From NCBI GenBank assembly GCA_036704125.1, contig DATNQI010000019.1, positions 971 through 64,970 on the forward strand: DNA of 64,000 nt. Direction: 5' to 3'. A program made the translations under genes and the position numbers. Shown here piece after piece: positions 1 to 64,000 of the stretch. The notes beneath the pieces were generated by a model. The model was given only the letters and a program-made list of their open reading frames with translations, was not told the origin of the DNA and searched no databases. Origin of the DNA: Pantanalinema sp. (GTDB lineage: Bacteria > Cyanobacteriota > Sericytochromatia > S15B-MN24 > UBA4093). Numbering within the stretch: position 1 is the stretch's first letter; each line of letters starts with the position of its first letter.

Positions 1-1385
1 GCTCTCGCGTGCTCGAGCTGGGGAGCGCGCTCTTCGTCAACGCCTGGATCGCCCGGCACTGGGGCAGCGAGGCCTTCGGGCAGATTGGCCTCTACATGAG
101 CCTCTCCGGGGTGTTCATCTTCATGTTCGACTTCGGGCTCGGCAACCTGCTGATCCGGACCATCGCCCAGAACCGAGCCCAGGCGCGTCACTTCGTGCTC
201 AACGGTCTGGTCGCCCTGCTGCCCTTCTCGCTGCTCGGCAGCGCCGCGGTGATCGGGATCGGGGTGGCCATCACCTCCTCTCGAAATCTGGGCCTGCTCG
301 TGCTGGTCGCCCTTCACCTCGTCCTGATCGCCGCCTTCCTGCTCCTCCGGGCGGCCTTCCATGCCTACGAGCGCATGGAGCTCGAGAGCCTCTCGGTCCT
401 GTTCGAGCGGGCATGCTGGATCGCGGCGGGAGTGTGGCTCGCCCTCCGGCCGCCGTCTCTGGTCGCCTTCTTCACGTGCTTCACCCTCTGCAAGCTCCTC
501 AACGTGCTGGTCGCGGGGGGGCTTTTCATCCGCCACATCCGGCCGCATGCCGAGCGGGCCGTCCTCAGGCTCGCGACGCAGTGGGGCCTGATCAAGCAGA
601 CCATCCCCTTCGGCCTGAGCTGGGCCTTCGACTGCATCAACTCCAGCTTCAACCTTCTCTTGCTCTCGCACCTGGTGGGCGGCGCGGAGGTGGGATGCTA
701 CCGGGCCGCCGGCACCCTGATCGCGCCGCTCTCCTTCGTCGCCGCCTCGCTCAACAGCTCCTTGCTTCCCAAGATGAGCGAGGCGGCGAGCGCGCAGGAG
801 AAGACGCTCTTCTGTTCCTACAGCGAAGCCGCCAACCGCCTGATCCTGGCGGCGGGCATCCCGCTCGCCCTTTTCATCATCCTCTTCGCCCCGGCCATCA
901 TCCACACCGTTTACGGGGCGGGCTTCGAGCAGGCCGTCTTGCTGCTGCAGCTCCTCAGTCTCGCCATCCCGCTGCGCTTCCTGAGCCAGTCCGTCGCCAC
1001 GACCCTCCTGGCTGGTGACCAGCAGGCCCGGAGCATGCGCTGCTTCGGGGCGGCCGCGGCCTTCAACCTGGCGGGCAATTTCGTGGTCCTGCCGCACTGG
1101 GGCTCGGTGGGGGCCTGCCTCGTGACCATCGCGACCGACCTCCTGGTGCTGATCCTCATGAGCCACCAGCAGGGCTTCTCGCTGGGCGGAAAGGTCATCG
1201 AGCTCTCGCCTGCCCTGAAGTGCCTGGCGATCGCTTGCCTCGTCCTGATCCCGCTCGCCTGGGCGGGGGTCCCCCTCCTTGCCGCGGCGCTCATCTTCGC
1301 GCTCCTCTACCCGCTCCTGCTGATCCGAGTCAAGGCGCTGTCTGCGTTCGAGACCAGGCTGCTCTGGAGACCCGCGAGTCTCTAG
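1..1385 (+). CDS. Wzx-like polysaccharide/oligosaccharide flippase (MOP superfamily); 5' end probably truncated by window edge
   Basis: ORF 9..1385 with the frame open to position 1. It is a multi-TM hydrophobic protein (~12 helices) resembling polysaccharide-biosynthesis flippases, and is the first gene of a polysaccharide export cluster. Confidence 0.6.
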   Translation, partial: SRVLELGSALFVNAWIARHWGSEAFGQIGLYMSLSGVFIFMFDFGLGNLLIRTIAQNRAQARHFVLNGLVALLPFSLLGSAAVIGIGVAITSSRNLGLLVLVALHLVLIAAFLLLRAAFHAYERMELESLSVLFERACWIAAGVWLALRPPSLVAFFTCFTLCKLLNVLVAGGLFIRHIRPHAERAVLRLATQWGLIKQTIPFGLSWAFDCINSSFNLLLLSHLVGGAEVGCYRAAGTLIAPLSFVAASLNSSLLPKMSEAASAQEKTLFCSYSEAANRLILAAGIPLALFIILFAPAIIHTVYGAGFEQAVLLLQLLSLAIPLRFLSQSVATTLLAGDQQARSMRCFGAAAAFNLAGNFVVLPHWGSVGACLVTIATDLLVLILMSHQQGFSLGGKVIELSPALKCLAIACLVLIPLAWAGVPLLAAALIFALLYPLLLIRVKALSAFETRLLWRPASL

Positions 1386-1415
1386 ATCGAGCACCGCGCG
1401 CGTCCCTCTGGACCG

Positions 1416-1462
1416 AGAGCCGGTGAGGCCCCTCCCTTACCGGGAGGGGCCTCACCGGCTCT
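1416..1462 (+). terminator. strong hairpin after flippase gene (perfect ~20-bp stem, 5-nt loop), no U-tract
   Basis: The inverted repeat agagccggtgaggcccctccc / gggaggggcctcaccggctct lies 30 bp after the stop at 1385. Confidence 0.45.
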
Positions 1463-1605
1463 CGGCCTGGTCCCTGGGGGTGTCGCCGAGAAACCTTGGC
1501 GCTTTTGCCCTTCGAAGACCTCCGGCCGAGTGGAAGGATGGAGGGGTTCGCTTGGCCGGTCGTATCACTAGACGTCGTCCACCAACCTTCCGAAAGGAAC
1601 CTTCC

Positions 1606-3702
1606 ATGACGTACGACACGCAGCAGCACCAAGACCTGATCTCGTTTCTCTCGCGCCGCTGGCGCGTGCTGGGGCTCACCTTCGCGGTCGTGGTCGCGGC
1701 CGGGAGCGCAGCCCTTCCCTTCATCCCGAAGACGTACCAAGCCACGACCAAGCTGCTCATCGTGAGGAATGACCAGCGCATGGGCGGCTTCAACATCGCC
1801 AACGAGTCGCTGCCCCAGCTCACCATGGACAGCAAGCCGCTCCAGACGCAGGCCGAGCTGATCCGCGTCAGCCCGGTCCTGAGGGAGGTGATTGCCCGGC
1901 TGGACCTGAGGGCGGCGGACGGCAGGCCCCTCACGCCCGATCAGCTGGCCGACCAGATCGCGATCAACCCCATCAAGGGGACCGACCTCATCGAGGTCTC
2001 GTACACCGCGCGCGACCCGCAGCGCGCCCAGCAGGTCGTCACGACCCTCTGCAGCGTCTACCTCCAGCACACCGAGCGCTCTCGCCGCGAGGGGATCAGC
2101 GAGGGAATGAGGTACGTCGACGAGCAGCTCGAGGCCGCTCGGGTCAAGTATGCCGACACCGAGAGCCGCCTCCAGGCCTTCAAGCTCAAGGCCGGCAGCA
2201 TCGCCCTGCCCCAGGAGATCCAGGCCTCCGTCCAGGCGCTGTACGATCTGGACCAGACCATCCGCATGCGCCGGCTCGACCTGGAGAGCGCCCGGGCGCG
2301 CGTCGCCACCCTGCGCTCCCAGCTCGGCATGACCTCCAGGGACGCCCTCGAGCTGGCCGCGATCACCCAGAATCCTCGCCTGCGTGAGCTCCAGGCGCAG
2401 CTGCTCGCCGCCGAGGCCTCGCCGCTTCGCTCGCAGGGGCTCGCCCCCGATCACCCCGAGATGCTCGCGCTCGCCGATCGGGTCGCCGTTCTCAAGCGAT
2501 CCATCGAGGAGGAGATCCAGGGCACCCTCGGCCACAAGGCAACCGTGCGATCGCTCGGCGACGTCCAGCTGGGGCTGCTCCAGCAGCTCGTCATGGCCGA
2601 GACCGAGGTCCGCACCCTCGAGAGCAACCTGCATGCCGCCGAGCGGAGCCGCGCGAAGCTGAACGCCGGCTTGGCCGTTTTTCCCGGGCGAGAGCAGCAG
2701 CTGGCGCGCCTGAGCCGCGACGCTGAGGTCGCCAACCAGCTCTACCGGCAGCTGCTCCAGAAGCGGGAGGAGGCGCACCTGAGCAGGGCGGTGCCCTCGG
2801 CCTACGCCCAGGTCGTCCAGCCCGCCGAGCTTCCGGGCGAGCCGAGCTTCCCCAGGAAGGGGGTCTCGATTCCCGCCCTCTTCCTGCTGGGGCTCTCGAC
2901 GGCCTTCGGCGCCGGGCTGCTGAGAGAGCAGCTCGATCGCTCGCTGCGCTCGCAGGAGCTCGCCGCCTGCCTCCCCGAGGTGGGGATCATCGCCAGCATC
3001 CCCACCCTCTCGCGGCACGAGCTGAGGCGCGGCGAGCTGGTCGTGAAGCACGCGTCGAGCCCCCAGTACGTGGAGGCCCTCAAGGCCCTGGCGATCGCGC
3101 TCGAGGATCGCTACCCGGCCGGCGGCGAGGGGGCGGTGCTCGCCCTCACCAGCAGCCTGCCGGGTGAGGGCAAGAGCGTCACGGTGGCCAATCTCGCCTT
3201 CTGCCTCGCCGAGGCGGGGTACCGGGTCCTCCTGGTGGACGGCGATCTCAACCGGCCGCGGCTCCACGCGGTCTTCGGGGAGGAGAACTCCAACGGGGGC
3301 CTGGCCGAGCTGCTCAGCGAGCGCATTCACCCCCAGGATGCCGTCCGCCAGGTCGGCAAGGTCGGCCTGGTGAAGGCCGGGAAGGCCAAGCTCAACATGG
3401 CGCGCCTCAAGCGCAACCTCAAGCCCGCCCTCGACGAGTGGCGCCAGGCGTACGACTTCGTCCTCTTCGATCTGCCCCCGCTCGGCATGTTCGCGAACGT
3501 GGCCTACTTCGCCAAGCAGTGCGACGGAGTCATGCTGCTGGCCAACCTTCAGCGGACCTCGCGCGAGGCCTTCGGGATGGGCCTCCAGCAGTTGCGGAGC
3601 ACCCGCATCCCGCTCGTGGGGCTGGTCGCGGTTGCGCAGCGGGCCCCCCTGGTGCGGATGTCGGGCTACTACCTCAGCGCCGGGGAAGGGGAGCGCCCAT
3701 GA
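1606..3702 (+). CDS. polysaccharide co-polymerase (Wzz/GumC-like) fused to a BY-kinase (tyrosine autokinase), Wzc/EpsB-like
   Basis: ATG at 1606 is preceded by GAAAGGAAC. The N-terminal TM plus chain-length-determinant region (coiled coil) is followed by Walker A (LPGEGKSV), Walker A' (VLLVDGDLNRP) and Walker B (FVLFDLPP). The stop overlaps the next start (ATGA). Confidence 0.8.
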   Translation: MTYDTQQHQDLISFLSRRWRVLGLTFAVVVAAGSAALPFIPKTYQATTKLLIVRNDQRMGGFNIANESLPQLTMDSKPLQTQAELIRVSPVLREVIARLDLRAADGRPLTPDQLADQIAINPIKGTDLIEVSYTARDPQRAQQVVTTLCSVYLQHTERSRREGISEGMRYVDEQLEAARVKYADTESRLQAFKLKAGSIALPQEIQASVQALYDLDQTIRMRRLDLESARARVATLRSQLGMTSRDALELAAITQNPRLRELQAQLLAAEASPLRSQGLAPDHPEMLALADRVAVLKRSIEEEIQGTLGHKATVRSLGDVQLGLLQQLVMAETEVRTLESNLHAAERSRAKLNAGLAVFPGREQQLARLSRDAEVANQLYRQLLQKREEAHLSRAVPSAYAQVVQPAELPGEPSFPRKGVSIPALFLLGLSTAFGAGLLREQLDRSLRSQELAACLPEVGIIASIPTLSRHELRRGELVVKHASSPQYVEALKALAIALEDRYPAGGEGAVLALTSSLPGEGKSVTVANLAFCLAEAGYRVLLVDGDLNRPRLHAVFGEENSNGGLAELLSERIHPQDAVRQVGKVGLVKAGKAKLNMARLKRNLKPALDEWRQAYDFVLFDLPPLGMFANVAYFAKQCDGVMLLANLQRTSREAFGMGLQQLRSTRIPLVGLVAVAQRAPLVRMSGYYLSAGEGERP

Positions 3703-4898
3703 CGCGGCTCTCGATCGCAGGGGCAGGGGCGTCGCTGCGCCTCGTGCCCTGGTGCCTCTTCCTCTTCCTGCTGCCGTTCGAGCGCCTGATCATGGGCTTT
3801 CGCCTCTGGCTGCCCTACAACCTGCTCGGAGTGGGGGCGGCCCTCCTGCTGGCGCTCGCTCCCCATCATGCCGGCGCCCAGGCGAGACTGCAGAGCCTCG
3901 CGGTGGCGTTCCTGACGATGGTGCTCTCTTTGAGCTACTTCTTCTCGCTCGATCCGGATGCGTCCATGCGGATGCTCGTCCTGGTGGCCTTCCACTGGCT
4001 GACCTACGCCCTCGCCTCGCTGGCCTCGCTCTCACCCGGCGAGTTCGAGAACTCCCTGAAGGCGCTCATGTGGGGCGGGGCGTGCGCGGCCCTCGCGGCG
4101 ATCACCGCCGCCACGATGGGCCAGATCGGGGATTTCGACGGGCTCGAGCGGCCGACGCTCGTCGTCGCCGGGGTGCAGACGGACCCGAACTTCTTCGCCG
4201 CGGGCCTGTTGATCCCCTACGCGATCGCCCTCTTCCACGCGAGAAAGCGCCCCTGGTGGGGCCTCGCCCTGGCCGTCCTGATCGGGGCGGGCGTCCTCCT
4301 TCCCCAGTCGCGAGGAGGAGCGATCGGCCTGGTGGTCGTGACGTTCGCGAGCCTCCTGATGGCGCGGCGCTGGAAGGCGGCCCTCTTCCTGGGCGGGGCC
4401 CTGCCGGCCCTGTACCTGACCTGCTCCGCTGCGCTAGGCCGCTTCGATCTGCTCAGCGACACGAGCGGGGCGGGGAGAACCCAGGTGTGGCAGGCCCTCC
4501 TGGCCAAGGGCCTCGACCACTGGGCCACCGGCATCGGGCTGGGGGCCTCTCCGCGGGTCACCTGGTCGGCAGCCGGCCTCTTCGAGGCCCTCGAGCCCCA
4601 CAGCCTGTACCTCGAGGCCTTCGTCGAGGCGGGGATCCTGGGGGGGGTGGCCCTGCTCGTGGTGCTCACGACTCACCTCTGGGGCCGGCAGGGCCATCCC
4701 CTGGTCGGCCCCGTTCGCGCCGGCTTGCTCGGTTTGTTCGCCTCGGCGTTCTTCCTCCACTTCCTGCCCTTCAAGCTCATGTGGGTCGCCTGGATTCTAG
4801 GCTCCCACCTGACGTCGATGCGAGCGCGCGAGGCGACCCCGTCCGAGGCGCTCGTCAAGGATCTCGATCCCCCCGTTCCTTCGTACCCGCAACGTTGA
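3699..4898 (+). CDS. O-antigen ligase / Wzy-type polymerase family membrane protein
   Basis: ATG at 3699 overlaps the upstream stop. It is multi-TM with an O-antigen-ligase-like loop (…LLPQSRGGAIGLVVV…). Confidence 0.7.
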   Translation: MTRLSIAGAGASLRLVPWCLFLFLLPFERLIMGFRLWLPYNLLGVGAALLLALAPHHAGAQARLQSLAVAFLTMVLSLSYFFSLDPDASMRMLVLVAFHWLTYALASLASLSPGEFENSLKALMWGGACAALAAITAATMGQIGDFDGLERPTLVVAGVQTDPNFFAAGLLIPYAIALFHARKRPWWGLALAVLIGAGVLLPQSRGGAIGLVVVTFASLLMARRWKAALFLGGALPALYLTCSAALGRFDLLSDTSGAGRTQVWQALLAKGLDHWATGIGLGASPRVTWSAAGLFEALEPHSLYLEAFVEAGILGGVALLVVLTTHLWGRQGHPLVGPVRAGLLGLFASAFFLHFLPFKLMWVAWILGSHLTSMRAREATPSEALVKDLDPPVPSYPQR

Positions 4899-4916
4899 CC
4901 AGAGGAGGCAGCAGCC

Positions 4917-5564
4917 ATGTCGCACCACACCTCGCACCCGACCCGCTGGGGTATCGTCCTGGCCTTTTTCGCCGTCCTGTCGGGACAGCTCCCGGCCGCC
5001 GCGCTCGGGGCCGACTACCGGCTGCGCGACGGCGACGCCGTGAGCGTCTCGGTGCTCGGTCACCCGGACCTCTCGGTCCAGGCGCAGCCCATCCGGCCCG
5101 GCGGCCAGATCTCGATGCCGCTCATCCAGGCGCTCTCGGCCCAGGGGAAGACGGTCTCCGAGCTGACCGACGAGCTGACCGGCGCTTATCGCCCCTTCCT
5201 GAACAAGCCCCAGATCAGCGTGACCGTCGCCAAGTTCCGCCCCATGCGCGTGACCATCCTGGGCCAGGTGGGCAGGCCGGGCACCTTCGACTTCGAGGAG
5301 GCGCCGACGCTGGTCGACGTGCTTGCCACCGCGGGGGGGCTGAGCGAGCGTGCCGCAAGAAACTCCATCAAGGTCGTGGGCCCCGCGGGCTCGGGCAAGA
5401 CCTACGACCTCGATCGGCTGCTGTCTCGCCAGGAGAGCAACCCTCTGATCCAGGAGGGTTCGATCGTCGAGGTCGGGGAGGTCTGGGGGCCCGACCTCTA
5501 CCGGGTGACCATCCCGTTGCTGGCGGCCTTCGTCTCTTCGGCGGTATGGCTCCTGCGCCCCTGA
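4917..5564 (+). CDS. polysaccharide export protein (Wza/GumB-like, Poly_export + SLBB)
   Basis: Signal peptide followed by a Poly_export-like core (GDAVSVSVLGHPDLS…GKTVSEL…), adjacent to wzc/wzy-like genes. Confidence 0.75.
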   Translation: MSHHTSHPTRWGIVLAFFAVLSGQLPAAALGADYRLRDGDAVSVSVLGHPDLSVQAQPIRPGGQISMPLIQALSAQGKTVSELTDELTGAYRPFLNKPQISVTVAKFRPMRVTILGQVGRPGTFDFEEAPTLVDVLATAGGLSERAARNSIKVVGPAGSGKTYDLDRLLSRQESNPLIQEGSIVEVGEVWGPDLYRVTIPLLAAFVSSAVWLLRP

Positions 5565-5634
5565 GCCCGGGGTTGCCCCGGTCGTCCCACAGGCCTTGAA
5601 GCTCCAACTTGCTCGCTGTGTAGGGAGGAATCGT

Positions 5635-7065
5635 ATGTCGTCAGGATCCATGGACTACGCCCCGGAAGATTCGAAGCTCCTCTTCTCCCCGGCCCTCGCT
5701 CCCGACAGGGCCCTCGGCTCGGCCCTCCACGCCTGGCTGCTCGCTTTGCGCGAGGCCGATCGGCGCCTCATCCTGTTCCTCAACGATGGGGCCTGGACGA
5801 CGGCCGCCGCGCTCGGCATGCTCGCCTGCTCGGCTTTGCCCCTCGCCCAGGGCGGCGGGCTGTTGCTCGCGTGGCTCGTCGTCTCGATGGGCTGCTTCTA
5901 CTCCTCGGATCTCTACTCGCTCGGCTCGCGGGGGGCCCGCCCCCTGCTCAGGGGGATGGCGCTCGGGGCCTTGGCGGCGGCGCTCGTCGCCTGGCGCCTG
6001 GGGGCGCCCGCCGAGCTGTTCTTCGCCCTCGTGGCGGCGGCATGTCTTGGGGGCGGTGCCCTGCTGATCAGCCGCAGCCTCCTCACCGACCTGTTCGCCA
6101 GCGCCGCTTCGAGTCGCCGGATGCTCTTGCTGTGCGAGGAGGCAGAGGCCCTGGAGGTCGTCGACGAGATCCGGCGCCACCCCCAGTGCGGCCTGCTCGC
6201 GCTGGGCCTGGTGACCGACGCGGCAGCCGCTCCGAGCCTGGACACCCTTTCGGTGCTGGGGGCACCGAGCCACCTGCCCGCGCTGGTCGCTCACCTGCAC
6301 TCCGACAGCATCCTCGCAGGCTCCGGCGCCCTGCGCGGAGCCGAGTGGCGAAGCCAGCTCGCCCCCCAGGAGGAAACCATCGACCTGCCCAGCCTCTTCG
6401 AGCGCCTGAGCCGCCGGATCCCCGTGCGCTACCTCGACGAGCGCTACTTCATCGAGCGCTTCACCTGGACGCGAGGCTTCGGCTACCGGATCGCCAAGCG
6501 CCTCATGGACCTCGCCTTCACCCTTGTTGGCCTGGTCCTCGCCCTCCCGCTCTTCCCCTTCGTCGCGGCCGCCATCTACCTGGTCGATCGGGGCCCGCTC
6601 TTCTACTCTCAGGAGCGCGTGGGCCTCAACGGGCGCAGGTTCAAGGTCTACAAGCTCCGCACCATGCGCGTCGACGCCGAGAAGGGCGGGGCGGTGTGGG
6701 CCAAGGCCGACGACGACAGGGTCACCCCGGTCGGGCGCTTCTTGCGCCGGAGCCGCCTCGACGAGGTCCCTCAGCTCTGGAACATCCTGCTGGGGGAGAT
6801 GAGCCTGGTCGGGCCGCGCCCCGAGCGGCCCGAGTTCGTCGCGGAGCTTGAGCGCGCGATCCCCCATTACCAGTGCCGCCACCTCGTGCTGCCCGGCCTC
6901 ACGGGCTGGGCCCAGGTCCGCTTTCCTTACGGGGCCTCGGTCCAGGACTCCGAGGAGAAGCTCAACTACGACCTCTACTACCTCAAGCACCGATCCTGGT
7001 GGTTCGACCTGCTCATCCTCCTGCGGACCGTCGGGGTGGTGCTCAACAAGACCGGCGCGCGCTGA
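5635..7065 (+). CDS. undecaprenyl-phosphate sugar phosphotransferase (WbaP/EpsL-like priming glycosyltransferase)
   Basis: The C-terminal bacterial sugar transferase domain is present (…KVYKLRTMRVDAE…DEVPQLWNILLGEMSLVGPRP…), with N-terminal TM segments. The RBS GGGAGG precedes ATG 5635. Confidence 0.85.
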   Translation: MSSGSMDYAPEDSKLLFSPALAPDRALGSALHAWLLALREADRRLILFLNDGAWTTAAALGMLACSALPLAQGGGLLLAWLVVSMGCFYSSDLYSLGSRGARPLLRGMALGALAAALVAWRLGAPAELFFALVAAACLGGGALLISRSLLTDLFASAASSRRMLLLCEEAEALEVVDEIRRHPQCGLLALGLVTDAAAAPSLDTLSVLGAPSHLPALVAHLHSDSILAGSGALRGAEWRSQLAPQEETIDLPSLFERLSRRIPVRYLDERYFIERFTWTRGFGYRIAKRLMDLAFTLVGLVLALPLFPFVAAAIYLVDRGPLFYSQERVGLNGRRFKVYKLRTMRVDAEKGGAVWAKADDDRVTPVGRFLRRSRLDEVPQLWNILLGEMSLVGPRPERPEFVAELERAIPHYQCRHLVLPGLTGWAQVRFPYGASVQDSEEKLNYDLYYLKHRSWWFDLLILLRTVGVVLNKTGAR

Positions 7066-7164
7066 TTCGCCGCTGCGCGCGGATGTTAAGATGGTTCTTC
7101 CGGAGGCCATCCGGCGGCCGCCGTTCGTAGGGCGGCCGGGATGGCCTCGTGATTAGGAGGAACC

Positions 7165-9177
7165 ATGGCCGTAGAATCCGCCCCCATCGCGATCGAGCTC
7201 CCCGACGGGTCCAAGCGTGAGGTCCCTGGGGGCTCGACGATCGCAGACCTCGCCGCCTCGATCAGCCGCAGCCTTGCCAAGAAGGCCGTCGCCGCCCGCC
7301 TCGACGGCGAGCTGGTCGACCTGTCGCGTCCCCTGACCCGCGAGGCCAAGGTCGAGATCCTGACCCAGGACGCCCCCGAGGCCCTCGAGGTCCTGCGCCA
7401 CTCGACCGCGCACCTGATGGCCAACGCCGTCCAGCGCCTCTTCCCCGGCGCCAAGGTCACCATCGGCCCGGTCACCAGCGACGGCTTCTACTACGACTTC
7501 GACTACGAGCGCGCCTTCACCCCCGAGGACTTCGAGAAGATCGAGGCCGAGATGCGCAAGCTCTCGGGCGCCGACCTGAAGGTCAGCCGCGAGGAGGTCG
7601 CCGCGGGTGGCGGTGCGGCCAAGGCCGGCGAGTTCGAGGCCCAGGGCGAGCCCTACAAGGCCGAGATCCTGCGCGACATCCTCGAGAAGGACCCCCAGGC
7701 CGTGATCTCGCTCTACCACCAGGGCGACTGGTCGGACCTCTGCACCGGCCCGCACCTGAGCTCGACCGGCATCATCAAGCACTTCAAGCTGCTGAGCACC
7801 GCGGGCGCCTACTGGCGCGGCTCCGAGAAGAACAAGATGCTCAACCGCATCTACGGCACCTCCTACTTCTCGGACGCCGACCTCAAGGCCCACCTGACCC
7901 GCCTCGAGGAGGCCGCCAAGCGCGACCACCGCAAGCTCGGCAAGGAGCTCGAGCTGTTCATGTTCTCGGAGGCGGCGCCGGCCATGCCGTTCTTCCTGCC
8001 CAAGGGCGCCTACATCTACAACAAGCTCGTGGCCTTCATCCGGGATCTCTACGATCGCTACGACTACCAGGAGGTGATCACCCCGCTCGCCTACAGCCCG
8101 GAGATGTTCCGCACCAGCGGTCACCTCGGCAACTACAACGAGAACATGTACCGGCTGTGGACCGAGGACGAGTGCGCCCACGCCGAGCCGGGGCACCTGC
8201 ACGAGGAGCTGCAGGCGGACTCCTTCGTGCTCAAGCCGATGAACTGCCCGAGCCACTGCCTGATCTTCGGTACCCGGCGGCGCTCGTACCGCGAGCTGCC
8301 CTGGCGCGTGGCGGATTTTGCCCGCCTGCATCGCTACGAGCGCGGCGGGGTGGTCCACGGCCTGGCGCGCGTGCGGTCGTTCTCGCAGGACGACGCGCAC
8401 ATCTTCTGCACGCCCGAGCAGGTCCCCGGCGAGATCGAGAGGTTCATCAAGTTCCTCTACGAGGTCTACGAGGTGCTGGGCTTCAGCGAGGTCCAGATCA
8501 AGCTGGCGACCCGCCCCGAGAAGCGCATCGGCTCCGACGAGCTCTGGGATCGAGCCGAGGCGGCGCTGGCCAAGGGCCTCGAGAGCGGCGGCCTGCCCTA
8601 CGAGATCCTTGAGGGCGAAGGGGCCTTCTACGGCCCGAAGATCGAGTTCCACCTGAAGGACGCGATCGGCCGGACCTGGCAGCTGGGCACCATCCAGTAC
8701 GACTCGAACCTGCCGGATCGCTTCGACCTGATCTACATCGGCGAGGACGGCAAGGAGCACCGGCCCGTGATGCTGCACCGCGCGATCCTGGGCTCGCTGG
8801 AGCGCTTCTTCGCGGTCTACCTGGAGCACTGCGCGGGGGCGTTCCCGCTGTGGCTCGCCCCGACCCAGGCCGTCGTCATCCCCATCTCCTCGGAGAATGA
8901 CGACTACTGCACCGAGGTCCTCGCCAAGATGAAGGCGGCGGGCCTGCGCGTCGAGCTGGACAACCGCAACGAGAGCCTCAACTACCGCATCCGCGAGGCC
9001 CAGGTCCAGAAGATCCCCTACATGCTGGTCGTCGGCAAGAAGGAGGTCGAGCAGGGCACCCTGGCGCTGCGCAAGCGCACCGGCGCCCAGGAGGTCCTGA
9101 GCGTCCAGGAGGTCATCGACCGGCTGGTCGCCGAGGTCCAGACCAAGGCCCTTCCCCAGGCCGTCGAGGCCAAGTAG
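7165..9177 (+). CDS. thrS: threonyl-tRNA synthetase
   Basis: TGS domain N-terminus, class II core motifs (…HRDHRKLGKELELF…, …FHLKDAIGRTWQLGTIQYD…) and an anticodon-binding C-terminus. AGGAGG lies 6 nt before the ATG. Confidence 0.95.
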   Translation: MAVESAPIAIELPDGSKREVPGGSTIADLAASISRSLAKKAVAARLDGELVDLSRPLTREAKVEILTQDAPEALEVLRHSTAHLMANAVQRLFPGAKVTIGPVTSDGFYYDFDYERAFTPEDFEKIEAEMRKLSGADLKVSREEVAAGGGAAKAGEFEAQGEPYKAEILRDILEKDPQAVISLYHQGDWSDLCTGPHLSSTGIIKHFKLLSTAGAYWRGSEKNKMLNRIYGTSYFSDADLKAHLTRLEEAAKRDHRKLGKELELFMFSEAAPAMPFFLPKGAYIYNKLVAFIRDLYDRYDYQEVITPLAYSPEMFRTSGHLGNYNENMYRLWTEDECAHAEPGHLHEELQADSFVLKPMNCPSHCLIFGTRRRSYRELPWRVADFARLHRYERGGVVHGLARVRSFSQDDAHIFCTPEQVPGEIERFIKFLYEVYEVLGFSEVQIKLATRPEKRIGSDELWDRAEAALAKGLESGGLPYEILEGEGAFYGPKIEFHLKDAIGRTWQLGTIQYDSNLPDRFDLIYIGEDGKEHRPVMLHRAILGSLERFFAVYLEHCAGAFPLWLAPTQAVVIPISSENDDYCTEVLAKMKAAGLRVELDNRNESLNYRIREAQVQKIPYMLVVGKKEVEQGTLALRKRTGAQEVLSVQEVIDRLVAEVQTKALPQAVEAK

Positions 9178-9184
9178 AGCGCCC

Positions 9185-9231
9185 GTGCAACAAGCCCCCG
9201 CCCCGGATTCCGGGGCGGGGGCTTGTTGCAC
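9185..9231. terminator. bidirectional intrinsic-terminator-like hairpin between convergent thrS and lipoprotein gene
   Basis: Perfect inverted repeat gtgcaacaagcccccgccccgg-attc-cggggcgggggcttgttgcac. Confidence 0.6.
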
Positions 9232-9233
9232 GC

Positions 9234-10736
9234 CTAGTGGACGCGGCTGGGGAAGGGCATCTCCATCTGGCGGGTGGGGACGAGGTTGCGGTTGTGGCTG
9301 TAGCCGATCAGCTGGTTCAAGTCGTTGACGCGCCGGCCGATGTCGTCCAGGTGACGGACCGCGCCGGTGACGGGATCCGGGACGTCGTGGCCCGTCATGA
9401 AGGGCGAGAGGGTGGCGGGCTCGTTCGCCTTGCGCGGCCGGACCTGGAGGAAGGCCTCGCCGGGGGGGAGGGTCTGCAGGCCGCCCTCGCGCAGGTGGCA
9501 GCCGTTGCAGGTGTTGAGCGAGAACTTGAAGCGGGCCTCCGGGTTGACGCCCGAGGCCTTCCAGAACAGGGGCGGATCGCTGATGCCCGCCGGCGGGAAG
9601 TCGCCGGCGCCGGGCACGAGCGCCGAGCCCGCGAGCATCCCGGCGGGAACCTGGTGCTGCTCGGCGAGGATGTCCTGCTCGTTGCGCCTGATGTAGTTGG
9701 CGAGCGCCTGCGTGTCGTTGAGCGCGATCTGCGGGGTGAGGGCCACCGGCGCGGGTTCGAGCTGGCCGCCGCGGGCGACGTGGAACTCGCGCATCTCCCA
9801 GGGGTGGTCCTTGAGGAACTGGAAGAAGTTCACGAAGTTGACGGGGTCGGCGGGGTTGGGGGGGCCGAACTTCGCGATCGCCTCCTGGGTGGAGAGCTCG
9901 ATCTCGTTGGTGCGCAGCTGGTTGAGGGCGCTGCCGTTGGGCTTCGCGCGGTTGGCGCCGCCCTTGGCGAAGACGTCGGTCAGCTTCTGGAGCTCGGCGT
10001 TGTACTGGGGCCCGAAGTTCATGGTGCCCAGCTTGTGCCACCGCATGGCCCAGTCGGTGACGAGCCCCATGCGGATCTTGGCCAGCTGCTTGTTGTTGGG
10101 ATCGTCCATGCGGTCGTACTTCATGCCGCCGAGCATGTTGAAGTCGACGCCGTACTCGAAGATGACGGTGAACAGGGGGCGGAACGGGTTGTTCTCGCCC
10201 TGGTCCCTGAGGTCCACCACGCCGAAGACCAGGCGGCCCTCGCCGGCGTTGCCCACCTTGCGCAGGTCGACGCGATTGGTGATGGCCAGAAGGCGGAAGG
10301 GCGCCTTGCTCATGTCGAGCCGGCTACCACCGCTCGCCTGTTTCCATGGGTCGATGATCAGGTCCTTGATCGCCTTGCGGGCCTGGACCTTCTGGCCGTT
10401 GACGTAGACGTCCTTGGTCCACTGGTTGAGCCAGTTGAGCACGAACTGCTCGGTGTTCTTGCCGCCCGAAAGGCCGTTCATCAGGGCGCCGAAGCTCCAG
10501 GGGCCCATGCCCTTGGCCCGGTAGTCGTTGACCACGCTCAGGTCGGTGACGACCAGCTCCTTGTGGGCGGCGATGGGGGTCGGCTCGCCGGGAGCGAAGG
10601 AGCCGCCCGCCTGGGCCTCGCGAGAGTCGCCGCTCGGGGCGGCCAGGTTGCCCGCCTTCAGGTTACAGCCGACCAGGGAGAGCGCCATGGTGGACACGAC
10701 CACCCCGCTCACGATGGATCCGATTCTGCTTCGCAT
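9234..10736 (-). CDS. lipoprotein with a single c-type heme-binding motif (CNGCH); function unknown
   Basis: ATG at 10734-10736 gives a lipobox signal (MRSRIGSIVSGVVVSTMALSLVGC). One CxxCH is present (SLNTCNGCHLREG). The track ORF extends further upstream, but that stretch lacks coding character. Confidence 0.55.
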   Translation of the reverse strand: MRSRIGSIVSGVVVSTMALSLVGCNLKAGNLAAPSGDSREAQAGGSFAPGEPTPIAAHKELVVTDLSVVNDYRAKGMGPWSFGALMNGLSGGKNTEQFVLNWLNQWTKDVYVNGQKVQARKAIKDLIIDPWKQASGGSRLDMSKAPFRLLAITNRVDLRKVGNAGEGRLVFGVVDLRDQGENNPFRPLFTVIFEYGVDFNMLGGMKYDRMDDPNNKQLAKIRMGLVTDWAMRWHKLGTMNFGPQYNAELQKLTDVFAKGGANRAKPNGSALNQLRTNEIELSTQEAIAKFGPPNPADPVNFVNFFQFLKDHPWEMREFHVARGGQLEPAPVALTPQIALNDTQALANYIRRNEQDILAEQHQVPAGMLAGSALVPGAGDFPPAGISDPPLFWKASGVNPEARFKFSLNTCNGCHLREGGLQTLPPGEAFLQVRPRKANEPATLSPFMTGHDVPDPVTGAVRHLDDIGRRVNDLNQLIGYSHNRNLVPTRQMEMPFPSRVH

Positions 10737-11055
10737 GCACACACACCTCTCTAGCTGATGACGGAGCCGATTGCCGCGCCGGGGCGAACTCGATCCGGTC
10801 GGTCTGCGTCGGTTCTTGCTTCGTGTGGCGTTGCACATACGCCGTGGCAGGAAGGGGGCGATGGGGCCGGGGGACGGGGCCACTGCCAGGCAACCGCGTA
10901 TCATCCTAGCCAGAGTCCCCCCATAATACTTGGTTGGTTTCATCAAGCTTGGTTGTTCGGATCGAAGCTCCCAGAGAGCTTGGGGCGAACTGAACAAGCG
11001 AGCGTCATTCCTCCGCCGCTATGATCGGCCGGCCCATCGCGGCGAGGAGGATCCC

Positions 11056-12369
11056 ATGTTCATTCACATGATCGGCCTGAGCCATCGGACGGCGCCGGTC
11101 GCGGTGCGCGAGCGCGTCGCCGTGCCGGCGCACGGCCTGCAGGGGGCCCTCTCGGATCTCCTGGCGGATCCCGGCGTCCTCGAGGGGGTGATCCTCTCGA
11201 CCTGCAACCGGACGGAGGTCTACGCGGTCACGGCGGATCCATCGCTCGGCATCGAGGCCCTGCGCCGCTTCGCGGCGCGCGGCGGTGCCGACGCGGGGGG
11301 CTTCGAGGCGCGCGCCCAGGGCGAGGCCGTCCTACACCTCATGCGGGTCGCCGCGGGGCTCGAGTCCCAGCTGCTGGGCGAGCACCAGATCCTCGCCCAG
11401 ATCAAGGAGGCTCTCGCGGCCGCGCAGCACCAGCGCGCCGCCGGCGCCATCCTGGATGCGCTCTTTCGCTTCGCGCTCAGCGCGGGCAAGCGCGCACGAT
11501 CCCAGACCGAGATCGCGCGCGGGGCCGTCTCGGTCTCGGGGGCCGCCATCCACCTGGCGCGCGAGCATTTCGGCTCGCTGCGGGGCCGCGCCATCCTCAT
11601 CCTCGGCAGCGGCAAGATGGGCGAGCTCGCAGCCCGCCACCTCGCGGGCTCGGGGCTCGATCGGATCTACGTCGCCAGCCGCACGCAGGGGGCGGCCCGG
11701 CGCCTCGCCGAGGCGACGGGCGGCGAGGTGGTCTCCTTCTTCGCCCTGGACGAGGTCCTCGCCCGGGTGGACGTCCTGGTGTGCTGCACCGGGGCGCCCC
11801 ATCACGTGCTCTCGGCCTCGGACCTCGCGGGCCTTCACGCGCGCCGGGGCGGTCGCGAGCTGGTGCTCCTGGACCTCTCCATGCCGCGGAACCTGGATCC
11901 CGCCATCGCGGATCTGCCCGGCATGCGCCTGTGGGGCCTGGACGACCTCGAGGCGATCGCCCGCGAGCGCCGGCAGGAGCGCGCGGGGGTGGTGAGCGAG
12001 GTGGAGGCCATCCTGGAGGAGGAGCGCGCGGCCTACCTGGCCTGGCTGCGTTACTTCCAGATGAGCCCCGCCATCGCCTCCTTGCGGGACAAGGCCCACC
12101 AGGTCCGCGCCGGCGAGCTGGAGCGCTTCCTGGACAAGTACGCCGAGGCCTTCTCGGGCGATCAGCGCCGCCTGATCGAGGAGCTGAGCCAGGCCATCGT
12201 CAACAAGCTCCTGCACGGCCCCCTCTCGCGCCTGCGGGGCATGAGCGCGCAGGAGCAGCGGCAGCACGTCGGGACCTTGCAGGACCTGTTCGACCTTCCG
12301 GTCGAGGACTTCGCCGTGCACTACCGGCGGCGGCTCGTCGCGCGCCATGACGCCCTTCCCTCGCCCTAA
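11056..12369 (+). CDS. hemA: glutamyl-tRNA reductase
   Basis: HemA N-terminus (MIGLSHRTAPVAVRE…STCNRTEVY), an NADP-binding GxGxxG (LILGSGKMGE) and a C-terminal dimerisation helix. GAGGAGGA precedes ATG 11056. Confidence 0.9.
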   Translation: MFIHMIGLSHRTAPVAVRERVAVPAHGLQGALSDLLADPGVLEGVILSTCNRTEVYAVTADPSLGIEALRRFAARGGADAGGFEARAQGEAVLHLMRVAAGLESQLLGEHQILAQIKEALAAAQHQRAAGAILDALFRFALSAGKRARSQTEIARGAVSVSGAAIHLAREHFGSLRGRAILILGSGKMGELAARHLAGSGLDRIYVASRTQGAARRLAEATGGEVVSFFALDEVLARVDVLVCCTGAPHHVLSASDLAGLHARRGGRELVLLDLSMPRNLDPAIADLPGMRLWGLDDLEAIARERRQERAGVVSEVEAILEEERAAYLAWLRYFQMSPAIASLRDKAHQVRAGELERFLDKYAEAFSGDQRRLIEELSQAIVNKLLHGPLSRLRGMSAQEQRQHVGTLQDLFDLPVEDFAVHYRRRLVARHDALPSP

Positions 12370-12559
12370 TTTCGGCATGATCACTTGATTCGAGGCGGCG
12401 ATCTCTTTCTCCGTGATCATGATCGCCGCATTTGCGGCGATCGGGTGAAAAAACTTGCGCCCAGTGCATTTAGACGCGGGATCTCTGGGTAGAATAGCAG
12501 TAGAAAGCTTTTCGACGTTCGATCGCTCCTAAGATCGACATAACATGAGGACCACGAAC

Positions 12560-13306
12560 ATGACCTATCTCGAAGCCGCGCAGTTGATTCTGGCAGAGGC
12601 CCGCAAGCCCCTTACCGAGGCCGAGATCGTGTCGCGGGCGAAGCGGAAGGGCCTGATCGCCCCGCGCACCAGGGACCCGGAGCGCTCGATCGGGGTGGTC
12701 CTCAAGCGCGCCTCGCAGAACCCCGGGTCCAGCTTCGAGGCGACCGCGCCGCACACCTGGCAGCTCAAGCCCTCCAAGATCCTGGAGCACCCGATGAGCA
12801 TGCGCGAGGCGGCCCTCAAGATCCTGACGCTCGCGGGCAAGCCCCTCCACTACCAGGAGATCACCAAGCGCGCGATCCGCGCGGGCCTCATCCGCCCCGA
12901 GGGCCGGACCCCCGCCTACACCCTGCGCGCCCGGGTCGGCGACGACATGCAGCGCAACGCCGACTCGCCCTTCGAGCGCGTCTCGGACGGCACCTACGGC
13001 CTGCGCGTCTGGCCCAAGGACATGCTCAAGGCCAAGAAGACCGCCCGCAAGGTCAAGGCCAAGGCGATCGCCAAGCCCGCCGCGGTCAAGGCCGCGAAGG
13101 CCGCCAAGCCCGCTAAGCCCGCCGTCCTCAAGCCGGTGAAGGCCGCCAAGGCCACCGTCACCAAGCTCGAGGCCAAGGAGCCCCGCAAGCCCCGCGCCAA
13201 GCGCGTGGTCGAGACCGTCGCCCCCGTGGTGCCGATGAAGCCCCGCGTGAGGGTCGCCGACTCCGAGTCGCTCGCGCGCCTGCAGCGTAACAAGGCGGCG
13301 CACTGA
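12560..13306 (+). CDS. DNA-binding protein with two tandem HARE-HTH (RpoE-delta/Mrr-N-like winged-helix) domains and a histone-H1-like Lys/Ala-rich tail
   Basis: Two repeats of the pattern 'eAAlkIL..agkPL…EI..ra.r.GLI.p…tp..tl' are followed by AKAAKAAKPAKPAVLKPVKAAKA. Start is either ATG 12560 (GAGGA upstream) or ATG 12545. Confidence 0.6.
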   Translation: MTYLEAAQLILAEARKPLTEAEIVSRAKRKGLIAPRTRDPERSIGVVLKRASQNPGSSFEATAPHTWQLKPSKILEHPMSMREAALKILTLAGKPLHYQEITKRAIRAGLIRPEGRTPAYTLRARVGDDMQRNADSPFERVSDGTYGLRVWPKDMLKAKKTARKVKAKAIAKPAAVKAAKAAKPAKPAVLKPVKAAKATVTKLEAKEPRKPRAKRVVETVAPVVPMKPRVRVADSESLARLQRNKAAH

Positions 13307-13386
13307 GCCGGAGGCGTCCGTAACGACGGGCGAACGAAGCGTTCACGGGACGGTCATCCCGATTGGGACGATCGTCCCGACTTTGA

Positions 13387-13426
13387 GGAGACAAGCGGTT
13401 TCGAGCCGCTTGTCTCGTTTTTTTTG
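13387..13426 (+). terminator. rho-independent terminator (11-bp stem + T9)
   Basis: gagacaagcgg-tttcga-gccgcttgtctc followed by gttttttttgg. Confidence 0.85.
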
Positions 13427-13485
13427 GCGGGGCGCGGGGCAAGACTCCTCGGAGCAGACTCACTGACGCCTTGCAGGTTGATGAA

Positions 13486-14391
13486 ATGACCGACTCCCCG
13501 ATCCTGATCTACGCCTCCGCGGCGCCGCGCGACTGGGTCGCGCGGGTGTTCGAGGCGGCGGGGTATCGGGTCCTGGCGGCCTCGAACGGCCTGACCGCCC
13601 TCGATCAGGCGACCCGGACCACCCCCGCCATGATCGTGGCCGATGCGCGCTTGCCCGGTATCGACGGGGTGGAGGTGTGCCGGATCCTGAAGGGCATGTC
13701 GAGCATGCCCTTCACGCCGATCGTGCTGATCGAGCCCTCGTGCGCGGAGGTGGGCGAGCATGGCCGCTATTCCGAGGCCGACGACGTGTGGATCGCGCCG
13801 AGCACCCCTCAGGAGGTCGCGGCCCGCCTCAAGCTGCTTCAGCTGCGCCTGGATCGCCTCGCCGCCCTGCGCGGCGATCGCGATCGCCTCTACGAGCTGG
13901 CCTACCACGACCACCTGACGGGCCTGCCCAACCGCCGCTTCCTGGACGGGGCCCTGGCCGACGCGCTGGTCGATGCGCGCGCCCATGATCGGCCCATGGC
14001 GATCCTCCTGTTCGACGTGGATCGGTTCAAGAGCATCAACGATCGCTGGGGCCACCCGGTGGGCGATCGGGTGCTGCAGGAGATGGCGGAGGTCCTGCGC
14101 CGCAGCTCGCGCCGCCGGGACGTGATAGGGCGCTTCGGGGGCGAGGAGTTCCTTTACCTCTTGCCGGGCCACCCCCTGGACGAGGCGGTCCTGCAGGCCG
14201 AGCGGGTGCGCTCCGAGCTCGCCGCGCACCCCTTCTCGGCCCCCGACGAGGACGTGTGCCTCACGGTGAGCGTGGGGGCCACCGAGGTTCGGGGCGACGA
14301 CACGCCCCACTCCGTCCTCGTGCGGGCGGATCGCCTGCTCTACGAGGCCAAGCGGGGCGGCCGCAACCGGATCGTCTCTTTGAGAAGCTAG
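13486..14391 (+). CDS. response-regulator receiver fused to GGDEF diguanylate cyclase (PleD/WspR-like)
   Basis: REC domain (…MIVADARLPGIDG…) and a GGDEF domain with an intact GGEEF motif (RFGGEEFLYLL). An alternative in-frame ATG at 13471 is possible. Confidence 0.8.
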   Translation: MTDSPILIYASAAPRDWVARVFEAAGYRVLAASNGLTALDQATRTTPAMIVADARLPGIDGVEVCRILKGMSSMPFTPIVLIEPSCAEVGEHGRYSEADDVWIAPSTPQEVAARLKLLQLRLDRLAALRGDRDRLYELAYHDHLTGLPNRRFLDGALADALVDARAHDRPMAILLFDVDRFKSINDRWGHPVGDRVLQEMAEVLRRSSRRRDVIGRFGGEEFLYLLPGHPLDEAVLQAERVRSELAAHPFSAPDEDVCLTVSVGATEVRGDDTPHSVLVRADRLLYEAKRGGRNRIVSLRS

Positions 14392-16664
14392 CCCTGCAGG
14401 CCGGGCTGCCAGAGCCCGACCCTGGAGCCCTGGACCATGGCGCCGTACTTGGCGAGGAGCCCCGGCAAATCGGAGGTCGGGTCGCCGCCCCAGACCGCGG
14501 CGATGACGTCGTGGTCCGGCCGCGCCCAGCTCCGGTACAGCTCGAAGGCGTCGCGGGGCCGGTCGGAGGCCTCGAGGGCGCGCATGAGCCCCTGCACCAT
14601 CACCCCCTCGGCGATCTTCGCGATCTCCTTGCTCGGCGTCTGGCGGCTCGTGCCGAGGCGCTTGGGGGTCGTCTCGGCGCGGATCGCCTCGCGCTCGGCC
14701 TCGGTGATCCCGTAGAGGTCGAAGACCCGGGCGTCGATCGCCTCGAGGGCCTCGAGGGCGCGCTTGCGCCGAAGCTCCATGGCCGAAAGCCGCTCCTTGG
14801 CGGCCGCCTCCAGGGCCTCGGGGGTCTCCCAGAGCGTCTCGGCGATCGTCGTGCTGAGGTCCCAGCGCGAGGTCTGCGAGAGCCAGTCGAGGACCAGGGC
14901 TGCGTCGCCCGCGATGGCGCGCTGCTCTCGCTCGGTCGCGATCAAGAGGGGCAAGGATCCGAGCGTCGGCGTGTCCAGGTGAAGGGTGAGCTGCGCCTTG
15001 TTGGCGATGACCAGCTGGAAGTAGGCCTCCAAGAGGCGCGAGTTGAGCAGCGCGAGCAGGTAGTGAGGGTTCCAGTCCGACTGGGGCTCGAGCACGTTGA
15101 CGGTGTCGAGCGGCAGGCTGCCCGAGGGCAGGAGGGTCGCGACCACGGCGCTCGCGATGTTCTGGTAGACGATCCGAGGTGAGGAGAGCACGCTCGAGAG
15201 GAAGCGATCGCGCAGGGCGTAGCGGGGGCTGAGGCGCAGGAGGCCCTCGTCGCCGCCGTAGCGCCGGATGTCGCGGCCCCTGACCACCGGGGTCCCCTCG
15301 CTCCACAGGGCGATCGCGCTCTCCCTGGCCGAGATGCCCGCCCCGCGCCGGATCCAGGCCAGGTGCTGCAAGGGGACGCCCGAGACCTCGACCTTGGTGA
15401 TCCAGCCGCCGCTGGTGCGGTTGGCGTAGATCGGCATGGTCGGGCGGTTGCGGAAGAAGCCGTGGCTCTGGGTGCCCAGCTCGCGGAACGAGCCGTCCCG
15501 GAAGGAGTCGAGGCGCACCTCGCCCTGGTCGTCCGGCGCCCAGGGCAAAGCGGCGTTCGAGAACCTGGCCTGGCGGTGCTCGGCGACGAAGGCGATCGTC
15601 TCGAGGTTGACGCCGGGGAAGGCCGCGCCGAGATCCAGGAGGGCCGTCAGCTGCATGTCCTCGACCAGGAGCCTGCGGCACTCGTAGTAGGCGCCGGTGC
15701 GGGTGACGCCGTGGGGGACGACGAGCCCCAGGCGGCCCTTGGCGCGCAGCAGGCGCGCGGATCGCTCGATGAACAGGGCCGTGGTGTCCTGTCGACCGCT
15801 GCCCAGGCGGTAGTGGCGCTGGAAGAAGTGCTTGTCCTGGCTCGAGATCTCGGCCCCGTAGGGCGGGTTGCCCACGATCACGTCGAAGCCGGGCTCGAGG
15901 GTCGCGTCGTGCTGCTGGAGGGTGTTGCGGCCGAGCAGGTTGGCTTTGAGGGGCACCTTGAGCTCGGGCACCAGCTTGAGCTGGACGAAGGCCAGCCGGA
16001 TCTGGGCGAGCTTGAGGGCCCAGGGGTTGAGGTCCACGCCGAACAGGTGGCGCCCCATGACGCGCTTGAGGCGCAGGTAGCGGCCCTCGGCGCCGGTCTG
16101 CGAGGTCCAGACCCGCTCGAAGAGGGCCTCGAGCGAAAGCGACAGGAAGTTGCCGGCGCCGCAGGAAGGATCGAGCAGGCGGAAGTCCTTGGAGAGGGGC
16201 AGGTGCCTGGGCGGCAGGGTCGCCTCGAGCAGGTAGGTCACGATGGGCGCCGGGGTGTAGAAGGCGCCGTGCTTCTTGCGCTGGACGCTCGAGAGGTGGG
16301 TCTCGAACAGGCCGCCCAGCAGTTCGCCGTCCTCGTAGCCCCATTGCTGGGCCGAGAAGAGGTCGTGCAGGGTCTCGGTCAGCTCCGGCACCGAGGGGGC
16401 GCCGAGCTTGAGGGGCAGGGGGGCCGCGTCCGCGAACAGCGGGGTCTGGTCGCCGCCCAGGCCGCTCAGGGTGTCGAAGAGGGCCTTCTCGAGGGCTTCG
16501 CGATCGCCCGGGTGCTGCAGATGGCAGAACAGGGCGTTCGCCAGCACGAAGCAGGCGGCGGGCGGCTCGTGGACCGACAGGGCGTCGGCCAACAGGGCCA
16601 CGCCGTGGGTCAGGAGGCCCTCCTTGGAGAGCTCGGAGCGGGTGCGGGGGCTCGTGGTCTGCAT
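14388..16664 (-). CDS. solitary gamma-class N6-adenine DNA methyltransferase (Eco57I/TaqI-like N6_Mtase with C-terminal TRD)
   Basis: Motif X/I (GAFYTP…DPSCGAGNFL) and motif IV (NPPYG) in gamma order, with a long C-terminal target-recognition region and no PD-(D/E)XK or HsdR-like nuclease N-terminus. ATG at 16662-16664; the track ORF begins with TTG at 16700. Confidence 0.8.
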   Translation of the reverse strand: MQTTSPRTRSELSKEGLLTHGVALLADALSVHEPPAACFVLANALFCHLQHPGDREALEKALFDTLSGLGGDQTPLFADAAPLPLKLGAPSVPELTETLHDLFSAQQWGYEDGELLGGLFETHLSSVQRKKHGAFYTPAPIVTYLLEATLPPRHLPLSKDFRLLDPSCGAGNFLSLSLEALFERVWTSQTGAEGRYLRLKRVMGRHLFGVDLNPWALKLAQIRLAFVQLKLVPELKVPLKANLLGRNTLQQHDATLEPGFDVIVGNPPYGAEISSQDKHFFQRHYRLGSGRQDTTALFIERSARLLRAKGRLGLVVPHGVTRTGAYYECRRLLVEDMQLTALLDLGAAFPGVNLETIAFVAEHRQARFSNAALPWAPDDQGEVRLDSFRDGSFRELGTQSHGFFRNRPTMPIYANRTSGGWITKVEVSGVPLQHLAWIRRGAGISARESAIALWSEGTPVVRGRDIRRYGGDEGLLRLSPRYALRDRFLSSVLSSPRIVYQNIASAVVATLLPSGSLPLDTVNVLEPQSDWNPHYLLALLNSRLLEAYFQLVIANKAQLTLHLDTPTLGSLPLLIATEREQRAIAGDAALVLDWLSQTSRWDLSTTIAETLWETPEALEAAAKERLSAMELRRKRALEALEAIDARVFDLYGITEAEREAIRAETTPKRLGTSRQTPSKEIAKIAEGVMVQGLMRALEASDRPRDAFELYRSWARPDHDVIAAVWGGDPTSDLPGLLAKYGAMVQGSRVGLWQPGLQG

Positions 16665-16793
16665 GCTCCCATTATCCGGCGCCGCCCGCACGGGTGGCAA
16701 GGGGCGCTTTTCGGCGGCGGGCGCGCTTAACGGGCCTTAACAGAGCGGAGCGAGGGTGCTACCATGCCCTCGCGCGAAGGAGGCGTCCATCAC

Positions 16794-17330
16794 ATGGAGA
16801 AGCGGGGATTCGAGATCGAGGCGAAGTTTCGCCTGAGGCCCGGGCAGCGCGAGGCGATCGCCCAGGCCCTTTCCGGCTGCTCGCACGAGCGCGCCGTGCA
16901 GGAGGACCGCTACTTCGACGCGGGCCCGGGCCGGGTGCTGCGCCTCAGGCAGGAGAACGGCGCCTGGCTCATCACCCGCAAGGAGGCCCCCACCGTCTCG
17001 GCCGACGGCACCAAGACCCGCACCGAGATCGAGACTCCGATCCCGGTCGACCTGGTCGAGCCGCTCGCCGAGGCCTTCGCCTGGCTGGGGCACCGGCCCC
17101 TGATCGTGGTGAGGAAGGTCCGTGACGCCTACGAGATCGACGGGGCGACGGTCTGCCTGGATCGAATCGAGGGCCTCGACGACGACTTCGCCGAACTGGA
17201 GGTGCTCGCCCAGGAGGCCACGGCCAAGGGCGCTCTCGACGCCCTGCGCGCGCGCTTCGGCCTCGAAGAGGACCAGATCCTGCTCCACAGCTACGCCCGG
17301 CTCCTGGCGGAGGCGCGCGGACAGGCTTAG
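16794..17330 (+). CDS. CYTH-domain protein (CyaB/ThTPase-like triphosphate tunnel metalloenzyme)
   Basis: An N-terminal EIEAKFRL motif and tunnel-like acidic/basic residue pattern. The RBS GAAGGAGG lies 10 nt before ATG 16794. Confidence 0.7.
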   Translation: MEKRGFEIEAKFRLRPGQREAIAQALSGCSHERAVQEDRYFDAGPGRVLRLRQENGAWLITRKEAPTVSADGTKTRTEIETPIPVDLVEPLAEAFAWLGHRPLIVVRKVRDAYEIDGATVCLDRIEGLDDDFAELEVLAQEATAKGALDALRARFGLEEDQILLHSYARLLAEARGQA

Positions 17331-17331
17331 A

Positions 17332-17406
17332 GTGTCTAACAAAAATATCCTTCGAGCCGCCCCCGGCGGCCATCGGTCGTAACATGCCTGGTTTTGTTAG
17401 GCGCTC
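17332..17406 (+). repeat. REP/MITE-like palindromic intergenic element, copy A
   Basis: ~75 bp with terminal inverted repeats CTAAC(A/G)AAA…TTT(T/C)GTTAG and an internal GCCGCCCCCGGCGGC hairpin. It is ~80% identical to the reverse complement of 34187..34264 and starts 2 bp after the CYTH stop. Confidence 0.7.
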
Positions 17407-17443
17407 TTAGTGAATACCCGGTAGCCAACCCACCTCCTTCCGA

Positions 17444-18137
17444 GTGACTGGGAGTAGGGACTCCTCCTGTTGGGTATTATTGCCTGATACTTTTGCCCCT
17501 TCGGGCCGATCGTTCGTAGCTGAGCCTTTGTCGTCGCCAACAGAGCGCGCGCCTGCCGAGATCATGGCCCACGGCAACGGGTTGGCGCTTGGTTGCTACG
17601 TGGGATCCGAGAAGGTCACGGCGGATGACGAACCTTTTGGTCGGAAGATGCGGAGACCGATCGTCTTGCCGGTAGAACAATATTTCGAGAGCGCCCGCCT
17701 CAAGGCGCTCATGCCAGAGAATCAGAGGAGGCTGGGGTATGGCTCGTGAAGACTATTTTGCTGCTGAGGAACCATTTGTGCAGGCGTCGCCTGCACAAAT
17801 GAAAATGCCCGCTGATTACGGCAAGGTGCTCGATGGCCTCAAGGCCAAGGAGCGCGACCTGGAGCGTGGGCTCCTGGCTCACCTCAAGGACTTCTACCTC
17901 TCGCTCGTGGACGACAAGCTTCGCCATCCCGCCGATCAGCCGAGCATCGGTCTGATCCTTTGCAAAGAGCGAAACAAGCTGATCGTCGAGTATGCCTTCC
18001 GCGATATCCGCAAGCCGATGGGGATTGTGGCATACGAGCTGTTCGAGCAGTTGCCGGAGCAACTTCAGAACGCACTGCCAAGCGTGGAAGATCTCGAGCG
18101 AGGCATCGGGGAGGACAGAGGGGAGATCGTCGAATGA
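17444..18137 (+). pseudogene. degraded YhcG/DUF1016 PD-(D/E)XK nuclease gene (frameshifted N-terminus, nuclease core deleted)
   Basis: The 3' ORF 17739..18137 encodes …KERDLERGLLAHLKDFY|LSLVDDKLRHPADQPSIGLILCKERNKLIVEYAFRDIRKPMGIVAYELFEQLP…LPSVEDLE, matching the YhcG C-terminus (…HPDDQPTIGLLLCK.KNK.V.EYAL…KPIG.A.YEL…LPSIEELE). The ~55-aa nuclease core that normally sits between them is absent, the upstream part is in another frame, and local GC is lower. Confidence 0.65.
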
Positions 18138-20749
18138 CCCGGGTCTTATCGCGCGCGCTGCCTGAAGCTGCCTTGCTCGCGGCCTCGGCGCACCGCGTCG
18201 TCACCCCCAACGAGCGGGCGGCAAGGGCCCTCGGGGTCGAGCCCTGTTCGCTGCAGGGGCTGGCGACGAACATTCTCTCGGAGGCGGGTTTTGCGATCGC
18301 CTCCCCGCTACTTGCGGTGCGCCTCTTCAGGCAGGCCGCCGCGAGCCTGGGCGAGGCCCCCGATCTGGCCGTGACCATGGCTGCGACGGTGCGCGAGCTG
18401 TTCCGCACGGGGGCCGACCTGGAAGCCCTCGTTTCCTCTGCACCGCCCCGCGCCGCCAGGGTGGCGCGCCTTGCCTTCGCCTACCGCTCGGCCTTGCGCG
18501 CGAAGCGCCTGGTGGACGATGCCGAGTGCCTGCGCGTGGCGGCAGGGCGGGTGGAGGGCACACAAGTCCTGCTCGTGGCGGGTTACCCGCGCCTTGGCGA
18601 AGACGAGGTCGCCTTCCTCGACGCGATCGCAGGGCCCGCCTCGCGCGTCCACCTCCCGAACACCGGCGAGGCCCTCTTCTTCGAGAATGCCCTGGTGGCC
18701 GATTCCCTGGAGGCGCGCGGCTGGATGGTGGAGCGCCCGGAGGGCGCAAGGCCGTTCACCGGGCGCTACCTGGCGCCGGCCTTCGCACCGGTCCCGCCGC
18801 GGGCCTATCGCTACGCCAACCTCGAGGCCGAGGTGCGCGGGGCGCTCGCGCGCCTCAAGGTCCTCTTGAACAAGGGGATGCGCCCGGATCAGGTGGCTCT
18901 GGTCGCACGTGACGATGTGGCCTACGGCCCGATGGTCATGGCGATCGCCTGGGAGTACGGCCTGGACATCGGCGCCTTCTACGCGGTGCCCCTCGCCGCG
19001 ACCCACGTTGGCGCCTGGCTGCGCCTTGCGATGGAGGTCGTGAATGGCGCCTTCCCCTATGAGACGACGGCGCGGCTGCTTGGCCATCGGCTCTCGGAGC
19101 GCCTGTCGCCCGAGGTCTGGGGCCAGGTCAGGAAGGGCCACCCGGTTGGCCTGGACGCATGGGTTGGCGTTTGCCCCGAACTGGGCCTGCTCGCATGGCC
19201 CGAGCGCGCAAGCAGGGCCGGATGGCGGCACCTGTTGCAGCAGATGCTCGATGGCTTCGACGTCTCGGAGCGCGCCGGCCGTTCGCCGCGCGAGGTGCTG
19301 GCGCTAGGCAAGCTGCACGAAGGGCTCGACACCCTTGCGCAGCCCGGGGACGAGACGCTGAGCCGGCATGGCTTCGAGGCCGAGCTGGTAGATTTGCTCA
19401 GCCTTCTCTCGGTGCCCGCCCATCCCGACGCGAAGGGTGTCGCCCTGCACACGCCGCTCTCGCTCTACGGGGCACGCTATCGCCACCTCATGGTGCTCGG
19501 GATGGCGGAGGGGCACTTCCCCGTGCGCGTCGAGAACGACCCGGTGCTTGACTTCCATGAGCGCAGGGCCCTCGAAGCGCTGGGGTGTCGTCTCGAAGGC
19601 GCAGCCTCGGCCGCGCGCCGCGAGGCTCTCTCGTTCTGGGCGTTGTTGCAAGTGGCCACCGAGGGCCTGGAGCTGTCGTATGCCGAGCTGGCGAACGGGG
19701 AGGCGCTGCTCCCTAGCCCCTACCTCGCGGATCTCGCCGCGGCCCTCGCGGATCCGCCCTCCGTTCCCGCGTGCAGCCCCGAGGAGTCGCGTCCCGCCCG
19801 CCTGCGAGGCGCGTACTGCGACGATCCGGTCTTGCCCTTCGCGCTCCACTCCCATCGCGTCGAGTGGGGCCGCGAGGCTTCGCCTGAATACGACCATTTC
19901 GACGGGGTTCCCGGCGTGCCGGTGGACCCGGCGACACGCCGCTTCAGCGCGTCCCAGCTCGTGACCATCGGCCAGTGTCCCTTCAAGTGGTTTGCCCAGC
20001 GCCTCTTGCGCCTGGCGGATCCCGAGGAGGTCGAAGGCGAGCTGAGCCCGGGGCTGCGGGGCACCCTCTTTCACCGGGCGCTGGAGCTTGCGGTCGAGGG
20101 GGCCTTGCCGCTCTTGGCCCCCCGTGCCCACGTCCTCTCGCGCCTCGACGAGGCCTTCGCTCGAGCCGAGGTCGAGTTGCAGGTCCAGGCCGTGAGCGCA
20201 TGGACCGCGCAGCGTGACTTTCACCTGAAAACCCTGCGCGCCGCGGTGGAGGCCCCGGGCTTCGTGGCCGACGGTGCGGCCATCGTCCAGGTCGAGGGCA
20301 GGTTCACGGGCCGCGCCTTCGGCCTGAACTTCATCGGGTACGTGGACCGGATCGATCGCACCGACGACGGGCTGGTGTTCGTCGACTACAAGACCTCCTC
20401 CTCGCCGCCCAAGGGGGCCAAGGACGACGAGGGCAAGCCCAAGGTGGATGTGCAACTGCCGCTCTACATGGAGGTGGCGGCCCCCGCCCTCTTCCCGGGC
20501 GAGCCGGTGGCAGGGGCGCACTACTACTCTTTGACCAAGGGCGAGGTCCTCAAGAAGGCCGTCCCGAGCCCCGGCGACCTGGAGCGGCTGACCGGCAAGG
20601 TGAAGGCCCATCTCGAAGCGGGAAGCTACCCGGTGGCGCCCGACGTAGACGAGGCCTCGTGCCTGTATTGTGACCTGGCGCTGGTCTGTCGCTCGGGGCC
20701 GCGCCTGGCTCGCAAGCAGATGGGTGGAGAGGAAAACACGAACGCATGA
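18134..20749 (+). CDS. AddB-like RecB-family nuclease (PD-(D/E)XK with C-terminal Cys cluster), helicase-nuclease complex subunit B-like
   Basis: C-terminal nuclease motifs (…GYVDRIDRTDDGLVFVDYKTS…) and a Cys cluster (CLYCDLALVC) sit on an AddB-like inactive N-terminal region. ATG 18134 overlaps the upstream stop and is translationally coupled to the downstream helicase (ATGA at 20746). Confidence 0.7.
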   Translation: MTRVLSRALPEAALLAASAHRVVTPNERAARALGVEPCSLQGLATNILSEAGFAIASPLLAVRLFRQAAASLGEAPDLAVTMAATVRELFRTGADLEALVSSAPPRAARVARLAFAYRSALRAKRLVDDAECLRVAAGRVEGTQVLLVAGYPRLGEDEVAFLDAIAGPASRVHLPNTGEALFFENALVADSLEARGWMVERPEGARPFTGRYLAPAFAPVPPRAYRYANLEAEVRGALARLKVLLNKGMRPDQVALVARDDVAYGPMVMAIAWEYGLDIGAFYAVPLAATHVGAWLRLAMEVVNGAFPYETTARLLGHRLSERLSPEVWGQVRKGHPVGLDAWVGVCPELGLLAWPERASRAGWRHLLQQMLDGFDVSERAGRSPREVLALGKLHEGLDTLAQPGDETLSRHGFEAELVDLLSLLSVPAHPDAKGVALHTPLSLYGARYRHLMVLGMAEGHFPVRVENDPVLDFHERRALEALGCRLEGAASAARREALSFWALLQVATEGLELSYAELANGEALLPSPYLADLAAALADPPSVPACSPEESRPARLRGAYCDDPVLPFALHSHRVEWGREASPEYDHFDGVPGVPVDPATRRFSASQLVTIGQCPFKWFAQRLLRLADPEEVEGELSPGLRGTLFHRALELAVEGALPLLAPRAHVLSRLDEAFARAEVELQVQAVSAWTAQRDFHLKTLRAAVEAPGFVADGAAIVQVEGRFTGRAFGLNFIGYVDRIDRTDDGLVFVDYKTSSSPPKGAKDDEGKPKVDVQLPLYMEVAAPALFPGEPVAGAHYYSLTKGEVLKKAVPSPGDLERLTGKVKAHLEAGSYPVAPDVDEASCLYCDLALVCRSGPRLARKQMGGEENTNA

Positions 20750-23307
20750 GTCTCACGCCGGAACAGGAACGCGCCGCCCATGCCCCCGCCAGCGTGTCGG
20801 TGACGGCGGGGGCGGGCACGGGCAAGACCCACATGCTCACCGCGCGCTACCGTCATCACCTGGAAGCGCACGGCCTCTCGCCGCTCGAGATCGTGGCCGT
20901 CACCTTCACCAAGAAGGCCGCCGCCGAGATGCGATCGCGCATCCGGGAAATGGTCGCAACCTCGATGCAGGCCACCCCCGACCTGGTGGCGGAGCTCGAG
21001 GCCGCTCCCATCAGCACCCTGCACGTGCTCGCAGCGCGCATCTGCCGCGAGCACCCCGAGGCCGCCGAGGTCCCGCCCGACTTCGCTGTGCTCGATGAGC
21101 TGGAGGGCAAGCTGTGGCGAGAGGAGCGGATCGCCGAGCTGTTCACGGCGCTGCCCGAGACGATTCTCGAGGCGGTTCCCTTCTCGCTCCTGGACCCCGC
21201 CATCCGGGCGTTCCTCGACGATCCCTGGACCGCGCAGCGGGCACTGAGGCAGGATCCCGGCGCCTGGGCCGGCATGGCGCGCGAGGCGCGAAAGGAGGCC
21301 GCCGAGGCCCTGTTCGCGGATGAGACCTGGACGCAGACCGTCGGTTCGGTGCGCTCCCTTGTCGGTCCCGAGGGGGATGCGATCGAGAACACCAGGCGCT
21401 CGGCCCTTTCAGGCCTGGAATCGCTCGAGTCGGCGCACCAGGCGGGCACGAGCTTGCGTCAGGCGCTCGAGGCCCTTCAGGCCTTGCCGATGCGGGGCGG
21501 ATCCAAGAAGAACTGGGGCGAAGAGAAATTCGAGGCCGTCAAGGTGGCCCTCAAGGCGCTGCGCGAACTCGTCGGGGATGCTCTGAAGGCCGGGCTCCTC
21601 ACCCTCGAGCTGGGCGAGGCCGATCGCGTCTTGGCCGATCTCTTGCCTCTCCTGAGGGAGGCTTACGCCCTGGCCACGGCGCACATGGCCCGAGCCAAGC
21701 GAGAGGCCAAGGTGCTGGATTTCAGCGACCTGGAGCTCGGGGCCCTGCGCGCCCTCGGCCAGCTCGAGGTCGTGGCCTACTACGCCGCGCGCTGGAAGGC
21801 GTACTTGGTGGACGAATTCCAGGACACCAACCCGGTCCAGGCCGAGCTGCTCGAGCGCCTCACGGGAGGGGCGATCCTCACGGTGGTCGGCGACGAGAAG
21901 CAGGCCATCTACGGCTTCAGGCGGGCGGACGTGGCGGTCTTCCGGCGCTTTCGCGCTCGCATCGTGGCCGAAGGCGGCCTGCATGTCTCGTTGACTAAGA
22001 GCTTCCGCACTCACGGGGAACTGCTGGCCCCCCTCAATCGGCTTTTCGAGCCCGTCCTGGGCGAGCTGCACCAGGCGCTCGTCGCGACGCGGCAGGAGCA
22101 TCCGGCAGGGACGCCCGTGGTGGTCGCTTTTTCCGTCGCAACGGACAAGGAGTTGCACAAGGGTGTGGACAAGTCGGCGCGTCAGCGATCCGAGGCGAAG
22201 CGCCTCGCGCGGCAGCTCAGGGAGCTGCTGGACGCGGGTGCCCTCGTCCTCGACAAGCCCAAGTGCGCGTTGCGCCCCATCCGGCCCGGGGACGTGGCCA
22301 TCCTCGCGCGCACCTGGGAGCCGCTCGAGGTCTACGGCGAGGCGCTCGCCGCGGAGGGCATCCCGTTCGTGCATGCCGGGGGCGGAAGCCTGATGGATAC
22401 CCGCGAGGCGAGGGACGGCTGGGCCTTGCTGCGCTTCTTGGCGAGTCCCGAGGACGACCTGGCCCTGGTCGCGGTGCTGCGCAGTCCCTTCTTCGCCCTG
22501 AGCGATCGCGCCCTGCTCGGCTTCGCCGCAGCCCTGCCCGCGGCCGGCGGCTACTGGCAGGCCCTGAAGGCGCTCGAGAACCCGTCCGCCGAGTGGGGCA
22601 GGGCGAGGGATATTCTCGGCCCCCTGCTCAGGACCGCACGCGCCGAGTCCGCGAGCCGGGCCCTGCAGGAGGTGGATCGGTACTGCGGCTACACGGCGGT
22701 GCTCGCGAACCTGCCCAATCCGGTGCGGCGCCTGGCGGACTGGCGAGCGTTCCTCGACTTCGTGCGGGGCCTGGAGGGCGACGGGACCGATCTCTTCCCC
22801 CTGGTGCGGCGCCTGCGCCGCTTGCTGGATGCCGAGGTGAACGTGCCACGCCCGTCCCTGGAGGCCCGGGATGCGGTCTCGCTCATGACCGTCCACGCCT
22901 CCAAGGGCCTGGAGTGGCCGCTGGTGGTGGTGCCTGACCTGGCGCGCTCGGCGCCTGCGGGGCGCGATCGCGTCCTGCTGGACGCCGAGCGGGGCGTGGC
23001 CCTGGGCCTGGGCAAGGAGCTGGAAGGAAGCGGCGATCCTGCCCTCTTCACCATCCTGAAGCAAGAGCAGCTCGCGCGCGAGGCGGCCGAGGCGAGGCGG
23101 GTGATGTACGTGGCGATCACCCGGGCGCGAGACTACCTCATGCTCACCTCCACCGATCCCAGGGGCGGCAGCATGGACTTCCTCTCCCCCGGATTCGCCG
23201 CAGCGGGGCTCGTCGTCGAGGCGGCACCCTTCGAGGCGGAGGATGCCCTGCCCCCGGAGCCTCGACTTCCGCCTCCGCCCGAGCCGCCTGAGAGCCACCT
23301 CTTCTGA
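20746..23307 (+). CDS. UvrD/PcrA-family SF1 helicase (AddA-like but lacking a C-terminal nuclease domain)
   Basis: Walker A (GAGTGKTHML) with motifs I–VI of UvrD-like helicases (…VDEFQDTNP…, …SFRT…, …VHASKGLEWP…VMYVAITRAR…). The protein ends after helicase domain 2A with a Pro-rich tail. Confidence 0.8.
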   Translation: MSLTPEQERAAHAPASVSVTAGAGTGKTHMLTARYRHHLEAHGLSPLEIVAVTFTKKAAAEMRSRIREMVATSMQATPDLVAELEAAPISTLHVLAARICREHPEAAEVPPDFAVLDELEGKLWREERIAELFTALPETILEAVPFSLLDPAIRAFLDDPWTAQRALRQDPGAWAGMAREARKEAAEALFADETWTQTVGSVRSLVGPEGDAIENTRRSALSGLESLESAHQAGTSLRQALEALQALPMRGGSKKNWGEEKFEAVKVALKALRELVGDALKAGLLTLELGEADRVLADLLPLLREAYALATAHMARAKREAKVLDFSDLELGALRALGQLEVVAYYAARWKAYLVDEFQDTNPVQAELLERLTGGAILTVVGDEKQAIYGFRRADVAVFRRFRARIVAEGGLHVSLTKSFRTHGELLAPLNRLFEPVLGELHQALVATRQEHPAGTPVVVAFSVATDKELHKGVDKSARQRSEAKRLARQLRELLDAGALVLDKPKCALRPIRPGDVAILARTWEPLEVYGEALAAEGIPFVHAGGGSLMDTREARDGWALLRFLASPEDDLALVAVLRSPFFALSDRALLGFAAALPAAGGYWQALKALENPSAEWGRARDILGPLLRTARAESASRALQEVDRYCGYTAVLANLPNPVRRLADWRAFLDFVRGLEGDGTDLFPLVRRLRRLLDAEVNVPRPSLEARDAVSLMTVHASKGLEWPLVVVPDLARSAPAGRDRVLLDAERGVALGLGKELEGSGDPALFTILKQEQLAREAAEARRVMYVAITRARDYLMLTSTDPRGGSMDFLSPGFAAAGLVVEAAPFEAEDALPPEPRLPPPPEPPESHLF

Positions 23308-23312
23308 GAACG

Positions 23313-23347
23313 ACCAGGGGCCCGGCGAGTCTCGCCGGGCCCCTGGT
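23313..23347. terminator. bidirectional terminator hairpin between helicase gene and convergent clostripain-like gene
   Basis: Perfect inverted repeat accaggggcccggcgag-tc-tcgccgggcccctggt. Confidence 0.6.
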
Positions 23348-23358
23348 GTGTTCGGGAT

Positions 23359-24636
23359 TTACTTCTTGAGGTAGCTCTGCAGGAACTTGGCCCACTGGGT
23401 GGTGCCGAAGATCTGGTGCGAACCGTCGCTGTAGGCGGCGTTGTAGGTCTCGAGGCCGAAGTAGATCTTGAGGCCGGTGAAGGCGCCGCCGGGCAGGCGG
23501 TTGGTCATGCTCAGGACGACCGAGCGCGTCAGCTGGGTGTTCACTTCCTTGGCGAGGGCCTTGGTCGTGGCGGGCAGGCTCGACTCCTGGATCAGGTTGC
23601 AGAAGAGGCCCAGGTCGATGGCGTCCTCTTCGCCGCTGCCGGTGGCCGAGAGGTTCGCGGCCTTGTTGACGACGCCGGCGAGGGCGGCCTTGAAGGCGGG
23701 GGTCGAAAGGCCGGCCTGCAGGTCGGTGGCCAGCGCGTTGACGCCGGGGACGACGCGATCCTTGAGCTTCTGGAGGTCGATCGACGAGAGGGTCGACTCC
23801 TGGTTGGCCTTCTTGTACCAGGCGCTGTAGGTCTCGACGATCTTGCTCGAGAACTCGCGGGGGTACATGCCGGGGGTCTTCGAGAGGGCCGAGGTCAGGG
23901 ACTGGTAGTCCCAGCCGTCGCCGGGCTCGACCTTCTCGGACGAGACCAGGAAGTCCGCCACGTCGCGCAGCTGATAGGCCGTCTCGGCGTGGCCCAGAAG
24001 GCAGGTGTCGAAGCCGATCACGTCGAACTTGGCCTTGCTCGACACCTTCTGGGTGGCGCGCCACAGGTCGACCAGGTTGAGGTTGTTGCCGCTCTGATCG
24101 TCCCAGCAGAAGGACTTGAGGTGGTTGGGCGAGGCGAAGGCGCCGCCGCCGTGGTTCCACATGACGAGCATCGAGCGCTTGGAGGGATAGTTCTTGGTGC
24201 CCCAGTTGATGAACTTCTCGAGGGTCGCCGACGAGCCGGTGTCGACTTCCTTGGAGGCCTTGGGGATGACCGCGCCGCCGTCGTCGATGACGGGCGAGAC
24301 GAGGGTGCTGTTCACGCCCTTGGGGTCGTTCTTGATCTCGACGATGCGCGAGTCGCCTTCGCGGTCCTGGTCGACGAGGGCCACGACCTTCACGCGCTCG
24401 GAGGTCAGGCCGGCTTCCATCTCGTTGAGGTCCTTGGCGGCGAAGGGCGAGAGGTTGTTGTCACCCGCGATGTAGACGAAGACCGTCCAGTCCGAGGCGC
24501 CCGCCTTGGAGCCCTTGGTGCCCTGGGCGTTCATGTCCCCGGCGCCGCCGCCGAACAGCCCCGCGGGCATCACGCCGCAACCGGTCACCATGAGCGAAGT
24601 GGCAAGGCTGAGAAGCAGGGCGGATTTCTTGAACAT
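23359..24636 (-). CDS. clostripain-family (C11) cysteine peptidase lipoprotein
   Basis: Lipobox signal (LMVTGC), the C11 hallmark motifs (VFVYIAGDNNL, MWNHGGG, IGFDTCL), and RBS GGAGGT before the ATG. Confidence 0.75.
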   Translation of the reverse strand: MFKKSALLLSLATSLMVTGCGVMPAGLFGGGAGDMNAQGTKGSKAGASDWTVFVYIAGDNNLSPFAAKDLNEMEAGLTSERVKVVALVDQDREGDSRIVEIKNDPKGVNSTLVSPVIDDGGAVIPKASKEVDTGSSATLEKFINWGTKNYPSKRSMLVMWNHGGGAFASPNHLKSFCWDDQSGNNLNLVDLWRATQKVSSKAKFDVIGFDTCLLGHAETAYQLRDVADFLVSSEKVEPGDGWDYQSLTSALSKTPGMYPREFSSKIVETYSAWYKKANQESTLSSIDLQKLKDRVVPGVNALATDLQAGLSTPAFKAALAGVVNKAANLSATGSGEEDAIDLGLFCNLIQESSLPATTKALAKEVNTQLTRSVVLSMTNRLPGGAFTGLKIYFGLETYNAAYSDGSHQIFGTTQWAKFLQSYLKK

Positions 24637-24696
24637 GGTGACCTCCGAAGTGGTTGGGTTGGTGCCTGTTTGAAGGTTATCGGTTGTGCGAGGGTG

Positions 24697-24719
24697 TAAC
24701 TGTCGTTAAAAAACAGTTA
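24697..24719. promoter_or_regulatory. perfect palindrome TAACTGT-N9-ACAGTTA (operator-like) upstream of clostripain-like gene
   Basis: 7-bp inverted arms around an AT-rich centre (cgttaaaaa), 60-83 bp upstream of start 24636. Confidence 0.4.
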
Positions 24720-24740
24720 AAAGTGCTGCGAGGCGGATCC

Positions 24741-24774
24741 AAAAAAACCGCCCCCCGGAAGGCTCCGGGGGGCG
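24741..24774 (-). terminator. rho-independent terminator for the PA-repeat gene (minus strand)
   Basis: ccgccccccgg-aaggct-ccggggggcgg flanked by A7 on the plus strand, which is U7 downstream on the minus strand. Confidence 0.75.
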
Positions 24775-24790
24775 GCGCGGGGCGGGATTC

Positions 24791-25699
24791 TTACAGGTTC
24801 TTGAGCATGTGCATGTAGGCGTCGGCGGCTTCCTTGAGCAGTTGCGCCTGCTGGAAGAGCGCGGAGTTCTCGCCGGCCTGGCCCTTGGTGGCGGTGAGCT
24901 GCTCGGTCAGCGTGATGATCTCGGTGACCGGCGCCCGGGTGGCCGCAGCGTGCGCGAGCCCTTCGTAGAGGGTCGCGAGCTGCGACTGGATCTGCTCGAT
25001 CCCGGTCGTCAGCTGGTTGACCGCCGAGACGAGGTGGGTCAGGGTCTCGTTGCGATCCGCGCTGGTCGCGAGGCGGACGGCGCCGCTCGGGGCCACCGGG
25101 GCCATCGCCGGGACGAACGGGTTTGCCTCGACCGCGATCGCAGCCGGCACCGACGGGGCCTGCGGGATCGAGACGATCGGGGCGGGAGCCGGCGCATAGA
25201 CCGGCTCGACGCGAGCGGGTTCGGGGGCCGGGGCTGCGAACACGGGCTCGACGGGCGGGGCTGCGAACACGGGCTCGACGGGCGGGGCCGCGAACACGGG
25301 CTCGACGGGCGGGGCCGCGAACACGGGCTCGACGGGCGGTGCCGCGAACACGGGAGCCGCCGGCGGTGCCGCGAAGACCGGATCGGCCGCAGGAGCCTCG
25401 AAGGCCGGATCGCTGGTGAAGCTCGCGATCAGATCGTTGATCTCGGTGTCGACCGAGGGGCTCGCGAACGGATCGAGCGAAGCGGCATCGAAGGCGGGGG
25501 GCTGGGCGGCGGCCGGTGCGGCTGGAGCCTCGAAGGGGAGCCCCTGGGGCTCGAAGCTGGGCGCCTGCGGCTCGAAGCCGACCGGCATCGGGTCGTTGGC
25601 GGTCTGGTAGAGGGCGAGCAGGTCGTTCAGGGTCGCGTCGTCGCCGCTGCCGGCGGGATCCTGGCCCCCCCAGTAGTTGCCCGTCTGGCCGGCGGGCAT
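24791..25699 (-). CDS. Pro/Ala-rich repeat protein with conserved C-terminal coiled-coil-like domain; function unknown
   Basis: Five tandem PVFAAPPVE repeats and a C-terminal …LTHLVSAVNQLTTGIEQIQSQLATLYEGLAHA… region. ATG 25697-25699 is suggested; GTG at 25735 is an alternative. It lies immediately downstream of lepA on the same strand. Confidence 0.5.
   Translation of the reverse strand: MPAGQTGNYWGGQDPAGSGDDATLNDLLALYQTANDPMPVGFEPQAPSFEPQGLPFEAPAAPAAAQPPAFDAASLDPFASPSVDTEINDLIASFTSDPAFEAPAADPVFAAPPAAPVFAAPPVEPVFAAPPVEPVFAAPPVEPVFAAPPVEPVFAAPAPEPARVEPVYAPAPAPIVSIPQAPSVPAAIAVEANPFVPAMAPVAPSGAVRLATSADRNETLTHLVSAVNQLTTGIEQIQSQLATLYEGLAHAAATRAPVTEIITLTEQLTATKGQAGENSALFQQAQLLKEAADAYMHMLKNL
25233..25380. 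repeat. in-frame 27-bp tandem repeat (about 5 copies) inside the PA-rich gene
   Basis: The unit ggctcgacgggcggggccgcgaacacg is repeated with minor variation and encodes PVFAAPPVE. Confidence 0.85.
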
Positions 25700-25776
25700 C
25701 CCTTCGGAGGGGTTGTTGAGAAACGGCAAGTCCACGTTCTGATTCCGCCTTTCGTGTTTTGATGACCCCGCGGGGG

Positions 25777-27582
25777 CTACTCGCCGAGCTTCAGGACGGC
25801 CATGAAGGCTTCCTGCGGAATTTCGACGCGACCGACCTGCTTCATGCGCTTCTTGCCTTCCTTCTGCTTCTCGAGCAGCTTGCGCTTGCGGGAGATGTCG
25901 CCCCCGTAGCACTTGGCGAGCACGTTCTTGCGCATGGCGCTGATCGTCTCGCGGGCGACGACCTTGTTGCCGATCGTCGCCTGGATGGGGACCTCGAACA
26001 TCTGCCGGGGGATCAACTCCCGGAGCTTCTCGGCGAGCTGTCGACCGACCGACTGGGCGCGATCCTTGTGGATGATGGCCGAGAGGGCGTCGACGATCTC
26101 ACCTGCCAGCTGGATGTCCAGCTTGACCAGCCTGGACTCCCGGTAGCCGACCAGCTCGTAGTCCATGGACGCATAGCCCTTGGTCCTGCTCTTGAGCTGA
26201 TCGAAGAAGTCCGAAACGAGTTCCGCAAGCGGAATCTCGTAGGTCAACTGGGTCCGGTCGGTGCTGAGGTATTCCATGTTGATGAATACCCCACGCTTCC
26301 CTTGCGCTAACTCCATCACGGCGCCCACGTAGTCGGAGGGGGCGATGACGGAGACCTTGACGTAGGGCTCCTCCATCTTCTCGATCTTGACCGGATCGGG
26401 GAGGTTGGTGGGATTGTCGACCATGACGACCTCGCCGCCGATCTTGGTGATCCGGTAGACGACCGAGGGGGCCGTGGCGAGCAGGGTCAGGCCGTACTCG
26501 CGCTCGAGGCGCTCCTGGATGATCTCCATGTGGAGCAGGCCCAAAAAGCCGCAGCGGAAGCCGAAGCCGAGCGCAGTCGAGCTCTCGGGCTCCCACTGAA
26601 GCGAGGCGTCGTTGAGGGTCAGCTTCTCGAGGGCCTCGCGCAGCTGGGGGTAGTCCTCGGCGCTGGTCGGGTAGAGACCGCAGAAGACCATGGGCACGGC
26701 CTGCTTGTAGCCGGGCAGGGCCTCCTTGGCGGGGTTGTTCGCCAGGGTGATGGTGTCGCCCACCCGCGCGTCCTGGACGTTCTTGATGGCGCCTGCCAGG
26801 TAGCCGACCTCGCCGATGCCGAGCTCCTGGACCGGGGTCTGCTTGGGGCGCAGGACGCCCAGCTCGGTGATGGTGATCTGGGCGCCGGTCGCCGCCATGC
26901 GGATGGTGTCGCCGACCTTGAGCTTGCCGTTGAAGACGCGGAAGAAGACGACCACGCCCCGGTAGGCGTCGTAGTACGAGTCGAAGATGAGCGCCTGCAA
27001 AGGAGCGGCCGGATCGCCCTTGGGCGCGGGGATCTTGGCGACGATCTGCTCGAGGATGTCCTGGATGCCGATGCCCGCCTTGGCCGAGGCGAGCACCGCG
27101 TCGGAAGCATCGAGGCCGATCACGTCCTCGATCTCCTTCTTGACGCGCTCGGGCTCGGCACCCGGCAGATCGATCTTGTTGAGGACCGGGACGATCTCGA
27201 GGTCGTGCTCGAGGGCCAGGTAGACGTTGGCGAGGGTCTGGGCCTCGACGCCCTGCGAGGCGTCCACCACCAGGATCGCGCCCTCGCAGGCGGCCAAGGA
27301 GCGCGAGACCTCGTAGGTGAAGTCCACGTGGCCCGGGGTGTCGATCAGGTTGATGACGTAGTCCTGGCCGTCGTTCGCGCGGTAGTCGAGGCGCACGGCC
27401 TGGGCCTTGATGGTGATGCCGCGCTCGCGCTCGATGTCCATCGAGTCGAGCAACTGCTCCTCCATCTCGCGGGAGGCGACCGTGCCCGTGAACTCCAGGA
27501 GCCGGTCGGCCAGGGTCGACTTGCCGTGGTCGATGTGGGCGATGATCGAGAAATTCCGGATGCGATCCGTCGGGACGGTCAT
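25777..27582 (-). CDS. lepA: elongation factor 4 (translational GTPase LepA)
   Basis: N-terminus [29 protein letters not shown]… with G1-G5 motifs and the LepA-specific C-terminal domain. Confidence 0.95.
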
Positions 27583-27783
27583 GGGGGCTTCCCTTCTACC
27601 TGTGTCGAGACCTCGAAGCGTCCATTATAGCGCGGAAAGCCGCCGCGAGCGAACCGAATCGGATCCCTGAATTTTAGCGTCGTCTTAAACTCTGCTTAAG
27701 AAAGATCCCCGGCGATCCCTGCGATAGTTCTTGCAGATTTCATAAACATTTCGTCCCGTCCATCTTCGGAAGGAGCGTCCGGT

Positions 27784-28581
27784 ATGCGTCACACCAAGGC
27801 CCTGTCCACTCTGCTTGCCGTCTCGGCTGCGCTGACCCTGCTTGCGGGCTGCGGCATGACCCCCGGCGCGAGCGTCACGTCGCAGACCGAGGCGGTCGGC
27901 TTCGATGCGCTCGCCTCCAAGACCCTCAAGGAAGGCTTCAAGCAGGTCCACGAGGCGATCTTCAGCAAGATCGACACCAACGGCGACAAGTACATCGACG
28001 AGTACGAGGCCGGCCCCTACTTCAACCTGATCAAGGAGTTCCCCAAGGCCGACAAGACCAAGAGCGGCAAGACCGGCAACGGCAAGATCTCGCGCAGCGA
28101 GTTCCTGAAGTACGCCACCGCCGGCGGCTTCCTGACGGGCAAGGATAGCCCGGTCGCGTTCCTGAACCGGATGCGCGCCTTCCTCGCCACGGCCTTCAAC
28201 CGCCTCGACCAGCGTGAGCCCGGCAGCGGCCTGTTCGGCAAGGGCGACGGTTACCTCTCGACCGAGGAGCTCAGCGACAAGGCGCTCGCCAAGCTGGGCC
28301 TGGGCTTCGCCTACGACAAGATCCACGTCCGGGTGACGATCCCGAGCTTCGATCCCGCCGACATCTCGGCCTCGGACAAGACCGGCGACGGCAAGCTCAG
28401 CCAGGCCGAGTTCGAGGACCTGTACATGACCTCGGTGGTCAAGGCCATCAACCCCAACTACGTCCCCGGCGGCAACACCCCCGCCCCGGCCCCGGTCGAT
28501 CCGGCCCCGGCCCCGGCCCCGGCGCCCGCCGACCCCAACGCCCCGGCGCCCGCTCCTGCCGTCGAGTGGTGGGGCCTCTAG
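27784..28581 (+). CDS. EF-hand calcium-binding lipoprotein with C-terminal PAPAPA repeat
   Basis: Lipobox (LLAGC) with two EF-hand loops (DTNGDKYIDEYE; DKTGDGKLSQAEFE) and a C-terminal (PA)n tail. Confidence 0.65.
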   Translation: MRHTKALSTLLAVSAALTLLAGCGMTPGASVTSQTEAVGFDALASKTLKEGFKQVHEAIFSKIDTNGDKYIDEYEAGPYFNLIKEFPKADKTKSGKTGNGKISRSEFLKYATAGGFLTGKDSPVAFLNRMRAFLATAFNRLDQREPGSGLFGKGDGYLSTEELSDKALAKLGLGFAYDKIHVRVTIPSFDPADISASDKTGDGKLSQAEFEDLYMTSVVKAINPNYVPGGNTPAPAPVDPAPAPAPAPADPNAPAPAPAVEWWGL

Positions 28582-28591
28582 ACCTCACTCG

Positions 28592-28632
28592 AAAAAGGAC
28601 CGCCCCCGTTCGGGGCGGTCCTTTTTTATTGC
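28592..28632 (+). terminator. rho-independent terminator
   Basis: aaaaaggaccgcccccg-ttc-ggggcggtccttttttatt. Confidence 0.9.
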
Positions 28633-28762
28633 TTTTGCAGCTGCCCAGGAAACGATGACGGATTCATGACACAACGCCAACCCGGCCATGATACGGCGTC
28701 CGTATCATTGAAGGAGGGCCGAGACGGCCCTCTTGTCCCGTCGATGAAAGGCAGGTTGCATC

Positions 28763-30028
28763 TTGAAACTGGACGATTTCCGGCTCACGCTCGGCTCGAA
28801 GCAGTACGTTCCCATCGTCATCGGCGGGATGGGGGTCGACATCTCCTCGGCCGATCTGGCGCTCGAGGCGGCCCGCCTCGGGGGGATCGGCCACATCTCC
28901 GATGCGCTCTCCGCAGCGGTCTCGGATCGGCGCTTCAAGACCACCTTCCTGCGGGACAAGGCCGAGCTGTACCGGGATCACCGCGAGATGGAGCACAAGC
29001 GCGACGTCCAGTTCGACCTCTCGGCCGTGCGCGAGGCCACCCTGCGGCACGTCGGCGGCACCATGGACGCCAAGCGCGGCGATGGCGCCATCTTCGTCAA
29101 CATCATGGAAAAGCTCACCATGAACGCCCCCAAGGCGACCCTCAAGGCGCGGCTGGAGGCCTCCATGGACGCCGGGGTGGACGGCATCACCCTGAGCGCC
29201 GGCCTGCACCTGGGCTCGCTCGAGCTGGTCGCCGATCACGCCCGCTTCCGCGACGTCCAGTTCGGGATCATCGTCTCGTCGGCCAGGGCGCTCAACCTCT
29301 TCCTCAAGCGCGCCAAGCGCCTGGATCGCATGCCGGACTTCGTGGTGGTGGAGGGCCCCCTGGCGGGCGGGCACCTGGGCTTCGGCCTTGACGAGTGGCC
29401 CCGCGCCAACCTCAAGGACATCGTCAACGAGGTCATGGCCTTCCTCGCCAAGGAGGGGCTCTCCATCCCGGTCATCCCCGCGGGGGGCATCTTCACGGGC
29501 ACCGACGCCGTCGAGTACCTCCAGGCCGGGGCCGCGGCCGTCCAGGTGGCGACCCGCTTCACCGTCACCCGCGAGTGCGGCCTGCCCGATTCGGTCAAGC
29601 AGGTCTACCTGGGGGCCGAAGAGGCGGACGTGGAGGTCAACACCCAGTCGCCGACCGGCTATCCCATGCGGATGCTCAAGCAGTCGCCCGCCATCGGCTC
29701 CAACATCAAGCCCAACTGCGAGACCTTGGGCTACCTGCTCGACTCCGAGGGGCGCTGCAGCTACCTCGAGGCCTACAACGCGACGCCCGTCGACGAGAAG
29801 GGACGCAAGCAGCCCGTGCGGGAGCGCACCTGCCTCTGCACCCACATGAACACCTTCAAGGTCTACACCTGCGGCCACTACGTCTACCGCCTCAAGGAGA
29901 CGACGGTCCTCGAGGCGTCGGGGCGCTACCACGTGCCGAGCGCCGAGCACGTCTTCAGGGACTACCAGTACAGCGAGGACCACAAGATCGCCCTGCCGAA
30001 GCTCGATGGCTTGGTCGTTCCCGCCTAA
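28763..30028 (+). CDS. nitronate monooxygenase / FabK-like FMN TIM-barrel oxidoreductase with Cys-rich C-terminal extension
   Basis: N-terminal PIVIGGMG and AGGHLG motifs of the NMO/2-nitropropane dioxygenase family, plus a C-terminal ~120-aa region with 6 Cys. The start is TTG 28763 because there is no nearby ATG in frame. Confidence 0.6.
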   Translation: MKLDDFRLTLGSKQYVPIVIGGMGVDISSADLALEAARLGGIGHISDALSAAVSDRRFKTTFLRDKAELYRDHREMEHKRDVQFDLSAVREATLRHVGGTMDAKRGDGAIFVNIMEKLTMNAPKATLKARLEASMDAGVDGITLSAGLHLGSLELVADHARFRDVQFGIIVSSARALNLFLKRAKRLDRMPDFVVVEGPLAGGHLGFGLDEWPRANLKDIVNEVMAFLAKEGLSIPVIPAGGIFTGTDAVEYLQAGAAAVQVATRFTVTRECGLPDSVKQVYLGAEEADVEVNTQSPTGYPMRMLKQSPAIGSNIKPNCETLGYLLDSEGRCSYLEAYNATPVDEKGRKQPVRERTCLCTHMNTFKVYTCGHYVYRLKETTVLEASGRYHVPSAEHVFRDYQYSEDHKIALPKLDGLVVPA

Positions 30029-30051
30029 GGGATCGGCTTCTCGCCAAAACA

Positions 30052-30092
30052 GCCCCTCGCCCCGACCGGGGCGAGGGGCGCGGCTTTTCTTC
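30052..30092. terminator. terminator hairpin between convergent NMO-like and guanylate-kinase-like genes
   Basis: gcccctcgccccg-accg-gggcgaggggc followed by gcggcttttcttc. Confidence 0.65.
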
Positions 30093-30639
30093 AGCCGCCG
30101 ATGAGCCGGGCGACCGTCTCCAGCACCTCCGCGTAGGGCGGGGTGGTCGAGACCCGGTGGTCGCAGGCGCTGGCCTGGCCGTTCTCCAGGGCGATGAGCC
30201 CCAGGCGCCGCTCGACCTCGTCGGGCGTGCTGCCCCGCGCTTCCATGCGCTCCTTGAGGGTCTCGGGCGAGGGGCTCTCGAGGAAGATCGCCCGCGCCTT
30301 GCCGGGGGCCAACAGGTCGCGCAGGTGCTGGACGCCCGCCATGTCGAGGACGCACACCAGGTCGTGCCCCCCGTTCTCGAGGAACTGCCCGGCCGGCAGG
30401 CCGTAGCGCCGGCCGCCGTAGGTGGTGGACTCCAGCAGCTTGCCCGACGCCAGCAGGAAATCGAACTGCTCGTCGCTGACGAAGTAGTAGTCGATGCCTT
30501 CCTGCTCGCCGTTTCGCGGGGCGCGGGTGGTGCAGGTGACGGCGCGCTTGAGACCCGGCACGCGCCGGGGCAGGTCCTTGGCGAGGCTGGTCTTGCCCGT
30601 TCCCGACGGGCCGATCAGGATCCATACGTTGCCGGCCAT
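30091..30639 (-). CDS. guanylate kinase family protein
   Basis: P-loop [10 protein letters not shown] and a Gmk-like [19 protein letters not shown]…YGGRRYG pattern. Confidence 0.7.
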
Positions 30640-30740
30640 GGGGTCTCCTTACAAAGGAACTTGATGAGATCCCCCCACCCCCAACCCCGCCCCACCGGGG
30701 GGCGGGGAGTCTGGTTGGCATGGGACTGCCCTTACCATAC

Positions 30741-30783
30741 CGCCCAAAAGGCGAGGGGGGAAGGCGTCAGCCTTCCCCCCTCG
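30741..30783 (-). terminator. rho-independent terminator for M16 peptidase gene
   Basis: gaggggggaaggc-gtca-gccttcccccctc with a U-run (gccttttggg) downstream on the minus strand. Confidence 0.7.
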
Positions 30784-30797
30784 AAACCCTCCAGGGC

Positions 30798-33524
30798 TTA
30801 CTTGCCCTGGTAGGGGCCCGCGATCGCGAGGCCCGCGGCGTCGGGCTTGACGATCTTCCTGGCGGCCTGGTTGACGGCTTGCAGGGTGACGCCCTGGATC
30901 AGCTTGGGGTAGCGGCCCCAGAAGTCGAGGCCCAGGCCGTAGCGCTCGATCGAGCTGAGCGAGCCGGCCATCCCGGAGTTGGTCGCGAGGTCCACCGCGC
31001 TGCTGCCGATGAAGGCCGTCTTGGCCTTGGCCAGCTCGTCGGCGGTGACGCCCTTGGTGACGAACTTGCCGAGCTCGCGCTTGAGGGCGTCGAGGGCCGT
31101 TGGGACGTTGGCGGGGTTGACCGTGACGGTCGCGGTCCAGGGGCCCGGGCCGAAGGTGGGCCGGATGCTGGAGCGCGCGTCGTAGGTCAGGCCCATCTCG
31201 TCGCGCAGCTTGATGCCGAGGCGCGCCGACAGGGGGCTGCCGCCGAGCACGAAGTTGGCGATGCGCACGGCGTAGTAGTCCGGGTCCATCCGGCGGACGG
31301 TGGTGGGGTTGCCGTAGACGATGGCGACGTTGGTCTGGTCCATCATCGGGATGATGGTCTTGGAGGCCTTGGCCGGCATGCCGTCGGGGATGGAGACGGC
31401 CGCGACCGCGACCTTGGGCCAGGCGGCGAAGCGCTGCTCGAGCTTCGCGACCACGGCGTCGGCGCTCACGTCGCCCACCACCGCGAGCACGACGCCGTTG
31501 GGGCCGTAGTGCTTGGCATGGAAGGCCCTGAGGTCCTCGGGGGTGATGCTCTCGATGGCCTTGATCTGCTGCTGGGGGTCCAGGTCGTAGTAGGGGTGAC
31601 CCGGCTGGTAGATCGCGTGGTTGAAGGCGCGTCCGGCCCGGGTGGCGGGCTGCTCCTCGGCCTGCTTGATCGAGGTGATCCAGTTGGCCTTGAGCTTGGC
31701 GAGCTCGCTCTCGGGGAACGCGGGGGTCATCATTTCCTCGGCGAGCACGTCGAGGGTGCGGTCCAGGTCCTTGGAGAGGGTCGAGCCGCTGATGCCGGTG
31801 GTCTCGGTGCCGCCCGAGAAGCCGACGCTCGCGCCGACGAACTCGAGGTCACCCGCGATTTTGAGCTTGTCGCGCTTGGTGGTCCCTTCCTCCAGCATGG
31901 AGGCGGTCAGAGAGGCGAGGCCCTCCTTGCCCTCGGGGTCGTGGACCCCGCCGGTGCGGACGAAGCCGTCGATGGCCACGGTGGGGTTGTTCTTGTTCTG
32001 GAGCACCAGGACGGTCATGCCGTTCGACAGGACGCGCCGCACCGGCACGGTGAGCTTCTGCTCCTTGACCGGGCGCTTCTCGAAGTCCATCAGGGGAAGG
32101 GGCTTGACCGGGGCGTTGTTCGCGACGGCCTTGCCGCTGCCGGCATTCTTGGGCTGGGGGCGCACCGGGCCGTCGGGGGTGGCGACGTAGTACCCGATGG
32201 TCAGGTTGTCGTCGTGGAGGTAGGTCTTGGCGACGCGCTGAATGTCGGCGGGGGTGACCTTCTTGACCTCGTCCAGGAGGGCGAAGGCCCGCTGCCACTT
32301 GCCCGCCATGGCCTCGTACTCGCCGAGGTTGATGGCGAGACCCTCGGTGCCGTTGTTCTGGAAGATGTAGCCCGCCTCGGCCTGGTTCTTGGCCTTCTGG
32401 AGCTCCTGGAGCTCGACCGGGGTGGTCTTGAGCTTCTCGAGCTCGGCGCGCATGGCCTGTTCGGCGTCCTCGTGCTTCACGCCGGGGCGCACGGTCATGC
32501 CGATGCGGAACAGGGAGGGATCGCGCTGGAGGCCGCAGTCGGCCCAGGCGTCGGTGGTGATCTCCTTGTCGACCAGGGCCTGGTAGAGGCGCGAGGTCCG
32601 GCCGCTGCCCATGAGGGTCTCGAGGACCTTGAGGGCGGCGATGTCCTTGTGGTTGACCGAGGGGATGTGCCAGCCGGTCTGGACCAGGTTGGTCTCGCCG
32701 CGCTTGCGCAGGGTGAAGCGGCGGATGCCCTCCTGGGGCTCCTCGGCGGTGTACATGGGCGGGATGTGCTTGGCGGCGGGGATGGCGCCGAAGTACTTCT
32801 CGATGAGCTTGATGGCGTCCGCGCTCTTGAAGTCGCCGACCAGCACCGCCACCGCGTTGTTGGGGTGGTAGAAGGTGTTGTAGAACTCCTTGAGGCGCGC
32901 GGTGGGGACGCCCTCGACGTCGCTGCGCCAGCCGATGGTCGAGTGGTGGTAGGGGTGGGCCTGGTAGGCCTGGGCGGTGATCGCCTCGTAGAGGTTCATG
33001 ACGGGGCTGCTCTCGCCGCGCTCCATCTCGTTGCGCACGACCGTCATCTCGCTCTGGCGCTCCGAGTCGAGGATCAAGGAGTTGCGCATGCGGTCGGCCT
33101 CGAGCCGGATGCCCATCTCGAGCTTGTCGCTCGAGTAGGTCTCGAAGTAGTTGGTCCGGTCCGTCCAGGTGGTGGCGTTGAAGTCCGCCCCGTTGCGCTG
33201 CAGGAGCTGCGAGATCTGGCCCTTGCCGAGGTTCTTGGTGCCCTTGAACAGCATGTGCTCGAGCATGTGGGTCGAGCCCGTCCAGCCCGTGGCCTCGTTG
33301 CGCGAGCCGACCTTGTAGGTGACGACCCAGGTCACGACCGGCGCGGCGTGGTTCTCCTTGAGGATGACCTTCATGCCGTTCTTGAGGGTGTACTCCTGGA
33401 TCGGGCCCGCGATCGTCTGGGTGCTCTTGATGGCGGGAGCGGCCAGGGCGTAGGCCGGCATGACGGGCACCGTCAGGGCGGTGCCGAGCGCCAGGGCCAG
33501 GGCGGCGAGGGGGTGTCGATTCAT
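30798..33524 (-). CDS. secreted tandem M16 (insulinase/pitrilysin-like) zinc peptidase
   Basis: Signal peptide from ATG 33524, an inverted zinc motif HMLEHMLF in the first M16 unit, and a second M16-like unit (two active plus inactive domain pairs) for ~909 aa. The upstream part of the track ORF is low-complexity and non-coding-like. Confidence 0.8.
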   Translation of the reverse strand: MNRHPLAALALALGTALTVPVMPAYALAAPAIKSTQTIAGPIQEYTLKNGMKVILKENHAAPVVTWVVTYKVGSRNEATGWTGSTHMLEHMLFKGTKNLGKGQISQLLQRNGADFNATTWTDRTNYFETYSSDKLEMGIRLEADRMRNSLILDSERQSEMTVVRNEMERGESSPVMNLYEAITAQAYQAHPYHHSTIGWRSDVEGVPTARLKEFYNTFYHPNNAVAVLVGDFKSADAIKLIEKYFGAIPAAKHIPPMYTAEEPQEGIRRFTLRKRGETNLVQTGWHIPSVNHKDIAALKVLETLMGSGRTSRLYQALVDKEITTDAWADCGLQRDPSLFRIGMTVRPGVKHEDAEQAMRAELEKLKTTPVELQELQKAKNQAEAGYIFQNNGTEGLAINLGEYEAMAGKWQRAFALLDEVKKVTPADIQRVAKTYLHDDNLTIGYYVATPDGPVRPQPKNAGSGKAVANNAPVKPLPLMDFEKRPVKEQKLTVPVRRVLSNGMTVLVLQNKNNPTVAIDGFVRTGGVHDPEGKEGLASLTASMLEEGTTKRDKLKIAGDLEFVGASVGFSGGTETTGISGSTLSKDLDRTLDVLAEEMMTPAFPESELAKLKANWITSIKQAEEQPATRAGRAFNHAIYQPGHPYYDLDPQQQIKAIESITPEDLRAFHAKHYGPNGVVLAVVGDVSADAVVAKLEQRFAAWPKVAVAAVSIPDGMPAKASKTIIPMMDQTNVAIVYGNPTTVRRMDPDYYAVRIANFVLGGSPLSARLGIKLRDEMGLTYDARSSIRPTFGPGPWTATVTVNPANVPTALDALKRELGKFVTKGVTADELAKAKTAFIGSSAVDLATNSGMAGSLSSIERYGLGLDFWGRYPKLIQGVTLQAVNQAARKIVKPDAAGLAIAGPYQGK

Positions 33525-33768
33525 GCGGCGGTGTCCTCTCTCGAAAGTCCAGGCGCGAGCCGTGGAATGGAAGGCGTTTGCCATAGGGGCGGTTTGTCGC
33601 CGGGTGTACGAACGATGGCCCATGTTATCACGCCCCTTGCCGGGACGCAGGGCCGCCCGGGGTGGTCGCTTCCCCACGGCTGTGCTATGATGCGTACTGT
33701 TGCTTGTCAACATTGCACACGAGGAAACAACCCAGTAAGCCGTCTCCTGATCGTTGGAGGATCTGCCC

Positions 33769-34179
33769 ATGGGAACTCCCGAGCAACACGCGTCCTTCCA
33801 CCTCGGTCTCACCTGGTCCGAGGCGGTGCCGCTGCTCTCGCGCCTGATCACCTCCCCGGCCCCGCTGGATGGGAGCGATCGCGATCGCCTCCTGGCCGCG
33901 GCCGCGGCCTGCCGCCTCGCGCGCACCGAGCTCGAAACGGCCCACGAGCGCCATTCCCTTCTGCGTCTGGCCGCTCCGCTCTACTCGGAGGAGACCCTCG
34001 GCGAGGCCCTGCTCACCGCCGAGCGCGCCCTCGTCTCCCTGAGCCAGCCCATCGCCGGCGCCGAGCGCTTCATGCTCGCCTCGGGCCGCCTCCACTGGCT
34101 GTTCGAGTTCCTCTCGGACACCTGCAACCTGCTGCTGCGCGACGTGGCCCGCGGGACGCTGCCGCGAGCGGCGAGCTGA
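33769..34179 (+). CDS. hypothetical protein
   Basis: GGAGG lies 8 nt before ATG 33769 and codon usage is typical; no recognisable domain. Confidence 0.45.
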   Translation: MGTPEQHASFHLGLTWSEAVPLLSRLITSPAPLDGSDRDRLLAAAAACRLARTELETAHERHSLLRLAAPLYSEETLGEALLTAERALVSLSQPIAGAERFMLASGRLHWLFEFLSDTCNLLLRDVARGTLPRAAS

Positions 34180-34186
34180 TCCCTTA

Positions 34187-34264
34187 GAGCACCTAACGAA
34201 ACCAGGCATGTTACGACCATTGGCCGCCGGGGGCGGCTGGGTGGAGCAGTTTCGTTAGGTGCCC
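34187..34264 (-). repeat. REP/MITE-like palindromic intergenic element, copy B (inverted relative to copy A)
   Basis: Its reverse complement aligns to 17332..17406 with the core agccgcccccggcggcca..ggtcgtaacatgcctggttt and terminal IRs cctaacgaaac/gtttcgttagg. It starts 8 bp after a stop codon. Confidence 0.7.
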
Positions 34265-34361
34265 TTATCTTAATCGAGGGTTATTCACCCCATAAGAAAG
34301 ATCCCGGTCTCGCGCCGCGATATCCCGTATGTGTGGTGTTAATACGCCAAGGAGGGTCGCC

Positions 34362-35141
34362 GTGAGCCGGAACGTCAAGACCAAGGCCTTTTGGATCACC
34401 GCGCTGCTGGGCACGACGCTTCTGGCCGGCTGCGGCGCCGATCCCGGCGTGATGGTCGACAACGGCAAGGCGCAGAAGGACCTGAGGCTCAACAAGGGCC
34501 TTCCCGGCACCCAGCAGGGCGTCAACAACGACCAGGCCGTCCTCCAGGCCCTCTTCACCGACATGCGCCAGATGCGCACCACGCTGCGCAACGTGCAGTG
34601 CGACCTGACCGGCTACTTCGTCAGCGACAAGGACGGCTCGGTGGGATCCATCCAGACCCGCTTCTGCTACGAGCTGCCCAACAAGACCTCGCTCGCCATC
34701 AAGCAGAGCAGCGACGGCAGCACCGTCGGCACCAAGATGGTCTGGAGCGGCGGCCAGCAGATCGCCGTCAAGACCAAGCTGCTCGGCTTCTGGCTCAAGA
34801 CCAGCGTCGACGTCCACGACAGCCGCACGGCGGACCACCGCGGCTACTTCATCGACGAGACCGGCATCAACCCGATGATGGACACCTTCTTCGACCCGCG
34901 CAACCAGGTGACGCTCGTCGGCCAGGGCAACCTCGGCAGCATGCCCGTCATCCAGGTCGGCATCGTCTCGCCCCGCAGCCTGAAGGGGGTCGCCCGCGAG
35001 GTCTTCACCATCGACTCCCAGCGCAAGATGCCCGTCATCCGAGAGCTGTACGACCGCAGCAACCGCCTGGTCCACCGCATCCGCATGGACAACATCGTCA
35101 TGAACGCGACCATGCCCTCCAACGCATTCTCGCTCGATTAA
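34362..35141 (+). CDS. lipoprotein, LolA-like/outer-membrane-lipoprotein-sorting-like fold (tentative)
   Basis: AAGGAGG lies 6 nt before GTG 34362, giving the lipobox signal VSRNVKTKAFWITALLGTTLLAGC; the rest is beta-rich. Confidence 0.5.
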   Translation: MSRNVKTKAFWITALLGTTLLAGCGADPGVMVDNGKAQKDLRLNKGLPGTQQGVNNDQAVLQALFTDMRQMRTTLRNVQCDLTGYFVSDKDGSVGSIQTRFCYELPNKTSLAIKQSSDGSTVGTKMVWSGGQQIAVKTKLLGFWLKTSVDVHDSRTADHRGYFIDETGINPMMDTFFDPRNQVTLVGQGNLGSMPVIQVGIVSPRSLKGVAREVFTIDSQRKMPVIRELYDRSNRLVHRIRMDNIVMNATMPSNAFSLD

Positions 35142-35149
35142 CCCGGGCC

Positions 35150-36053
35150 CGGGTCCACATGCGCCCGATGGCGATTGCCGCACCAGCCTCGCCACGCCCC
35201 TTACTCCGGGAAACCCCCTGAGGGACGGGGTTATGCCCCACTCGATCGGGCCCAGAACGGCCCGTGGATTAATCTTTGCTTAGCCAATTCTTAGAAAAAG
35301 CTTGCATTTCCTCGCCTAGCGCGATAGGATGAATTCATCGACCGGTTCTGGAGAGCCGGGAGGCCCGAGAGGGCGCCGCTTCAAGTCGAAGGGCCGCAAG
35401 GCGGGACGACGGGAGGGGTATCGAACACCCGAGGTTTCGATCGCGGGTGGGGAGCCGGAGCCCCGAGAGGGGGGACGGATAGGGGGCGCCGCCGAAGTGG
35501 CGCCGCGGGGTTTCATGACGGGTTCGTCGCCGGAAACGGGGGATGGCTCGGAGGGAAATGTCGCAGGGGGATGAAAGTCACCCTGAAGTGGACTCAAAGG
35601 TCCACGGAGGACGTACCGGACGCGTGAGTGTCCTGCGCCGCAAGCGCACCGGTGAAGCGACACTGGAAGGCCCCTCGACCCGGGTAGGGAGACGGTCTCG
35701 CAAGAGGCAGTCGACTCGCCGGGGAGATGAACGGAGCACCGGGCCGAAAGGCAGGGAGCGCGACTGGAAACAGTCGAGGGTGGAGCCGGAAGCGGCGCTG
35801 CCGGGACCTGGAGACAGGGAAGACGCCGTTCATTGGTCTCGCTTTTCCAGGAGTGAGCACGGGCGCACCCCGTCGAGAGTGCCACGGAGTCTGTAGCAGG
35901 CCTGAAAAGGCCGACGCCGGATTTCGGTGGGGATCGAATCGGTCCCTGAAACGTAGGTTGAGATACTTGCGATGGAACTACGGTGGGTGTGGCGACACCC
36001 GGCGCCTCGAGCGCGAGGTCGAAGTGACGACCGAGCCGGATCCAAAGCAGCAA
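35150..36053 (+). ncRNA. candidate large structured non-coding RNA (unclassified), purine-rich, ending at an intrinsic terminator
   Basis: ~900 bp with only short overlapping ORFs that have R/E/K- or P/S/R-rich low-complexity translations and atypical codons (GAA, AGT, AGA). It has strong purine skew on the plus strand and many local hairpins (e.g. gggtgt-ggcg-acaccc, ggcc-tgaaaa-ggcc). It ends in a GNRA-loop terminator. Confidence 0.3.
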
Positions 36054-36094
36054 CCCCCGCGGAGCGAAAGCTCGGCGGGGATTGGTGTTTTTGG
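36054..36094 (+). terminator. rho-independent terminator (10-bp stem with GAAA loop + U-tract)
   Basis: cccgcggagc-gaaa-gctcggcggg followed by gattggtgtttttgggg. Confidence 0.7.
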
Positions 36095-36102
36095 GGGGAT
36101 CG

Positions 36103-36963
36103 TCAGTTTTTGCCTCGGGCTTCAAACGCTTCCCAGGCTTCCTGGCAGTGGGACGGCAGGATGAGCACGTCGGGCCGGGCCTGGTGAAACGCGTGAAGGC
36201 GGCTCATGGTGTCCAGGTAGCCCTTCCAGTCGGAGAAGATCAGGCGCGCGATCCCCATGGGCGGGCGGTTTTCCTTGAAGGCCCGGGTCTTGTAGACCGC
36301 GTCGGCCACCAGGAAGACGGGGCCCTCCTCGGTCCGGAGCATGAGGCCGTGGTGGCCCTCGGCGTGCCCCGGCAGGGGGACGGCGACGACGCTTTGGTCC
36401 CCGCACAGGTCGGCGCCCCGGTTGAACGGGGCGTAGGTCGCGCCCAGGTCGCAGGCGGGCAGGTCCTCGAAGTGGGAGGAGCGCGCCTCGAAGTCGTCGG
36501 GCAAGAGGCCCCTCAGGAAGCCCGCGCGCACCGCGCCGAGGCCCGTCAGAGGGCGCATGGCCGCGTAGCTCTCGGAAGAGTAGAGGTAGCGGGCCTCGGG
36601 AAAGTCCCGGACCGCCCCGACGTGATCCGCGTGAAAGTGGGACAGCACGACGGTCTTGACCTGCTCGGGCGCGACCCCTCGCGCGGCCAGCTGGGTGGCG
36701 GCGCTCTCTTCGGGGCTGAAGCTCACCGGCGTGAGCTTGGCGTAGAGGCGGTTGGGGTAGCTGGCGGTCTCCTGGTGGAAGCGATCGGAGTAGCCGGTGT
36801 CGAAGAGGATCGCGCCGTGCTCCGGGTGCGCGATGAGGGCCACCAGCGCGGGGAGGGTGCAGGGGCGCATGGGGGCCCCCTTCACGACGACCCCTTCCGG
36901 GTGGACGCAGGAGCCGGCGGCGAACAGGCGCAAGGTGACGGTGGGGGTGCGGCTGGTCTGCAT
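36103..36963 (-). CDS. MBL-fold metallo-hydrolase
   Basis: The HxHxDH motif (SHFHADHVG) and downstream His/Asp ligands are present. ATG 36961-36963 has AAAGGA upstream. Confidence 0.75.
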   Translation of the reverse strand: MQTSRTPTVTLRLFAAGSCVHPEGVVVKGAPMRPCTLPALVALIAHPEHGAILFDTGYSDRFHQETASYPNRLYAKLTPVSFSPEESAATQLAARGVAPEQVKTVVLSHFHADHVGAVRDFPEARYLYSSESYAAMRPLTGLGAVRAGFLRGLLPDDFEARSSHFEDLPACDLGATYAPFNRGADLCGDQSVVAVPLPGHAEGHHGLMLRTEEGPVFLVADAVYKTRAFKENRPPMGIARLIFSDWKGYLDTMSRLHAFHQARPDVLILPSHCQEAWEAFEARGKN

Positions 36964-37081
36964 CGACGGAGGTCCTTTCGGGATCGCGCGCTTTTCCCTG
37001 ACGTGCGAGGGCGTGTCGGATGATAGCATACGATCCCTCGGGGGTCAGTGCGCCTCCTCGAGACCGAGCAAGGAGTCGTCG

Positions 37082-38161
37082 GTGCAGCAAGCTTTGGACG
37101 TGGCGGTGATCGGGGCGGGGCAGGCGGGACTGGCGATGGGCTACCACCTCGCCAGGATCGGCCTGAGCTTCGAGCTGCTGGACGCGGCCCCGGCGATCGG
37201 CCAGGTGTGGCGCGATCGCTACGACTCGCTCACCCTCTTCACGCCTTCCCAGTACAACGACTTGCCCGGCATGCCCTTTCCCATGGCACCCGACCGCTAT
37301 GCCACCAAGGACGAGGTCGCGGATTACCTGGTGGCCTACGCCGAGCGATTCGAGCTGCCCGTCCGGTGCAACGCCCGGGTCTCGCGCCTTTCGCGGACGG
37401 CGGCGGGTTACCGGATCGAGGCGGGGGGCGAGGTCAAGGAGGCCAGGCAGGTCGTGGTCGCGACGGGGCCGTTTCAGCGCCCCTTCGTTCCGGCCTTCGC
37501 CTCGGCGCTCTCGCGCGAGGTGTTCCAGGTCCACAGCGCCATGTACCGGAACCCCGCGCAGCTCCCCGAGGGGGAGGTGCTGGTGGTGGGGGCCGGGAAC
37601 TCGGGCGCCCAGATCGCCGAGGAGCTGTCCGGCTCGCGCAAGGTCTATCTCTCGGTCGGCAGGCGTGATCTCCACCTGCCGCGGCGCTTCCTGGGGCGCG
37701 AGATGTTCTGGTGGCTCAAGGCCGTGGGCTTCCTCGATGTCTCGCTCGCCACGCCGATCGGTCGGTGGCTGAGGCGGCGAGACGTCCAGTTCTACACCGA
37801 TATCCCCCGGCTGGTCAGGGAGAACGGCCTGGAGCTTCTGGGGTGGGCGGTGGCTGCCGAGAACGACGCGATCGCCTTCGATGACGGCCGGCGCCTGGGC
37901 GTCAAGAGCGTCGTCTGGGCGACGGGCTTCCGGTACGATTTCGACTGGCTGCAGGTTCCTGTTCTCGACGAGCGGGGCAAGCCCCTCCATCGGCGGGGGG
38001 TGAGCGCCTCGGAAGGCCTCTACTTCCTCGGCCTGCCCTGGCTGTACCGGCGCAGCTCGGCCCAGCTGGGCGGCGTGGGACGGGATGCGGAGTTCCTGGC
38101 CCGGCGGATCGAGGAGGTGACCCTCGATCGCGCCGAAAAATCGAGCAAGCGAACCTCTTAG
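37082..38161 (+). CDS. FAD/NAD(P)-binding oxidoreductase (flavin-containing monooxygenase / CzcO-like)
   Basis: AAGGAG lies 6 nt before GTG 37082. The protein starts at a FAD GxGxxG (DVAVIGAGQAGL) and has a second NAD(P) GxGxxG (VVGAGNSGAQIA) and an ATGF motif. Confidence 0.75.
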   Translation: MQQALDVAVIGAGQAGLAMGYHLARIGLSFELLDAAPAIGQVWRDRYDSLTLFTPSQYNDLPGMPFPMAPDRYATKDEVADYLVAYAERFELPVRCNARVSRLSRTAAGYRIEAGGEVKEARQVVVATGPFQRPFVPAFASALSREVFQVHSAMYRNPAQLPEGEVLVVGAGNSGAQIAEELSGSRKVYLSVGRRDLHLPRRFLGREMFWWLKAVGFLDVSLATPIGRWLRRRDVQFYTDIPRLVRENGLELLGWAVAAENDAIAFDDGRRLGVKSVVWATGFRYDFDWLQVPVLDERGKPLHRRGVSASEGLYFLGLPWLYRRSSAQLGGVGRDAEFLARRIEEVTLDRAEKSSKRTS

Positions 38162-38199
38162 GCGCTGCGGGCGCACGAAACCCGCGGCCTGCCGGGGTC

Positions 38200-38208
38200 T
38201 GCTATAAT
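38200..38208 (+). promoter_or_regulatory. extended -10 promoter (TGcTATAAT) positioned for a leaderless transcript of the 38215 gene
   Basis: TGnTATAAT ends 6 nt before GTG 38215, and no SD is present. Confidence 0.45.
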
Positions 38209-38214
38209 GCTCGC

Positions 38215-39216
38215 GTGCCAAAACCCAAGACCATCCAGCTCCGCCTCAAGAGTCAGGCGCAGATCCTCTCCGCCTTCGTGTCCGCCTTCAGGCGGACGCT
38301 GATCACGCACAAGCCGGCGCCGTCCGACCACGAGCGCCTGGCCGAGATCGAAGAAGGGGCCATGCGGATCTGGGCCCACAACGTCTGTTTGTACTTCGAC
38401 GACGACGTGGTCCTCAGGCTCAAGGACTTCGTCGCCGATCTGCAGGTGCTGGATCCGACCACGCCCTTCATCCCCGAGCTCAAGGACTCCTACGTCATCA
38501 ACATCCGCGAGGGCCAGATCCGGCTGAGCGCCGCGAGCCTCGAGGCGCTCATGGGGCGCTACATCCTGCCTTCGGCGGGCTCGCCCCTCAAGGATGCGCG
38601 CCTCTCCATCTCGGGCGATCGCATGATCCTGCGGGCCAAGGCCCGCAAGTTCGGCCTCGACGTGCCCATCACCATGGAGTGCGAGGTGAGCGTGGGGCCC
38701 GAGGGGATGATCGAGCTCTTGCCGCAGCGCCTCGCCGTCTCCGAGGTCGGCATCGGCGGCATGATCAAGCTCTTCAACCTGGAGCTCGACCGTCTGCTTG
38801 AGATCCCCCCGGACGCCCCCCTGCGCGTGTCGGGCAACCAGATCACCATCGATCCGGCGGGGATCTTCCCCTCGCCCAAGGCGATCGGCCGCCCCACCGC
38901 GGTCCGGATCGAGCGCGGCGAGCTGGTCCTCGCCTACTCCGGCCCCGCGCCCGCCGAGGCGGCGCCCCTGCTCGACCCCCAGGCCCCCAACTACATGGTC
39001 TGCATGGGCCACGATCTGCTCGTCGGCAAGATGATGATGCACGACGCCCACTTCCAGATCGTCAACCAGGATCCCGCCTCGCACCTGGACTTCTCCCTCG
39101 ACCACTACCGCTCGCAGCTGGCCGCGGGCAGCAGCTCGCTGCACGCCGGCGACCAGCTCCTGGTGCGCCTGCCCAACCTGGGGCCCTCGACGCGCGGCGG
39201 GACCGGCCCGATTTAA
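38215..39216 (+). CDS. hypothetical protein (no recognisable domain)
   Basis: A 333-aa ORF with typical codon usage and a GTG start directly after the -10 element. Confidence 0.5.
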   Translation: MPKPKTIQLRLKSQAQILSAFVSAFRRTLITHKPAPSDHERLAEIEEGAMRIWAHNVCLYFDDDVVLRLKDFVADLQVLDPTTPFIPELKDSYVINIREGQIRLSAASLEALMGRYILPSAGSPLKDARLSISGDRMILRAKARKFGLDVPITMECEVSVGPEGMIELLPQRLAVSEVGIGGMIKLFNLELDRLLEIPPDAPLRVSGNQITIDPAGIFPSPKAIGRPTAVRIERGELVLAYSGPAPAEAAPLLDPQAPNYMVCMGHDLLVGKMMMHDAHFQIVNQDPASHLDFSLDHYRSQLAAGSSSLHAGDQLLVRLPNLGPSTRGGTGPI

Positions 39217-39345
39217 CGGCCGATTTAACGCAAGTTTTGCCTAAGCTTACAGAGGCTTTAGGATCCCTTCCGCAACTCCCCCGGCCGGCACGGCGATATC
39301 TCTCTTGTCGAGGGCGCACGAATGCGCAGCTAGAGGAGAGAGCCG

Positions 39346-40788
39346 ATGCACCGGATGATTCGCCAGACCTGCTCGCTGATCCTGGCTGCCGCCTCCTTCG
39401 GCCTCACCGGCTGCGGCCGCGACGCGATGGCCCCGACCGTCACCCCCTTCGTCGCCAAGAAGGCCGCAAGCGCCCAGAGCCCCGCTCAGACCGGCGCCGA
39501 GCTGGGCGGCCTTCCCGCCGTGACCCTCCCCCAGGACCAGGGCCTTTCTGCCGACTTCGGTGACGCCTCGATCGTCGCTTCCTTGCCCGGCGCGGGTGCC
39601 GCCCTCGACTCCGAGGCCCCCTCGGACGCCAGTGCCGACGGCGCCGACTTCACCCTCAGCCGCCCCATGGCCGTCCGCAACCAGATCATCGTCCAGGTCA
39701 AGCCCGGCGCCGCCTACCAGGTGGCCCGCTTCGCCCAGGAGACCGGCTCGCGCGTCGTCCAGAGCATCGACGTGGGCACCCGCTTCCAGGTCGTCACCCT
39801 GCCTGCCGGCATGAGCGTCGTCGACGGGATGGCCAAGTACGGCGCGGCCTCGGGCGTCGCCGCGGTCATGCCCAACCGCATCTACGGCGTCACCGCCTCG
39901 GCCGCCGAGCCCAACGACCCCTACTTCGGCAAGCAGTGGGGCGCCGACAAGATCGATGCGAGCGCCGCCTGGGCCAAGAACATCGACGCGAGCGGCACGA
40001 CCGTCGCCGTCCTCGACACCGGCGTCGACTACCGTCACCCCGAGTTCGGAAGCCGCGTCATCCGGGGCTGGAACTTCGCCGACAACACCAGCGACGTGAT
40101 GGACCGCTTCGGCCACGGCACCCACGTGGCGGGCATCATCGGCGCCGGCGGCAACAACGGCGTCGGCGTCGCCGGGGTGGCCTGGAACGCCAAGATCCTC
40201 GCGGTCAAGGTCCTCGGCGACAACGGCCAGGGCTCGACGGCCGCCGTCATCAGCGGCATCCGCTATGCCGCCGACATGGGCGTCAAGATCATCAACATGA
40301 GCCTCGGCTCGCCCGACACCACCGTCGACCCCGCCCTCTCGACCGCCATCGCCTACGCCAACGCCAAGGGCTGCCTGGTCATCGCCGCGGCCGGCAACAA
40401 CCACGGCGAGGTCGGCTCGCCCGCCAACGACCCCGGCGCGATCGCCGTCAGCTCGACCTCCAAGTTCCTCTTCTGGGAGTACATGTCCTGGTTCTCGAAC
40501 TCCGGCACCAAGATCGAGGTCTCGGCGCCCGGCGGCAGCATCTACTCGACCCTTCCCCTCGATGCCAACAAGACCGGCGCCACCGGCTACGGCAAGCTCT
40601 CGGGCACCTCGATGGCCGCTCCCTTCGTCTCGGGTGAGGCGGCGCTCATCTGGGCCAAGCACCCGAGCTGGACGGCCCAGCAGGTCCGCAACGCCATCAC
40701 CAGCGGCGTGGACCACAAGGGCAGCGCCGGCCGCAACTCCCGCTACGGCTACGGCCGCATCAACCTCGAGAAGGCGCTTTCGCTTTAA
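39346..40788 (+). CDS. subtilisin-like serine protease (peptidase S8) lipoprotein
   Basis: Lipobox (LTGC) and the catalytic triad contexts DTGVDYRHPEF, HGTHVAGIIG and GTSMAAPFVSG. Confidence 0.9.
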   Translation: MHRMIRQTCSLILAAASFGLTGCGRDAMAPTVTPFVAKKAASAQSPAQTGAELGGLPAVTLPQDQGLSADFGDASIVASLPGAGAALDSEAPSDASADGADFTLSRPMAVRNQIIVQVKPGAAYQVARFAQETGSRVVQSIDVGTRFQVVTLPAGMSVVDGMAKYGAASGVAAVMPNRIYGVTASAAEPNDPYFGKQWGADKIDASAAWAKNIDASGTTVAVLDTGVDYRHPEFGSRVIRGWNFADNTSDVMDRFGHGTHVAGIIGAGGNNGVGVAGVAWNAKILAVKVLGDNGQGSTAAVISGIRYAADMGVKIINMSLGSPDTTVDPALSTAIAYANAKGCLVIAAAGNNHGEVGSPANDPGAIAVSSTSKFLFWEYMSWFSNSGTKIEVSAPGGSIYSTLPLDANKTGATGYGKLSGTSMAAPFVSGEAALIWAKHPSWTAQQVRNAITSGVDHKGSAGRNSRYGYGRINLEKALSL

Positions 40789-40793
40789 GCGAG

Positions 40794-40844
40794 ACCAGAC
40801 GCGACGAAGGGGGCGGATGATTCCGCCCCCTTCGTCGCGTCTGG
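40794..40844. terminator. bidirectional terminator hairpin (23-bp perfect stem)
   Basis: ccagacgcgacgaagggggcgga-tgat-tccgcccccttcgtcgcgtctgg. Confidence 0.7.
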
Positions 40845-40846
40845 AT

Positions 40847-41161
40847 TCAGGAGAGGTAGCCCTTGGCGCGGAGCTTGGCCTCGTGGTGGGCAAGGAGCGC
40901 CTGCAGGTCGATCCCGTGCTGCTCTTCGAGCACGTACATCATGGTGGCCGCGGTCTGGGCCACGTCCAGAAGCTCGCTTCCCACCAGGCCGAGGGCCTCG
41001 CCCTCGCTCAGGGTGGTCGCCTCGCCCGAGAGGCCGCGGAGCTTGCCGATGGCCTGGGCGAGCTCGCCCGCTTCCTCCATCAGCTTGAGGGCCGTGGATT
41101 CGAGCGACGGGCGCAGGCCGTCGAGTTTGGGGAAGCTGAGGGCGCGGCGTGTGGTGGTCAT
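40847..41161 (-). CDS. MazG-like nucleotide pyrophosphohydrolase domain protein
   Basis: ~104 aa with the all-alpha EExGE-like pattern (LMEEAGELAQAI…SEGEALGLVGSELLDV). Confidence 0.6.
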   Translation of the reverse strand: MTTTRRALSFPKLDGLRPSLESTALKLMEEAGELAQAIGKLRGLSGEATTLSEGEALGLVGSELLDVAQTAATMMYVLEEQHGIDLQALLAHHEAKLRAKGYLS

Positions 41162-41273
41162 GGCCCCATGCTAGCACGACGACTGTCGTTCGTCGCCTTT
41201 CAGGGGCGCCGCGGAGTGGTTAAATGGTCCCGTGACGCGCCCTGGGGGGCGCATCGGAGCCGCAGGAGCCGCC

Positions 41274-43517
41274 ATGGCCGCTGGGAATGAAGGGCTGAGC
41301 CGGGATGGGCCGAATCCCTGGCTCGGGCGTTACTGGCCCCTGGTACTGACGCTGTGCCTGGGAATCCTGCTCTCGTGTCTTTTCGCCCTGCGGGTCGCCG
41401 CCTATCAGCGCGATCGCGACCACCTGGTCTTCGAGCGGCACGCGAGCGACGTCGCGGGCACCCTGCGCGTGACCATAAGCGCCTACGAGGCCCCCCTGGC
41501 CAACATCCGCGCCCTCTTTTCCGCCTCCAACAAGGTCGAGCGGCACGACTTCGCGCTCTTCACGCTCGAGACCCTGGAGCGCCTGCCCGGGATCCTCAGC
41601 CTCGCCTGGCTCCCGAGGGTGCCGGGGGATGAGCGCGAGGCCTTCGTGGCGGCGGCCCGGCGCGGTGGCCTCACGGGCTATCGCTTCTGGCAGTGGGGCG
41701 AGCAGGGGAGCAGGGTGCCGGTCCCCGGGCAGCCCGAGTACTTCCCCGTCCTTTACGCCGTGCCCGAGCGCCTCGACTGGAGCCTCCTCGGCCAGTGCAA
41801 CGCCTCGGCGGATCGTTTGCAGGCCCTCTACCGCGCGCGGGACACCGGTGAGCTCGCGGTGTCGAACCTCGCGCCGCTGCGCGTGCATGGCAACCAGCCC
41901 GGGATCCTGATGTCGCTTGCGATCTACGCGCCCGAGGCGCGCCCCGCGAGCCTCCAAGCCCGCAGGGCGAAGCTCGTAGGCTTCGCCATGATGGCGCTCT
42001 CCTTCGAGCGCCTCTTCGCGGACGCCCTTCGCCAGACGGACCTCGACGGCCTGCGCTTCCGGCTGATCGACGAGACCGCGCCGCCCTCGGCTCGGCTCCT
42101 CTACGCCAGCCGGGGGGATGATTCGCGCTCGGAGGCCAGCATCCGCGAGGGGGTGAACTGGCGCCTGAGCCGGGTGGTCGGGGGGCATCGCTGGACCTTC
42201 CTCTTCTATCCCGCGGCGTCGCCCTCGCCCTGGGGGGGCTGGCTGGCGCTGGTGGGCGGGTTCGCGGCCACGGGCCTGTCGTATCTTTACCTTCACGCTT
42301 TGCTCAGCCGCACCGCACAGATCGAGGCGACCGTCGTCCAGCGCACCCACGAGCTGTCGCGGACCAACGAGCGCCTGGCGTACGCCCTCTCGTCCCGCGA
42401 GGATGCCGAGCGGGCGCTCAGGGAGACCGAGAACAAGCTGCGTGCCGTCATCGACCACACGACGGACGCCATCTTCATCAAGGACCTCGCGGGGCGTTAC
42501 CTCCTGGCCAACCCCGCGACCGCGGCCTTCCTCGGGAAGGCCCCCGAGGAGATCCTCGGCAAGGACGATCGGGCCTTCTTCGGTGCCGAGGCCGCGGGCT
42601 GGCTGATGGCGAAGGATGCCGGGATCATGCGCGAGGGAGGGGTCTCGACCGGCGAGGAGGCGCTCACCTTCAAGGACGGCAAGCCGCGCCTGTTCTTGTC
42701 GACCAAGTTCCCCTTCGTCTCGCCCGAGGGCAGGACCCTCGGCCTGATCGGGATGAGCCGGGACATCACCGATTACAAGCGATCGCTCGACGAGATGGTG
42801 CGCCGCACCGCGGAGCTCGAGCAGACCAAGGAGCTGTCGCGCCTCAAGGACCACTTCCTTTCCACCCTCTCCCACGAGATGAAGACCCCGATCTCCTTGA
42901 TCGTGGGGTACGGCGAGCTCCTGCAGGACAAGTACGCGCCCGAGCCCCTCATCACCGGCCTGATGGACGGCTGCCGCCGCCTGACCGAGCACATCAACAC
43001 CATCCTCGACTACAGCGCCCTGCTCTCGGGGAGCCTGCCCCTGTACTGGACCGAGGTGGACCTCGCCGAGGTGCTCGGCCAGGCGTGGTCCCTGGTCGAG
43101 CGGGACTTCGAGGCCAAGGGCCTGCACTGGGAATACACGATCGACCCGCAGACGCCCCCGGTGTGGGGCGATTTTCGCCGCATCACCCAGATCCTGCGCG
43201 AGCTGCTCGACAACGCCCGCAAGTTCACCCCCGCCGGCGGGCGCGTGGGGGTCCGGGTCGCACCGGAAGGCGACGGGGTGCGGCTCGAGGTGTGGGACAC
43301 CGGCCAGGGCATCCCGCCCGAGGCGCAAGAGCGGATCTGGACGGCCTTCACCCAGATCGAGACCCAGGACGCCGCGCGGTCCGGGGGCCTGGGACTCGGC
43401 CTCACCATCGTCAAGCAGCTCGTGGAGCTGCACCGGGGGAGCGTGACGATGGGGTGCCGGCCGGGCGAAGGGTGCCGGTTCTCGGTCCTCTTGCCCACGC
43501 GGCGGCCCGGGGCGTGA
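41274..43517 (+). CDS. sensor histidine kinase with periplasmic CHASE domain, PAS domain, HisKA and HATPase_c
   Basis: TM1, a CHASE-like region (…EYFPVLYAVPE…LGQCNASADRLQALYRARDTGELAVS…) and TM2, then PAS, the H-box LSTLSHEMKTPI, and N/G1/G2 boxes. ATG 41274 with AGGAG upstream. Confidence 0.8.
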   Translation: MAAGNEGLSRDGPNPWLGRYWPLVLTLCLGILLSCLFALRVAAYQRDRDHLVFERHASDVAGTLRVTISAYEAPLANIRALFSASNKVERHDFALFTLETLERLPGILSLAWLPRVPGDEREAFVAAARRGGLTGYRFWQWGEQGSRVPVPGQPEYFPVLYAVPERLDWSLLGQCNASADRLQALYRARDTGELAVSNLAPLRVHGNQPGILMSLAIYAPEARPASLQARRAKLVGFAMMALSFERLFADALRQTDLDGLRFRLIDETAPPSARLLYASRGDDSRSEASIREGVNWRLSRVVGGHRWTFLFYPAASPSPWGGWLALVGGFAATGLSYLYLHALLSRTAQIEATVVQRTHELSRTNERLAYALSSREDAERALRETENKLRAVIDHTTDAIFIKDLAGRYLLANPATAAFLGKAPEEILGKDDRAFFGAEAAGWLMAKDAGIMREGGVSTGEEALTFKDGKPRLFLSTKFPFVSPEGRTLGLIGMSRDITDYKRSLDEMVRRTAELEQTKELSRLKDHFLSTLSHEMKTPISLIVGYGELLQDKYAPEPLITGLMDGCRRLTEHINTILDYSALLSGSLPLYWTEVDLAEVLGQAWSLVERDFEAKGLHWEYTIDPQTPPVWGDFRRITQILRELLDNARKFTPAGGRVGVRVAPEGDGVRLEVWDTGQGIPPEAQERIWTAFTQIETQDAARSGGLGLGLTIVKQLVELHRGSVTMGCRPGEGCRFSVLLPTRRPGA

Positions 43518-43527
43518 CGGCCTCTTG

Positions 43528-43556
43528 TTGACAGCTTCCGGGCGAGTCGCTAGGTT
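43528..43556 (+). promoter_or_regulatory. sigma70-like promoter upstream of queF (TTGACA-17-TAGGTT)
   Basis: Perfect -35 TTGACA, a 17-bp spacer, and a -10 TAGGTT ~34 nt before the ATG. Confidence 0.4.
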
Positions 43557-43589
43557 GGAGGCCTCGCTCCCATAGAAAGGATCCCCCTC

Positions 43590-43982
43590 ATGGACAACCT
43601 CACCCAGCTCGGCAAGCAGACACGTTTCCCCCAGACGCCCGAGGAGGCCAAGCTCGAGAGCTTCCCCAACACCCACCCCGGCCGCGACTACCTGATCCAG
43701 TTCACCTGCCCCGAGTTCACCGCCTTCTGCCCCATCACGGGCCAGCCCGACTTCGCCGAGATCCGGATCGAGTACACCCCGGACGCGCTGTGCGTCGAGC
43801 TCAAGAGCCTCAAGCTCTACCTGGGCTCCTTCCGCAACGTCGGCATCTTCCACGAGAACATCACCAACCGCATCCTGGACGACCTGGTCGCCGTGCTCTC
43901 GCCCCGCTACATGCAGGTGGTGGGGGACTTCACCGTCCGCGGCGGCATCAAGACCGTCGTGACCGCCACCTACCGCAAGTAG
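43590..43982 (+). CDS. queF: NADPH-dependent 7-cyano-7-deazaguanine reductase (type I QueF)
   Basis: ~130 aa with the QueF motif (…FTCPEFTAFCPITGQPDFA…) and the catalytic Cys/E(S/L)K(S/A)hK(L/Y)(Y/F/W) signature (VELKSLKLYLGSFRN). Confidence 0.9.
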   Translation: MDNLTQLGKQTRFPQTPEEAKLESFPNTHPGRDYLIQFTCPEFTAFCPITGQPDFAEIRIEYTPDALCVELKSLKLYLGSFRNVGIFHENITNRILDDLVAVLSPRYMQVVGDFTVRGGIKTVVTATYRK

Positions 43983-43998
43983 GGGATCGGAGGGGCCC

Positions 43999-44487
43999 AT
44001 GCGCCACCGGCTCGCCCTCGGGTTGTTCGTCGCCCTGCTGCCGGCGTGCGCCGGGGCGGGCCTTCATGAGGAGGTCGCGGTGCGCTTCAGCACGCGCTCG
44101 GATGCCGTCGTGATCACCCAGCGCCACACCACCGGCACGGTGGGCCCCCAGTACTTCCACGAGGACACCGTCGTGGTTCACGGCGACGGGGCGTGGCAGG
44201 CGACGCGCGTCTACCCCTTCACCGACCCCGAGCGCCGCGAGGCCCTGGGGGCGGGCACCCTCTCGCCGGAGGGACTGAAGGCCCTGGTGGACGTGGCCGC
44301 GGCGCAGCCGCGCTTCCTGGATCTGCCCGCCGTGTCGGACGACCGGAGCATCGGGGGGGGGACGCGCCGGATCGAGCTGGCTCTCGAGAGCGGCACCCAC
44401 TCGGTCTCGGTCTCGGGGCGCGCCCCCGAGGCCTTCGAGCGCTTCGACCAGGCGATCGCATCGGCGACCGTGGCCCTGACCCCCTGA
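43999..44487 (+). CDS. hypothetical lipoprotein
   Basis: GGAGGGG before the ATG and a lipobox (LLPACAG); no known domain. Confidence 0.5.
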   Translation: MRHRLALGLFVALLPACAGAGLHEEVAVRFSTRSDAVVITQRHTTGTVGPQYFHEDTVVVHGDGAWQATRVYPFTDPERREALGAGTLSPEGLKALVDVAAAQPRFLDLPAVSDDRSIGGGTRRIELALESGTHSVSVSGRAPEAFERFDQAIASATVALTP

Positions 44488-44492
44488 CCGGA

Positions 44493-44540
44493 GCCATGGG
44501 CGAGGCCCGCGAATATTGGTTCGCGGGCCTCGCCCATGGC
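44493..44540. terminator. bidirectional terminator hairpin (21-bp perfect stem)
   Basis: gccatgggcgaggcccgcgaa-tattgg-ttcgcgggcctcgcccatggc. Confidence 0.7.
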
Positions 44541-44550
44541 ATCCTCGGCC

Positions 44551-45000
44551 TCAGCGCTGCTGGCCTTCCTTCCACTGCATGGGCATGTAGCTGTTCTCGC
44601 CGGTCTGCAGGTAGATCCGGTCGAGCGCCTTGGGCGGGGTCTTGCCGGGGGTGATCGGGCCGCCGCCGCCCCCTTCGGCCCCCTGCGCGACGTTCGCGTA
44701 GAGGTTGTAGCCTTTATCCTGGCCCACCACGCGCATCTGGCCCTGGGGGAAGGTCACGCGGTGCTGGGCGTCCTGGACGGGGACCCAGTCGTGGCCTCCA
44801 TGCTGGACGACCAGGTTCGGCTTGGCGGCCGGATCGTAGTAGGCCGTCTGGTGCGTTCCCCCGCGCGGCCAGAAGCTGATCGCGATCGGGATCAAGAGCA
44901 GCGCGAGCAGCAGGAAGGGCCACAGGGGCATGGATTTGCGCGGATGCTCGGGAGGAAGGTGCTCCCGATCCGGCTCATGCTTGGCATGCAGCTTCGCCAT
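44551..45000 (-). CDS. hypothetical single-pass membrane protein
   Basis: GGGGAGG before the ATG and a TM helix (LWPFLLLALLLIPIAISFW); downstream of the YsnF-like gene on the same strand. Confidence 0.5.
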   Translation of the reverse strand: MAKLHAKHEPDREHLPPEHPRKSMPLWPFLLLALLLIPIAISFWPRGGTHQTAYYDPAAKPNLVVQHGGHDWVPVQDAQHRVTFPQGQMRVVGQDKGYNLYANVAQGAEGGGGGPITPGKTPPKALDRIYLQTGENSYMPMQWKEGQQR

Positions 45001-45012
45001 GGTGGCCTCCCC

Positions 45013-45828
45013 TCATTCCTTCTTCAGCTCATCGATCCTGTTGCGCATCTTCTCGGAGAGGGTCTTCTCGTGCCGCTCGGGCTCGGTGCCGGAGAACTCG
45101 AGCTCCTCTTCGCGCACCTTGTCGTGGATGACCTTGTTCTCGGTCTCGACCTCCTTGCGCAGGATGATCTCTTCCTTGACGTAGGGCACCTTCTCGACCA
45201 CGGCCTCCTCGGCCATGATCGACATGCGGATCTCCTTGTCGCCCTCTCCGAACTTGCCCTCGGTGAGCGGCTTGTTGACGGGGTGCCGCTCGATCTCGAC
45301 GTGCTCCTTGCGCAGGGAGACGGTCTCCTCGACCGGAACCTCCTCGACCCGCTTCCTGGCGATCACCTCGCCGACCTGCGTGCTGCGCTTGCCGACCTTG
45401 AGCCGCTCCTCGATCAGGTTCAGGCGCTCGCTCTCGTGCTTGAACTCGGCGCGGCCGTAGTCGATCCCGGGCTCCTTGAAGAGCGTGGAGTAGGCCTGGG
45501 CTCCCTTGGTCATCGTGCCGCTCTCGTCGTAGACCGCGAAGCGGGTCGTGTCCTGGGCGCCCGCTTCGCGGAAGGTCGCCGCCTTCTTGGTCTCGTCGAT
45601 GTCGATCAGGCCGATGGGGACCAGCCGGATCTGGTTTTCGACCTTGAGCCCCATGTAGCGGATGGGCAAGTAACCTCGGCTGTCCTCGTGGTCGTGCTCG
45701 GTGTCGACCAGCAGACTGTCGATCTCGCCCACCTTCTTGCCGAGCCGGTCGCTGACCGCCCAGCCCCGGATATCGGGTTCGCCCTCCGCCACGTGATAGT
45801 CGGGGAGGTCCTGTAACCGCCGAAGCAT
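45013..45828 (-). CDS. PRC-barrel + YsnF/AvaK (DUF2382) domain stress-response protein
   Basis: PRC-barrel N-terminus (…VSDRLGKKVGEIDSLLVD…) and a C-terminal DUF2382-like repeat region rich in E/K/V. Confidence 0.65.
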   Translation of the reverse strand: MLRRLQDLPDYHVAEGEPDIRGWAVSDRLGKKVGEIDSLLVDTEHDHEDSRGYLPIRYMGLKVENQIRLVPIGLIDIDETKKAATFREAGAQDTTRFAVYDESGTMTKGAQAYSTLFKEPGIDYGRAEFKHESERLNLIEERLKVGKRSTQVGEVIARKRVEEVPVEETVSLRKEHVEIERHPVNKPLTEGKFGEGDKEIRMSIMAEEAVVEKVPYVKEEIILRKEVETENKVIHDKVREEELEFSGTEPERHEKTLSEKMRNRIDELKKE

Positions 45829-46020
45829 AACCGTCCTCCTTCCAGGATGGGGGCGCAGGCCGTCGTGGACGGGCGAGCGCCGGAAGCGCCTGCGTTTCGG
45901 CCATCTTCCCCCTCGCTTTCAGGGATGTAAATGCACGAACGGAGGATGGTGCGCCGTGCCCATGCGGCGCTCGGGTTGGCGGTACAATGAGGGGGATCGC
46001 TGAACGAGGAGAACCCGCCC

Positions 46021-47337
46021 GTGTCGGAACACCGCTTCGCTTCCCCCTCGCTCCCCACGCACGCCTGGGCCCTCTACGACTTCGCGAACACCTTCTTCGC
46101 GATGAACATGCTCTCCTTGTACTTCGCCCTCTGGGTGACCAAGGACATGGGCGCGCCCGATCTGGCCTACTCGACGGCCCTTTCCGCCTCGCTCCTGGCG
46201 GTCGCGGTGGCCTCGCCCTTCTTCGGGGCCCTGTCGGATCGCCTCGGCAAGCGCACGCCCTTCGTTGCGGGCTTCACCCTGCTCTGCTGCCTCTGCACGG
46301 CGCTCCTTGCCCCCTTGATCGGCTTTTTGGGCGCCGGGGCCCTGGTGCCCGCCCTGGTCCTGTTCTCGATCGCCGTGTTCGGCTACAACCTCGCGCAGGT
46401 CTTCTACAACGCCCAGCTCCCCGACCTGGCTCCCCCCGAGCGCCTGGGCCGGATCTCGGGCTACGGCACGGCCATCGGCTACGCGGGCTCGTTCGTCGGG
46501 ATGCTCCTCGTCATGCCCTTCGTGACCGGGAAGATCCTCGCCTGGCAGACGCCGATCCCGGGCGGCGGCAACGTCGGGGCGTTCCTGCCCACCGCCCTCT
46601 TCTTCATGCTCTTCGCCCTGCCCCACCACCTCTTGGTGCGCGATAGCGCCAGGGCGGGCACCAGCGCCCGGCTCGGAGGAGGTCGCTCCTTTGGGCGCCT
46701 GGCCGAGACCTGGCGCGCCGCGCGGGGCATCCCCGGCATGGTCCCGTACCTGTTCGCCAACTTGCTCTTCTTCGACGCCCTCAACACCGTCATCGGGTTC
46801 ATGGCCGTCTACGCGGTCAAGGTCGTGGGCTTCGACGAGCAGAAGCAGGAGGTCCAGCTGGTCCTCCTGCTGGCGACCCTGTTCGCGGTCGTCGGCGCGT
46901 GGGCCTGGGGAAGGCTGGTGGATCGCCTGGGCGCCAAGCGCACCCTCTCCTTGAACCTCGCCTGGTGGGTTCTTTCGCTGGGGGCCATCATCCTGGTGCG
47001 GGACAAGACCCTCTTCGCCTGGGTGCTGGGCCCCGCGGTGGGCGTCGCCATGGGAGGCACCTGGACCGCGTCGCGGGCCCTGCTGTCGCGGCTGGCCCCC
47101 CCCGATCGCCAGGCCGAGTTCTTCGGGCTGTACTCGCTTGCGGGCAAGTTCGCCGCCGTCATCGGGCCCATGACCTGGGGGCTGGTCACCTACGCCTTTT
47201 CGGGAGCGCCCGTCCTGAAGTATCAGCTCGCGATCGCCTGTCAGCTCCTCTTGGTGCTGGCGGGCGGAGTCTTGCTCTCGCGCGTCCCGGAGCCCGGCGA
47301 GGCGCTGCCCTCACAGGGCGATCTCGTGGTCGGCTAG
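46021..47337 (+). CDS. MFS transporter (UMF1/Atg22-like family)
   Basis: 12 TM segments and an N-terminal WALYDFANTFF motif typical of Atg22-like MFS. Start is GTG 46021 with GAGGAG upstream. Confidence 0.7.
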   Translation: MSEHRFASPSLPTHAWALYDFANTFFAMNMLSLYFALWVTKDMGAPDLAYSTALSASLLAVAVASPFFGALSDRLGKRTPFVAGFTLLCCLCTALLAPLIGFLGAGALVPALVLFSIAVFGYNLAQVFYNAQLPDLAPPERLGRISGYGTAIGYAGSFVGMLLVMPFVTGKILAWQTPIPGGGNVGAFLPTALFFMLFALPHHLLVRDSARAGTSARLGGGRSFGRLAETWRAARGIPGMVPYLFANLLFFDALNTVIGFMAVYAVKVVGFDEQKQEVQLVLLLATLFAVVGAWAWGRLVDRLGAKRTLSLNLAWWVLSLGAIILVRDKTLFAWVLGPAVGVAMGGTWTASRALLSRLAPPDRQAEFFGLYSLAGKFAAVIGPMTWGLVTYAFSGAPVLKYQLAIACQLLLVLAGGVLLSRVPEPGEALPSQGDLVVG

Positions 47338-48900
47338 GGCCTCGATGAAGGCGGGATCGTGGGAGACGAACACCAGGGTCCCGGGGTACTGCGCAAGGGT
47401 CGCTTCCAGGGCCTCGCGCGCGTCGAGGTCCAGGTGGTTGGTGGGTTCGTCCAGCAAGAGGATGTTCGCGCCGCTCAGCAAGAGCCTGGCGAGCGCGACC
47501 TTGCCCCGCTCCCCGGCGCTCATGGTGCGGATGGGCCGCTCGATGTGCGCGGCACCCACCCGCAGGCACGCGAGCAGGGTGCGGACCCGGCTCGGGTCGG
47601 GATCGACCGAGAGGCAAAGGGCGAGCGGGGTCTCGGCCGGGTCGAGGTTCTCCGCCTCCTGCGCGTAGTAGCCGATCTTGACGCCGCTGCCCCGGCTCAC
47701 GGTGCCCGCGTCGGGTGTCACGAGCCCCTGCATCATCCGTAGCAGGGTGGACTTGCCCGTCCCGTTCGGCCCGGTGACGGCCCATCGCTCGCCCCGCCGG
47801 ATGGTGACGGACAGGTCCTCGAACAGGTCCCCCGCCTCGAAGCCCTTGCGGACGGCGGAAAGCTCCAGCACCACGTCCCCCGAGCGGGGCACGTTGGCGA
47901 AGCCGAGCGTCGGGATGGGGGCCTCGATCCGGGGCTTCTCGGCGGGGGCCTCGCGGGTCACGCGCTCGCGCAGGATGCGGGCGGTCTTCTGGATCCGGGC
48001 GGCCTTGGCCCCGTAGAAGTCCTTGCTCAGCCGCGCTTCGGGCGGGGCCTTGTCGACCTGGGCCGCCAGCCGCATGCGCTCCTGGGCGGCGCGCTCGGCG
48101 GCGGCTGCGCGCCGCGCCTGGGCCTCGTAGCGCTCCCATGCCTGGCGCTCGCGCAGGGCGCGCTGCTCGCGGTAAAAGGCGTAGCCGCCCTCGTGCACGG
48201 TGAGGGTGCCGCCGCGCAGCTCGAAGGTGCGGCGGGCCATGCGAGCGAGCAAGGTCCGCTCGTGGGAGACCAGGACGTAGGCGCACGAGAGGCGCTCCAG
48301 GTAGCCCTCCAGCCACTCGCGGGCCGCAAGGTCCAGGTGGTTGGTGGGCTCGTCGATGAGCAAAAGGTCGGCGGGCGTCAGCAAGAGCTTGGCGAGCTCC
48401 GCGCGCGTGCGCTGGCCGCTCGACAGCCGTCCCATGCCGAGGCTCAGGGCCGAGGCCTGGAAGCCGAGGCCCGCGAGCACGCGCTCGGCCTCGGCTTCCA
48501 GGCGATAGCCGCCTGCCGCCTCGTACTCGGCCAGCGCGTCCGCGAACGAAAGGGCCGCCTCGGGCTCGTCGAGCCGGGTGCTCAGCTCCTGCTGGCGCAG
48601 CCGAAGCTCGGCGATCGCAGGCACCGCGCCCAGGACGTGGTCGAGCAAGGGGAAATCCGGCGGGGCGCTGGATTCTTGCGGCAGGTAGCCGAGGCGAAGC
48701 CCCGGCTGGCGTGCGATCTCGCCTTCTGTCGGTGCGAGCTCGCCCGTGAGCAGCCGCAGCAGGGTGGATTTGCCCGCACCGTTGGGGCCGACCAGGGCGA
48801 TGCGATCGCCCGGACGGATGTCGAAGGTGAGATCCAGGAAGAGGGGAAGGGTCTGTCGAGGATGGCCGAACGCCACCCTGGCCACGTGCAGCAAGCTCAT
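47311..48900 (-). CDS. ABC-F family ATPase (tandem ABC ATP-binding domains, no TMD)
   Basis: Two Walker A sites (GPNGAGKST; GPNGTGKST), two LSGGQ-type signatures (LSSGQRTR; MSAGERGK) and two Walker B sites (LLLIDEPTNHLD). Confidence 0.85.
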   Translation of the reverse strand: MSLLHVARVAFGHPRQTLPLFLDLTFDIRPGDRIALVGPNGAGKSTLLRLLTGELAPTEGEIARQPGLRLGYLPQESSAPPDFPLLDHVLGAVPAIAELRLRQQELSTRLDEPEAALSFADALAEYEAAGGYRLEAEAERVLAGLGFQASALSLGMGRLSSGQRTRAELAKLLLTPADLLLIDEPTNHLDLAAREWLEGYLERLSCAYVLVSHERTLLARMARRTFELRGGTLTVHEGGYAFYREQRALRERQAWERYEAQARRAAAAERAAQERMRLAAQVDKAPPEARLSKDFYGAKAARIQKTARILRERVTREAPAEKPRIEAPIPTLGFANVPRSGDVVLELSAVRKGFEAGDLFEDLSVTIRRGERWAVTGPNGTGKSTLLRMMQGLVTPDAGTVSRGSGVKIGYYAQEAENLDPAETPLALCLSVDPDPSRVRTLLACLRVGAAHIERPIRTMSAGERGKVALARLLLSGANILLLDEPTNHLDLDAREALEATLAQYPGTLVFVSHDPAFIEALADHEIAL

Positions 48901-49040
48901 TCGCGAACTCCACCATGGGCCCCTCCGCGTTGCGGGGGCAGCCGGGTCGGGAGACTGGGAATGGCTTAGATCTTCATCGGGCGGACAAGACCTCCAAAAA
49001 AGAAGCGGTTTGCTTACTTAAACGCCTGGCTCGGGACCTG

Positions 49041-50003
49041 TCAAGCCCTGGGGGCCGGGGAGGCCCAGTTCCCCGACTTCAGGCGCTCGCCGTCGGCGGC
49101 CCACTTGCCGAGCTGGTTGGGCGGCACGAGGCGATCGCCCCGGCGAAGCCTGCGGCAGCGGATCGCCCCCTCGCGGGTCTGGACGAGGATGCCCGAGGCG
49201 TTGACCGAGAGGACCGTGCCGGGGCTCGCGCCCTGCCGGCCCTCCTCGGCGCTCGCCTCGAGCACCGCGAGCCGCTCGCCGCGCGCGGTCAAAAAGGCGC
49301 CGGGGTAGGGGCTGCAGGCGCGGATGGTCCGCAGGATCTGCTCGTCGTCGGCATTCCAGTCCAGCCGCCCCTCGCGCAGCGAGAAGAAGGGGGCCGGAGT
49401 GCTCTCGGCGGGCTGGGGGCGCGGGTAGAGGGTGCCGTCCTGCACCCCTTCGAGCGTCTCGAGCAGGATGGCGGGCGCCGCCTTCGCCAGGCGACGGATC
49501 AGGCGCTGGGCGTTGTCGCCCGGCCGGATGGGGTGCCGGTGCTGCAGCAGGATCGGCCCGGCGTCCACGGTCTCTTCGAGCAGGTGGACGGTGAGACCCG
49601 TCTCCTCGTCTCCCGCCCAGATGGCGCGGCTGACGGGGGCGGGCCCCCGGTGGCGCGGCAAGAGCGACGGGTGGACGTTGATGCCGCCGTAGGGGGCGAT
49701 CGCGAGCACCTCGGGGGGCAGGACCTTGTCGAAGGTGGCCACCACCAGAAGGTCCGGCTTGAGCGCGGCGAGCCGGCGCACCAGCGAAGGGTCGCGCAGG
49801 GTCTCGGGGGTCAGGACCGGCAGGCGGCGCTGCTGGGCGATCTCGGCGACGCCCGGCGGCTGGCGACGGCCGAAGAGGCGCTGGAGGAGGGTGCGTTTCG
49901 GGGAAGCCAGGGTGACGACCCCGGCCACCTCGTGGCCGGCCGTGAGGAGGGCCGAGAGGCATGCCTCCCCCATGACGTCGACGCCGAAGAACAGGATTCG
50001 CAT
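49041..50003 (-). CDS. Fmt-family formyltransferase (methionyl-tRNA formyltransferase-like paralog)
   Basis: MRILFFG… N-terminus and catalytic NVHPSLLPRHRG…WAGDEETG, with an Fmt-like C-terminal domain. ATG 50001-50003 overlaps the stop of the upstream DUF1284-like gene (ATGA). Confidence 0.7.
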   Translation of the reverse strand: MRILFFGVDVMGEACLSALLTAGHEVAGVVTLASPKRTLLQRLFGRRQPPGVAEIAQQRRLPVLTPETLRDPSLVRRLAALKPDLLVVATFDKVLPPEVLAIAPYGGINVHPSLLPRHRGPAPVSRAIWAGDEETGLTVHLLEETVDAGPILLQHRHPIRPGDNAQRLIRRLAKAAPAILLETLEGVQDGTLYPRPQPAESTPAPFFSLREGRLDWNADDEQILRTIRACSPYPGAFLTARGERLAVLEASAEEGRQGASPGTVLSVNASGILVQTREGAIRCRRLRRGDRLVPPNQLGKWAADGERLKSGNWASPAPRA

Positions 50004-50449
50004 CAGGGCTCCTTGGGAACGGGGGGATTGGCCTCGCGCAGCGTGAAGCGCCGCTCGGCGCAGATGGAGGTCCAGTCGCAGCCTTCGCAGACCTGGGCCA
50101 TCAGCTCGGCGTGGTGGTCGTGGATGTGGGCCATGGTACTTTCGAGCTCCACCACCTCGCCCTCGCGCCAGCCCATCGCCTCGATCAGGCGGCGATCGCG
50201 CGCCCCGATCGAGGCCTGGTAGCGGCAGCTCCCTTCCTCGTTCGGATCCTGGAGGTTGGGGCAGGCCCGGCACAGCGGGTCCGCCACGCTGATCGCCCGG
50301 GCGTGGGAGTAGGCCCCGTCGCGCAGGTCGTGCCAGACCCGGTTCATGTTGGCCACGAAGTCGGGAGAGTAGCCCTTGCCCTGGTAGGTGGTGACGCACA
50401 TGAGGTGATGGGCGCGCAGCGGCAGGGTTTTGACGGGGAGCTCATGCAT
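50003..50449 (-). CDS. DUF1284-like Cys/His-rich protein
   Basis: N-terminal …LRAHHLMCVTTYQGKGYSPDFVANM… resembles the DUF1284 start, with multiple Cys/His clusters (CRACPNLQ; CEGCDWTSIC). It is translationally coupled to the Fmt-like gene. Confidence 0.5.
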   Translation of the reverse strand: MHELPVKTLPLRAHHLMCVTTYQGKGYSPDFVANMNRVWHDLRDGAYSHARAISVADPLCRACPNLQDPNEEGSCRYQASIGARDRRLIEAMGWREGEVVELESTMAHIHDHHAELMAQVCEGCDWTSICAERRFTLREANPPVPKEP

Positions 50450-50593
50450 GCCTCTATGCTACCATCGCTTTCGCCTTTTTCGCCTTCTCAGCGAATCCTC
50501 AGGATGCTCTCAGCCCTCTCTCGGTTTCGGGCGCTAGAGTGAAGCCATCGAGACGGGGGCGAGCGCCCCCGACCAAGCAGAGGAGTCCCGTCC

Positions 50594-50842
50594 ATGACCA
50601 TCCGCATCAAGCCTTTCCTCGCCGCCCTCTCGGCCGTCGTCGCCCTTGGCGCCGGTGCCGCCATGGCCGCCGAGCAGCCCGCCGCGACCGCCACGACCGC
50701 GAAGCCCGCCGTGACGACCAAGGTCGTCACCCCGGCGAAGGCCGCCCCCGTCAAGGTCGCCACCGTCAAGGTCGCCACCAAGGCCACCAAGGCCACCAAG
50801 GCCACCAAGGCTCACGCCAAGAAGCACGCCGCCAAGAAGTAG
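50594..50842 (+). CDS. small secreted Lys/Ala/Thr-rich protein with (KAT)n repeats
   Basis: GAGGAG before the ATG, a signal peptide (…ALGAGAAMA|AEQ), and VATKATKATKATKAHAKKHAAKK encoded by a 9-bp tandem repeat. Confidence 0.55.
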   Translation: MTIRIKPFLAALSAVVALGAGAAMAAEQPAATATTAKPAVTTKVVTPAKAAPVKVATVKVATKATKATKATKAHAKKHAAKK

Positions 50843-50850
50843 ACTCCCCT

Positions 50851-50891
50851 CGCGGGGCGGTCCCTGGTAAGATGGGGCCGCCCTTTTTTTT
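50851..50891 (+). terminator. rho-independent terminator (imperfect stem + T8)
   Basis: gggcggtccc…ggggccgccc followed by tttttttt. Confidence 0.6.
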
Positions 50892-50905
50892 CGGGAGCGA
50901 TCGCC

Positions 50906-51610
50906 ATGGACGCCGGGTCCCAGGTCCCGAAGGCCCGTATCCTCATCATCGAGGACGAGCCCGACATCGCCGAGTTCATCGCCGCCGAGCTGCGCTTCGA
51001 GGGCTTCGAGGTGCGCGTGGAGGCGGACGGTGCGCGGGGATTGGTCGCCGTGCGCCAGGAGAGCCCGGACCTGGTGATTCTCGATCGCATGCTGCCCGGC
51101 ATGGACGGCCTCGAGATCTGCAAGCGCCTGCGCCGCGCCTCGGACGTCCCCATCCTCATGCTCACCGCCCGCGGCGACGTGGCCGACCGGGTCGAGGGCC
51201 TGAACAGCGGCGCCAACGACTACCTTCCAAAGCCCTTCGACCTCGACGAGCTGCTGGCGCGCGTCAATGCCCAGCTGCGCGCTCGCCGTCCCGCCCCCAG
51301 GCAATACTTCGAGGTGGGCGAGCTGAGCCTCGAGCTCGAGAGCCGCGAGGTGCGGCGCGCGGGCGAGGAGATCGCGCTGACCCCCAAGGAGTTCGACCTG
51401 CTCGCCTACCTCATGCAGCACGCCCGGCAGGTGAAGCCCCGCGAGCAGATCCTCCAGGCGGTCTGGGGCTACGACTTCGAGGGCGAGGACAACGTGCTCG
51501 AGGTCTACATCCGCTACCTGCGCAACAAGATCGAGCGCGAGGGCCTGCCCAAGCTGATCCACACGGTGCGCGGGGTCGGCTACGTGATCAAGGATCGTGG
51601 CGCCAGTTGA
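50906..51610 (+). CDS. OmpR-family response regulator
   Basis: REC domain (ILIIEDEPDI…LVILDRMLPGMDG) and a winged-helix trans_reg_C domain (…LTPKEFDLLAYLM…VRGVGYVI). Confidence 0.9.
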   Translation: MDAGSQVPKARILIIEDEPDIAEFIAAELRFEGFEVRVEADGARGLVAVRQESPDLVILDRMLPGMDGLEICKRLRRASDVPILMLTARGDVADRVEGLNSGANDYLPKPFDLDELLARVNAQLRARRPAPRQYFEVGELSLELESREVRRAGEEIALTPKEFDLLAYLMQHARQVKPREQILQAVWGYDFEGEDNVLEVYIRYLRNKIEREGLPKLIHTVRGVGYVIKDRGAS

Positions 51611-52995
51611 GCATCCGCCTGCGTCTCACCCTGCTCTTCGTCGCGCTGCTCGCGGCGGTGGGACTCGCCCGCAGCATCGCGGTCCTGGAGGGCCTCTCGA
51701 ACACCCTGCACGGCATCGCCCTTTCCGACGCGCACAGCCGGATCCGGCAGCTTCGGGACTACCTGGCGCTGCGCCATGCCGAAGAGCACCGCCTGGGACG
51801 CAACCTGCGCCTCGACCGCCCCGAGGCCCTCCCCCGCGCCTTCTCCGACGACGGCATGCTGCTTCAGCTCACGGCCCCCGACGGCCGGATCCTCAACCGC
51901 AGCGCCAACCTGCGCGCCTCGCGCCTGCCGCTCCCGGCGCATGCGGGGAGCCGGGCGGTCTCGCTCTCGCTCGGCGGCACGTCGCCGGAGCGCCTGCTCC
52001 TGGTCTCCGAGCCCCTGCAGCTGGGGCACCATGGCCCGGCCGGCTGGATCCAGGCGGCCTACCCGCTCGACGCCATCGACCGCACCACGCACCGCATGAC
52101 CCTGGTCGAGCTGGGGGTGGGCCTGGCCTCGCTCGTCCTGGCCTTCGCGGTCGGCTACTTCTTCGCGGGGCGGGCCCTGTCGCCGGTCGCCGCCATCACC
52201 TCCGAGGTGGGGCGCCTGACCCGGCGCGACCTGCATCGCCGCCTGGAGGTGGGCCCTGCGCCCCACGACGAGATCGATCGCCTCACCCTCACCTTCAACG
52301 GCCTGTTCGATCGCCTCGAGGAGAGCTTCGAGGCGCAGCGGCGCTTCGTGGCGGACGCCTCGCACGAGCTGCGCAGCCCCCTGACCGCCATCCACGGCCA
52401 TCTGCAATTGATCCGGCGCCGGGGCGACGCGAATCCCGAGCAGGCCAAGGTCTGGCTCGAGACCGCCTCGCGCGAGGTGGGGCGCCTGATCCGCCTGGTC
52501 AACGAGCTCCTGGACCTGGCGCGGGCCGAGGGACAGGCGCTGATCGCAGCCCCCGCGCCGGTGGAGCTCGGGGCGCTCGCGCGCGAGGTGGCCCTCCAGT
52601 TCCAGGTGATCGCCCCGCGGATCCGCGCGGAGGTGGGCGCACCGCTCTGGGTGCGCGGGGACGAAGATCGCCTGCGCCAGGTGCTGATCAACCTGGCGGA
52701 CAACGCCGTGCGCGCCACCCGCGACGGAGGCGACGTGCGGATCGAGGTCAGGCGCGAGCACGACTCGGCCCTCGTCGTGGTCGCGGACACCGGCGGCGGC
52801 ATCCCGCCCGAGCGCCTGGAGCGGATCTTCGATCGCTTCTACCGGCTGGATGCCGCCCGCGGCAGGGAGCGCGGGGGGGCGGGTCTGGGCCTGTCCATCG
52901 CCCAGGCCATCGTGCGGGCCCACCGGGGCGAGATCTCGGTCGAGAGTGCCCCGGGGCAGGGGGCGCGCTTCACCATCCGCCTGCCGCTGGCCTGA
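51607..52995 (+). CDS. sensor histidine kinase (HAMP + HisKA + HATPase_c), cognate of the OmpR-family regulator
   Basis: Probable TTG start overlapping the regulator stop. Two TM segments, H-box ADASHELRSPLTAI and N/G boxes (…LINLADNAVRAT…GGAGLGLSIA…). Confidence 0.75.
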   Translation: MSIRLRLTLLFVALLAAVGLARSIAVLEGLSNTLHGIALSDAHSRIRQLRDYLALRHAEEHRLGRNLRLDRPEALPRAFSDDGMLLQLTAPDGRILNRSANLRASRLPLPAHAGSRAVSLSLGGTSPERLLLVSEPLQLGHHGPAGWIQAAYPLDAIDRTTHRMTLVELGVGLASLVLAFAVGYFFAGRALSPVAAITSEVGRLTRRDLHRRLEVGPAPHDEIDRLTLTFNGLFDRLEESFEAQRRFVADASHELRSPLTAIHGHLQLIRRRGDANPEQAKVWLETASREVGRLIRLVNELLDLARAEGQALIAAPAPVELGALAREVALQFQVIAPRIRAEVGAPLWVRGDEDRLRQVLINLADNAVRATRDGGDVRIEVRREHDSALVVVADTGGGIPPERLERIFDRFYRLDAARGRERGGAGLGLSIAQAIVRAHRGEISVESAPGQGARFTIRLPLA

Positions 52996-53041
52996 GAGGC
53001 GCCTGATCGAAGCGAGCGCCGGGTGGTATCATGGCCTCCTT

Positions 53042-55453
53042 ATGGCAATGGACGAAAAAACACTGAAGATGCTCGAGTGGCCCCGCGTCGTGGAGCTGCT
53101 CTGTGAACGCGCCACCACCGAGTCGGGCAAGGACCGCTGCAGGGCGATCGAGATTCACACCGACCTGGACGCCGTCTCCCACGCGCTGCGCCTGACCACC
53201 GAGGCCAGAGGGCTCTTGATCGAGACCCAGACCTTCCCCATGGGCGGCCTCCAGGATCTGCGCGGCGCCATCCGCCGGCTGGACCAGGGCGCGGACCTCG
53301 ACGGCCACGAGCTGACGGCGATCGCGCACACGCTGGTCGCCGCGCGCCGGCTCAAGAGCTTCCTCTCGGATCACGACGAGGAGTTCCCGGCGCTCGCCGA
53401 GCTCGGCGTGCCGATCGTGCCCCTGCCCAAGCTGACCGACGAGATCCTGCGCTGCTTCGACCCCTCGGGGGAGGTGGCCGATCACGCGAGCCCCGCGCTC
53501 GGCGCCATCCGCCGCAAGCTGCACGAGACCCAGGGCGAGATCCGCACCCGTCTCCAGCGCATGCTGCGCTCGCACGCGAACGCGCTCCAGGAGACGATCA
53601 TCACCATGCGCGGCGAGCGCTTCGTGCTGCCCGTGCGCTCGGACGCCAAGGGCCAGGTGCCGGGCATCGTCCACGACCAGTCCTCGACCGGCATGACCCT
53701 CTTCATCGAGCCCATGGCCGTGGTCGACCTGAACAACCAGGTCACCAAGGCCCACCTGGACGAGCGGGACGAGATCGCCCGCATCCTCGCGCGCCTGACC
53801 CAGCTGGTCTCGGCCAACAGCGAGGAGATCCGCTGGACCATGGAGGCCGTCGCCGAGATCGACTTCACCTACGCCAAGGCCCGGCTCTCCATGGCCCTCG
53901 ACGGCCACCACCCGCGCCTCGACCGCGAGGGCGCCACCGTCGTGTACGGCGCGCGCCACCCCCTCCTGGTGGCACGGGGGCTCTCGAGCGAGACCAAGGG
54001 CGCCAAGGTCGTCCCCATCGACGTGGGGGTGGGCGATCGCCACCAGGTGGTCGTCATCACCGGCCCCAACACCGGCGGCAAGACCGTCACCCTCAAGACC
54101 CTGGGCCTGGTCACCCTCATGACCCAGGCTGGCCTCCACCCGCCGGTCGCGCCCGGCTCCCAGGTGGCGGTGTTCCGCAAGGTCTTCGCCGACATCGGCG
54201 ACGAGCAGAGCCTCCAGCAGAACCTCTCGACCTTCTCGGGTCACATGCGCAACATCATCCGGATCACGACCTATGCCGACCACCGGACGCTGGTGCTCCT
54301 GGACGAGCTGGGCGCGGGCACCGATCCCCAGGAGGGGGCGGCCCTGGCGCGGGCCCTCATCGACGTGTTCATCGAGCGCGGCAGCCGGCTGGTGGCGACC
54401 ACCCACTACGGCGAGCTGAAGCTCTTGGCCTACGAGAAGTCAGGGATCATCAACGCCTCGGTGGAGTTCGACGTCAAGAGCCTCTCGCCGACCTACCGCC
54501 TCTTGATGGGCGTGCCGGGCCAGTCCAACGCCATCACCATCGCCTCGGCCCTCGGCCTTCCCCCCGTGGTGGCGGCCTCGGCCAAGGAGTACCTGAGCCG
54601 GGGCAAGGACGATGCCGCCGAGGTCATCTCGCGCCTCGAGGCCGAGCAGCACGCCGCCGCGGTCGCCCGCGCCGACGCGGACCGCAAGCTGGCCGAGGCC
54701 GAGCGCATGCGCGCCGAGTACGAGGCCAAGCTCGCCAACTGGAGCCAGGAGCGCAAGGACCTGCGCGAGAAGGCCCGCGACGCCCTCGACCAGGAGCTCG
54801 AGTCCGCCCGCGCGGAGATCGCCTCGGTCACCCGCGAGCTCCAGGGCGCCCGGACCGCCCAGACCGCCCAGAAGGCCCACGACCGGATCAGCAAGCTCAA
54901 GCACCGCATGCAGAAGACGGAGCGCCCGGCCAACACCGTCAACGCGCGCACGCTGCTGGTGGGCGATCGCGTCTTCCTGCCGCGCCTCAACCAGACGGGG
55001 ATCGTCCAGTCCCTGCCGGACGCGAGCGGCGAGGTCGTGCTCCAGATCGGGATCATGAAGGTGACGGCCAGGCTCGCCGAGCTGCAGATCGAGCCCAAGG
55101 GCGGTGACAAGGGCGCAAAGGCGGCCTCCAAGGCAAGCGCGCCGGAGCCCCAGGCCTTCAAGCCCTCCAGGAAGGCCGGCCGCTCGGGCGCCGAGGAGCC
55201 CGGCCGCCAGGCCGGGATGGAGATCGATCTGCGCGGCATGATGGTTCACGAGGCGATCACCGAGCTCGAAAACTTCCTCGACACGGCCATGGAGGCCGAT
55301 CTCAAGAGCGTCTGGATCATCCACGGCGCCGGTACCGGTGCGCTGCGCAAGGGGATCCGCGATCACCTGAGGACCAGCCCCTACGCCGCCTCGTTCCGAC
55401 CGGGCGGGCACGGCGAGGGCGGCGACGGGGTCACGGTCGTCCAGCTTTCTTGA
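53042..55453 (+). CDS. mutS2: endonuclease MutS2 (MutS-like ATPase with C-terminal Smr domain)
   Basis: Walker A (GPNTGGKT), the MutS2 core, a coiled-coil, and a C-terminal Smr (…DLRGMMVHEAITELENFLD…IIHGAGTGALRKGIRDHL…). ATG 53048 is an alternative start. Confidence 0.9.
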   Translation: MAMDEKTLKMLEWPRVVELLCERATTESGKDRCRAIEIHTDLDAVSHALRLTTEARGLLIETQTFPMGGLQDLRGAIRRLDQGADLDGHELTAIAHTLVAARRLKSFLSDHDEEFPALAELGVPIVPLPKLTDEILRCFDPSGEVADHASPALGAIRRKLHETQGEIRTRLQRMLRSHANALQETIITMRGERFVLPVRSDAKGQVPGIVHDQSSTGMTLFIEPMAVVDLNNQVTKAHLDERDEIARILARLTQLVSANSEEIRWTMEAVAEIDFTYAKARLSMALDGHHPRLDREGATVVYGARHPLLVARGLSSETKGAKVVPIDVGVGDRHQVVVITGPNTGGKTVTLKTLGLVTLMTQAGLHPPVAPGSQVAVFRKVFADIGDEQSLQQNLSTFSGHMRNIIRITTYADHRTLVLLDELGAGTDPQEGAALARALIDVFIERGSRLVATTHYGELKLLAYEKSGIINASVEFDVKSLSPTYRLLMGVPGQSNAITIASALGLPPVVAASAKEYLSRGKDDAAEVISRLEAEQHAAAVARADADRKLAEAERMRAEYEAKLANWSQERKDLREKARDALDQELESARAEIASVTRELQGARTAQTAQKAHDRISKLKHRMQKTERPANTVNARTLLVGDRVFLPRLNQTGIVQSLPDASGEVVLQIGIMKVTARLAELQIEPKGGDKGAKAASKASAPEPQAFKPSRKAGRSGAEEPGRQAGMEIDLRGMMVHEAITELENFLDTAMEADLKSVWIIHGAGTGALRKGIRDHLRTSPYAASFRPGGHGEGGDGVTVVQLS

Positions 55454-55479
55454 GCCGGTTAGGCCGGGGTTAATCCGAA

Positions 55480-55640
55480 CCTCCGACGGGGATCACGTGC
55501 GCGATGCGCGTGATCCCCATCACCGTCAGGGCCTGGATTTGCGCCCCTCGATGTCAACAAGTTGCGAGGGTGGTGAAATTTAATTTCAGTTTCCGGCGAA
55601 ATTAACTCATACTTAACGGTGGCCCGACAAGATCCCGCGC
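55480..55640. promoter_or_regulatory. AT-rich intergenic spacer with palindromes upstream of recombinase-like gene
   Basis: A 10-bp perfect IR (ggggatcacg…cgtgatcccc) and a gaaatttaatttc / gaaattaac AT-rich palindrome; GC is much lower than the surroundings. Confidence 0.35.
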
Positions 55641-55715
55641 CGTGCCCCGTATAAACACCTTGTGAACAGCGGGCTTGAATGAGAGCGGGCCCGGTGAGAC
55701 GTGAGGAGAGCGAAA

Positions 55716-56498
55716 ATGAGCAAGGTCGTCGGTTACATCTGGATGCACCCCGAAGCCATCAACGCCGAGAAGGTTCGCGCCGAGCGCCATGCGATCGAGG
55801 CCTACTGCGCGGCTCACAACCTCGCCCTGGACGGGATGCAGGTCGATGCCGGCGCCCTGGGCAACGCCCTCGAGCGGCCCGAGATGAAGGCGATCGCCGA
55901 GAAGTCCGAGATCACCGTCGTCGTCGCCTCGATGGTCAGCCTCGGCCGCCGCTTCCACGACGTCGCTACCGTGCTCGCCGAGTTCAACCACAAGGACATC
56001 CGCTTCATCAGCGTCGAGGAGAACATCGACACCGGCCGCCCCGACGGCCAGCAGCTCCTCAAGCTCTTCGTGACCATTCCCCAGGTCGCCAGCTGGGTCC
56101 GCGCCCCCAAGCCCGCCGCCGAGACCAAGGTCTTCGTCCGCAACCGCGAGGTGCTCCACAACGGCGGCACCTGCCCCTACGGCTACACTCTCGACGAGAT
56201 GACCAACCAGTTCGTCGTCAGCCGCACCGAGGCCGCCGTGATCCAGCGCATCTTCCACGAGCGCGCCGCGGGCCGCAGCCTTCGCCAGATCGCCAACGAC
56301 CTCACCCGTGATGCGATCGCCACCAAGCGCGGCGGCCGCTGGCAGGCCAACACCGTTAAGACCATCCTCGAGAACATCTTCTACACCGGCGACTACCAGT
56401 GCCAGGGCCGCCTCTACCCCAACGACCACGAGGCCGTCATCTCCAAGGACCTCTTCGCCCAGGTCAACTCGGCCCAGGAGATCCTCCAGGTCTGCTAG
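55716..56498 (+). CDS. serine-recombinase-like protein lacking the catalytic serine, truncated (resolvase-like domain + recombinase domain only)
   Basis: The resolvase fold is conserved (…VVVASMVSLGRRFHDV…DIRFISVEENIDTGRPDGQQLL…), but the nucleophile motif (G/A)YxRVS(T/S)xxQ is replaced by VGYIWMHPE. A large-serine-recombinase 'Recombinase' domain follows (GGTCPYGY…IANDL…KRGGRWQANTV…IFYTGDY), and there is no zinc-ribbon/coiled-coil C-terminus. GAGGAGAG precedes ATG 55716. Confidence 0.65.
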   Translation: MSKVVGYIWMHPEAINAEKVRAERHAIEAYCAAHNLALDGMQVDAGALGNALERPEMKAIAEKSEITVVVASMVSLGRRFHDVATVLAEFNHKDIRFISVEENIDTGRPDGQQLLKLFVTIPQVASWVRAPKPAAETKVFVRNREVLHNGGTCPYGYTLDEMTNQFVVSRTEAAVIQRIFHERAAGRSLRQIANDLTRDAIATKRGGRWQANTVKTILENIFYTGDYQCQGRLYPNDHEAVISKDLFAQVNSAQEILQVC

Positions 56499-56536
56499 GC
56501 AGCTCTCACGCTCTCTCTCAAACAACGCTCTCTCAA

Positions 56537-56577
56537 CCCTCGGGGGGCCGACTCAGTCGGCCCCCCGAGGGTTTTAT
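56537..56577 (+). terminator. rho-independent terminator
   Basis: ccctcggggggccgac-tca-gtcggccccccgaggg followed by ttttat; preceded by the direct repeats acgctctctc x2. Confidence 0.85.
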
Positions 56578-56639
56578 GGCGCCCGTTCGCTGAAGTCGAA
56601 GGCCCCGCGACACTGCCGCGGGGCCTTCGGGGCACGGGG

Positions 56640-57275
56640 TCACGCCGCTGGCGCGGGAGGCCTGTCGTTTTTCTCCGAGCGTGCGAGCAGCGCGAAGTCG
56701 ATGCACAGCTCCTTGCCCGAGGCCCAGACGCCCCGGAAGCCCCCGATGACGGCCGCTGCGATCGACGCCCCCCAGGTGGCCAGGGGGCGAGGGACGTTGA
56801 AGCTCCCGAGCTGCAGCCGCTCGATCTGGAAGTTGAAGGTGCTCTCTGCGGTCTGGCGTGGGGCGACGTCGCTGCGCAGCGGGATCTTCCAGCCGAAGAG
56901 GTCGAGCTCGCCCTGGATCTGGAGCTTCTTGTCGTCGGCCACGTGGACCGCCAGGGACTTCACCAGGCCGCCCGAGGGGATCGCGACCTTCTCGCAGACG
57001 TCGGTGGTGACGATGCCGTACTTGGCCTGGCCGGACACCGTCGCGTGTCCTGCATCGGTGAAATCCACCCGGAAGTCTCGCCCGTGCTCACCCGCCAGGA
57101 CGTCGGCGACCTTGAGCTCCACCTGCACGGGGATGAAGCCGAGGACATCCTTGCGGACGCTCAGATTTCCTTGCGGGTTGAGGGCGATGCCGCCGCCAGC
57201 CTGCACCGGGCCGGGCTCCGGCTCGGAGGCGCGGCGCGAGGGCTGGGGGGTGCCGGGGCGGATGGGAGGGATCAT
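56640..57275 (-). CDS. hypothetical protein with C-terminal hydrophobic helix; last gene of the FHA/kinase operon
   Basis: A 211-aa ORF with typical codon usage, a Pro-rich N-terminus and a C-terminal TM-like segment (ASIAAAVIGGFRGVWASG). Confidence 0.45.
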   Translation of the reverse strand: MIPPIRPGTPQPSRRASEPEPGPVQAGGGIALNPQGNLSVRKDVLGFIPVQVELKVADVLAGEHGRDFRVDFTDAGHATVSGQAKYGIVTTDVCEKVAIPSGGLVKSLAVHVADDKKLQIQGELDLFGWKIPLRSDVAPRQTAESTFNFQIERLQLGSFNVPRPLATWGASIAAAVIGGFRGVWASGKELCIDFALLARSEKNDRPPAPAA

Positions 57276-57385
57276 GGCGCGCTCCTCTGGAGTGGGGGCT
57301 CCATGGTTATCGGCAGCCCGGCCCGAGAAGCTGCTAAAAAGCGCCGGGGCGTTCCTTGAAAGGAACGCCCCGGCGCAGCGAGGTT

Positions 57386-57871
57386 CTAGGCTTCGAGGAG
57401 CTTGAAGAAGGTCTTGCCCATGACGATCTCGTCACCGGCCTTGACCAGCTGCGGGCTGCCCGGCATCAGTCGCGGGCCGCGGTTGACGTAGGTGCCGTTC
57501 AGGCTGCCGAGGTCCTCGACGAAGTACTCGCCCTCCTCGACGAAGAGGCGCGCGTGCTTGCGCGAGATCTTGGCCTCGGCGTCGTCCGAGGTCAGATCGA
57601 CCTCGGGGAAGGATCCGCCGTCCGGATCCCAGCGGCCGACATGGGTCTCGCCCGAGATCTCGAGAACGAACTCCTTGCCGACGGTCCCGCCGCGGGTGAT
57701 GACCAGCTTGGCGCGGTAGCTCGCGGGTGCTCCGAGCGTTCCCGGCTGGGGGTACGAGGCGGCGACATCCGAGGCGGGGACGCTCGAAACGAGCTCCAGC
57801 TTCGCGCCGCACTCGTCGCAGAACTGGATGCCCGACTGGTTTTCGTGGCTACAAGCCGTGCAGACGCTCAT
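57386..57871 (-). CDS. zinc-ribbon + FHA domain protein
   Basis: N-terminal CxxC…CxxC (CTACSHEN…CDECG) and a C-terminal FHA (…GRWDPDGG…DLTSDD…SRKHARLF…GSLNGTYVN). Confidence 0.8.
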   Translation of the reverse strand: MSVCTACSHENQSGIQFCDECGAKLELVSSVPASDVAASYPQPGTLGAPASYRAKLVITRGGTVGKEFVLEISGETHVGRWDPDGGSFPEVDLTSDDAEAKISRKHARLFVEEGEYFVEDLGSLNGTYVNRGPRLMPGSPQLVKAGDEIVMGKTFFKLLEA

Positions 57872-57881
57872 CGCTTTCCCC

Positions 57882-58241
57882 CTAGGCCTGGAAGAACTTG
57901 AAGAAGGTCTTGCCCATGACGATCTCGTCGCCGTCCTTGATGGCCTGGGGGCTGCCGGGCAGGAGGCGCGGGCCGCGGTTGACGTAGGTGCCGTTGAGGC
58001 TGCCGAGGTCCTCGACGAAGTACTCGCCGTTCTCGATGAAGATCCGCGCGTGCTTGCGCGAGATCTTGGCCTCGGGGTCGTCCGACGTCAGGTCCACCTC
58101 GGGGAAGGCGCCGCCGTCCGGGTCCCAGCGGCCGATCAGCGTCTCGCCGCCGGTCTCGACGGCGAACTCCTTGCCCACGGTCCCGCCGCGGGTGATGACC
58201 AGCTTGACCGTGGCGGCGATGGAATTCGTGGTGTCGCTCAT
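57882..58241 (-). CDS. FHA domain protein (tandem paralog of the downstream FHA gene)
   Basis: A stand-alone FHA ~85% identical to the FHA of 57386..57871 (KLVITRGGTVGKEF…ISRKHARIF…GDEIVMGKTFFKF). Confidence 0.8.
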   Translation of the reverse strand: MSDTTNSIAATVKLVITRGGTVGKEFAVETGGETLIGRWDPDGGAFPEVDLTSDDPEAKISRKHARIFIENGEYFVEDLGSLNGTYVNRGPRLLPGSPQAIKDGDEIVMGKTFFKFFQA

Positions 58242-58293
58242 CCTGGGGTTCTCCTCATGAATGCGGTGGGGGGCGAAAGGAAAGAGGTGAGAT

Positions 58294-59955
58294 CTAGGAA
58301 TACTCGGCGAGGTTGACCAGCACGACGGTGATGTTGTCCTCGCCGCCGCGCTGGTTGGCCAGGTTCACCAGCTTGCGGGCCGCGAGGTTGGGCTCGGCGG
58401 CGTTGATGACCACCTCCTGCAGCTCCTCGTCGGAGACGTGGCCCGTGAGGCCGTCGCTGCACAAGAGCAGCCAGTCCCCGATCTTGAGGGGCCGCTGGTA
58501 CAGGTCGACCTCGACGTTCGGGTAGGTGCCGAGCGAGCGATAGATCAGGTTGCGCTGCGGGTGGATCGCCGCCTCCTCGAGGGTGATCTGGCCGATCTCG
58601 ACCAGGCGCCCGACGAGGCTGTGATCGCGCGACACCTTCTCGATGCCCTCGCGGTTGATCAGGTAGGCGCGACTGTCGCCCACGTGCCCGATGAAGACGT
58701 TCTGGCCGAAGACCAGAGCGGCGGTGACGGTGGTGCCCATCCCTGAGAGGTCCGCGTTGTGGCGGCCGGTCTCGTAGATGCGGGAGTTCGCGTTCTTGAT
58801 GGCCTGCTGCATGGCCGCGCGGATCTCCTGGGCCGGGTCGTCCACCCCCTCGTTGAGGTTGACCAGCGCCTCCTGGACGTGCGAGGTCACGGCGTCCACG
58901 GCCAGAGCGCTCGCGATCTCGCCCGCGTTGACCCCGCCCATGCCGTCGGCGACCACGTACAGCCCGAGCCCCGACTGGGTGGACTGGGTGGTGAAGGTCA
59001 GGTCGAAGACCGCGAGGCTGTCCTCGTTGCCCGTCCGGACGATGCCCACGTCCGAGCAGTGGCCGGCCCGGCGCTGGGGGTTGTTGATCAGGGCGAGCAG
59101 GTGGGCCTTGAGCTCCTGCACCGTCTCGAAGCGATCGTCGGGATCGGGCGCGAGCATCTTGCGGACGATCCGCTCGATCTGCGGGTGGATCGCCTCGTTG
59201 AACGCGCTGAGGTCCGGCAGGTTGAAGCGCGTCTCCTCGTTGGGCCAGTAGCTCTCGGGGGAGTTGCCGGTGAGCAGGTAGTGCCACAGGGCGCCCAGGG
59301 CGTAGATGTCCGAGCGCTCGTCGACCTTGCCGCTCAGGTACCCGAACTGCTCGGGCGGCGAGTAGCCGGGCGTCGAGTCGGTGGGGACGGGGCAGGGCAG
59401 GATGGCGGCGCGGTGGAAGCCCGTGAGGCGCACCCGCTGGAAGTCGGGGGTGACGACCACGTAACGGGGCTGCAGGTCCAGGTGCAGGATCTGCCGGCGG
59501 TGGAGCTGGCCGATGGACTGGCACAGCTGGATCATCCAGTCAAGGGACTGCTGGACGCCGATGGCGGTGCCGTTGCGCAGGAGGTAGGCCAGGTCGCGCC
59601 CCTCGAGCTGCTCGATCACCAGGTAGGCGCGATCGCTCGCCTTGAAGATGTCGAGGGCCTTGACCACGGTCGGGTAGGAGACCGAGCGCAGGATCAGGAA
59701 CTCGTTCTGCCAGGGGTTGTCCCAGGCCTTCTCCGCCCACTCGCTCTCGGGCAGGGCGCTGGTGCTGGCCTCGTCCTCCTTCTCCTTGACGATGACCACG
59801 AAGCCCGTGGCCTGGTCGATCGCCCGGTAGAGGTTGGCGCCGTTCTTGTACTCGAGGAAGCGCTCGACCGCGTAGCGGTTGGCGAGCAGGGTGTCCGCTT
59901 CGAGCGGCGCAAGGGGGCTGGTCGCGGAGCCGCGGTCGGAACGAGGCGAGGTCAT
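58294..59955 (-). CDS. pseudokinase-like domain fused to PP2C (PPM-family) Ser/Thr phosphatase
   Basis: The N-terminal kinase-fold domain has degenerate motifs: there is no GxGxxG loop, the catalytic loop reads HLDLQP instead of HRDLKP, and DFG is replaced by TGF. The C-terminal PP2C domain has an intact metal-binding motif set (VADGMGG, HVGDSRAY, LLCSDGL, GGEDNITVV). AAGGAG lies 8 nt before ATG 59953-59955. Confidence 0.75.
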   Translation of the reverse strand: MTSPRSDRGSATSPLAPLEADTLLANRYAVERFLEYKNGANLYRAIDQATGFVVIVKEKEDEASTSALPESEWAEKAWDNPWQNEFLILRSVSYPTVVKALDIFKASDRAYLVIEQLEGRDLAYLLRNGTAIGVQQSLDWMIQLCQSIGQLHRRQILHLDLQPRYVVVTPDFQRVRLTGFHRAAILPCPVPTDSTPGYSPPEQFGYLSGKVDERSDIYALGALWHYLLTGNSPESYWPNEETRFNLPDLSAFNEAIHPQIERIVRKMLAPDPDDRFETVQELKAHLLALINNPQRRAGHCSDVGIVRTGNEDSLAVFDLTFTTQSTQSGLGLYVVADGMGGVNAGEIASALAVDAVTSHVQEALVNLNEGVDDPAQEIRAAMQQAIKNANSRIYETGRHNADLSGMGTTVTAALVFGQNVFIGHVGDSRAYLINREGIEKVSRDHSLVGRLVEIGQITLEEAAIHPQRNLIYRSLGTYPNVEVDLYQRPLKIGDWLLLCSDGLTGHVSDEELQEVVINAAEPNLAARKLVNLANQRGGEDNITVVLVNLAEYS

Positions 59956-59972
59956 GGCTCGTGGCTCCTTTC

Positions 59973-61190
59973 TTAACGGGCGAGCATCCACCAGAGGCCG
60001 GCCGAGATCACGAGGGCGGCCGCGACGGCAGCCCCCGCGATCAAGAGGCGCCTGGGGAGGGTGGGGCGCTCGGTCCGGCCGGTGGCCTTGGGACGACCGA
60101 GGTGGCCCGTTGCGGCCCGGTAGATCTGGCTGGACGTGGAGGCGTGGTGGGCGGCGATGTAGTTGCGGCAGTGGGGGCAGAACTGGCGGCCCTTGGAGAT
60201 CTGCTCGCCGCAGTGGGGGCAGGTGCGCACGGCGTTGCTCGCCTCGCCTCCCACGCGGATCAGGGCGACCAGCATGTCGTCGGCACTGGCGTAGCGCTTC
60301 TCGATGTCGGAGTCGAGGGAGCGCATGACCAACTCCTCGGTCGCGTCCGTGACCTCGGGGTTGAGCTGGCGCACGGGCGGGAACGAGAAGGGGGCCTCGT
60401 TCTGAGGGTCGCGCCCGGTGAGCATGTAGTGCATGGTCGCCCCCAGCGCGTAGAGGTCGGTGCGGGGCTCGACCTGGCCGCGGTACTGCTCGGGGGGCGC
60501 GTAGCCCTGGGTGCCGATCATGGTGCCGCGGGCCGTGGGGTTGAAGAAGCGCGCGATGCCGAAGTCGACCAGGTAGATCTTGCCGAACTCGGTGAGCATG
60601 AGGTTGGCGGGCTTCATGTCCCGGAAGATGATGGGCGGCTTCTGGTGGTGGAGGTAGCTCAGCACGTCGCAGACCTGGATGGCCCAGCCGATCACGCTCT
60701 TCTCGTCGAAGGGGTTGTTGGACTGCTCGCAGATCCGGGCCTCCAGGTCCGAGCCGTTGATGTACTCCATCACGATGTAGTGGCGGTTCGACTCGGTGAA
60801 GCGGTCGAAGACCTCGGGGATGGAGTTGTGCTTGAGGCTGGCGAGCATGTCCGCCTCGCGGTAGAAGTTCTGCATCGCCGTCTCGCGCTGCTCGCCATCG
60901 GCGAAGTGGTCGAGCATCTCCTTGACGACGCAGACCTTGCTCGAGAAGCGGGTGTCGTTGGCCAGGTAGACGGCGCCCATCCCCCCCTGCCCGACGAGCT
61001 GGGTGATGCGGTACCGGTCCTGCAGCAGGGTCGAGGGCGACAGCAGGCCGCTCGCGCCCACCGAGCCCGCGGGCTGGGTGACGTGCGAGCTCGAGTGGGT
61101 CGCGGTCACCGCCCCCTTGAGGGGCTTGCCGCAGTCGCAGCAGAAGCGGTTCTCGGCGTTGTTATCCGTCTGGCAGTTGGAGCAGATCAA
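59973..61190 (-). CDS. Ser/Thr protein kinase flanked by N- and C-terminal zinc ribbons, C-terminal TM anchor
   Basis: Active Hanks motifs are present (GQGGMGAVY, VCVVKEM, FRDMKPANLML, DFG, APPE). It has an N-terminal CxxC…CxxC, a C-terminal CPHCG…CPHCR and a terminal TM helix. The start is probably TTG 61188-61190, with GGAGG ~11 nt upstream. Confidence 0.8.
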   Translation of the reverse strand: MICSNCQTDNNAENRFCCDCGKPLKGAVTATHSSSHVTQPAGSVGASGLLSPSTLLQDRYRITQLVGQGGMGAVYLANDTRFSSKVCVVKEMLDHFADGEQRETAMQNFYREADMLASLKHNSIPEVFDRFTESNRHYIVMEYINGSDLEARICEQSNNPFDEKSVIGWAIQVCDVLSYLHHQKPPIIFRDMKPANLMLTEFGKIYLVDFGIARFFNPTARGTMIGTQGYAPPEQYRGQVEPRTDLYALGATMHYMLTGRDPQNEAPFSFPPVRQLNPEVTDATEELVMRSLDSDIEKRYASADDMLVALIRVGGEASNAVRTCPHCGEQISKGRQFCPHCRNYIAAHHASTSSQIYRAATGHLGRPKATGRTERPTLPRRLLIAGAAVAAALVISAGLWWMLAR

Positions 61191-61268
61191 CTTAGGGGGA
61201 ACCTCCGCAGCCGCGGGGTGCCGAGTGGCGCCCGTCGGGACAGCTTGGGCATGGTCTTGGGCCAGGAG

Positions 61269-62597
61269 CTACCATTTGAACAAGTTTAGCACAAATCCGA
61301 GGTTGTTCGTCTGGCCGGGAGCCCCGCCCCCGGGCGGTTCCCCGGTGATGTAACCGGTGCTCCATGCCGAGGTGTCGCCAATGGCGAGCACCAGGCCCTG
61401 AGCGTAGGGCTGGGCGACGGCGATCGCAGGCCCGCCGAGCGTGGCGGCGACGCGGTATCCGCCGTCGCCCGCGCGCGCGATGGCGCGCGCCGTGGGCGGG
61501 GCGAAGATCGAGCAGGCCTCGTAGAAGGTGACGCCGCCCGGCATGGCATGCGGGGCGGGCAGCTCGGGGGCGGCCACCTTGATCCAGCCGGGCTGGGCGG
61601 AGTTCGCGGTGGTGCGGACCAGGTCGGGGCAGAAGGCGAGGCCGAAGGGCCGGGCGATGCGGTTGAGCGCCTCGGGCGAGTAGTCGAGCGCGCCGCCCCA
61701 CTCGCCCATCAGCACGAGGGTGCCGCCCGAGGCGACGAAGTCCTGGAGGCGGCTTGCGGTCGCATCGGTCGCGAAGGCCGCGCGGGGGCTCGCGACCACC
61801 CGCACATCGGCTGCGTCCGAGACGCTGGTCGAGACGGTGAAGTCGGTGCCGAGCGCCGACTTGAGCGCACCCAGGGCGGTGCCGACGGAGGTTGCGCCGA
61901 AGGGCTGGGCGTCATTCTCGAAGACGACGATGGGCTTGGTGGCCTGGCGCGCGAGGACGACGCTGCCGAGGGCGAGGTCCGTGCCGTTCAGCGCAACCTG
62001 CCGGGTCGAGGGGGCGTGGAGCGCCTTGCGGATGCTGAGGGTGTGCGCTCCGGCTCCCAGGCCCTCGAGGGTGAAGCCCCCGTCGGCCCCCGAGAAGGTC
62101 CAGCTCTCGCCCGCGGCGACGCGGGCCCCCTCGATGGGGCCACCGGGCCCCGAGACCGTGCCGCTGATCGTGCCCGCCTGGGGGGTGAGCTCGACGGTGG
62201 TCTCGAGGGGGGTCTTGGGGTCGATCGAAAGACCCGTGACCAGGCGGGTCGCGTGGCCCGGGGCCGAGACCCGCAGCGCGTAGGTGCCGGCCTCCAGCGG
62301 GTCGAAGCGCATGGGAAGCGCCGAATCGGTGACGCCCCAGGCGGGAGTCGGCCCGACGAGGCTCACGGTCGCGCCCGCGATCCGATCCTGGGTGCCCGCC
62401 CGGCGGACGTTGACGCTCAGGATGCCGTTGACCAGGGCCGTGCCGCTGACGAAGACCTGGCGGCTGAGCGTGGGGCTCGGAGCCGGGCCGGGAGGCTGGG
62501 GCGGATCGGGAGTGGGCGCCGGGGGTTGCCCGGGGAAGAGGAAGCAACCCGAGAGGGACAGGGTGGCGAGCATCCCGACGAGGATCGTTCGGCGCAT
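61269..62597 (-). CDS. lipoprotein with tandem carboxypeptidase-regulatory-like (CarbopepD_reg) beta-sandwich domains and an uncharacterised C-terminal domain
   Basis: ATG 62595-62597 overlaps the stop of the S8 gene (ATGA). It has a lipobox (LSLSGC) and two 'ATVSL…G…TDS.G.F…L..GTY.L.VSAPG' type units. The track ORF 61269..63659 is a frame artefact spanning two genes. Confidence 0.55.
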   Translation of the reverse strand: MRRTILVGMLATLSLSGCFLFPGQPPAPTPDPPQPPGPAPSPTLSRQVFVSGTALVNGILSVNVRRAGTQDRIAGATVSLVGPTPAWGVTDSALPMRFDPLEAGTYALRVSAPGHATRLVTGLSIDPKTPLETTVELTPQAGTISGTVSGPGGPIEGARVAAGESWTFSGADGGFTLEGLGAGAHTLSIRKALHAPSTRQVALNGTDLALGSVVLARQATKPIVVFENDAQPFGATSVGTALGALKSALGTDFTVSTSVSDAADVRVVASPRAAFATDATASRLQDFVASGGTLVLMGEWGGALDYSPEALNRIARPFGLAFCPDLVRTTANSAQPGWIKVAAPELPAPHAMPGGVTFYEACSIFAPPTARAIARAGDGGYRVAATLGGPAIAVAQPYAQGLVLAIGDTSAWSTGYITGEPPGGGAPGQTNNLGFVLNLFKW

Positions 62598-64000
62598 CAC
62601 GGGGTGCCTCCTGCGGCGCTCCACTGGAGCGCCTTGAGCGGGTCGACCAGGCCGTAGCCGGTCTCGTTGCTGAAGCCGCCGGCGGAAAGGGGCTTTGCCG
62701 TCGCGATCAGGCGGGCGCGGACCTGGGAGGGGCTGAGCGACTGGCCGCGGGCCCTGGCGTCGGCGATGACGAGGGCCGCCACGCCGCTCACCACCGGGGT
62801 CGCCATGGAGGTGCCGCTCAGGACGCCGTAGTTCAGGGGAAGGCGCCCCGACTCGTAGAAGCTGTAGGTCGGCAGCGTCGAGTAGATCCCGTCGTTGAAC
62901 TTGCTGGCGTCGCCGACGCCGCTGCTGCCCCCGGGGGCGACCAGCGAGACCTCGGGGCCGCGGTTGCTGTAGCCGGGGATGGAGGTTGCGGAGCCCTCCT
63001 TGCCCGAGGTGGCCCCGACGCAGATCACCCCCGCGTAGGCCGCCGGGTAGTAGACCGCTCCGTAGCCGTTGCCCGAGGCGATCACGACGGTGACCCCCTT
63101 GGCCATGTCGTAGGCCAGCACGTCGGCCAAGAGCTGGCTGGGCTCGGGACCGCCCACCGAGAGGTTGATGACGTCGGCCCCCGCGTCGGCCGCGTCCTTG
63201 AGGCCCTGGGCGATCGCGAAGTCCGAGCCCGAGCCGTCGGCGCGCATGACCTTGACCGGCAGGATGGAGACGCCGGGGGCGACCCCCACCATGCCGCCGT
63301 TGTCGCCCGCGGCCCCCAGGATCCCGGCCACGTGGGTGCCGTGGCCGTTGCCGTCCTTGAAGGCGTAGGGGGTGTTGCCGGTGCCGAGGGTGGTGTCGCC
63401 CTCCACCTCGTCGATATAGAAGGGGGCGCCCTCCGAGGTGCTCGCGACGCGCGTGGAGAGCTTGGGATAGTTCTCGAAGATCCCCGCCGGCACCCTGGCG
63501 ATGTTGGGGGCGAGATCCGGGTGGCTCGCGTCCACGCCGGTGTCCACCACGGCGACCGTCACGCCCTTGCCGGGCGGCGAGGCCTGCGAGGCGGTGGCGA
63601 AGCTCGTGGAGTTCCAGGCCGCGTTCATGTCGATCCCGCGCTGTGCGCGCAGGTACCACTGGTACTGGCTGCTGGCCTCGCTCGGAGCGTAGGCCTGGGT
63701 CCGGCGCACGTAGTTGGGCTCGGCGTACTCGAAGGCCTCATGGCGGCTCAGGGCACTGCGCAGGGCCGCCGCGTCGCCCTGGATGGTCCAGCGCTCGGTG
63801 TCGGGCAGGATGGCGTCGACCTGCTGGACGCCGTGGGTGAGCCGCAGGGCCTCGCGTTCGCTTTGGCCGGTCTCGGCCTTGAACTTGACGATGAGCTCAC
63901 CTTCGACCTGGGGGCTCGCCGAGCGCGAGGCCCCGGGGGCGGTGCCCCAGAAGGCCTGACAGCCGGTGACGGCCAAGGTGAGGGCGAGTGCCGCCCCGAA
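62597..64000 (-). CDS. subtilisin-like serine protease (peptidase S8) with I9 propeptide; 5' end beyond window
   Basis: The D/H/S triad is present (VVDTGVDASHPD, HGTHVAGILG, GTSMATPVVSG). Its signal peptide continues past position 64000 (…ALALTLAVTGCQAF). Confidence 0.85.
   Translation of the reverse strand, partial: FGAALALTLAVTGCQAFWGTAPGASRSASPQVEGELIVKFKAETGQSEREALRLTHGVQQVDAILPDTERWTIQGDAAALRSALSRHEAFEYAEPNYVRRTQAYAPSEASSQYQWYLRAQRGIDMNAAWNSTSFATASQASPPGKGVTVAVVDTGVDASHPDLAPNIARVPAGIFENYPKLSTRVASTSEGAPFYIDEVEGDTTLGTGNTPYAFKDGNGHGTHVAGILGAAGDNGGMVGVAPGVSILPVKVMRADGSGSDFAIAQGLKDAADAGADVINLSVGGPEPSQLLADVLAYDMAKGVTVVIASGNGYGAVYYPAAYAGVICVGATSGKEGSATSIPGYSNRGPEVSLVAPGGSSGVGDASKFNDGIYSTLPTYSFYESGRLPLNYGVLSGTSMATPVVSGVAALVIADARARGQSLSPSQVRARLIATAKPLSAGGFSNETGYGLVDPLKALQWSAAGGTP

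Follow-up and report, generated by a model that had tools for sequence, protein, structure and literature searches.

Endonucleases that join HARE-HTH winged helices to an Mrr_cat (PD-(D/E)xK) nuclease domain, and that are presumed to be modification-dependent, are the closest sequence relatives of the protein described here. They carry tandem HARE-HTH domains at the N-terminus, connected by short linkers; their genes recur beside N6-adenine methylases, and they are scattered over Kiritimatiellae, Lentisphaerae, Methanoculleus, Desulfobacca and Caldilineaceae. A single HARE-HTH, followed by an acidic tail, makes up the RNA polymerase delta subunit (RpoE, TIGR04567), a Firmicutes protein in which the domain binds the polymerase rather than DNA. 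Chromatin proteins of eukaryotes, for example ASXL1, are believed to have obtained their HARE-HTH from bacterial restriction systems. Disordered C-terminal tails rich in K, A and P characterize the linker histones H1/H5, of which yeast Hho1p has two globular domains, and H1-like tails are found in the bacterial nucleoid proteins HupB/MDP1 (mycobacteria), HupS (Streptomyces), Hc1 (Chlamydia) and AlgP (Pseudomonas). Where these nucleoid proteins have a folded part it is HU-type, not a winged helix, and we know of no HARE-HTH in any of them.

HARE-HTH has been viewed as a DNA-binding module that discriminates modification states (PMC4738411, PMC10853773). In ASXL1 and other eukaryotic chromatin proteins it stands in a chromatin context without a nuclease, as a single domain of large multidomain proteins, and the suggestion that it reads DNA modifications has been tested in part (PMC6591016, PMC4738411); the ASXL1 domain pulled down 6mA DNA (PMC6591016), although published support for methyl-reading is limited and contested (PMC11037411). 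A literature search for HARE-HTH together with the nucleoid found no papers.

The gene studied here lies in a 64-kb stretch of DNA (hereafter the window) and encodes a small bacterial protein (the HARE protein) with two HARE-HTH domains in tandem at its N-terminus. The motifs PLHY..EIT, GKTPxxT and F.R...G.F.L are common to it and the Mrr_cat endonucleases, and the short linker is likewise as in those enzymes, but the nuclease is missing: Pfam gave no Mrr_cat match at E ≤ 1, the protein ends 96 residues after the second winged helix, and a local Mrr profile matched distant loci and not this family. The place of the nuclease is taken by a K/A/P-rich tail and a C-terminal helix that is conserved. 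The protein differs from delta in having two domains and a basic tail rather than one and an acidic tail, in its taxonomic range, and in a similarity that stays below the family threshold (14.6 versus 42 bits for TIGR04567). It has a tail of linker-histone type without the globular Linker_histone domain (PF00538), and the K/A/P repeats recall HupB/MDP1, HupS, Hc1 and AlgP, proteins of specialised or GC-rich bacteria in which such a tail is attached to, or itself constitutes, a DNA-binding protein; Pfam detected no HU-type Bac_DNA_binding domain in it.

Gene and protein architecture

An open reading frame of 253 residues begins at an upstream ATG (12545..13306). We place the true start at ATG 12560 (MTYLEAA) and reject 12545, because orthologues begin MTYLEAA, because a Shine–Dalgarno GAGGA lies 7 nt before 12560, and because the 12545 ATG is unconserved in frame. 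In the alignment every orthologue has GAGG(A/G) before its start. This is a monocistronic gene on the chromosome (Table 1).

Table 1. Coordinates of the HARE gene, its upstream elements and the neighbouring methyltransferase in the window.
Feature	Position	Strand	Basis or detail
GATC-based inverted-repeat cluster	12376..12442		about -125 to -60 from inferred transcription start; repeat finder
Inverted repeat CATGATCAC/GTGATCATG	12376-84/12413-21		repeat finder
Inverted repeat GCGGCGATC/GATCGCCGC, third pair	12395-403/12421-29		repeat finder
Inverted repeat GATCGCCGCA/TGCGGCGATC	12421-30/12433-42		repeat finder
Eight GATC sites	12379..12536		at 12379, 12400, 12415, 12421, 12439, 12480, 12521, 12533
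A-tract (GAAAAAAC)	12448..12454	+	about -50; conserved in alignment
Putative -10 box TAGAAT	12490..12495	+	inside conserved GGGTAGAATAG
Shine–Dalgarno GAGGA	12548..12552	+	read from sequence
Double HARE-HTH CDS	12560..13306	+	248 aa + stop; Pfam, orthologue alignment, codon analysis
Winged helix 1 (HARE-HTH), more divergent copy	12560..12769	+	aa 1-70; Pfam, local HMM, AlphaFold
Winged helix 2 (HARE-HTH), canonical copy	12794..13015	+	aa 79-152; Pfam, invariant columns
K/A/P-rich basic tail	13016..13225	+	aa 153-222; short helix then disorder; composition, pLDDT
C-terminal motif PVVxMKPRxKVADxxSLARLxxxKA	13226..13303	+	predicted helix aa 235-247; alignment, AlphaFold, codon changes
Intrinsic terminator	13388..13425	+	13-bp stem, 3-nt loop, T8
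Orphan gamma-class N6-adenine DNA methyltransferase	14388..16700	-	Pfam Eco57I, N6_Mtase, TaqI_C; NPPY motif

The sequence-only reading had proposed two tandem HARE-HTH copies followed by a histone-H1-like tail, and both proposals hold. The HARE-HTH family PF05066 matched in two stretches at 103.1 bits (gathering cut-off 25.9; E = 1.1e-29), the best of them covering residues 84–156 of the 253-residue frame, which is winged helix 2; this copy reads GKPLHY..EIT...GRTPAYTLRARVGDD...F.RV.DGTYGLRVW and contains many invariant columns. AlphaFold returned two H-H-H-beta-beta winged helices, at residues 1–70 and 79–149, with pLDDT 82–94 (81–94 for the first), that is, the three helices and beta-hairpin wing of the HARE-HTH fold. 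A fixed mutual geometry of the two was discarded, as the linker had pLDDT <50 and the two-domain core a pTM of 0.48; the linker is predicted to be flexible. Over 35 orthologues, 62 columns are invariant.

The 70-residue tail (K19, A19, V8, P7; K and A 27% each) has a net charge of +19 and is predicted to be disordered, with a pLDDT of ~40. Its DNA shows a weak 9- and 42-nt tandem periodicity, and its length differs among orthologues; its composition is kept. The C-terminal motif that follows is conserved in 13 loci and was found in no other protein within the window or the 42 loci. The whole protein carries a net charge of +33 over 248 residues, of which +10 falls in the core and +4 in the C-terminus.

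Long spurious reading frames are many in GC-rich genomes and several overlap the HARE locus. That this one is a mis-called frame or a chance low-complexity product is nevertheless refuted, by the Pfam match, by the 35 orthologue clusters, by the codon changes and by the conserved C-terminal motif beyond the tail; the gene is also bounded by its Shine–Dalgarno sequence and terminator. Compared with the 91%-identical orthologue L036, 11 codon changes in the core are synonymous and 3 are non-synonymous, the counts for the C-terminal motif being 4 and 0; substitutions favour third codon positions, and both regions are under purifying selection. For the tail, the retained composition and the conserved motif downstream argue likewise against a mis-called frame.

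The upstream region

The 175 nt upstream of the longer frame (12370–12544) had been described as an AT-rich, palindromic leader with a TAGAAT -10-like box. The AT-richness and the palindromes were borne out: GC content is 50.3% versus 68.7% for the window, the 190 bp before the gene are the poorest in GC of the whole window and contain its 175-nt GC minimum, and four 9-mer inverted-repeat pairs were observed against 0.12 in 2000 dinucleotide shuffles, 0.2% of which reach four. The right half of the palindrome cluster (GTGATCATGATCGCYGCRTTTG..CGATCGG) is kept in L036, L001, L002, L037, L038 and L039. GATC sites are denser here than in any other 175-nt stretch of the window (eight; others reach seven), and their places relative to the ATG (-145, -139, -121, about -80, about -39 and -26) are kept across the window's clade, with a mean identity of 0.91 for the GATC columns versus 0.80 for the rest of the region. 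The promoter region, GATC places included, is conserved within one clade. The promoters of the two other clades lack the GATC cluster, and in L003, L005 and L032 a 22-bp perfect palindrome, GTGTGCACACATGTGTGCACAC, lies upstream of the HARE gene. Across the genome GATC is over-represented threefold, owing to composition or codon usage; a genome-wide 12-bp GATC spacing was considered as a binding signature, and only the coding period-3 signal was seen.

The TAGAAT box itself fared well, lying in GGGTAGAATAG, which seven of the eight clade sequences in the alignment keep (window included; L039 has GGGTAAAATAG); other clades have TATACT or TACAAT in the corresponding position. A full promoter around it was not recovered: the consensus scanner scored no complete sigma-70 promoter upstream of the HARE gene because the -35 element is poor (CATTTA at 12467–72, with a 17-nt spacer to TAGAAT). 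By its position, the A-tract is possibly an UP-element-like feature.

The term leader did not survive, as the palindromes lie some 60–125 nt upstream of the putative -10 box and therefore belong to upstream promoter DNA rather than to a transcript. A transcribed structured leader or riboswitch was accordingly discarded; the best Rfam E values upstream were 0.11 and 0.67, well short of the gathering cut-offs, with no match in the whole window, and RNA folding was marginal for the palindromic part (z = -2.0) and no better than shuffles for the 5'UTR (z = +0.5). The palindromes were also rejected as a terminator of hemA, since they have no T-run and the same palindrome sequence is kept in loci that have a divergent gene other than hemA upstream.

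Phyletic range and the neighbouring methyltransferase

The non-photosynthetic Sericytochromatia are a little-known lineage, sister to the cyanobacteria. Our survey of the architecture confines the family to this class: orthologues occur only in Sericytochromatia MAGs, form only three 50%-identity clusters among 1.8 billion representatives, and carry PF05066 in all 35 orthologue clusters. Its inheritance is vertical, in contrast to the scattered Mrr_cat endonucleases. A phage or plasmid origin was discarded, tblastn against phage and plasmid sequences having given no match.

The nearest non-orthologous relatives are Mrr_cat endonucleases with arrays of two to six HARE-HTH copies (E 1e-50 to 1e-10). 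Mrr_cat is present in 58 of the 147 nearest representatives, other close relatives carry AAA_5 and STAND defence domains, and three of the relatives' HARE genes directly follow N6_Mtase genes, which agrees, together with the link to Mrr_cat, with the published proposal that HARE-HTH discriminates modification states. The suggested kinship to Mrr-type and delta-type modules therefore stands, delta being only remote. The architecture had also been called unusual; tandem HARE-HTH is in fact common, many Mrr_cat endonucleases having it as their standard N-terminal module, and the unusual version is the one with a basic tail and no nuclease. Given these relatives, the HARE protein is a sensor module that lacks the nuclease and has acquired a basic tail, a variant within a known domain family of which this version is new.

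A methyltransferase gene adjoins the HARE gene in 11 of 11 subfamily-a loci with enough flank. The order of HARE gene, sometimes a GGDEF gene, and then the convergent methyltransferase is found in the window and in L001, L003–5, L030–33, L036, L037 and L039, while the genes upstream of the HARE gene vary among syntenic loci (hemA, CHASE2 cyclase, aminotransferase, ThrRS). The methyltransferase family is lineage-restricted, E dropping from 1e-94 to 1e-28 outside the lineage, and its specificity domain is as conserved as its catalytic domain, as expected of a core orphan methylase. In the window it stands alone beside a CYTH gene, and PADLOC assigned it generic MTase_II and PglX-like models only. 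We regard it as a candidate functional partner of the HARE protein; its target site need not be GATC. The adjacency is limited to one subfamily, no methylase being found within 6–8 kb of the subfamily-b orthologues (L006–8, L034), and L040 has the synteny of L032 without a HARE gene beside the methylase, so the adjacency could be inherited synteny rather than functional linkage.

Possible roles of the HARE protein

The reading we favour, to which we give about an even chance, is that the HARE protein is an architectural (nucleoid-type) or global DNA-binding and regulatory protein, possibly methylation-sensitive. A nucleoid-associated role is reasonable to infer from the architecture. The two winged helices would contact DNA with a preference for site or modification state; the H1-type tail, standing where Mrr-type relatives have their nuclease, would add strong non-specific affinity and charge neutralisation, leading to compaction or bridging; and the C-terminal helix may serve self-association or docking to a partner. 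Indirect signs of the nucleoid class may be seen in the gene's own conserved promoter region with its A-tract, the strong Shine–Dalgarno sequence, the strong terminator and the extreme basicity of the product. The conserved orphan N6-adenine methyltransferase next door and the conserved GATC palindromes clustered in the gene's own promoter suggest that binding is responsive to adenine methylation, as autoregulation probably is too. A bolder and rather improbable form of this is a Sericytochromatia writer/reader pair, in which the orphan methyltransferase writes and the HARE protein reads the mark, its tail compacting or silencing the marked DNA; here the HARE-HTH pair may have been taken over from a restriction-enzyme sensor, and its target may be the methyl mark or the GATC/HIP1-type palindromes that carry it.

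It is not certain that the winged helices contact DNA, since the HARE-HTH of delta binds polymerase. One or both domains might likewise dock on RNA polymerase in an accessory factor whose basic tail binds nucleic acid and stabilises DNA or RNA contacts rather than displacing them, in contrast to the acidic tail of delta, which mimics nucleic acid. The shared Pfam family, weak matches to delta chains, a core as extremely conserved as that of a partner of a conserved machine, and a single, chromosomal, housekeeping-like gene all fit such a factor. The matches in question are PDB delta chains at E = 0.28–0.72, against 1e-50 to 1e-10 for Mrr-type relatives, and the score below the TIGR04567 cut-off rules out membership of the delta family itself; with two domains, an inverted tail charge and a delta subunit that belongs to Firmicutes, we think this role unlikely.

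The conserved neighbourhood and the palindromes conserved within each clade, GATC-based in that of the window and the 22-bp form elsewhere, could instead point to a sequence-specific local transcription factor that acts through them on its own gene and on the GGDEF response regulator, methyltransferase and CYTH genes, the basic tail merely raising affinity. A specific operator and its reader should co-vary, however, and here the palindromes are wholly different between clades while the recognition regions of the winged helices are almost invariant. A disordered K/A/P tail of this charge is atypical of local regulators, and the neighbours are convergent or lie beyond the strong terminator, which leaves the local factor a minor contender. 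Kinship to HARE-HTH proteins with Mrr_cat, AAA_5 and STAND domains, and the adjoining DNA methylase, would also suit a defence remnant, derived from a type IV (Mrr-type) restriction enzyme but lacking its nuclease, and acting as decoy, anti-restriction or immunity factor, or split-system sensor. No PADLOC model matches the HARE protein, no nuclease gene lies nearby in the window, and vertical conservation with a near-invariant core across the whole class, and absence from phages and plasmids, is unlike patchy mobile defence genes; we hold this to be very improbable.

If the HARE protein were an ordinary local regulator, its interest would be modest. As an architectural or global DNA-binding protein it would plausibly be a bacterial chromatin protein of a new type, which may read DNA methylation, and would extend the bacterial nucleoid proteins by a new fold class, from a poorly known lineage. 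At 248 residues it is small and easily expressed, and the adjacent gene encodes a candidate for its cognate methylase; this makes methyl-reading by HARE-HTH testable in vitro, as it does the H1-like behaviour of a winged helix with a K/A/P tail. With a role of that kind, the family would show inside bacteria the passage of a nuclease's sensor into a protein of chromatin type, as in eukaryotes. A true writer/reader pair would be the first natural system for dissecting HARE-HTH methyl-reading and a bacterial counterpart of the reader-based regulation of eukaryotic chromatin.

A tandem HARE-HTH core with a basic tail

The gene that the sequence-only reading had described as a double HARE-HTH nucleoid protein lies alone on the plus strand between hemA and a response-regulator/GGDEF gene. 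Pfam PF05066 (HARE-HTH) matched its product in two stretches (103 bits against a cut-off of 25.9, E=1.1e-29), and AlphaFold models made from 18 and 35 family sequences contained two winged helices (residues 1–70 and 79–149, pLDDT 81–94). Because the linker was low-confidence and the core pTM only 0.48, the two domains, as modelled, resemble beads strung on a thread. The proposed H1-like K/A/P tail was also borne out: residues 153–222 carry K19, A19, V8 and P7 per 70 residues and a net charge of +19, with a short helix and then disorder predicted, and their coding DNA repeats weakly in tandem with periods of 9 and 42 nt. A conserved motif, PVVxMKPRxKVADxxSLARLxxxKA, takes up the last 26 residues; predicted to be helical, it was present in 13 loci and occurred nowhere else in the window or the loci examined.

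Codon changes were counted against the orthologue in locus L036, which is 91% identical to the window protein. Synonymous and non-synonymous changes numbered 11 and 3 in the core, 4 and 0 in the C-terminal motif, and 9 and 12 in the tail, which is fast-evolving yet has kept its composition. Judged by this pattern, the 248-aa reading frame is real; with the PF05066 match, it argues against an ordinary HTH of another family or a mis-called frame.

The listed ORF start at 12545 was rejected in favour of ATG 12560, since the 12545 ATG is not kept in frame among orthologues, all of which begin MTYLEAA or MMTYLEAA, and a Shine-Dalgarno GAGGA lies 7 nt 5' of ATG 12560. Its own promoter region and a strong terminator indicate that the gene is monocistronic. 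A separate 587-aa ORF without a Pfam family lies beside hemA; L036 has a conserved copy (66% identity) in the corresponding place, and the ORF is judged a real gene.

Features of the window and of related loci (L numbers)
Feature	Locus	Position	Strand	Remark
587-aa ORF	window	9234-10997	-	
hemA (glutamyl-tRNA reductase)	window	ends 12369		upstream neighbour
Upstream region	window	12370-12544		
Terminator-like hairpin	window	12457-12477	-	7-bp stem, then AAGTTTTTTC
Inferred -10 box TAGAAT	window	12490-95		
HARE-HTH gene	window	12560..13306	+	CDS, 248 aa, ATG 12560
Intrinsic terminator	window	13388-13425		13-bp stem, T8; strong, 3' of CDS
Response-regulator/GGDEF gene	window	13471..14391		downstream neighbour
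N6-adenine methylase gene	window	14388..16700	-	
CYTH/CyaB-like gene	window	16764-17330	+	divergent from methylase
GTGCAC sites	window	12316, 48193		only these two
HIP1 octamers (examples)	window	1227, 13064, 13874, 13880		
HARE-HTH genes after N6_Mtase genes	L016; L013; L018	3962-6993; 2946-6022; 3098-6753		
Subfamily b members (proteins P0021-P0034)	L006-L008, L034	gene 8001-8831		no adjacent methylase
Palindrome GTGTGCACACATGTGTGCACAC	L003; L005; L032; L004	5805-5826; 5805-5826; 7805-7826; about 5808-5825		variant in L004
Operon pair, 127-139 aa + 608-667 aa	L030; L032; L037; L040	12000-14377; 11144-13361; 9469-11342; 4471-6999	-; -; -; +	

A conserved GATC-rich promoter

The upstream region is as AT-rich as had been claimed (GC 50.3% against 68.7%, SD 4.3, for the window) and includes the 175-nt stretch with the least GC in the whole 64 kb. 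A repeat finder recovered the inverted repeats already noted, plus a third alternative pairing: four 9-mer pairs were found against 0.12 in dinucleotide shuffles, 0.2% of which reach four, and all are made of GATC-containing words. The eight GATC sites are the window maximum per 175 nt (other stretches reach 7), with about 2 expected from the window's low-GC segments.

Conservation spans about 185 nt 5' of the start in seven loci (L036, L001, L002, L037, L038, L039 and L030), among which the upstream genes differ; mean column identity is 68% over the whole alignment and about 0.8 within the conserved block. The conserved elements are GTGATCATGATCGCYGCRTTTG..CGATCGG, an A-tract, GGGTAGAATAG, which contains the -10-like box of the earlier reading, and two GATC pairs in the 5'UTR. 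Across the clade, the GATC sites keep identical distances from the ATG (GATC-column identity 0.91 versus 0.80 elsewhere). The HARE-HTH gene has its own conserved GATC-rich promoter. The palindromes, previously taken for a leader, lie about 60–125 nt 5' of the inferred transcription start and so are DNA elements rather than transcribed RNA, in agreement with the missing Rfam matches and unremarkable folding energies for the region. Inside the promoter region, the minus-strand hairpin draws its T-run from the opposite strand of the conserved A-tract; it is not conserved among orthologues and so is probably incidental.

Two further biases were seen across the window. The cyanobacterial HIP1 octamer GCGATCGC occurs 45 times, where base composition predicts about 2.6, and 44% of CGATCG sites carry it in full; with a 6–31-fold excess in related Sericytochromatia loci (L001, L030, L036–L042), HIP1-type enrichment seems to reach this non-photosynthetic sister lineage. 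GTGCAC is strongly avoided (2 against 21.8 by composition and 6.8 by a Markov model), as is TTCGAA (2 against 10.4), which suggests restriction-modification pressure on these palindromes.

Family, relatives and methylase neighbourhood

Among 5.8 billion proteins, a word-indexed search matched 35 clusters; when 1.84 billion representatives were scanned exhaustively with HMMER, true orthologues made up only three 50%-identity clusters. Phage and plasmid collections contained no relative. Named genome matches are all Candidatus Sericytochromatia MAGs, and one contig carries a Stenomitos label. This 6-kb contig (L002, DATNQJ010000441.1), from a MAG of a photosynthetic cyanobacterium, has the gene as in Sericytochromatia loci and a nearly identical promoter region, and is probably mis-binned. 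Over 35 sequences, 62 columns of the core are invariant. The window protein belongs to subfamily a, which has the K/A/P tail and C-terminal motif; subfamily b has a zinc-ribbon-like CxxC-(about 30 aa)-CxxC insert in place of most of the tail. The encoded protein is lineage-specific, strongly conserved and very basic: its core of tandem HARE-HTH domains is followed by an H1-like tail and a helix at the C-terminus.

The nearest relatives beyond the family carry 2–6 tandem HARE-HTH copies (E 1e-50 to 1e-10), and domains among 147 scanned relatives included Mrr_cat (58), AAA_5 (6) and STAND NTPase (5). Tandem HARE-HTH is therefore a sensor module common among Mrr-type endonucleases. All seven two-HARE-HTH proteins at non-Sericytochromatia GTDB loci (Pontiellaceae/Pontiella, Kiritimatiellae, Lentisphaerae, Methanoculleus, Desulfobacca and Caldilineaceae) combine 2x HARE-HTH with Mrr_cat in 330–367 aa. 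Sequence similarity shows kinship with restriction-enzyme sensor modules, and the novelty of the window protein lies in a nuclease lost or absent and a basic tail gained. Linkage to methylase genes outside the family is recurrent: HsdM-type N6-adenine methylase (N6_Mtase) genes stand immediately 5' of HARE-HTH genes in L013, L016 (with a 4-nt overlap) and L018, the first two encoding 2x HARE-HTH + Mrr_cat and the last a single HARE with no Mrr detected.

Within subfamily a, a conserved convergent gamma-class N6-adenine DNA methyltransferase (726–770 aa; Eco57I, N6_Mtase and TaqI_C domains, NPPY motif) lies 3' of the HARE gene, directly or beyond the GGDEF gene, at every locus with enough flank (window, L001, L003, L004, L005, L030/31, L032/33, L036, L037 and L039); upstream genes vary. 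Identities over these loci are 62–91% for HARE and 48–93% for the methylase. The methylase is lineage-restricted (E-values weaken from 1e-94 to 1e-28 outside it), and its specificity domain is equally or more conserved than its catalytic domain (48–76% versus 41–84%), a pattern of a vertically inherited orphan with a stable target; the window holds no nuclease partner. The methylase/CYTH pair is kept in L040–L042, even without a HARE gene, and so its conservation reaches deeper than that of the HARE–methylase adjacency. Because, in addition, L040 shares the synteny of L032 but has no HARE gene, and subfamily-b loci have no methylase nearby, the adjacency may be synteny inherited within one clade. 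Several relatives carry two conserved genes in the methylase operon that match nothing in Pfam, NCBIfam or PADLOC; they are missing from the window, where CYTH lies directly beyond the methylase.

Possible roles

The protein would contact DNA through its winged helices and tail, acting as an architectural or global regulator, a reading we hold at about even chances. A weaker claim within it, sensitivity to methylation, is rather doubtful. HARE-HTH has been proposed as a modification-discriminating module (PMC4738411, PMC10853773, PMC12839542), and one study (PMC6591016) recovered 6mA DNA in a pull-down with the ASXL1 HARE-HTH, although a 6mA-reading role is debated (PMC11037411). Our literature search found no paper linking HARE-HTH with nucleoid proteins.

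A local regulator binding palindromes is improbable. Upstream palindromes are a theme common to clades: one other clade has a perfect 22-bp palindrome about 190 nt 5' of the gene, holding two of each locus's four GTGCAC sites. Promoters of other clades differ from that of the window gene (TTGTAT-16-TATACT, or TACAAT) and have few GATC sites. The palindrome sequences differ while the winged helices are conserved, which argues against a simple operator/autorepressor pair. Slightly less probable still is a delta-like RNA polymerase factor with inverted tail charge. The link to Mrr-type modules drawn in the sequence-only reading is close, but that to delta is remote only: TIGR04567 scored 14.6 bits against a cut-off of 42, PDB delta chains gave E=0.28–0.7, and the delta tail is acidic whereas this one is basic. 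A defence remnant, which the Mrr kinship might recall, is very unlikely, as no PADLOC model matches the protein, and an artefactual gene is barely conceivable.

What the sequence-only reading saw is confirmed, and its interpretation holds in part. Interest would be high only if H1-like compaction, or the idea of the methylase as writer and this protein as reader of adenine methylation, were demonstrated. As an architecture, the protein is new to a known domain family, in which it probably also fills a new functional role.

Follow-up and report, generated by a model that had tools for sequence, protein, structure and literature searches.

A native solitary adenine methyltransferase locus abutting a variable segment with a dead yhcG gene and an addB-addA pair that lacks the AddA nuclease

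The window analysed here comprises 64,000 nucleotides of contig DATNQI010000019.1 from Pantanalinema sp. (assembly GCA_036704125.1). All genes listed between 14388 and 23307 in an earlier, sequence-only reading were recovered by ORF calling at the same positions, and their domains were confirmed. A protein with two HARE-HTH repeats (12545..13306, forward strand; Pfam PF05066, E = 1e-29) is followed by a response-regulator/GGDEF diguanylate cyclase (13471..14391, forward; Pfam GGDEF E = 4e-44, plus Response_reg). The end of this gene overlaps by 4 nt that of a convergent gene for a gamma-class N6-adenine DNA methyltransferase (14388..16700, reverse; 770 aa from a TTG start). Then come a CYTH-domain protein (16794..17330, forward), an 85-bp palindromic intergenic repeat (17326..17410), a low-GC (about 58%) non-coding filler (17411..17738), a YhcG/DUF1016 remnant (17739..18137, forward; 132-aa ORF), an AddB-type subunit (18134..20749, forward; 871 aa) and an AddA-type SF1A helicase (20746..23307, forward; 853 aa). 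Both ATGA overlaps reported previously are present, at 18134-18137 between the stop of the remnant and the start of addB, and at 20746-20749 between addB and addA. A clostripain-family (C11) peptidase gene (23359..24636, reverse; Pfam Peptidase_C11 3.5e-55) lies convergent with addA.

Gene order was compared with that in related genomes. Locus L086, whose methyltransferase is 93% identical, is colinear with window positions 7911-17320; the similarity breaks off exactly where CYTH stops. The order CYTH, methyltransferase, GGDEF regulator, HARE-HTH protein is kept in relatives with methyltransferases 53-93% identical. CYTH is found near the methyltransferase in L087/88, L089 and L102; in L086, L087/88, L101 and L102 the GGDEF gene adjoins it and the HARE-HTH gene stays nearby. 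Past 17331, close relatives differ in DNA content. In L086 another gene adjoins CYTH, and in L087/88 two genes, of 363 aa and then 498 aa, lead from lepA to CYTH, with no addBA in this syntenic interval. The C11 peptidase gene is shared with L003, the closest relative of the addB-addA pair, and not with L087/88, and marks the right flank of the variable segment. The gene after it (24791-25912) has its L087 orthologue next to lepA. GC3 was 0.967 for the methyltransferase and 0.933 for CYTH, against a background of 0.934 +/- 0.03; addA (0.882), addB (0.864) and the yhcG remnant (0.70) lay lower. The methyltransferase and CYTH genes were assigned to the native backbone because their codon usage is host-like and they are colinear in relatives.

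The methyltransferase matched Eco57I (1.8e-18), N6_Mtase (1.9e-17) and TaqI_C (1.3e-9) in Pfam, representing a catalytic domain and a specificity domain, and MTase_II (2e-35) in PADLOC. The true start is likely the ATG at 16664, which would give 758 aa; the L086 orthologue and a promoter-like site favour it. The catalytic-domain family and TaqI_C are those of Eco57I/TaqI-type gamma N6-adenine methyltransferases. Both are also shared with type IIG enzymes, from which this protein differs in lacking the N-terminal endonuclease domain, and with the BREX PglX and MADS MAD2 methylases, whose models all scored it far (10-20 times) below their cut-offs. No Brx or Mad partner genes were found within the window, and no nuclease domain was detected in the protein by Pfam domain search. 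The enzyme had been described as solitary, with neither an endonuclease domain nor an adjacent restriction gene, and this was confirmed. None of the relatives has an endonuclease beside its methyltransferase (L086, L087/88, L089, L101 and L102 are without YhcG or any other nuclease nearby). Orthologues of 44-93% identity were found only in related high-GC MAGs, and a dN/dS of 0.18 against L086 indicated purifying selection. The methyltransferase is a long-conserved, lineage-native solitary enzyme, and its most likely role is that of an orphan acting on a fixed motif.

The CYTH-domain protein (triphosphate tunnel metalloenzyme / CyaB-like; Pfam CYTH PF01928, 1.3e-17) is the conserved divergent neighbour of the methyltransferase locus. 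Its ORF extends from 16764 to 17330; in alignment, orthologues begin at M11, i.e. at 16794. The ExExK signature is present as EIEAK, and the score against TIGR00318 (cyaB) was 54.7 bits, slightly below the cut-off of 57.95. The divergent intergenic region (16665..16793) has one promoter-like site per strand, at 16700->16671 (reverse) and 16737-16765 (forward), so that two were found against 0.2 expected. In more distant relatives, genes X (623-667 aa) and Y (133-139 aa) lie between CYTH and the methyltransferase. The order X-Y-methyltransferase was seen in L087/88, L089 and L102, and Y-methyltransferase at the cut start of L101. X resembles no nuclease. The present sub-lineage has lost X and Y, two upstream genes co-oriented with the methyltransferase.

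A REP-like element had been noted ahead of yhcG, and was confirmed as the 85-bp inverted repeat, with 19-nt outer arms, an inner GC hairpin and a further copy at 34183-34265. It is located exactly at the breakpoint between backbone and variable segment (L086 homology stops at 17320). Its RNA fold has an energy of -36.3 kcal/mol (z = -3.4), and no Rfam family matched it. The low GC content reported for this stretch was likewise found (57.8% over 17331-17738). The filler holds no recognisable gene: a 101-aa ORF at 17444-17749 had no Pfam match, and a DNA search gave as sole match the yhcG core further downstream. It is presumed to be debris of a lost foreign cassette.

Of the 157 positions in the YhcG_C profile, the YhcG remnant matches 92-157 only, and its PADLOC matches (candidate PDC-S02) are to C-terminal ends only. 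In tblastn with a full-length 354-aa Meiothermus YhcG, it aligned in one frame to residues 185-220 and 273-348, the C-terminal 76 residues being 58% identical. Approximately 52 codons have been deleted in-frame, including the D...(D/E)xK core, and the N-terminal ~184 residues are also gone, so that, compared with YhcG/DUF1016 PD-(D/E)xK nucleases, it retains neither the catalytic core nor the N-terminal domain. Loss of the catalytic core had thus been read correctly from the sequence; the frameshift described with it was not found, the alignment being single-frame. YhcG/DUF1016 nucleases are often embedded in type I R-M operons. The GC3 of the remnant deviates strongly (z = -7.8), and the gene is both dead and foreign here. 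Three of the four closest plasmid YhcG homologues examined lie in type I R-M loci, and these loci carry their own HsdM and HsdS. A type I HsdR C-terminus lies directly upstream of addB in L003, so restriction-type genes occupy this spot in a relative too, in agreement with the defence-island-like context suggested earlier. The left part of the variable segment, with its repeat, low-GC debris and gutted yhcG, is the wreck of a foreign cassette, probably one associated with type I R-M.

The 871-aa protein comprises an N-terminal inactivated helicase-like region and a C-terminal Cas4/RecB-type nuclease (PDDEXK_1 3.8e-36, residues 603-853) with four iron-sulfur cysteines. Its family profile matched B. 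subtilis AddB (3U44_B) at 1.3e-17. Foldseek with the AF2 model (pLDDT 84) returned AddB (3U4Q_B, E = 2.4e-29) as the top match, followed by AdnA and RecC, which upholds the proposal of an AddB-like RecB-family nuclease. The active site is intact: its catalytic and iron-sulfur residues (C615, D738, D751, K753, Q774, Y778, C843, C846 and C852) were unchanged in 82 of 82 family members examined. The 853-aa partner matched UvrD-helicase (7e-54) and UvrD_C, and helicase motifs I, II, III, V and VI are directly readable in it. Its best PDB sequence match was AddA (3U44_A, 8e-53) and its best NCBIfam model addA_Gpos (250 bits); none of the NCBIfam AddA/AddB equivalog models came near its cut-off for the pair. 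Because the best sequence and fold matches are B. subtilis AddB and AddA, and the genes follow the order addB-addA with translational coupling at the ATGA, the two are identified as an addB-addA pair. The sequence-only reading had considered AddAB-type machinery in an unusual split form; the gene arrangement is the ordinary one, with a truncated AddA. The right part of the variable segment is an intact two-gene operon of a compact, sporadic AddAB subfamily.

As had been proposed, the helicase differs from AddA and AdnB in having no nuclease domain: UvrD_C ends near residue 802 and only a Pro-rich tail follows, equivalent to the linker through which full-length relatives continue into their nuclease domain. 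In relatives the AddA partner has 1050-1100 aa and includes PDDEXK_1. Full-length compact members, for example those of Microcoleus sp. FACHB-1515 and Leptolyngbya sp. SIO1E4, as well as L001 and L002, share the coupled operon and an AddB of ~870 aa (42-45% identical), whereas their AddA is 1060-1075 aa with a PDDEXK_1 nuclease domain. An AddA of the same 853-aa form is found in L003, an independent sample at 84% nucleotide identity, beside an addB of 877 aa versus 871 aa here. Values of dN/dS (0.18 for addA, 0.24 for addB) indicated purifying selection. After clustering at 50%, 28 of 118 full-length relatives were of 890 aa or less, some of which may be gene fragments; the sequences inspected usually close with a Pro-rich tail resembling the linker. 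Nuclease-less partners occur at six places in the AddB tree, which gives an approximate number of independent losses, the tree being neighbour-joining without support values. The C-terminal nuclease is normal for AddA of this subfamily; it is absent from the present protein and from about a quarter of the related clusters, having been lost several times. The loss in the present AddA is genuine and selected.

B. subtilis AddAB (PDB 3U44/3U4Q/4CEH) is the best match for both subunits. Shared with it are the gene order addB then addA, the AddB plan of a helicase-like N-terminus and, at the C-terminus, a RecB/Cas4-type nuclease held by an Fe-S staple of four cysteines, and the SF1A UvrD-like AddA motor. 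By comparison, AddB here is about 300 aa shorter (871 vs 1166 aa), is only about 15% identical, and has no GxGKT-type Walker A that could be read in its N-terminal sequence. AddA is 853 vs 1232 aa, with the entire C-terminal nuclease domain gone. Mycobacterial AdnAB (PDB 6PPJ and others) is also a two-subunit helicase-nuclease, and AdnA was the second-best AddB fold match (E = 1e-23). In AdnAB each subunit has helicase motifs as well as a nuclease domain, whereas here no helicase motifs were read in AddB and AddA has no nuclease. Nuclease-dead AdnAB is described as still supporting recombination (PMC5314763).

In AddAB, the 3' strand is cleaved by the nuclease of AddA and the 5' strand by that of AddB, and Chi acts by withholding the 3' strand from the former (PMC4824097). 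By homology, the two proteins encoded here would form a heterodimer on double-stranded DNA ends, where the AddA motor would move 3'->5' and unwind the duplex and the Fe-S-stapled AddB nuclease would cleave the 5'-terminated strand. Since AddA has no nuclease domain, nothing in the complex should cleave the 3'-terminated strand. With one strand only being cut, ends would be resected directly to 3' single-stranded tails for RecA; there would be no 'destructive' mode, and Chi would not be needed to stop cutting of the 3' strand. For complex formation as for polarity and strand specificity, the model is B. subtilis AddAB, at an AddB identity of only about 15%. A single-nuclease AddAB that degrades the 5' strand alone and yields 3' tails without Chi is the most likely mode of action by this analogy. 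In the B. subtilis AddA(D1172A)-AddB mutant, reportedly studied by Yeeles and Dillingham in 2007 (cited in PMC3064778), the AddB nuclease alone is said to be active, and only the 5'-terminated strand should be cut during unwinding. That engineered point mutant keeps a folded domain, whereas the natural variant seen here, which arose more than once, has no such domain at all. A nuclease with a gene of its own could cut the 3' strand in trans.

The region had been taken for a single defence-island-like remnant. It was found instead to consist of two unrelated parts in juxtaposition, and we put at about 60% the reading in which a native backbone (HARE-HTH, GGDEF regulator, methyltransferase, CYTH) adjoins an unrelated variable segment with a dead yhcG and an addB-addA operon without the AddA nuclease, whose product would cut the 5' strand alone. 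The pair itself might, with a rather low probability, be a dedicated module against phages or plasmids that occupies a defence hot spot and works on linear or replicating invader DNA, not in chromosome repair. The 185,579 species genomes searched yielded only 170 relatives, which are spread among Cyanobacteriota, Acidobacteriota, Deinococcota and Omnitrophota with one copy on a Nostoc plasmid, and the neighbourhood is not conserved (390 neighbour ORFs in 332 clusters). Neighbours include, in L004, BrxA/BrxE together with a group II intron RT and a serine recombinase, and elsewhere BrxC/DUF6079 (three loci), mad3 (x4) and AriA (x3; all raw counts), ParAB and an integrase in L001, and toxin-antitoxin genes beside some copies, to which the HsdR of L003 and the yhcG remnant in the window may be added. 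The pair is also far more diverged from L003 (dS 0.64 for addB, 0.49 for addA) than is the adjacent clostripain gene (0.13), and its GC3 is slightly low. However, most neighbours are ordinary genes (e.g. Usp, GatB, Ada), the commonest family being Usp with only 8 of 147. PADLOC gave no match for AddB and only generic UvrD/GajB matches for the helicase, with no GajA partner; loss of the 3'-strand nuclease should, moreover, reduce destructiveness rather than raise it. Somewhat less probable again is a vertically inherited core AddAB for double-strand-break repair in this lineage, with incidental variable flanks. The pair and its downstream neighbour are kept in a relative with an AddB 77% identical, both genes are under purifying selection, and the overall GC of 70% is like that of the host. 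Most cyanobacteria are without RecBCD and AddAB (PMC12094033, PMC5101192), and given this scarcity an enzyme of this kind might process DNA ends on its own. Yet the pair is missing from the lepA-CYTH interval of L087/88, L086 has another gene beside CYTH despite its 93% identical methyltransferase, GC3 is 1.7-2.3 sd below background, and the few relatives are scattered over different phyla without a conserved neighbourhood. A universal, syntenic core AddAB is therefore not what was found.

Two further explanations concern decay. It had been suggested that the methyltransferase was orphaned by loss of a YhcG nuclease partner, and the two genes do lie about 1 kb apart, with no endonuclease partner for the methyltransferase. 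We consider a former R-M system of this kind very improbable. The CYTH gene and the synteny breakpoint separate the two, codon usage is native in one and foreign in the other, methyltransferase orthologues in L086, L087/88, L089, L101 and L102 have no such nuclease nearby, and close YhcG homologues belong to type I R-M loci with HsdM and HsdS of their own. Hardly more credible is that the truncated addA marks a non-functional operon in early pseudogenisation, although a whole domain is gone and the neighbouring yhcG is certainly dead. Both ORFs are full length, the 853-aa AddA is found in L003 also, dN/dS is 0.18-0.24, the helicase motifs and the AddB catalytic and Fe-S residues are all intact, and 28 separate clusters at 50% identity show this architecture.

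At the 68.7% GC of the window, long spurious ORFs are common, so a third-position GC filter was applied, which gave a clean gene map. The domain calls of the sequence-only reading were all borne out by Pfam, NCBIfam and PADLOC scans. Within this map, addB (18134-20749, plus strand) encodes an 871-residue AddB-like protein and addA (20746-23307, plus strand) an 853-residue UvrD-like protein. Both ATGA overlaps claimed previously were present, one between a YhcG/DUF1016 gene fragment and addB and the other (20746-20749) between addB and addA. Adjacent and overlapping, addB and addA are taken to be co-transcribed, and a like arrangement was found in most related loci holding both genes. The gene downstream of addA was located 52 nt past the stop codon, on the other strand.

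The AddB-family profile matched Bacillus subtilis AddB (3U44_B) with E = 1.3e-17. An AF2 model of the window's AddB (pLDDT 84) gave a full-length Foldseek match to AddB 3U4Q_B (E = 2.4e-29, TM 0.54), followed by AdnA and then RecC. On the strength of this model, the N-terminal region is predicted to adopt the inactivated SF1 helicase-like fold of AddB/RecC. The C-terminal nuclease matched PDDEXK_1 (3.8e-36); it is a PD-(D/E)xK domain in which the catalytic D...D-x-K residues occur together with an Fe-S 'iron staple' of 1+3 cysteines. All 82 AddB family members checked share the nuclease residues D738, D751 and K753, the motif formed by Q774 and Y778, and the cysteines of the Fe-S site (C615, C843, C846 and C852). 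At NCBIfam equivalog level, the addB_alphas score was 52.5 bits against a cut-off of 486.5.

In AddA, the helicase motifs GAGTGKT, DEFQDT, VGDEKQAIYGFR and YVAITRAR were readable. The protein matched Pfam UvrD-helicase (7e-54) and UvrD_C, which places it in SF1A (UvrD/PcrA-like). Its best PDB sequence match was AddA 3U44_A (E = 8e-53), and the best NCBIfam equivalog model, addA_Gpos, scored 250 bits against a cut-off of 708. No PDDEXK match was obtained for a C-terminal nuclease, and the protein ends approximately 50 residues past UvrD_C. In cyanobacterial relatives, the partner gene encodes 1060 to 1076 residues with a C-terminal PDDEXK_1 domain. A small nuclease-domain HMM was built from the partner helicases of nuclease-bearing relatives. 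This HMM matched most helicases adjoining AddB and gave no match in the helicases of the window, of L003 (the locus with the closest AddB, 77% identical) or of the related loci L005, L019, L022, L073, L084, L007 and L008. The helicase therefore does lack a nuclease domain, unlike AddA/AdnB, as had been read from the sequence.

Assignment of the pair to Gabija was rejected. GajB was matched only as a generic UvrD protein (1e-34), more weakly than the AddA models, and the partner is not a GajA-type OLD-family ATPase/TOPRIM protein; it is of PD-(D/E)xK AddB type and had no PADLOC match.

In a neighbour-joining tree of AddB, made without support values, nuclease-less partners were found at six places with nuclease-bearing ones around them, which we take to mean that the AddA nuclease domain was probably lost several times independently. 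Helicase relatives were sought among 1.84 billion 50%-identity cluster representatives and 118 full-length relatives were examined. A nuclease domain was present in 67 of these, 28 were of 890 residues or fewer, and 23 had C-terminal extensions that the HMM does not classify. The short relatives listed typically end in a Pro-rich stretch resembling the linker found ahead of the nuclease domain in long forms. Comparison with L003 gave dN/dS values of 0.18 for addA and 0.24 for addB, indicating purifying selection.

Other arrangements of the two genes were also seen. In Amazonocrinis (L007:10623-13796) and on plasmid1 of Nostoc NIES-4103 (L008:10623-13878), approximately 3.2 kb with three ORFs separate addB from a nuclease-less 853-residue addA. 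In locus L014, the nuclease domain is a separate 348-residue ORF downstream of a 733-residue helicase. In a large Pleurocapsales/Xenococcaceae clade, the AddB-like gene has kept its nuclease and Fe-S residues, and no UvrD-type helicase is encoded within 8 kb of it (L018, L020, L021, L033, L036, L040-L043, L048, L050, L051, L053, L056-L058, L060-L062, L066, L067, L076, L079, L080 and others). In nine loci of this clade, a universal-stress-protein-like gene lies downstream of the AddB-like gene.

A genome scan for the AddB family was carried out on 185,579 species representatives with a 7-sequence AddB alignment, a 19-sequence alignment being too diverse, and returned at least 170 relatives, a lower bound because the scan was pattern-seeded. 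These relatives were mostly from cyanobacteria, with others in Acidobacteriota, Deinococcales, Sericytochromatia and Omnitrophota, and one copy was on a Nostoc plasmid. Most cyanobacteria are without RecBCD and AddAB (PMC12094033; PMC5101192). The 390 ORFs flanking the addBA module fell into 332 clusters, the commonest neighbour family being Usp (8/147 nearest neighbours, in one clade only). Defence or mobile genes among the neighbours included BrxA/BrxE, BrxC, mad3, AriA, toxin-antitoxin, ParAB with an integrase, and HsdR; many other neighbours were ordinary genes. Third-position GC of addB and addA was 1.7 to 2.3 sd under the window background. Relative to L003, dS was 0.64 for addB, 0.49 for addA and 0.13 for the adjacent clostripain gene, and nucleotide identity increased along 18134-24636, starting at 74% where addB begins and reaching 93-96% within the clostripain gene; this contrast and gradient suggest allele replacement or recombination within the module. 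Given the sporadic distribution, varied neighbours, low third-position GC and dS contrast, the pair is assigned to an AddAB subfamily that is accessory and moves horizontally, and not to a universal core system. The sequence-only reading had held that its defence interpretation would fall if the pair proved to be core AddAB, syntenic and universally present in relatives, and the pair is not of that kind. A defence role is compatible with the accessory distribution and is not demonstrated by it.

AddAB and RecBCD are the textbook 'destroy until Chi, then repair' machines, in which Chi controls the 3'-strand nuclease. In B. subtilis AddAB, unwinding is powered by a single SF1A motor, which AddA contributes; the AddA nuclease acts on the 3'-terminated strand and the AddB nuclease on the 5'-terminated strand, and Chi binding holds the 3' strand off the AddA nuclease so that a 3' tail is made (PMC4824097; PMC3064778). 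In the window's pair, the AddA motor is intact, the nuclease and Fe-S site of AddB are intact, and the AddA nuclease is absent. By extension from the B. subtilis enzyme, AddA and AddB would assemble into a complex entering at DNA ends. This complex would degrade the 5' strand only, and 3' tails would be formed constitutively, outside Chi control. The pair would work in the manner of AddAB; it departs from AddAB in missing the AddA nuclease, a defining feature, and in its sub-threshold equivalog scores. As substrate, we favour recombinational repair of broken chromosomal DNA over invading DNA, since dropping the 3'-strand nuclease would reduce destructive capacity.

Nuclease-less AddA with AddB may represent a naturally Chi-independent, non-destructive end-resection machine that evolved repeatedly in a mobile AddAB subfamily, a tentative reading to which we assign a probability of roughly 0.3. 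If it is true, a machine with one nuclease only would always spare the 3' strand and convert any DNA end directly into a recombinogenic 3' tail, and the subfamily would provide a natural test of the purpose of the AddA nuclease and of Chi control. It might also explain the travel of the module among lineages (most cyanobacteria, Deinococcota) otherwise without RecBCD/AddAB. By analogy with a distant model enzyme, we infer that this mobile AddAB lineage has dropped the Chi-controlled nuclease more than once while under selection. A natural, widespread and selected form without the 3'-strand nuclease would mean that some bacteria can do without the destructive mode, and a nuclease-less AddAB would supply a ready-made minimal resection enzyme for study or use. 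Since the subfamily is found in groups said to lack RecBCD/AddAB, its annotation would alter repair-gene inventories for cyanobacteria and their non-photosynthetic relatives.

The solitary N6-adenine MTase (14388-16700, minus strand) had been read as a possible orphan methylase, the surviving half of a restriction-modification (R-M) system whose nuclease, the YhcG protein, had been lost. In its translation, the order LLDPSCGAGNFL (motif I) ... NPPYG was readable, and Pfam Eco57I, N6_Mtase and TaqI_C were matched. It has the gamma-class pattern of a SAM-binding motif I, then a catalytic NPPY motif IV and then a C-terminal TaqI_C target-recognition domain. Several known systems were considered for it. 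A type IIG R-M enzyme was rejected because the stretch ahead of the MTase domain is only approximately 120 residues long and Pfam gave no match to a nuclease family; distant homologues with an N-terminal endonuclease domain are of 940 to 1270 residues. BREX and MADS were likewise rejected. BREX PglX scored 74 bits against a cut-off of 500 and MADS MAD2 64 bits against a cut-off of 720, and no BrxA/B/C/L, PglZ or Mad partner is adjacent; the neighbours are a response regulator/GGDEF gene (13471-14391, plus strand), a HARE-HTH protein and a CYTH protein. As a gamma-class enzyme the MTase is ordinary, and its setting is that of an orphan.

MTase orthologues formed a tight group of 44-93% identity, beyond which identity fell sharply to 29% or less, and the surroundings of the gene were obtained in five independent contexts. 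In L086, whose MTase is 93% identical, the genes CYTH, MTase, GGDEF, HARE-HTH and hemA follow the window order, thrS and hemA being upstream of the mapped genes in the window. Window positions 7911-17320 were colinear with L086 by blastn at 84-90% identity. CYTH is followed by two further genes, X and Y, and then by the MTase in L087/88 (56%), L089 (53%) and L102 (66%); the GGDEF and HARE-HTH genes come after the MTase in L087/88 and L102, and thrS is in that place in L089. L101 (66%) begins inside this array with Y and MTase, and the GGDEF and HARE-HTH genes lie further along. No recognisable endonuclease was found beside the MTase in any of the five contexts. Third-position GC was 0.967 for the MTase and 0.933 for the CYTH gene (16764-17330, plus strand), both within the window background of 0.934 +/- 0.03, and dN/dS against L086 was 0.18 and 0.26, respectively. 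With orthologues in synteny, native base composition and no endonuclease in five contexts, the MTase is neither what remains of a recently decayed R-M pair nor an enzyme widowed by the dead nuclease. The MTase is a lineage-conserved solitary enzyme on native backbone, and X and Y were lost in the sub-lineage of the window and L086. The remaining value of the analysis is corrective in this respect.

The CYTH protein is ordinary, with a CYTH domain and an EIEAK (ExExK) motif; with TIGR00318 (CyaB, class IV adenylate cyclase) it scored 54.7 bits, marginally below the cut-off of 57.95, and its sequence would suit a cyclase or a triphosphatase alike. A promoter-like site (TTGCCA, 18 nt, GATAAT; 16700->16671, minus strand) ends 7 nt before an ATG at 16664, so the MTase mRNA may be leaderless. 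The true MTase start is probably this ATG, as orthologues suggest, and the TTG at 16700 would be spurious. The HARE-HTH protein (12545-13306, plus strand; 253 residues) has two HARE-HTH repeats and is never more than a few genes away from the MTase in L086, L087/88, L101 and L102. HARE-HTH domains have been associated with recognising modified DNA, and a functional tie of this protein to the MTase is possible.

X (623 to 667 residues) and Y (133 to 139 residues) were located at L087:5623-8000, L089:5471-7999 and L102:1186-3492, and Y alone at L101:223-630. The MTases of these relatives are 53-66% identical to the window's, and each stands at the end of a conserved X-Y-MTase array, the Y stop abutting the MTase start; X and Y are cleanly missing from the window and L086. 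Neither protein matched a Pfam family, X had no PDB sequence match, and only 19 homologues of X were found in 5.8 billion proteins searched. In a low-confidence AF2 model (pLDDT 58), X has coiled coils and, after them, long beta hairpins; the only Foldseek matches of the model, to beta-barrels at TM ~0.1, carry no meaning. On the absent sequence matches and this model without a meaningful fold match, X was ruled out as a recognisable endonuclease. The X-Y-MTase operon may be a new methylase-linked system.

The YhcG remnant (17739-18137, plus strand) was aligned to the full-length 354-residue YhcG of a Meiothermus plasmid. An intact YhcG/DUF1016 nuclease has an N-terminal helical domain and a PD-(D/E)xK core with an E-D-ExK motif (PMC1189080). 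In the remnant, residues 185-220 and 273-348 of the Meiothermus protein were matched and there was no counterpart for residues 1-184 or 221-272; profile positions 92-157 of 157 are all that is left in Pfam. Both the helical domain and the core are thus gone, and the remnant is a pseudogene, with third-position GC of 0.70 (z = -7.8). The gene had been described as frameshifted and as having lost exactly the catalytic core. The alignment runs in one frame throughout, so the former is wrong; the latter stands, as the 52-residue gap holds the D...(D/E)xK core. Of the four closest homologues inspected on plasmids, three lie within type I R-M loci, and L003 has, upstream of addB, the C-terminal part of HsdR, a type I restriction subunit (T1RH-like_C, E = 3e-124). 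From these two observations, we infer that a type I R-M-type cassette once occupied the spot upstream of addB.

Homology with L086 ends at 17320, ten bases short of the CYTH stop, and L086 continues past this breakpoint with a di-haem cytochrome c peroxidase gene. L003 is colinear with window 18182-24773, which holds addB, addA and the clostripain-family peptidase gene (23359-24636, minus strand). L087/88 has the order lepA, a 363-residue gene, a 498-residue gene and CYTH; the 363-residue gene is the orthologue of that for a 373-residue Pro/Ala-rich protein in the window (24791-25912, minus strand), which is followed by lepA (25777-27582, minus strand). Neither addBA nor the clostripain gene is present in the lepA-CYTH interval of L087/88. 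Taken together, these comparisons define 17331 to ~24700 as a variable interval between conserved flanks, and the supposed island is one variable spot abutting native genes. The genes that L086 and L087 carry in the corresponding place are not homologous to the clostripain gene. A metagenome scan with a CYTH alignment for further versions of the spot returned one already known locus and one 2-kb contig.

The left end of the interval comprises an 85-bp palindromic element (17326-17410), approximately 330 bp of 58% GC DNA with no recognisable gene, and the YhcG remnant. A DNA search of 17331-18133 against plasmids matched the yhcG core only, and Rfam gave no match in the region or the whole window. 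The 17-mer core of the element was found in 0/90 fetched loci. A second copy lies at 34183-34265 in opposite orientation; both copies directly follow a gene end and have 19-nt outer arms, an inner GCCGCC...GGCGGC hairpin and the common core CCAGGCATGTTACGACC. The element may be a repeat of REP/MITE type, or else a bidirectional terminator.

A sequence identical to the AddB-like protein carries the NCBI annotation 'PD-(D/E)XK nuclease family protein'; the MAG to which it belongs bears the label Pantanalinema sp. (Leptolyngbyaceae), and similar TPA MAGs bear the label Stenomitos sp. Among named organisms, the MTase and AddB have their nearest relatives in Sericytochromatia and other high-GC MAGs and, given these and the 68.7% GC, the label Pantanalinema may be unreliable. 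The source is probably a high-GC member of the Cyanobacteriota. No photosynthesis genes were seen in the window. Its remaining genes are ordinary chromosomal ones (polysaccharide export, M16 peptidase, subtilase, CHASE-PAS histidine kinase, kinase-PP2C fusion). Approximately 30 kb from addBA, a MutS2-type protein with MutS_V, MSSS and Smr nuclease domains (52850-55453), an anti-recombination or repair factor, is encoded.

Follow-up and report, generated by a model that had tools for sequence, protein, structure and literature searches.

The window, by which we mean the whole 64,000-nucleotide stretch of DNA that was analysed, contains two copies of a short palindromic element, each located at the end of a gene (Table 1). 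Copy A (nhmmer E=3.7e-24) lies at the stop of a CYTH-domain gene, whose product matches P0001 with 100% identity, and copy B (E=8.4e-24) follows a hypothetical gene that has no Pfam match and whose orthologues are also called as 136 aa. The original prediction that these are two inverted palindromes with a near-identical core was confirmed. They share a 40-nt core, AGCCGCCCCCGGCGGCCANNGGTCGTAACATGCCTGGTTT, which the window contains exactly twice, once per strand, and which gave 0 matches in 100 shuffles; over the full-length alignment they are 82% identical. In fact, the pair was also found independently by a repeat search (66 nt, 86% complementary).

The outline of the two elements had to be refined in several respects. 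The predicted coordinates of copy B are correct, whereas copy A starts at 17330 rather than at 17332. The terminal inverted repeats exist as claimed, but comprise 16 nt instead of the 11 nt quoted; they read GAGCGCCTAACAAAAC / GTTTTGTTAGGTGCTC, follow the consensus GAG(C/T)(G/A)(C/T)CTAAC(A/G)AAA(C), and are present in all copies known to us. On both sides of each copy stands a direct TTA, a duplication that the prediction had not mentioned. A gap of a few base pairs between stop codon and element holds for copy B, which begins 7 bp past the TGA at 34177-34179, but not for copy A, which abuts and overlaps the stop of the CYTH gene: the TAG at 17328-17330 is composed of the TA of the duplication and the first G of the element. 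The supposedly low-GC borders turned out to be ordinary intergenic DNA, and the GC content of the 16.8 kb between the copies (about 0.64-0.72) is the same as that of the rest of the window. The elements have no coding capacity, no ORF being possible in them, and neither an integrase nor a RAYT gene is found among the neighbouring housekeeping genes.

Table 1. Positions of the two elements, their parts and the adjoining genes in the window
Feature	Position	Strand	Remark
Empty target site CTAG	14388..14391	.	Overlapping stops of convergent GGDEF and methylase genes
CYTH-domain gene, class IV adenylate cyclase-like, 178 aa	16794..17330	+	Stop overlaps copy A insertion site
Copy A left target-site duplication TTA	17327..17329	.	
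MITE copy A, 77 bp	17330..17406	+	Reference orientation: CTGTTCC-type end first, CCAGGCATG-type end last
Copy A left terminal inverted repeat	17330..17345	+	GAGTGTCTAACAAAAA; aligned with IS5-family IS ends
Copy A inner GC hairpin	17356..17370	+	GCCGCC-CCC-GGCGGC
Copy A right terminal inverted repeat	17391..17406	-	Reverse complement GAGCGCCTAACAAAAC
Copy A right target-site duplication TTA	17407..17409	.	Followed by GTGAATACCC, resuming empty-site homology
Hypothetical gene, 136 aa	33769..34179	+	Ends 7 bp before copy B
Copy B left target-site duplication TTA	34184..34186	.	
MITE copy B, 78 bp	34187..34264	-	Inverted relative to copy A
Copy B terminal inverted repeat, CCAGGCATG-type end	34187..34202	+	GAGCACCTAACGAAAC
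Copy B inner GC hairpin	34223..34237	+	GCCGCC-GGG-GGCGGC
Copy B other terminal inverted repeat	34249..34264	-	Reverse complement GGGCACCTAACGAAAC; position 2 A to G
Copy B right target-site duplication TTA	34265..34267	.	

Filled and empty sites in relatives

Three sites could be compared with relatives at a protein identity of 83-90%. At the CYTH stop, the window reads ggcTTA[77 bp]TTAgtgaata, while the site is empty in the relative L004 (ggccTAgtgaatg), reading caggccTAGTGAatgcc. At the second site the window reads cccTTA[78 bp]TTAtcttaatcgaggg, and the orthologous intergenic region of L071 and L073, which is without copy B, is exactly 81 bp shorter. At both window positions the relatives have precise empty sites in which the element and one TTA are missing. 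The reverse case is found at 14388-14391, where L004 carries an element (ctgTTA[78 bp]TTAgcccc) and the window has only aagCTAgccc; L006 retains a decayed orthologous copy at the matching site. These are insertion events accompanied by duplication of a 3-bp target.

A dispersed family with T-N-A duplications

As predicted, the two copies belong to a dispersed family: Sericytochromatia-like MAGs and metagenomes contain at least 24 independent copies, and the length is 76-78 bp in all 26 copies. Three are located in Candidatus Sericytochromatia MAGs with unrelated flanks, and a further 19 metagenome loci include 15 on nine long contigs (2.6 Mb) of a single assembly, Ga0209979, whose subfamily is on average 95% identical. 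All copies are solitary rather than clustered, and the outer bases GAGC/GCTC are conserved in nearly all of them. An exact 3-bp T-N-A duplication flanks 11 of the 24 independent copies (P about 3e-14, at 1/64 each), and the flanking triplets of eight more differ by one base, often TTA versus TAA; five copies have no duplication. T-N-A is present at the left flank in 19 of the 24 and at the right flank in 16. The mismatched and absent duplications exceed what simple decay would produce in so young a subfamily, which counts against the interpretation that we favour below.

Ends common to IS5-family insertion sequences

The 16-nt ends, together with TTA/TAA duplications, also bound IS5-family insertion sequences of 850-900 bp in Sorangium, Azospirillum and Roseomonas, and are identical or nearly identical to the ends of four IS5_3-type elements. 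The first, in the Sorangium-like L048, is an 889-bp IS with a TTA duplication and the left end GAGCGCCTAACAAAAC, which recurs exactly as the reverse complement of copy A's right terminal inverted repeat. The second, in L044, is 900 bp long and has a TAA duplication. In each of the two, DUF4096 and DDE_Tnp_1 are encoded in two frames, and the NCBIfam model NF033580, IS5 family transposase (transpos_IS5_3), matches both with E=2.7e-42. Elements of 852 bp in Azospirillum (L069, annotated 'ISAzba7 family') and Roseomonas (L070), retrieved solely by protein similarity, share these ends and are likewise bordered by TTA-type flanks. Past the first 16-17 nt, the similarity between the short and the long elements is weak: compared with the Roseomonas and L048 ends, about 22 of 28 nt agree, at the CCAGGCATG-type end only, and further inward the similarity is absent.

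Because the same ends and the same duplications bound these insertion sequences, the palindromes are very probably non-coding MITE copies with the ends of an ISAzba7-like clade of the IS5 family. Besides being noncoding and shorter than about 300 bp, they combine the other features by which MITEs are recognized, namely inverted repeats, a duplication of fixed length, dispersal, insertion polymorphism and ends that match those of an IS. The MITE half of the original 'REP/MITE-like' label is thereby strongly supported. The family is previously undescribed, but it is an ordinary mobile element of a known type.

The elements are presumably mobilised in trans by an IS5-family transposase. A search of 258 kb of related loci yielded neither a full-length IS with these ends nor an IS5 transposase, and the best 120 of more than 5,900 transposase homologues include no Sericytochromatia entry; since the host lineage thus provided neither, this step is argued from the identity of the ends. 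In the mechanism that we propose, a transposase of the ISAzba7 clade, supplied in trans, would bind both MITE ends and insert the element at a T-N-A triplet, mostly TTA or TAA and preferably within C/T-TWA-G. A 3-nt staggered cut would give rise to the flanking 3-bp duplication, and surviving insertions would accumulate at stop codons, which they regenerate, so that they would be nearly neutral.

Association with stop codons

The position after a stop codon, noted originally for the two window copies, is a property of the whole family: for about 15 of 25 copies, the distance to the stop of a high-GC3 ORF is 0-3 bp. This association is mainly a consequence of the T-N-A preference and not of a terminator role. 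The T-N-A target coincides with TAA, TGA and their complements, or supplies the TA that is completed to TAG by the first G of the element. In a genome of 69% GC, TWA is rare inside genes, and insertions are therefore concentrated at stops; only 42 of the 124 TWA triplets of the window fall within the coding 89% of its sequence. Because the duplication regenerates a stop for genes on either side, such an insertion costs little.

Target availability, however, may not explain everything, as about 17% of the non-coding TWA sites of the window overlap a stop, whereas about 60% of the copies are near one. A transposase with an extended C/T-TWA-G preference may effectively target stop codons, including the CTAG shared by convergent gene pairs, and so find a safe haven in the genome. 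We consider it improbable, with one low estimate for both, that the family reveals safe-haven targeting of stop codons by a transposase, or that an IS5-type MITE has here given rise to a REP-like function.

A possible role at mRNA 3' ends

The excess at stop codons over non-coding TWA sites is also what one would expect if the MITE had been co-opted as an RNA 3'-end module, co-transcribed with the upstream gene, and if selection had retained the stop-adjacent copies. This reading would supplement the MITE origin rather than replace it. A co-opted hairpin would act by halting transcription, by holding up 3' exonucleases or by drawing in RNase III, as has been reported for REP, ERIC and Correia elements. 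There are precedents for MITE hairpins that affect transcripts (PMC10969869). The predicted fold with an inner GC stem-loop is borne out, as either strand of the copies folds into a stable hairpin at -31 to -43 kcal/mol; in three of the four strands the z-scores run from about -4.4 to -5.6. In addition, the inner GC hairpin is conserved in all copies but one, and it shows one compensatory change, from C:G to A:T, in the Ga0209979 subfamily. The copies may be retained as ready-made hairpins which define where mRNAs end or how stable they are.

Such a co-option is unlikely. The folding is largely due to the terminal inverted repeats, the outer hairpin being their automatic outcome, and the lone covarying pair represents a single evolutionary event. 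Neither hairpin is followed by a U-tract (GGCGGC is succeeded by CATCGG) and a terminator scan gave no match at the copies, so that they do not qualify as intrinsic (Rho-independent) terminators. With respect to the upstream gene, the copies show no preferred orientation (about 5-6 sense and 5 antisense), and the positions are not conserved, the orthologous sites in close relatives being empty. A search of Rfam gave no match at gathering score in the window, and permissive searches returned only a chance miRNA match (E=0.48); the elements therefore match no curated covariance model. The original suggestion of a terminator, an mRNA stabiliser or a small-RNA family is not supported by these results.

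Other identities

Like REPs, the elements are palindromic, extragenic and dispersed and have a GC-rich centre, but their spread as REPs by a RAYT (IS200/IS605-like Y1) transposase is very improbable. At 76-78 bp they exceed the 20-40 bp typical of REPs (PMC3733652). Their ends are GAGC...GCTC without a GTAG or CGTC head, and the copies occur singly instead of in clusters. Moreover, REP mobility is contradicted by the 3-bp target duplications and by 16-nt inverted repeats identical to the ends of DDE-type IS5 elements, and the REP half of the earlier label is not supported.

The elements also resemble integron attC sites, which would mark the ends of gene cassettes after stop codons. The attC consensus consists of R'' = RYYYAAC and R' = GTTRRRY, to which GCCTAAC and GTTAGGC fit at both ends of each copy, and both the size and the location just after ORFs would suit an attC site. 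The agreement is a resemblance only, and this identity is as improbable as the previous one. The filled and empty sites differ only by a 77-78-bp element and its 3-bp duplication, with no cassette ORF, and each copy stands alone, 17 kb from the other and in the opposite orientation, surrounded by housekeeping genes that include no integrase. The stem is continuously paired through and past the R boxes, with neither an unpaired central spacer nor extrahelical bases, and four more conserved bases (GAGC/GCTC) lie outside these boxes in nearly all copies. In addition, the same ends bound insertion sequences that encode a transposase. Finally, chance similarity or one segmental duplication, which the presence of only two copies in the window could suggest, is excluded by the shuffled sequences, the unrelated flanks of A and B and the more than 20 additional copies that other genomes carry in unrelated contexts.

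As an IS5-type MITE, the family is mainly useful for annotation, and it marks recent transposition in the poorly studied Sericytochromatia-like genomes, in which its presence or absence can serve as a marker when strains and lineages are compared. The family further illustrates that post-stop palindromes of this kind need not be terminators or small RNAs, and shows cleanly how no more than a T-N-A preference in a very GC-rich genome steers a transposon onto stop codons. Only if the hairpin proved to be co-opted would it represent a new kind of biology; a 3'-end role, if true, would mean a REP-like function in a deep-branching, non-photosynthetic cyanobacterial lineage.

Comparison with known systems

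The Tourist-type MITEs of the eukaryotic PIF/Harbinger superfamily have a 3-bp TTA/TAA duplication and depend on an IS5-related DDE transposase that acts in trans on short noncoding derivatives, although their mobilisation needs a second, Myb-like protein. They differ from the present family in being eukaryotic and in having unrelated end sequences. The relationship of the IS5 family to Harbinger has been described (PMC12730594).

Within the IS5 family, the ISAzba7-like insertion sequences, which belong to its IS427/IS1031-type part, share with the MITE the first 16-17 nt of both ends (GAGCGCCTAACAnAAC), the GAG termini and the TTA/TAA flanking triplets. In contrast to the 78-bp noncoding MITE with its GC-hairpin interior, they encode a two-frame DUF4096 and DDE transposase. 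IS1237 / ISLxx6 of Leifsonia xyli (IS5 family, IS427/IS1031 groups) are likewise similar in their GAG... terminal repeats and in their 3-nt direct repeats, TTA (TAA); for the IS1031 group, a target of three nucleotides is described as common (PMC2516522). However, the remainder of their terminal repeat is different (GAGGTGGTTTCAG...), and they are autonomous 899-bp elements of an actinobacterial host.

Bacterial MITEs in general, among them Correia/CREE of Neisseria, ERIC, Nezha, Chunjie and MITEPye1, are also small and noncoding, with terminal inverted repeats and target duplications, and are likewise multi-copy, mostly intergenic, able to form long RNA hairpins and equipped with IS-like ends (PMC10969869, PMC11578231). 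Correia elements duplicate TA, and promoters, IHF sites and processing by RNase III are documented for them. The present family stands apart in its close coincidence with stop codons, which is mainly due to a T-N-A target in a genome of 69% GC. All of these MITEs differ from the family described here in sequence family, parent family and host, which in the present case is a Sericytochromatia-like member of the Cyanobacteriota.

Results

The window holds two copies of a real, mobile MITE family of the IS5 kind (ISAzba7-like, IS427/IS1031-type) from Sericytochromatia-like bacteria; the family is previously undescribed, and the kind of element is well known. That the two copies, A and B, are related and inverted, as the original prediction stated, is borne out by a 40-nt core, AGCCGCCCCCGGCGGCCANNGGTCGTAACATGCCTGGTTT, which occurs exactly twice in the window, on opposite strands, and not once in 100 shuffles, and by 82% identity between the copies over their full length. 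The pair was also recovered independently by a repeat search of the window. The copies end in 16-nt terminal inverted repeats of the form GAGYRYCTAACRAAA(C), a pattern found in the window at the four copy ends, at one chance site with two mismatches, and nowhere else. Target-site duplications, which the original prediction did not mention, are present, with TTA on both sides of each copy, and the TAG stop codon of the CYTH gene takes its TA from the left triplet and its G from the first base of copy A.

Coordinates of the elements and of other features in the window
Feature	Position	Strand or orientation	Remark
MITE copy A	17330-17406	+	77 bp
MITE copy B	34187-34264	inverted relative to copy A	78 bp
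Direct TTA triplets bracketing copy A	17327-29 / 17407-09		
Direct TTA triplets bracketing copy B	34184-86 / 34265-67		
CYTH stop codon	17328-30		TAG
Empty site aagCTAGccc	14388-14391		filled in L004
Remnant of CCP_MauG gene	17408-17439		78% identical
Region of gene replacement	17408-18137		
YhcG_C ORF	17739..18137		132 aa
Conserved stretch (~40 nt)	34268-34330		just downstream of copy B
Palindromes	1413-1465; 9184-9232		24-nt arms
Tandem array	25189-25431		within minus-strand ORF 24791..25912
Direct repeat	57386-57685; 57882-58181		300 nt
ORFs spanned by direct repeat	57386..57871; 57882..58241	minus	

The copies had been said to border unusually low-GC DNA, which proved to be ordinary intergenic sequence. 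A composite transposon or genomic island bounded by copies A and B was considered and rejected: the 16.8 kb between them has the same GC content as the rest of the window (69%) and carries housekeeping genes (an AddB/AddA-like nuclease-helicase pair, M16 peptidases, guanylate kinase). A composite is also unlikely in that each copy has its own duplication and relatives without the copies keep the same gene order.

The source and its relatives were located by a CYTH homologue search, which yielded a Logan contig (L007) 100% identical to the window, two loci with a 90% identical CYTH (L004, GCA_017744355.1; L005, a Logan assembly) and one with an 86% identical CYTH (L006). At the CYTH stop, homology between the window and L004 breaks off exactly at 17330, the sequence there being caggccTAGTGAatgcc in L004 and caggcTTA[77 bp]TTAgtgaataccc in the window; deletion of copy A and one TTA makes the two colinear, and the match then takes in about 32 bp at the 3' end of the adjacent gene. 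At the copy B site, the intergenic regions of two relatives (L071 and L073) are exactly 81 bp (78 + 3) shorter, and homology picks up directly after the second TTA. The reverse case is seen between convergent GGDEF and methylase genes, where L004 holds a copy, ctgTTA[78 bp]TTAgcccc, L006 holds a decayed copy, and the window is empty. Copies A and B are insertions, and because filled and empty sites occur in both directions between the window and L004, the MITE moved after these lineages diverged.

Overlapping stops within CTAG recur in convergent gene pairs of this lineage, namely GGDEF/methylase in the window and CYTH/MauG in L004 (4534-4537), and these shared-stop sites are the positions of MITE copies in one lineage or the other. 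A gene replacement adjoins copy A. A gene for a CCP_MauG cytochrome c peroxidase is convergent to CYTH in L004, L005 and L006; in the window it is reduced to about 32 bp at the 3' end, and the remainder has given way to about 650 bp of lower-GC, unrelated DNA with a YhcG_C (PDDEXK nuclease) ORF that overlaps the addB-like start. Beside copy B lies a stretch of about 40 nt (cgagggttattcaccccataagaaagatcccgg) with 100% conservation across three lineages, while the surrounding intergenic DNA diverges; this stretch has no Rfam match and could be the promoter or 5' leader of a gene for a 258-aa hypothetical (lipoprotein-sorting-like) protein.

The repeat is indeed dispersed, as had been proposed. 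Two Candidatus Sericytochromatia MAGs matched an exact core 20-mer, on three contigs whose flanks are unrelated to those of the window. A 21-mer over the inner part of the end matched 19 metagenome loci; a single assembly, Ga0209979, accounts for 15 of these, spread over nine long contigs that total 2.59 Mb, and a CYTH homologue is encoded on one of the nine. Since copies were counted from exact 20-21-mer matches, these numbers are lower bounds; a profile search of all fetched DNA gave 26 non-redundant copies, each of 76-78 bp and none longer. Mean identity is 95% among the Ga0209979 copies versus 77% between these and copies of the window's clade, a pattern that suggests recent bursts in individual lineages.

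Of 24 independent insertions, 11 are flanked by an exact 3-bp duplication (TTA, TAA, once TCA; P about 3e-14), 8 by triplets with one mismatch, and 5 have no duplication. T-N-A lies to the left of 19 and to the right of 16. Since the base 5' of the left triplet is usually C or T and that 3' of the right triplet usually G, the preferred site is roughly C/T-TWA-G. On five Ga0209979 contigs (L016, L023, L025, L017 and L018), the triplets of several copies differ by one base, e.g., TTA left and TAA right, in an otherwise young subfamily; this pattern suggests either that copies recombined with each other and so exchanged flanks, or that a 2-bp cut is occasionally made at TTAA.

The placement beside stop codons noted for the two copies holds across the family, with about 15 of 25 copies lying 0-3 bp from a stop codon that ends a high-GC3 ORF and several separating convergent gene pairs in which the two stops overlapped in CTAG or TTAG. 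A T-N-A target takes in two stop codons, TAA and TGA, on either strand (as TTA and TCA on the complement), and TAG arises where TA precedes the first G of the element. A stop is thereby remade on both sides by the duplication, so that such insertions should cost little. Outside the elements the window has 124 TWA triplets, with 42 in coding DNA, although 89% of the window is coding, 68 in intergenic DNA and 14 overlapping stop codons. However, about 60% of copies lie at stops versus about 17% of non-coding TWA sites, an excess to which a further factor must contribute beyond target availability, be it an extended target preference, selection against promoter-region insertions, or selection for 3'-end positions.

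The 16-nt end, scanned against viral contigs, gave 42 mostly random matches, two of which had an inverted partner, at 889 bp (L048, flanks TTA/TTA) and at 900 bp (L044, flanks TAA/TAA). These are real insertion sequences from phyla other than the host's, both encoding DUF4096 and DDE_Tnp_1 in two overlapping frames; their transposase matches NCBIfam NF033580 'IS5 family transposase' (E=2.7e-42), and that of L048 is 92% identical to a Sorangium transposase. Two homologues, each 852 bp, were taken from Azospirillum and Roseomonas plasmids by protein similarity alone. The former, annotated 'IS5-like element ISAzba7 family', has ends GAGTGCGTAACAAAACC / GAGCGCCTAACAGAACC and flanks CTA/TTA, and the latter GAGCGCCTAACTAAACC / GAGCGCCTAACAGAACC and TTA/TTA. 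As the same ends occur on elements fetched in this way, the MITE ends are signature ends of this IS5 clade. Literature searches on the end sequences or ISAzba7 returned nothing relevant and no paper mentioning the ends.

An autonomous partner would be an 850-900-bp element bounded by GAGCGCCTAACAAAAC and encoding a DUF4096 and DDE (NF033580) transposase. No lone ends occur in 258 kb of related loci, scans with MITE-specific subterminal sequence gave 0 matches and 1 chance match in a low-GC phage, and the best 120 transposase homologues include no Sericytochromatia entry. Because these searches found no full-length partner in the host lineage, we can only infer that the MITE would be mobilised in trans by an IS5-family transposase.

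Discussion

Because its ends are inverted, either strand of the MITE forms a long hairpin, as had been predicted, and the inner GC hairpin is kept in all but one copy. Copies of the window's clade have GCCGCC-NNN-GGCGGC as this inner hairpin and those of Ga0209979 have GCCGAC-AC-GTCGGC; this compensatory C:G to A:T change is one evolutionary event and hence weak evidence. The proposed roles as terminator or small-RNA family found no support: no U-tract follows the hairpins, terminator and promoter scans around both copies find nothing at the elements, and Rfam has no match in the whole window at the gathering score or in permissive searches around both copies. Across the family, copies lie in the sense and the antisense direction of the upstream gene about equally often, and this and the empty orthologous sites in close relatives count against a dedicated RNA role. 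Correia and ERIC elements have reported effects on mRNA 3' ends (PMC10969869), and the MITE may possibly act on them likewise.

Other features of the window deserve mention. Two perfect intergenic palindromes, one of which separates a convergent gene pair, resemble neither one another nor the MITE in sequence; each is probably a terminator hairpin specific to its own gene. A tandem array of at least 7 27-nt units would encode a 9-residue protein repeat, and a direct repeat of 87% identity spans adjacent small ORFs that look like tandem paralogues. In NCBI, the CYTH protein with 100% identity is assigned to 'MAG TPA: Pantanalinema sp.' and further homologues to 'Stenomitos sp.', and DNA-level relatives with the MITE are labelled Candidatus Sericytochromatia. 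Both the GC content of 69% and the set of genes fit Sericytochromatia, so that the name given to the source MAG looks doubtful.

The 'REP/MITE-like' description holds for MITE, on account of the duplications, empty sites and IS5 ends, but not for REP elements, which differ in size and head sequence, make no target duplications and depend on another enzyme. An attC site is suggested by the apparent match of GCCTAAC/GTTAGGC to RYYYAAC/GTTRRRY. This reading was rejected, however: the insertions comprise the element alone plus a 3-bp duplication, copies A and B each stand alone, in opposite orientations, among housekeeping genes, an unpaired spacer is missing from the stem, the conserved GAGC/GCTC lies outside the R boxes, and identical ends bound transposase-encoding insertion sequences. 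The assignment to IS5 accords with the literature: IS1237 of the IS5 family (IS427/IS1031 groups), like the MITE, has GAG... ends and TTA (TAA) direct repeats, a three-nucleotide target being described as common in the IS1031 group (PMC2516522).
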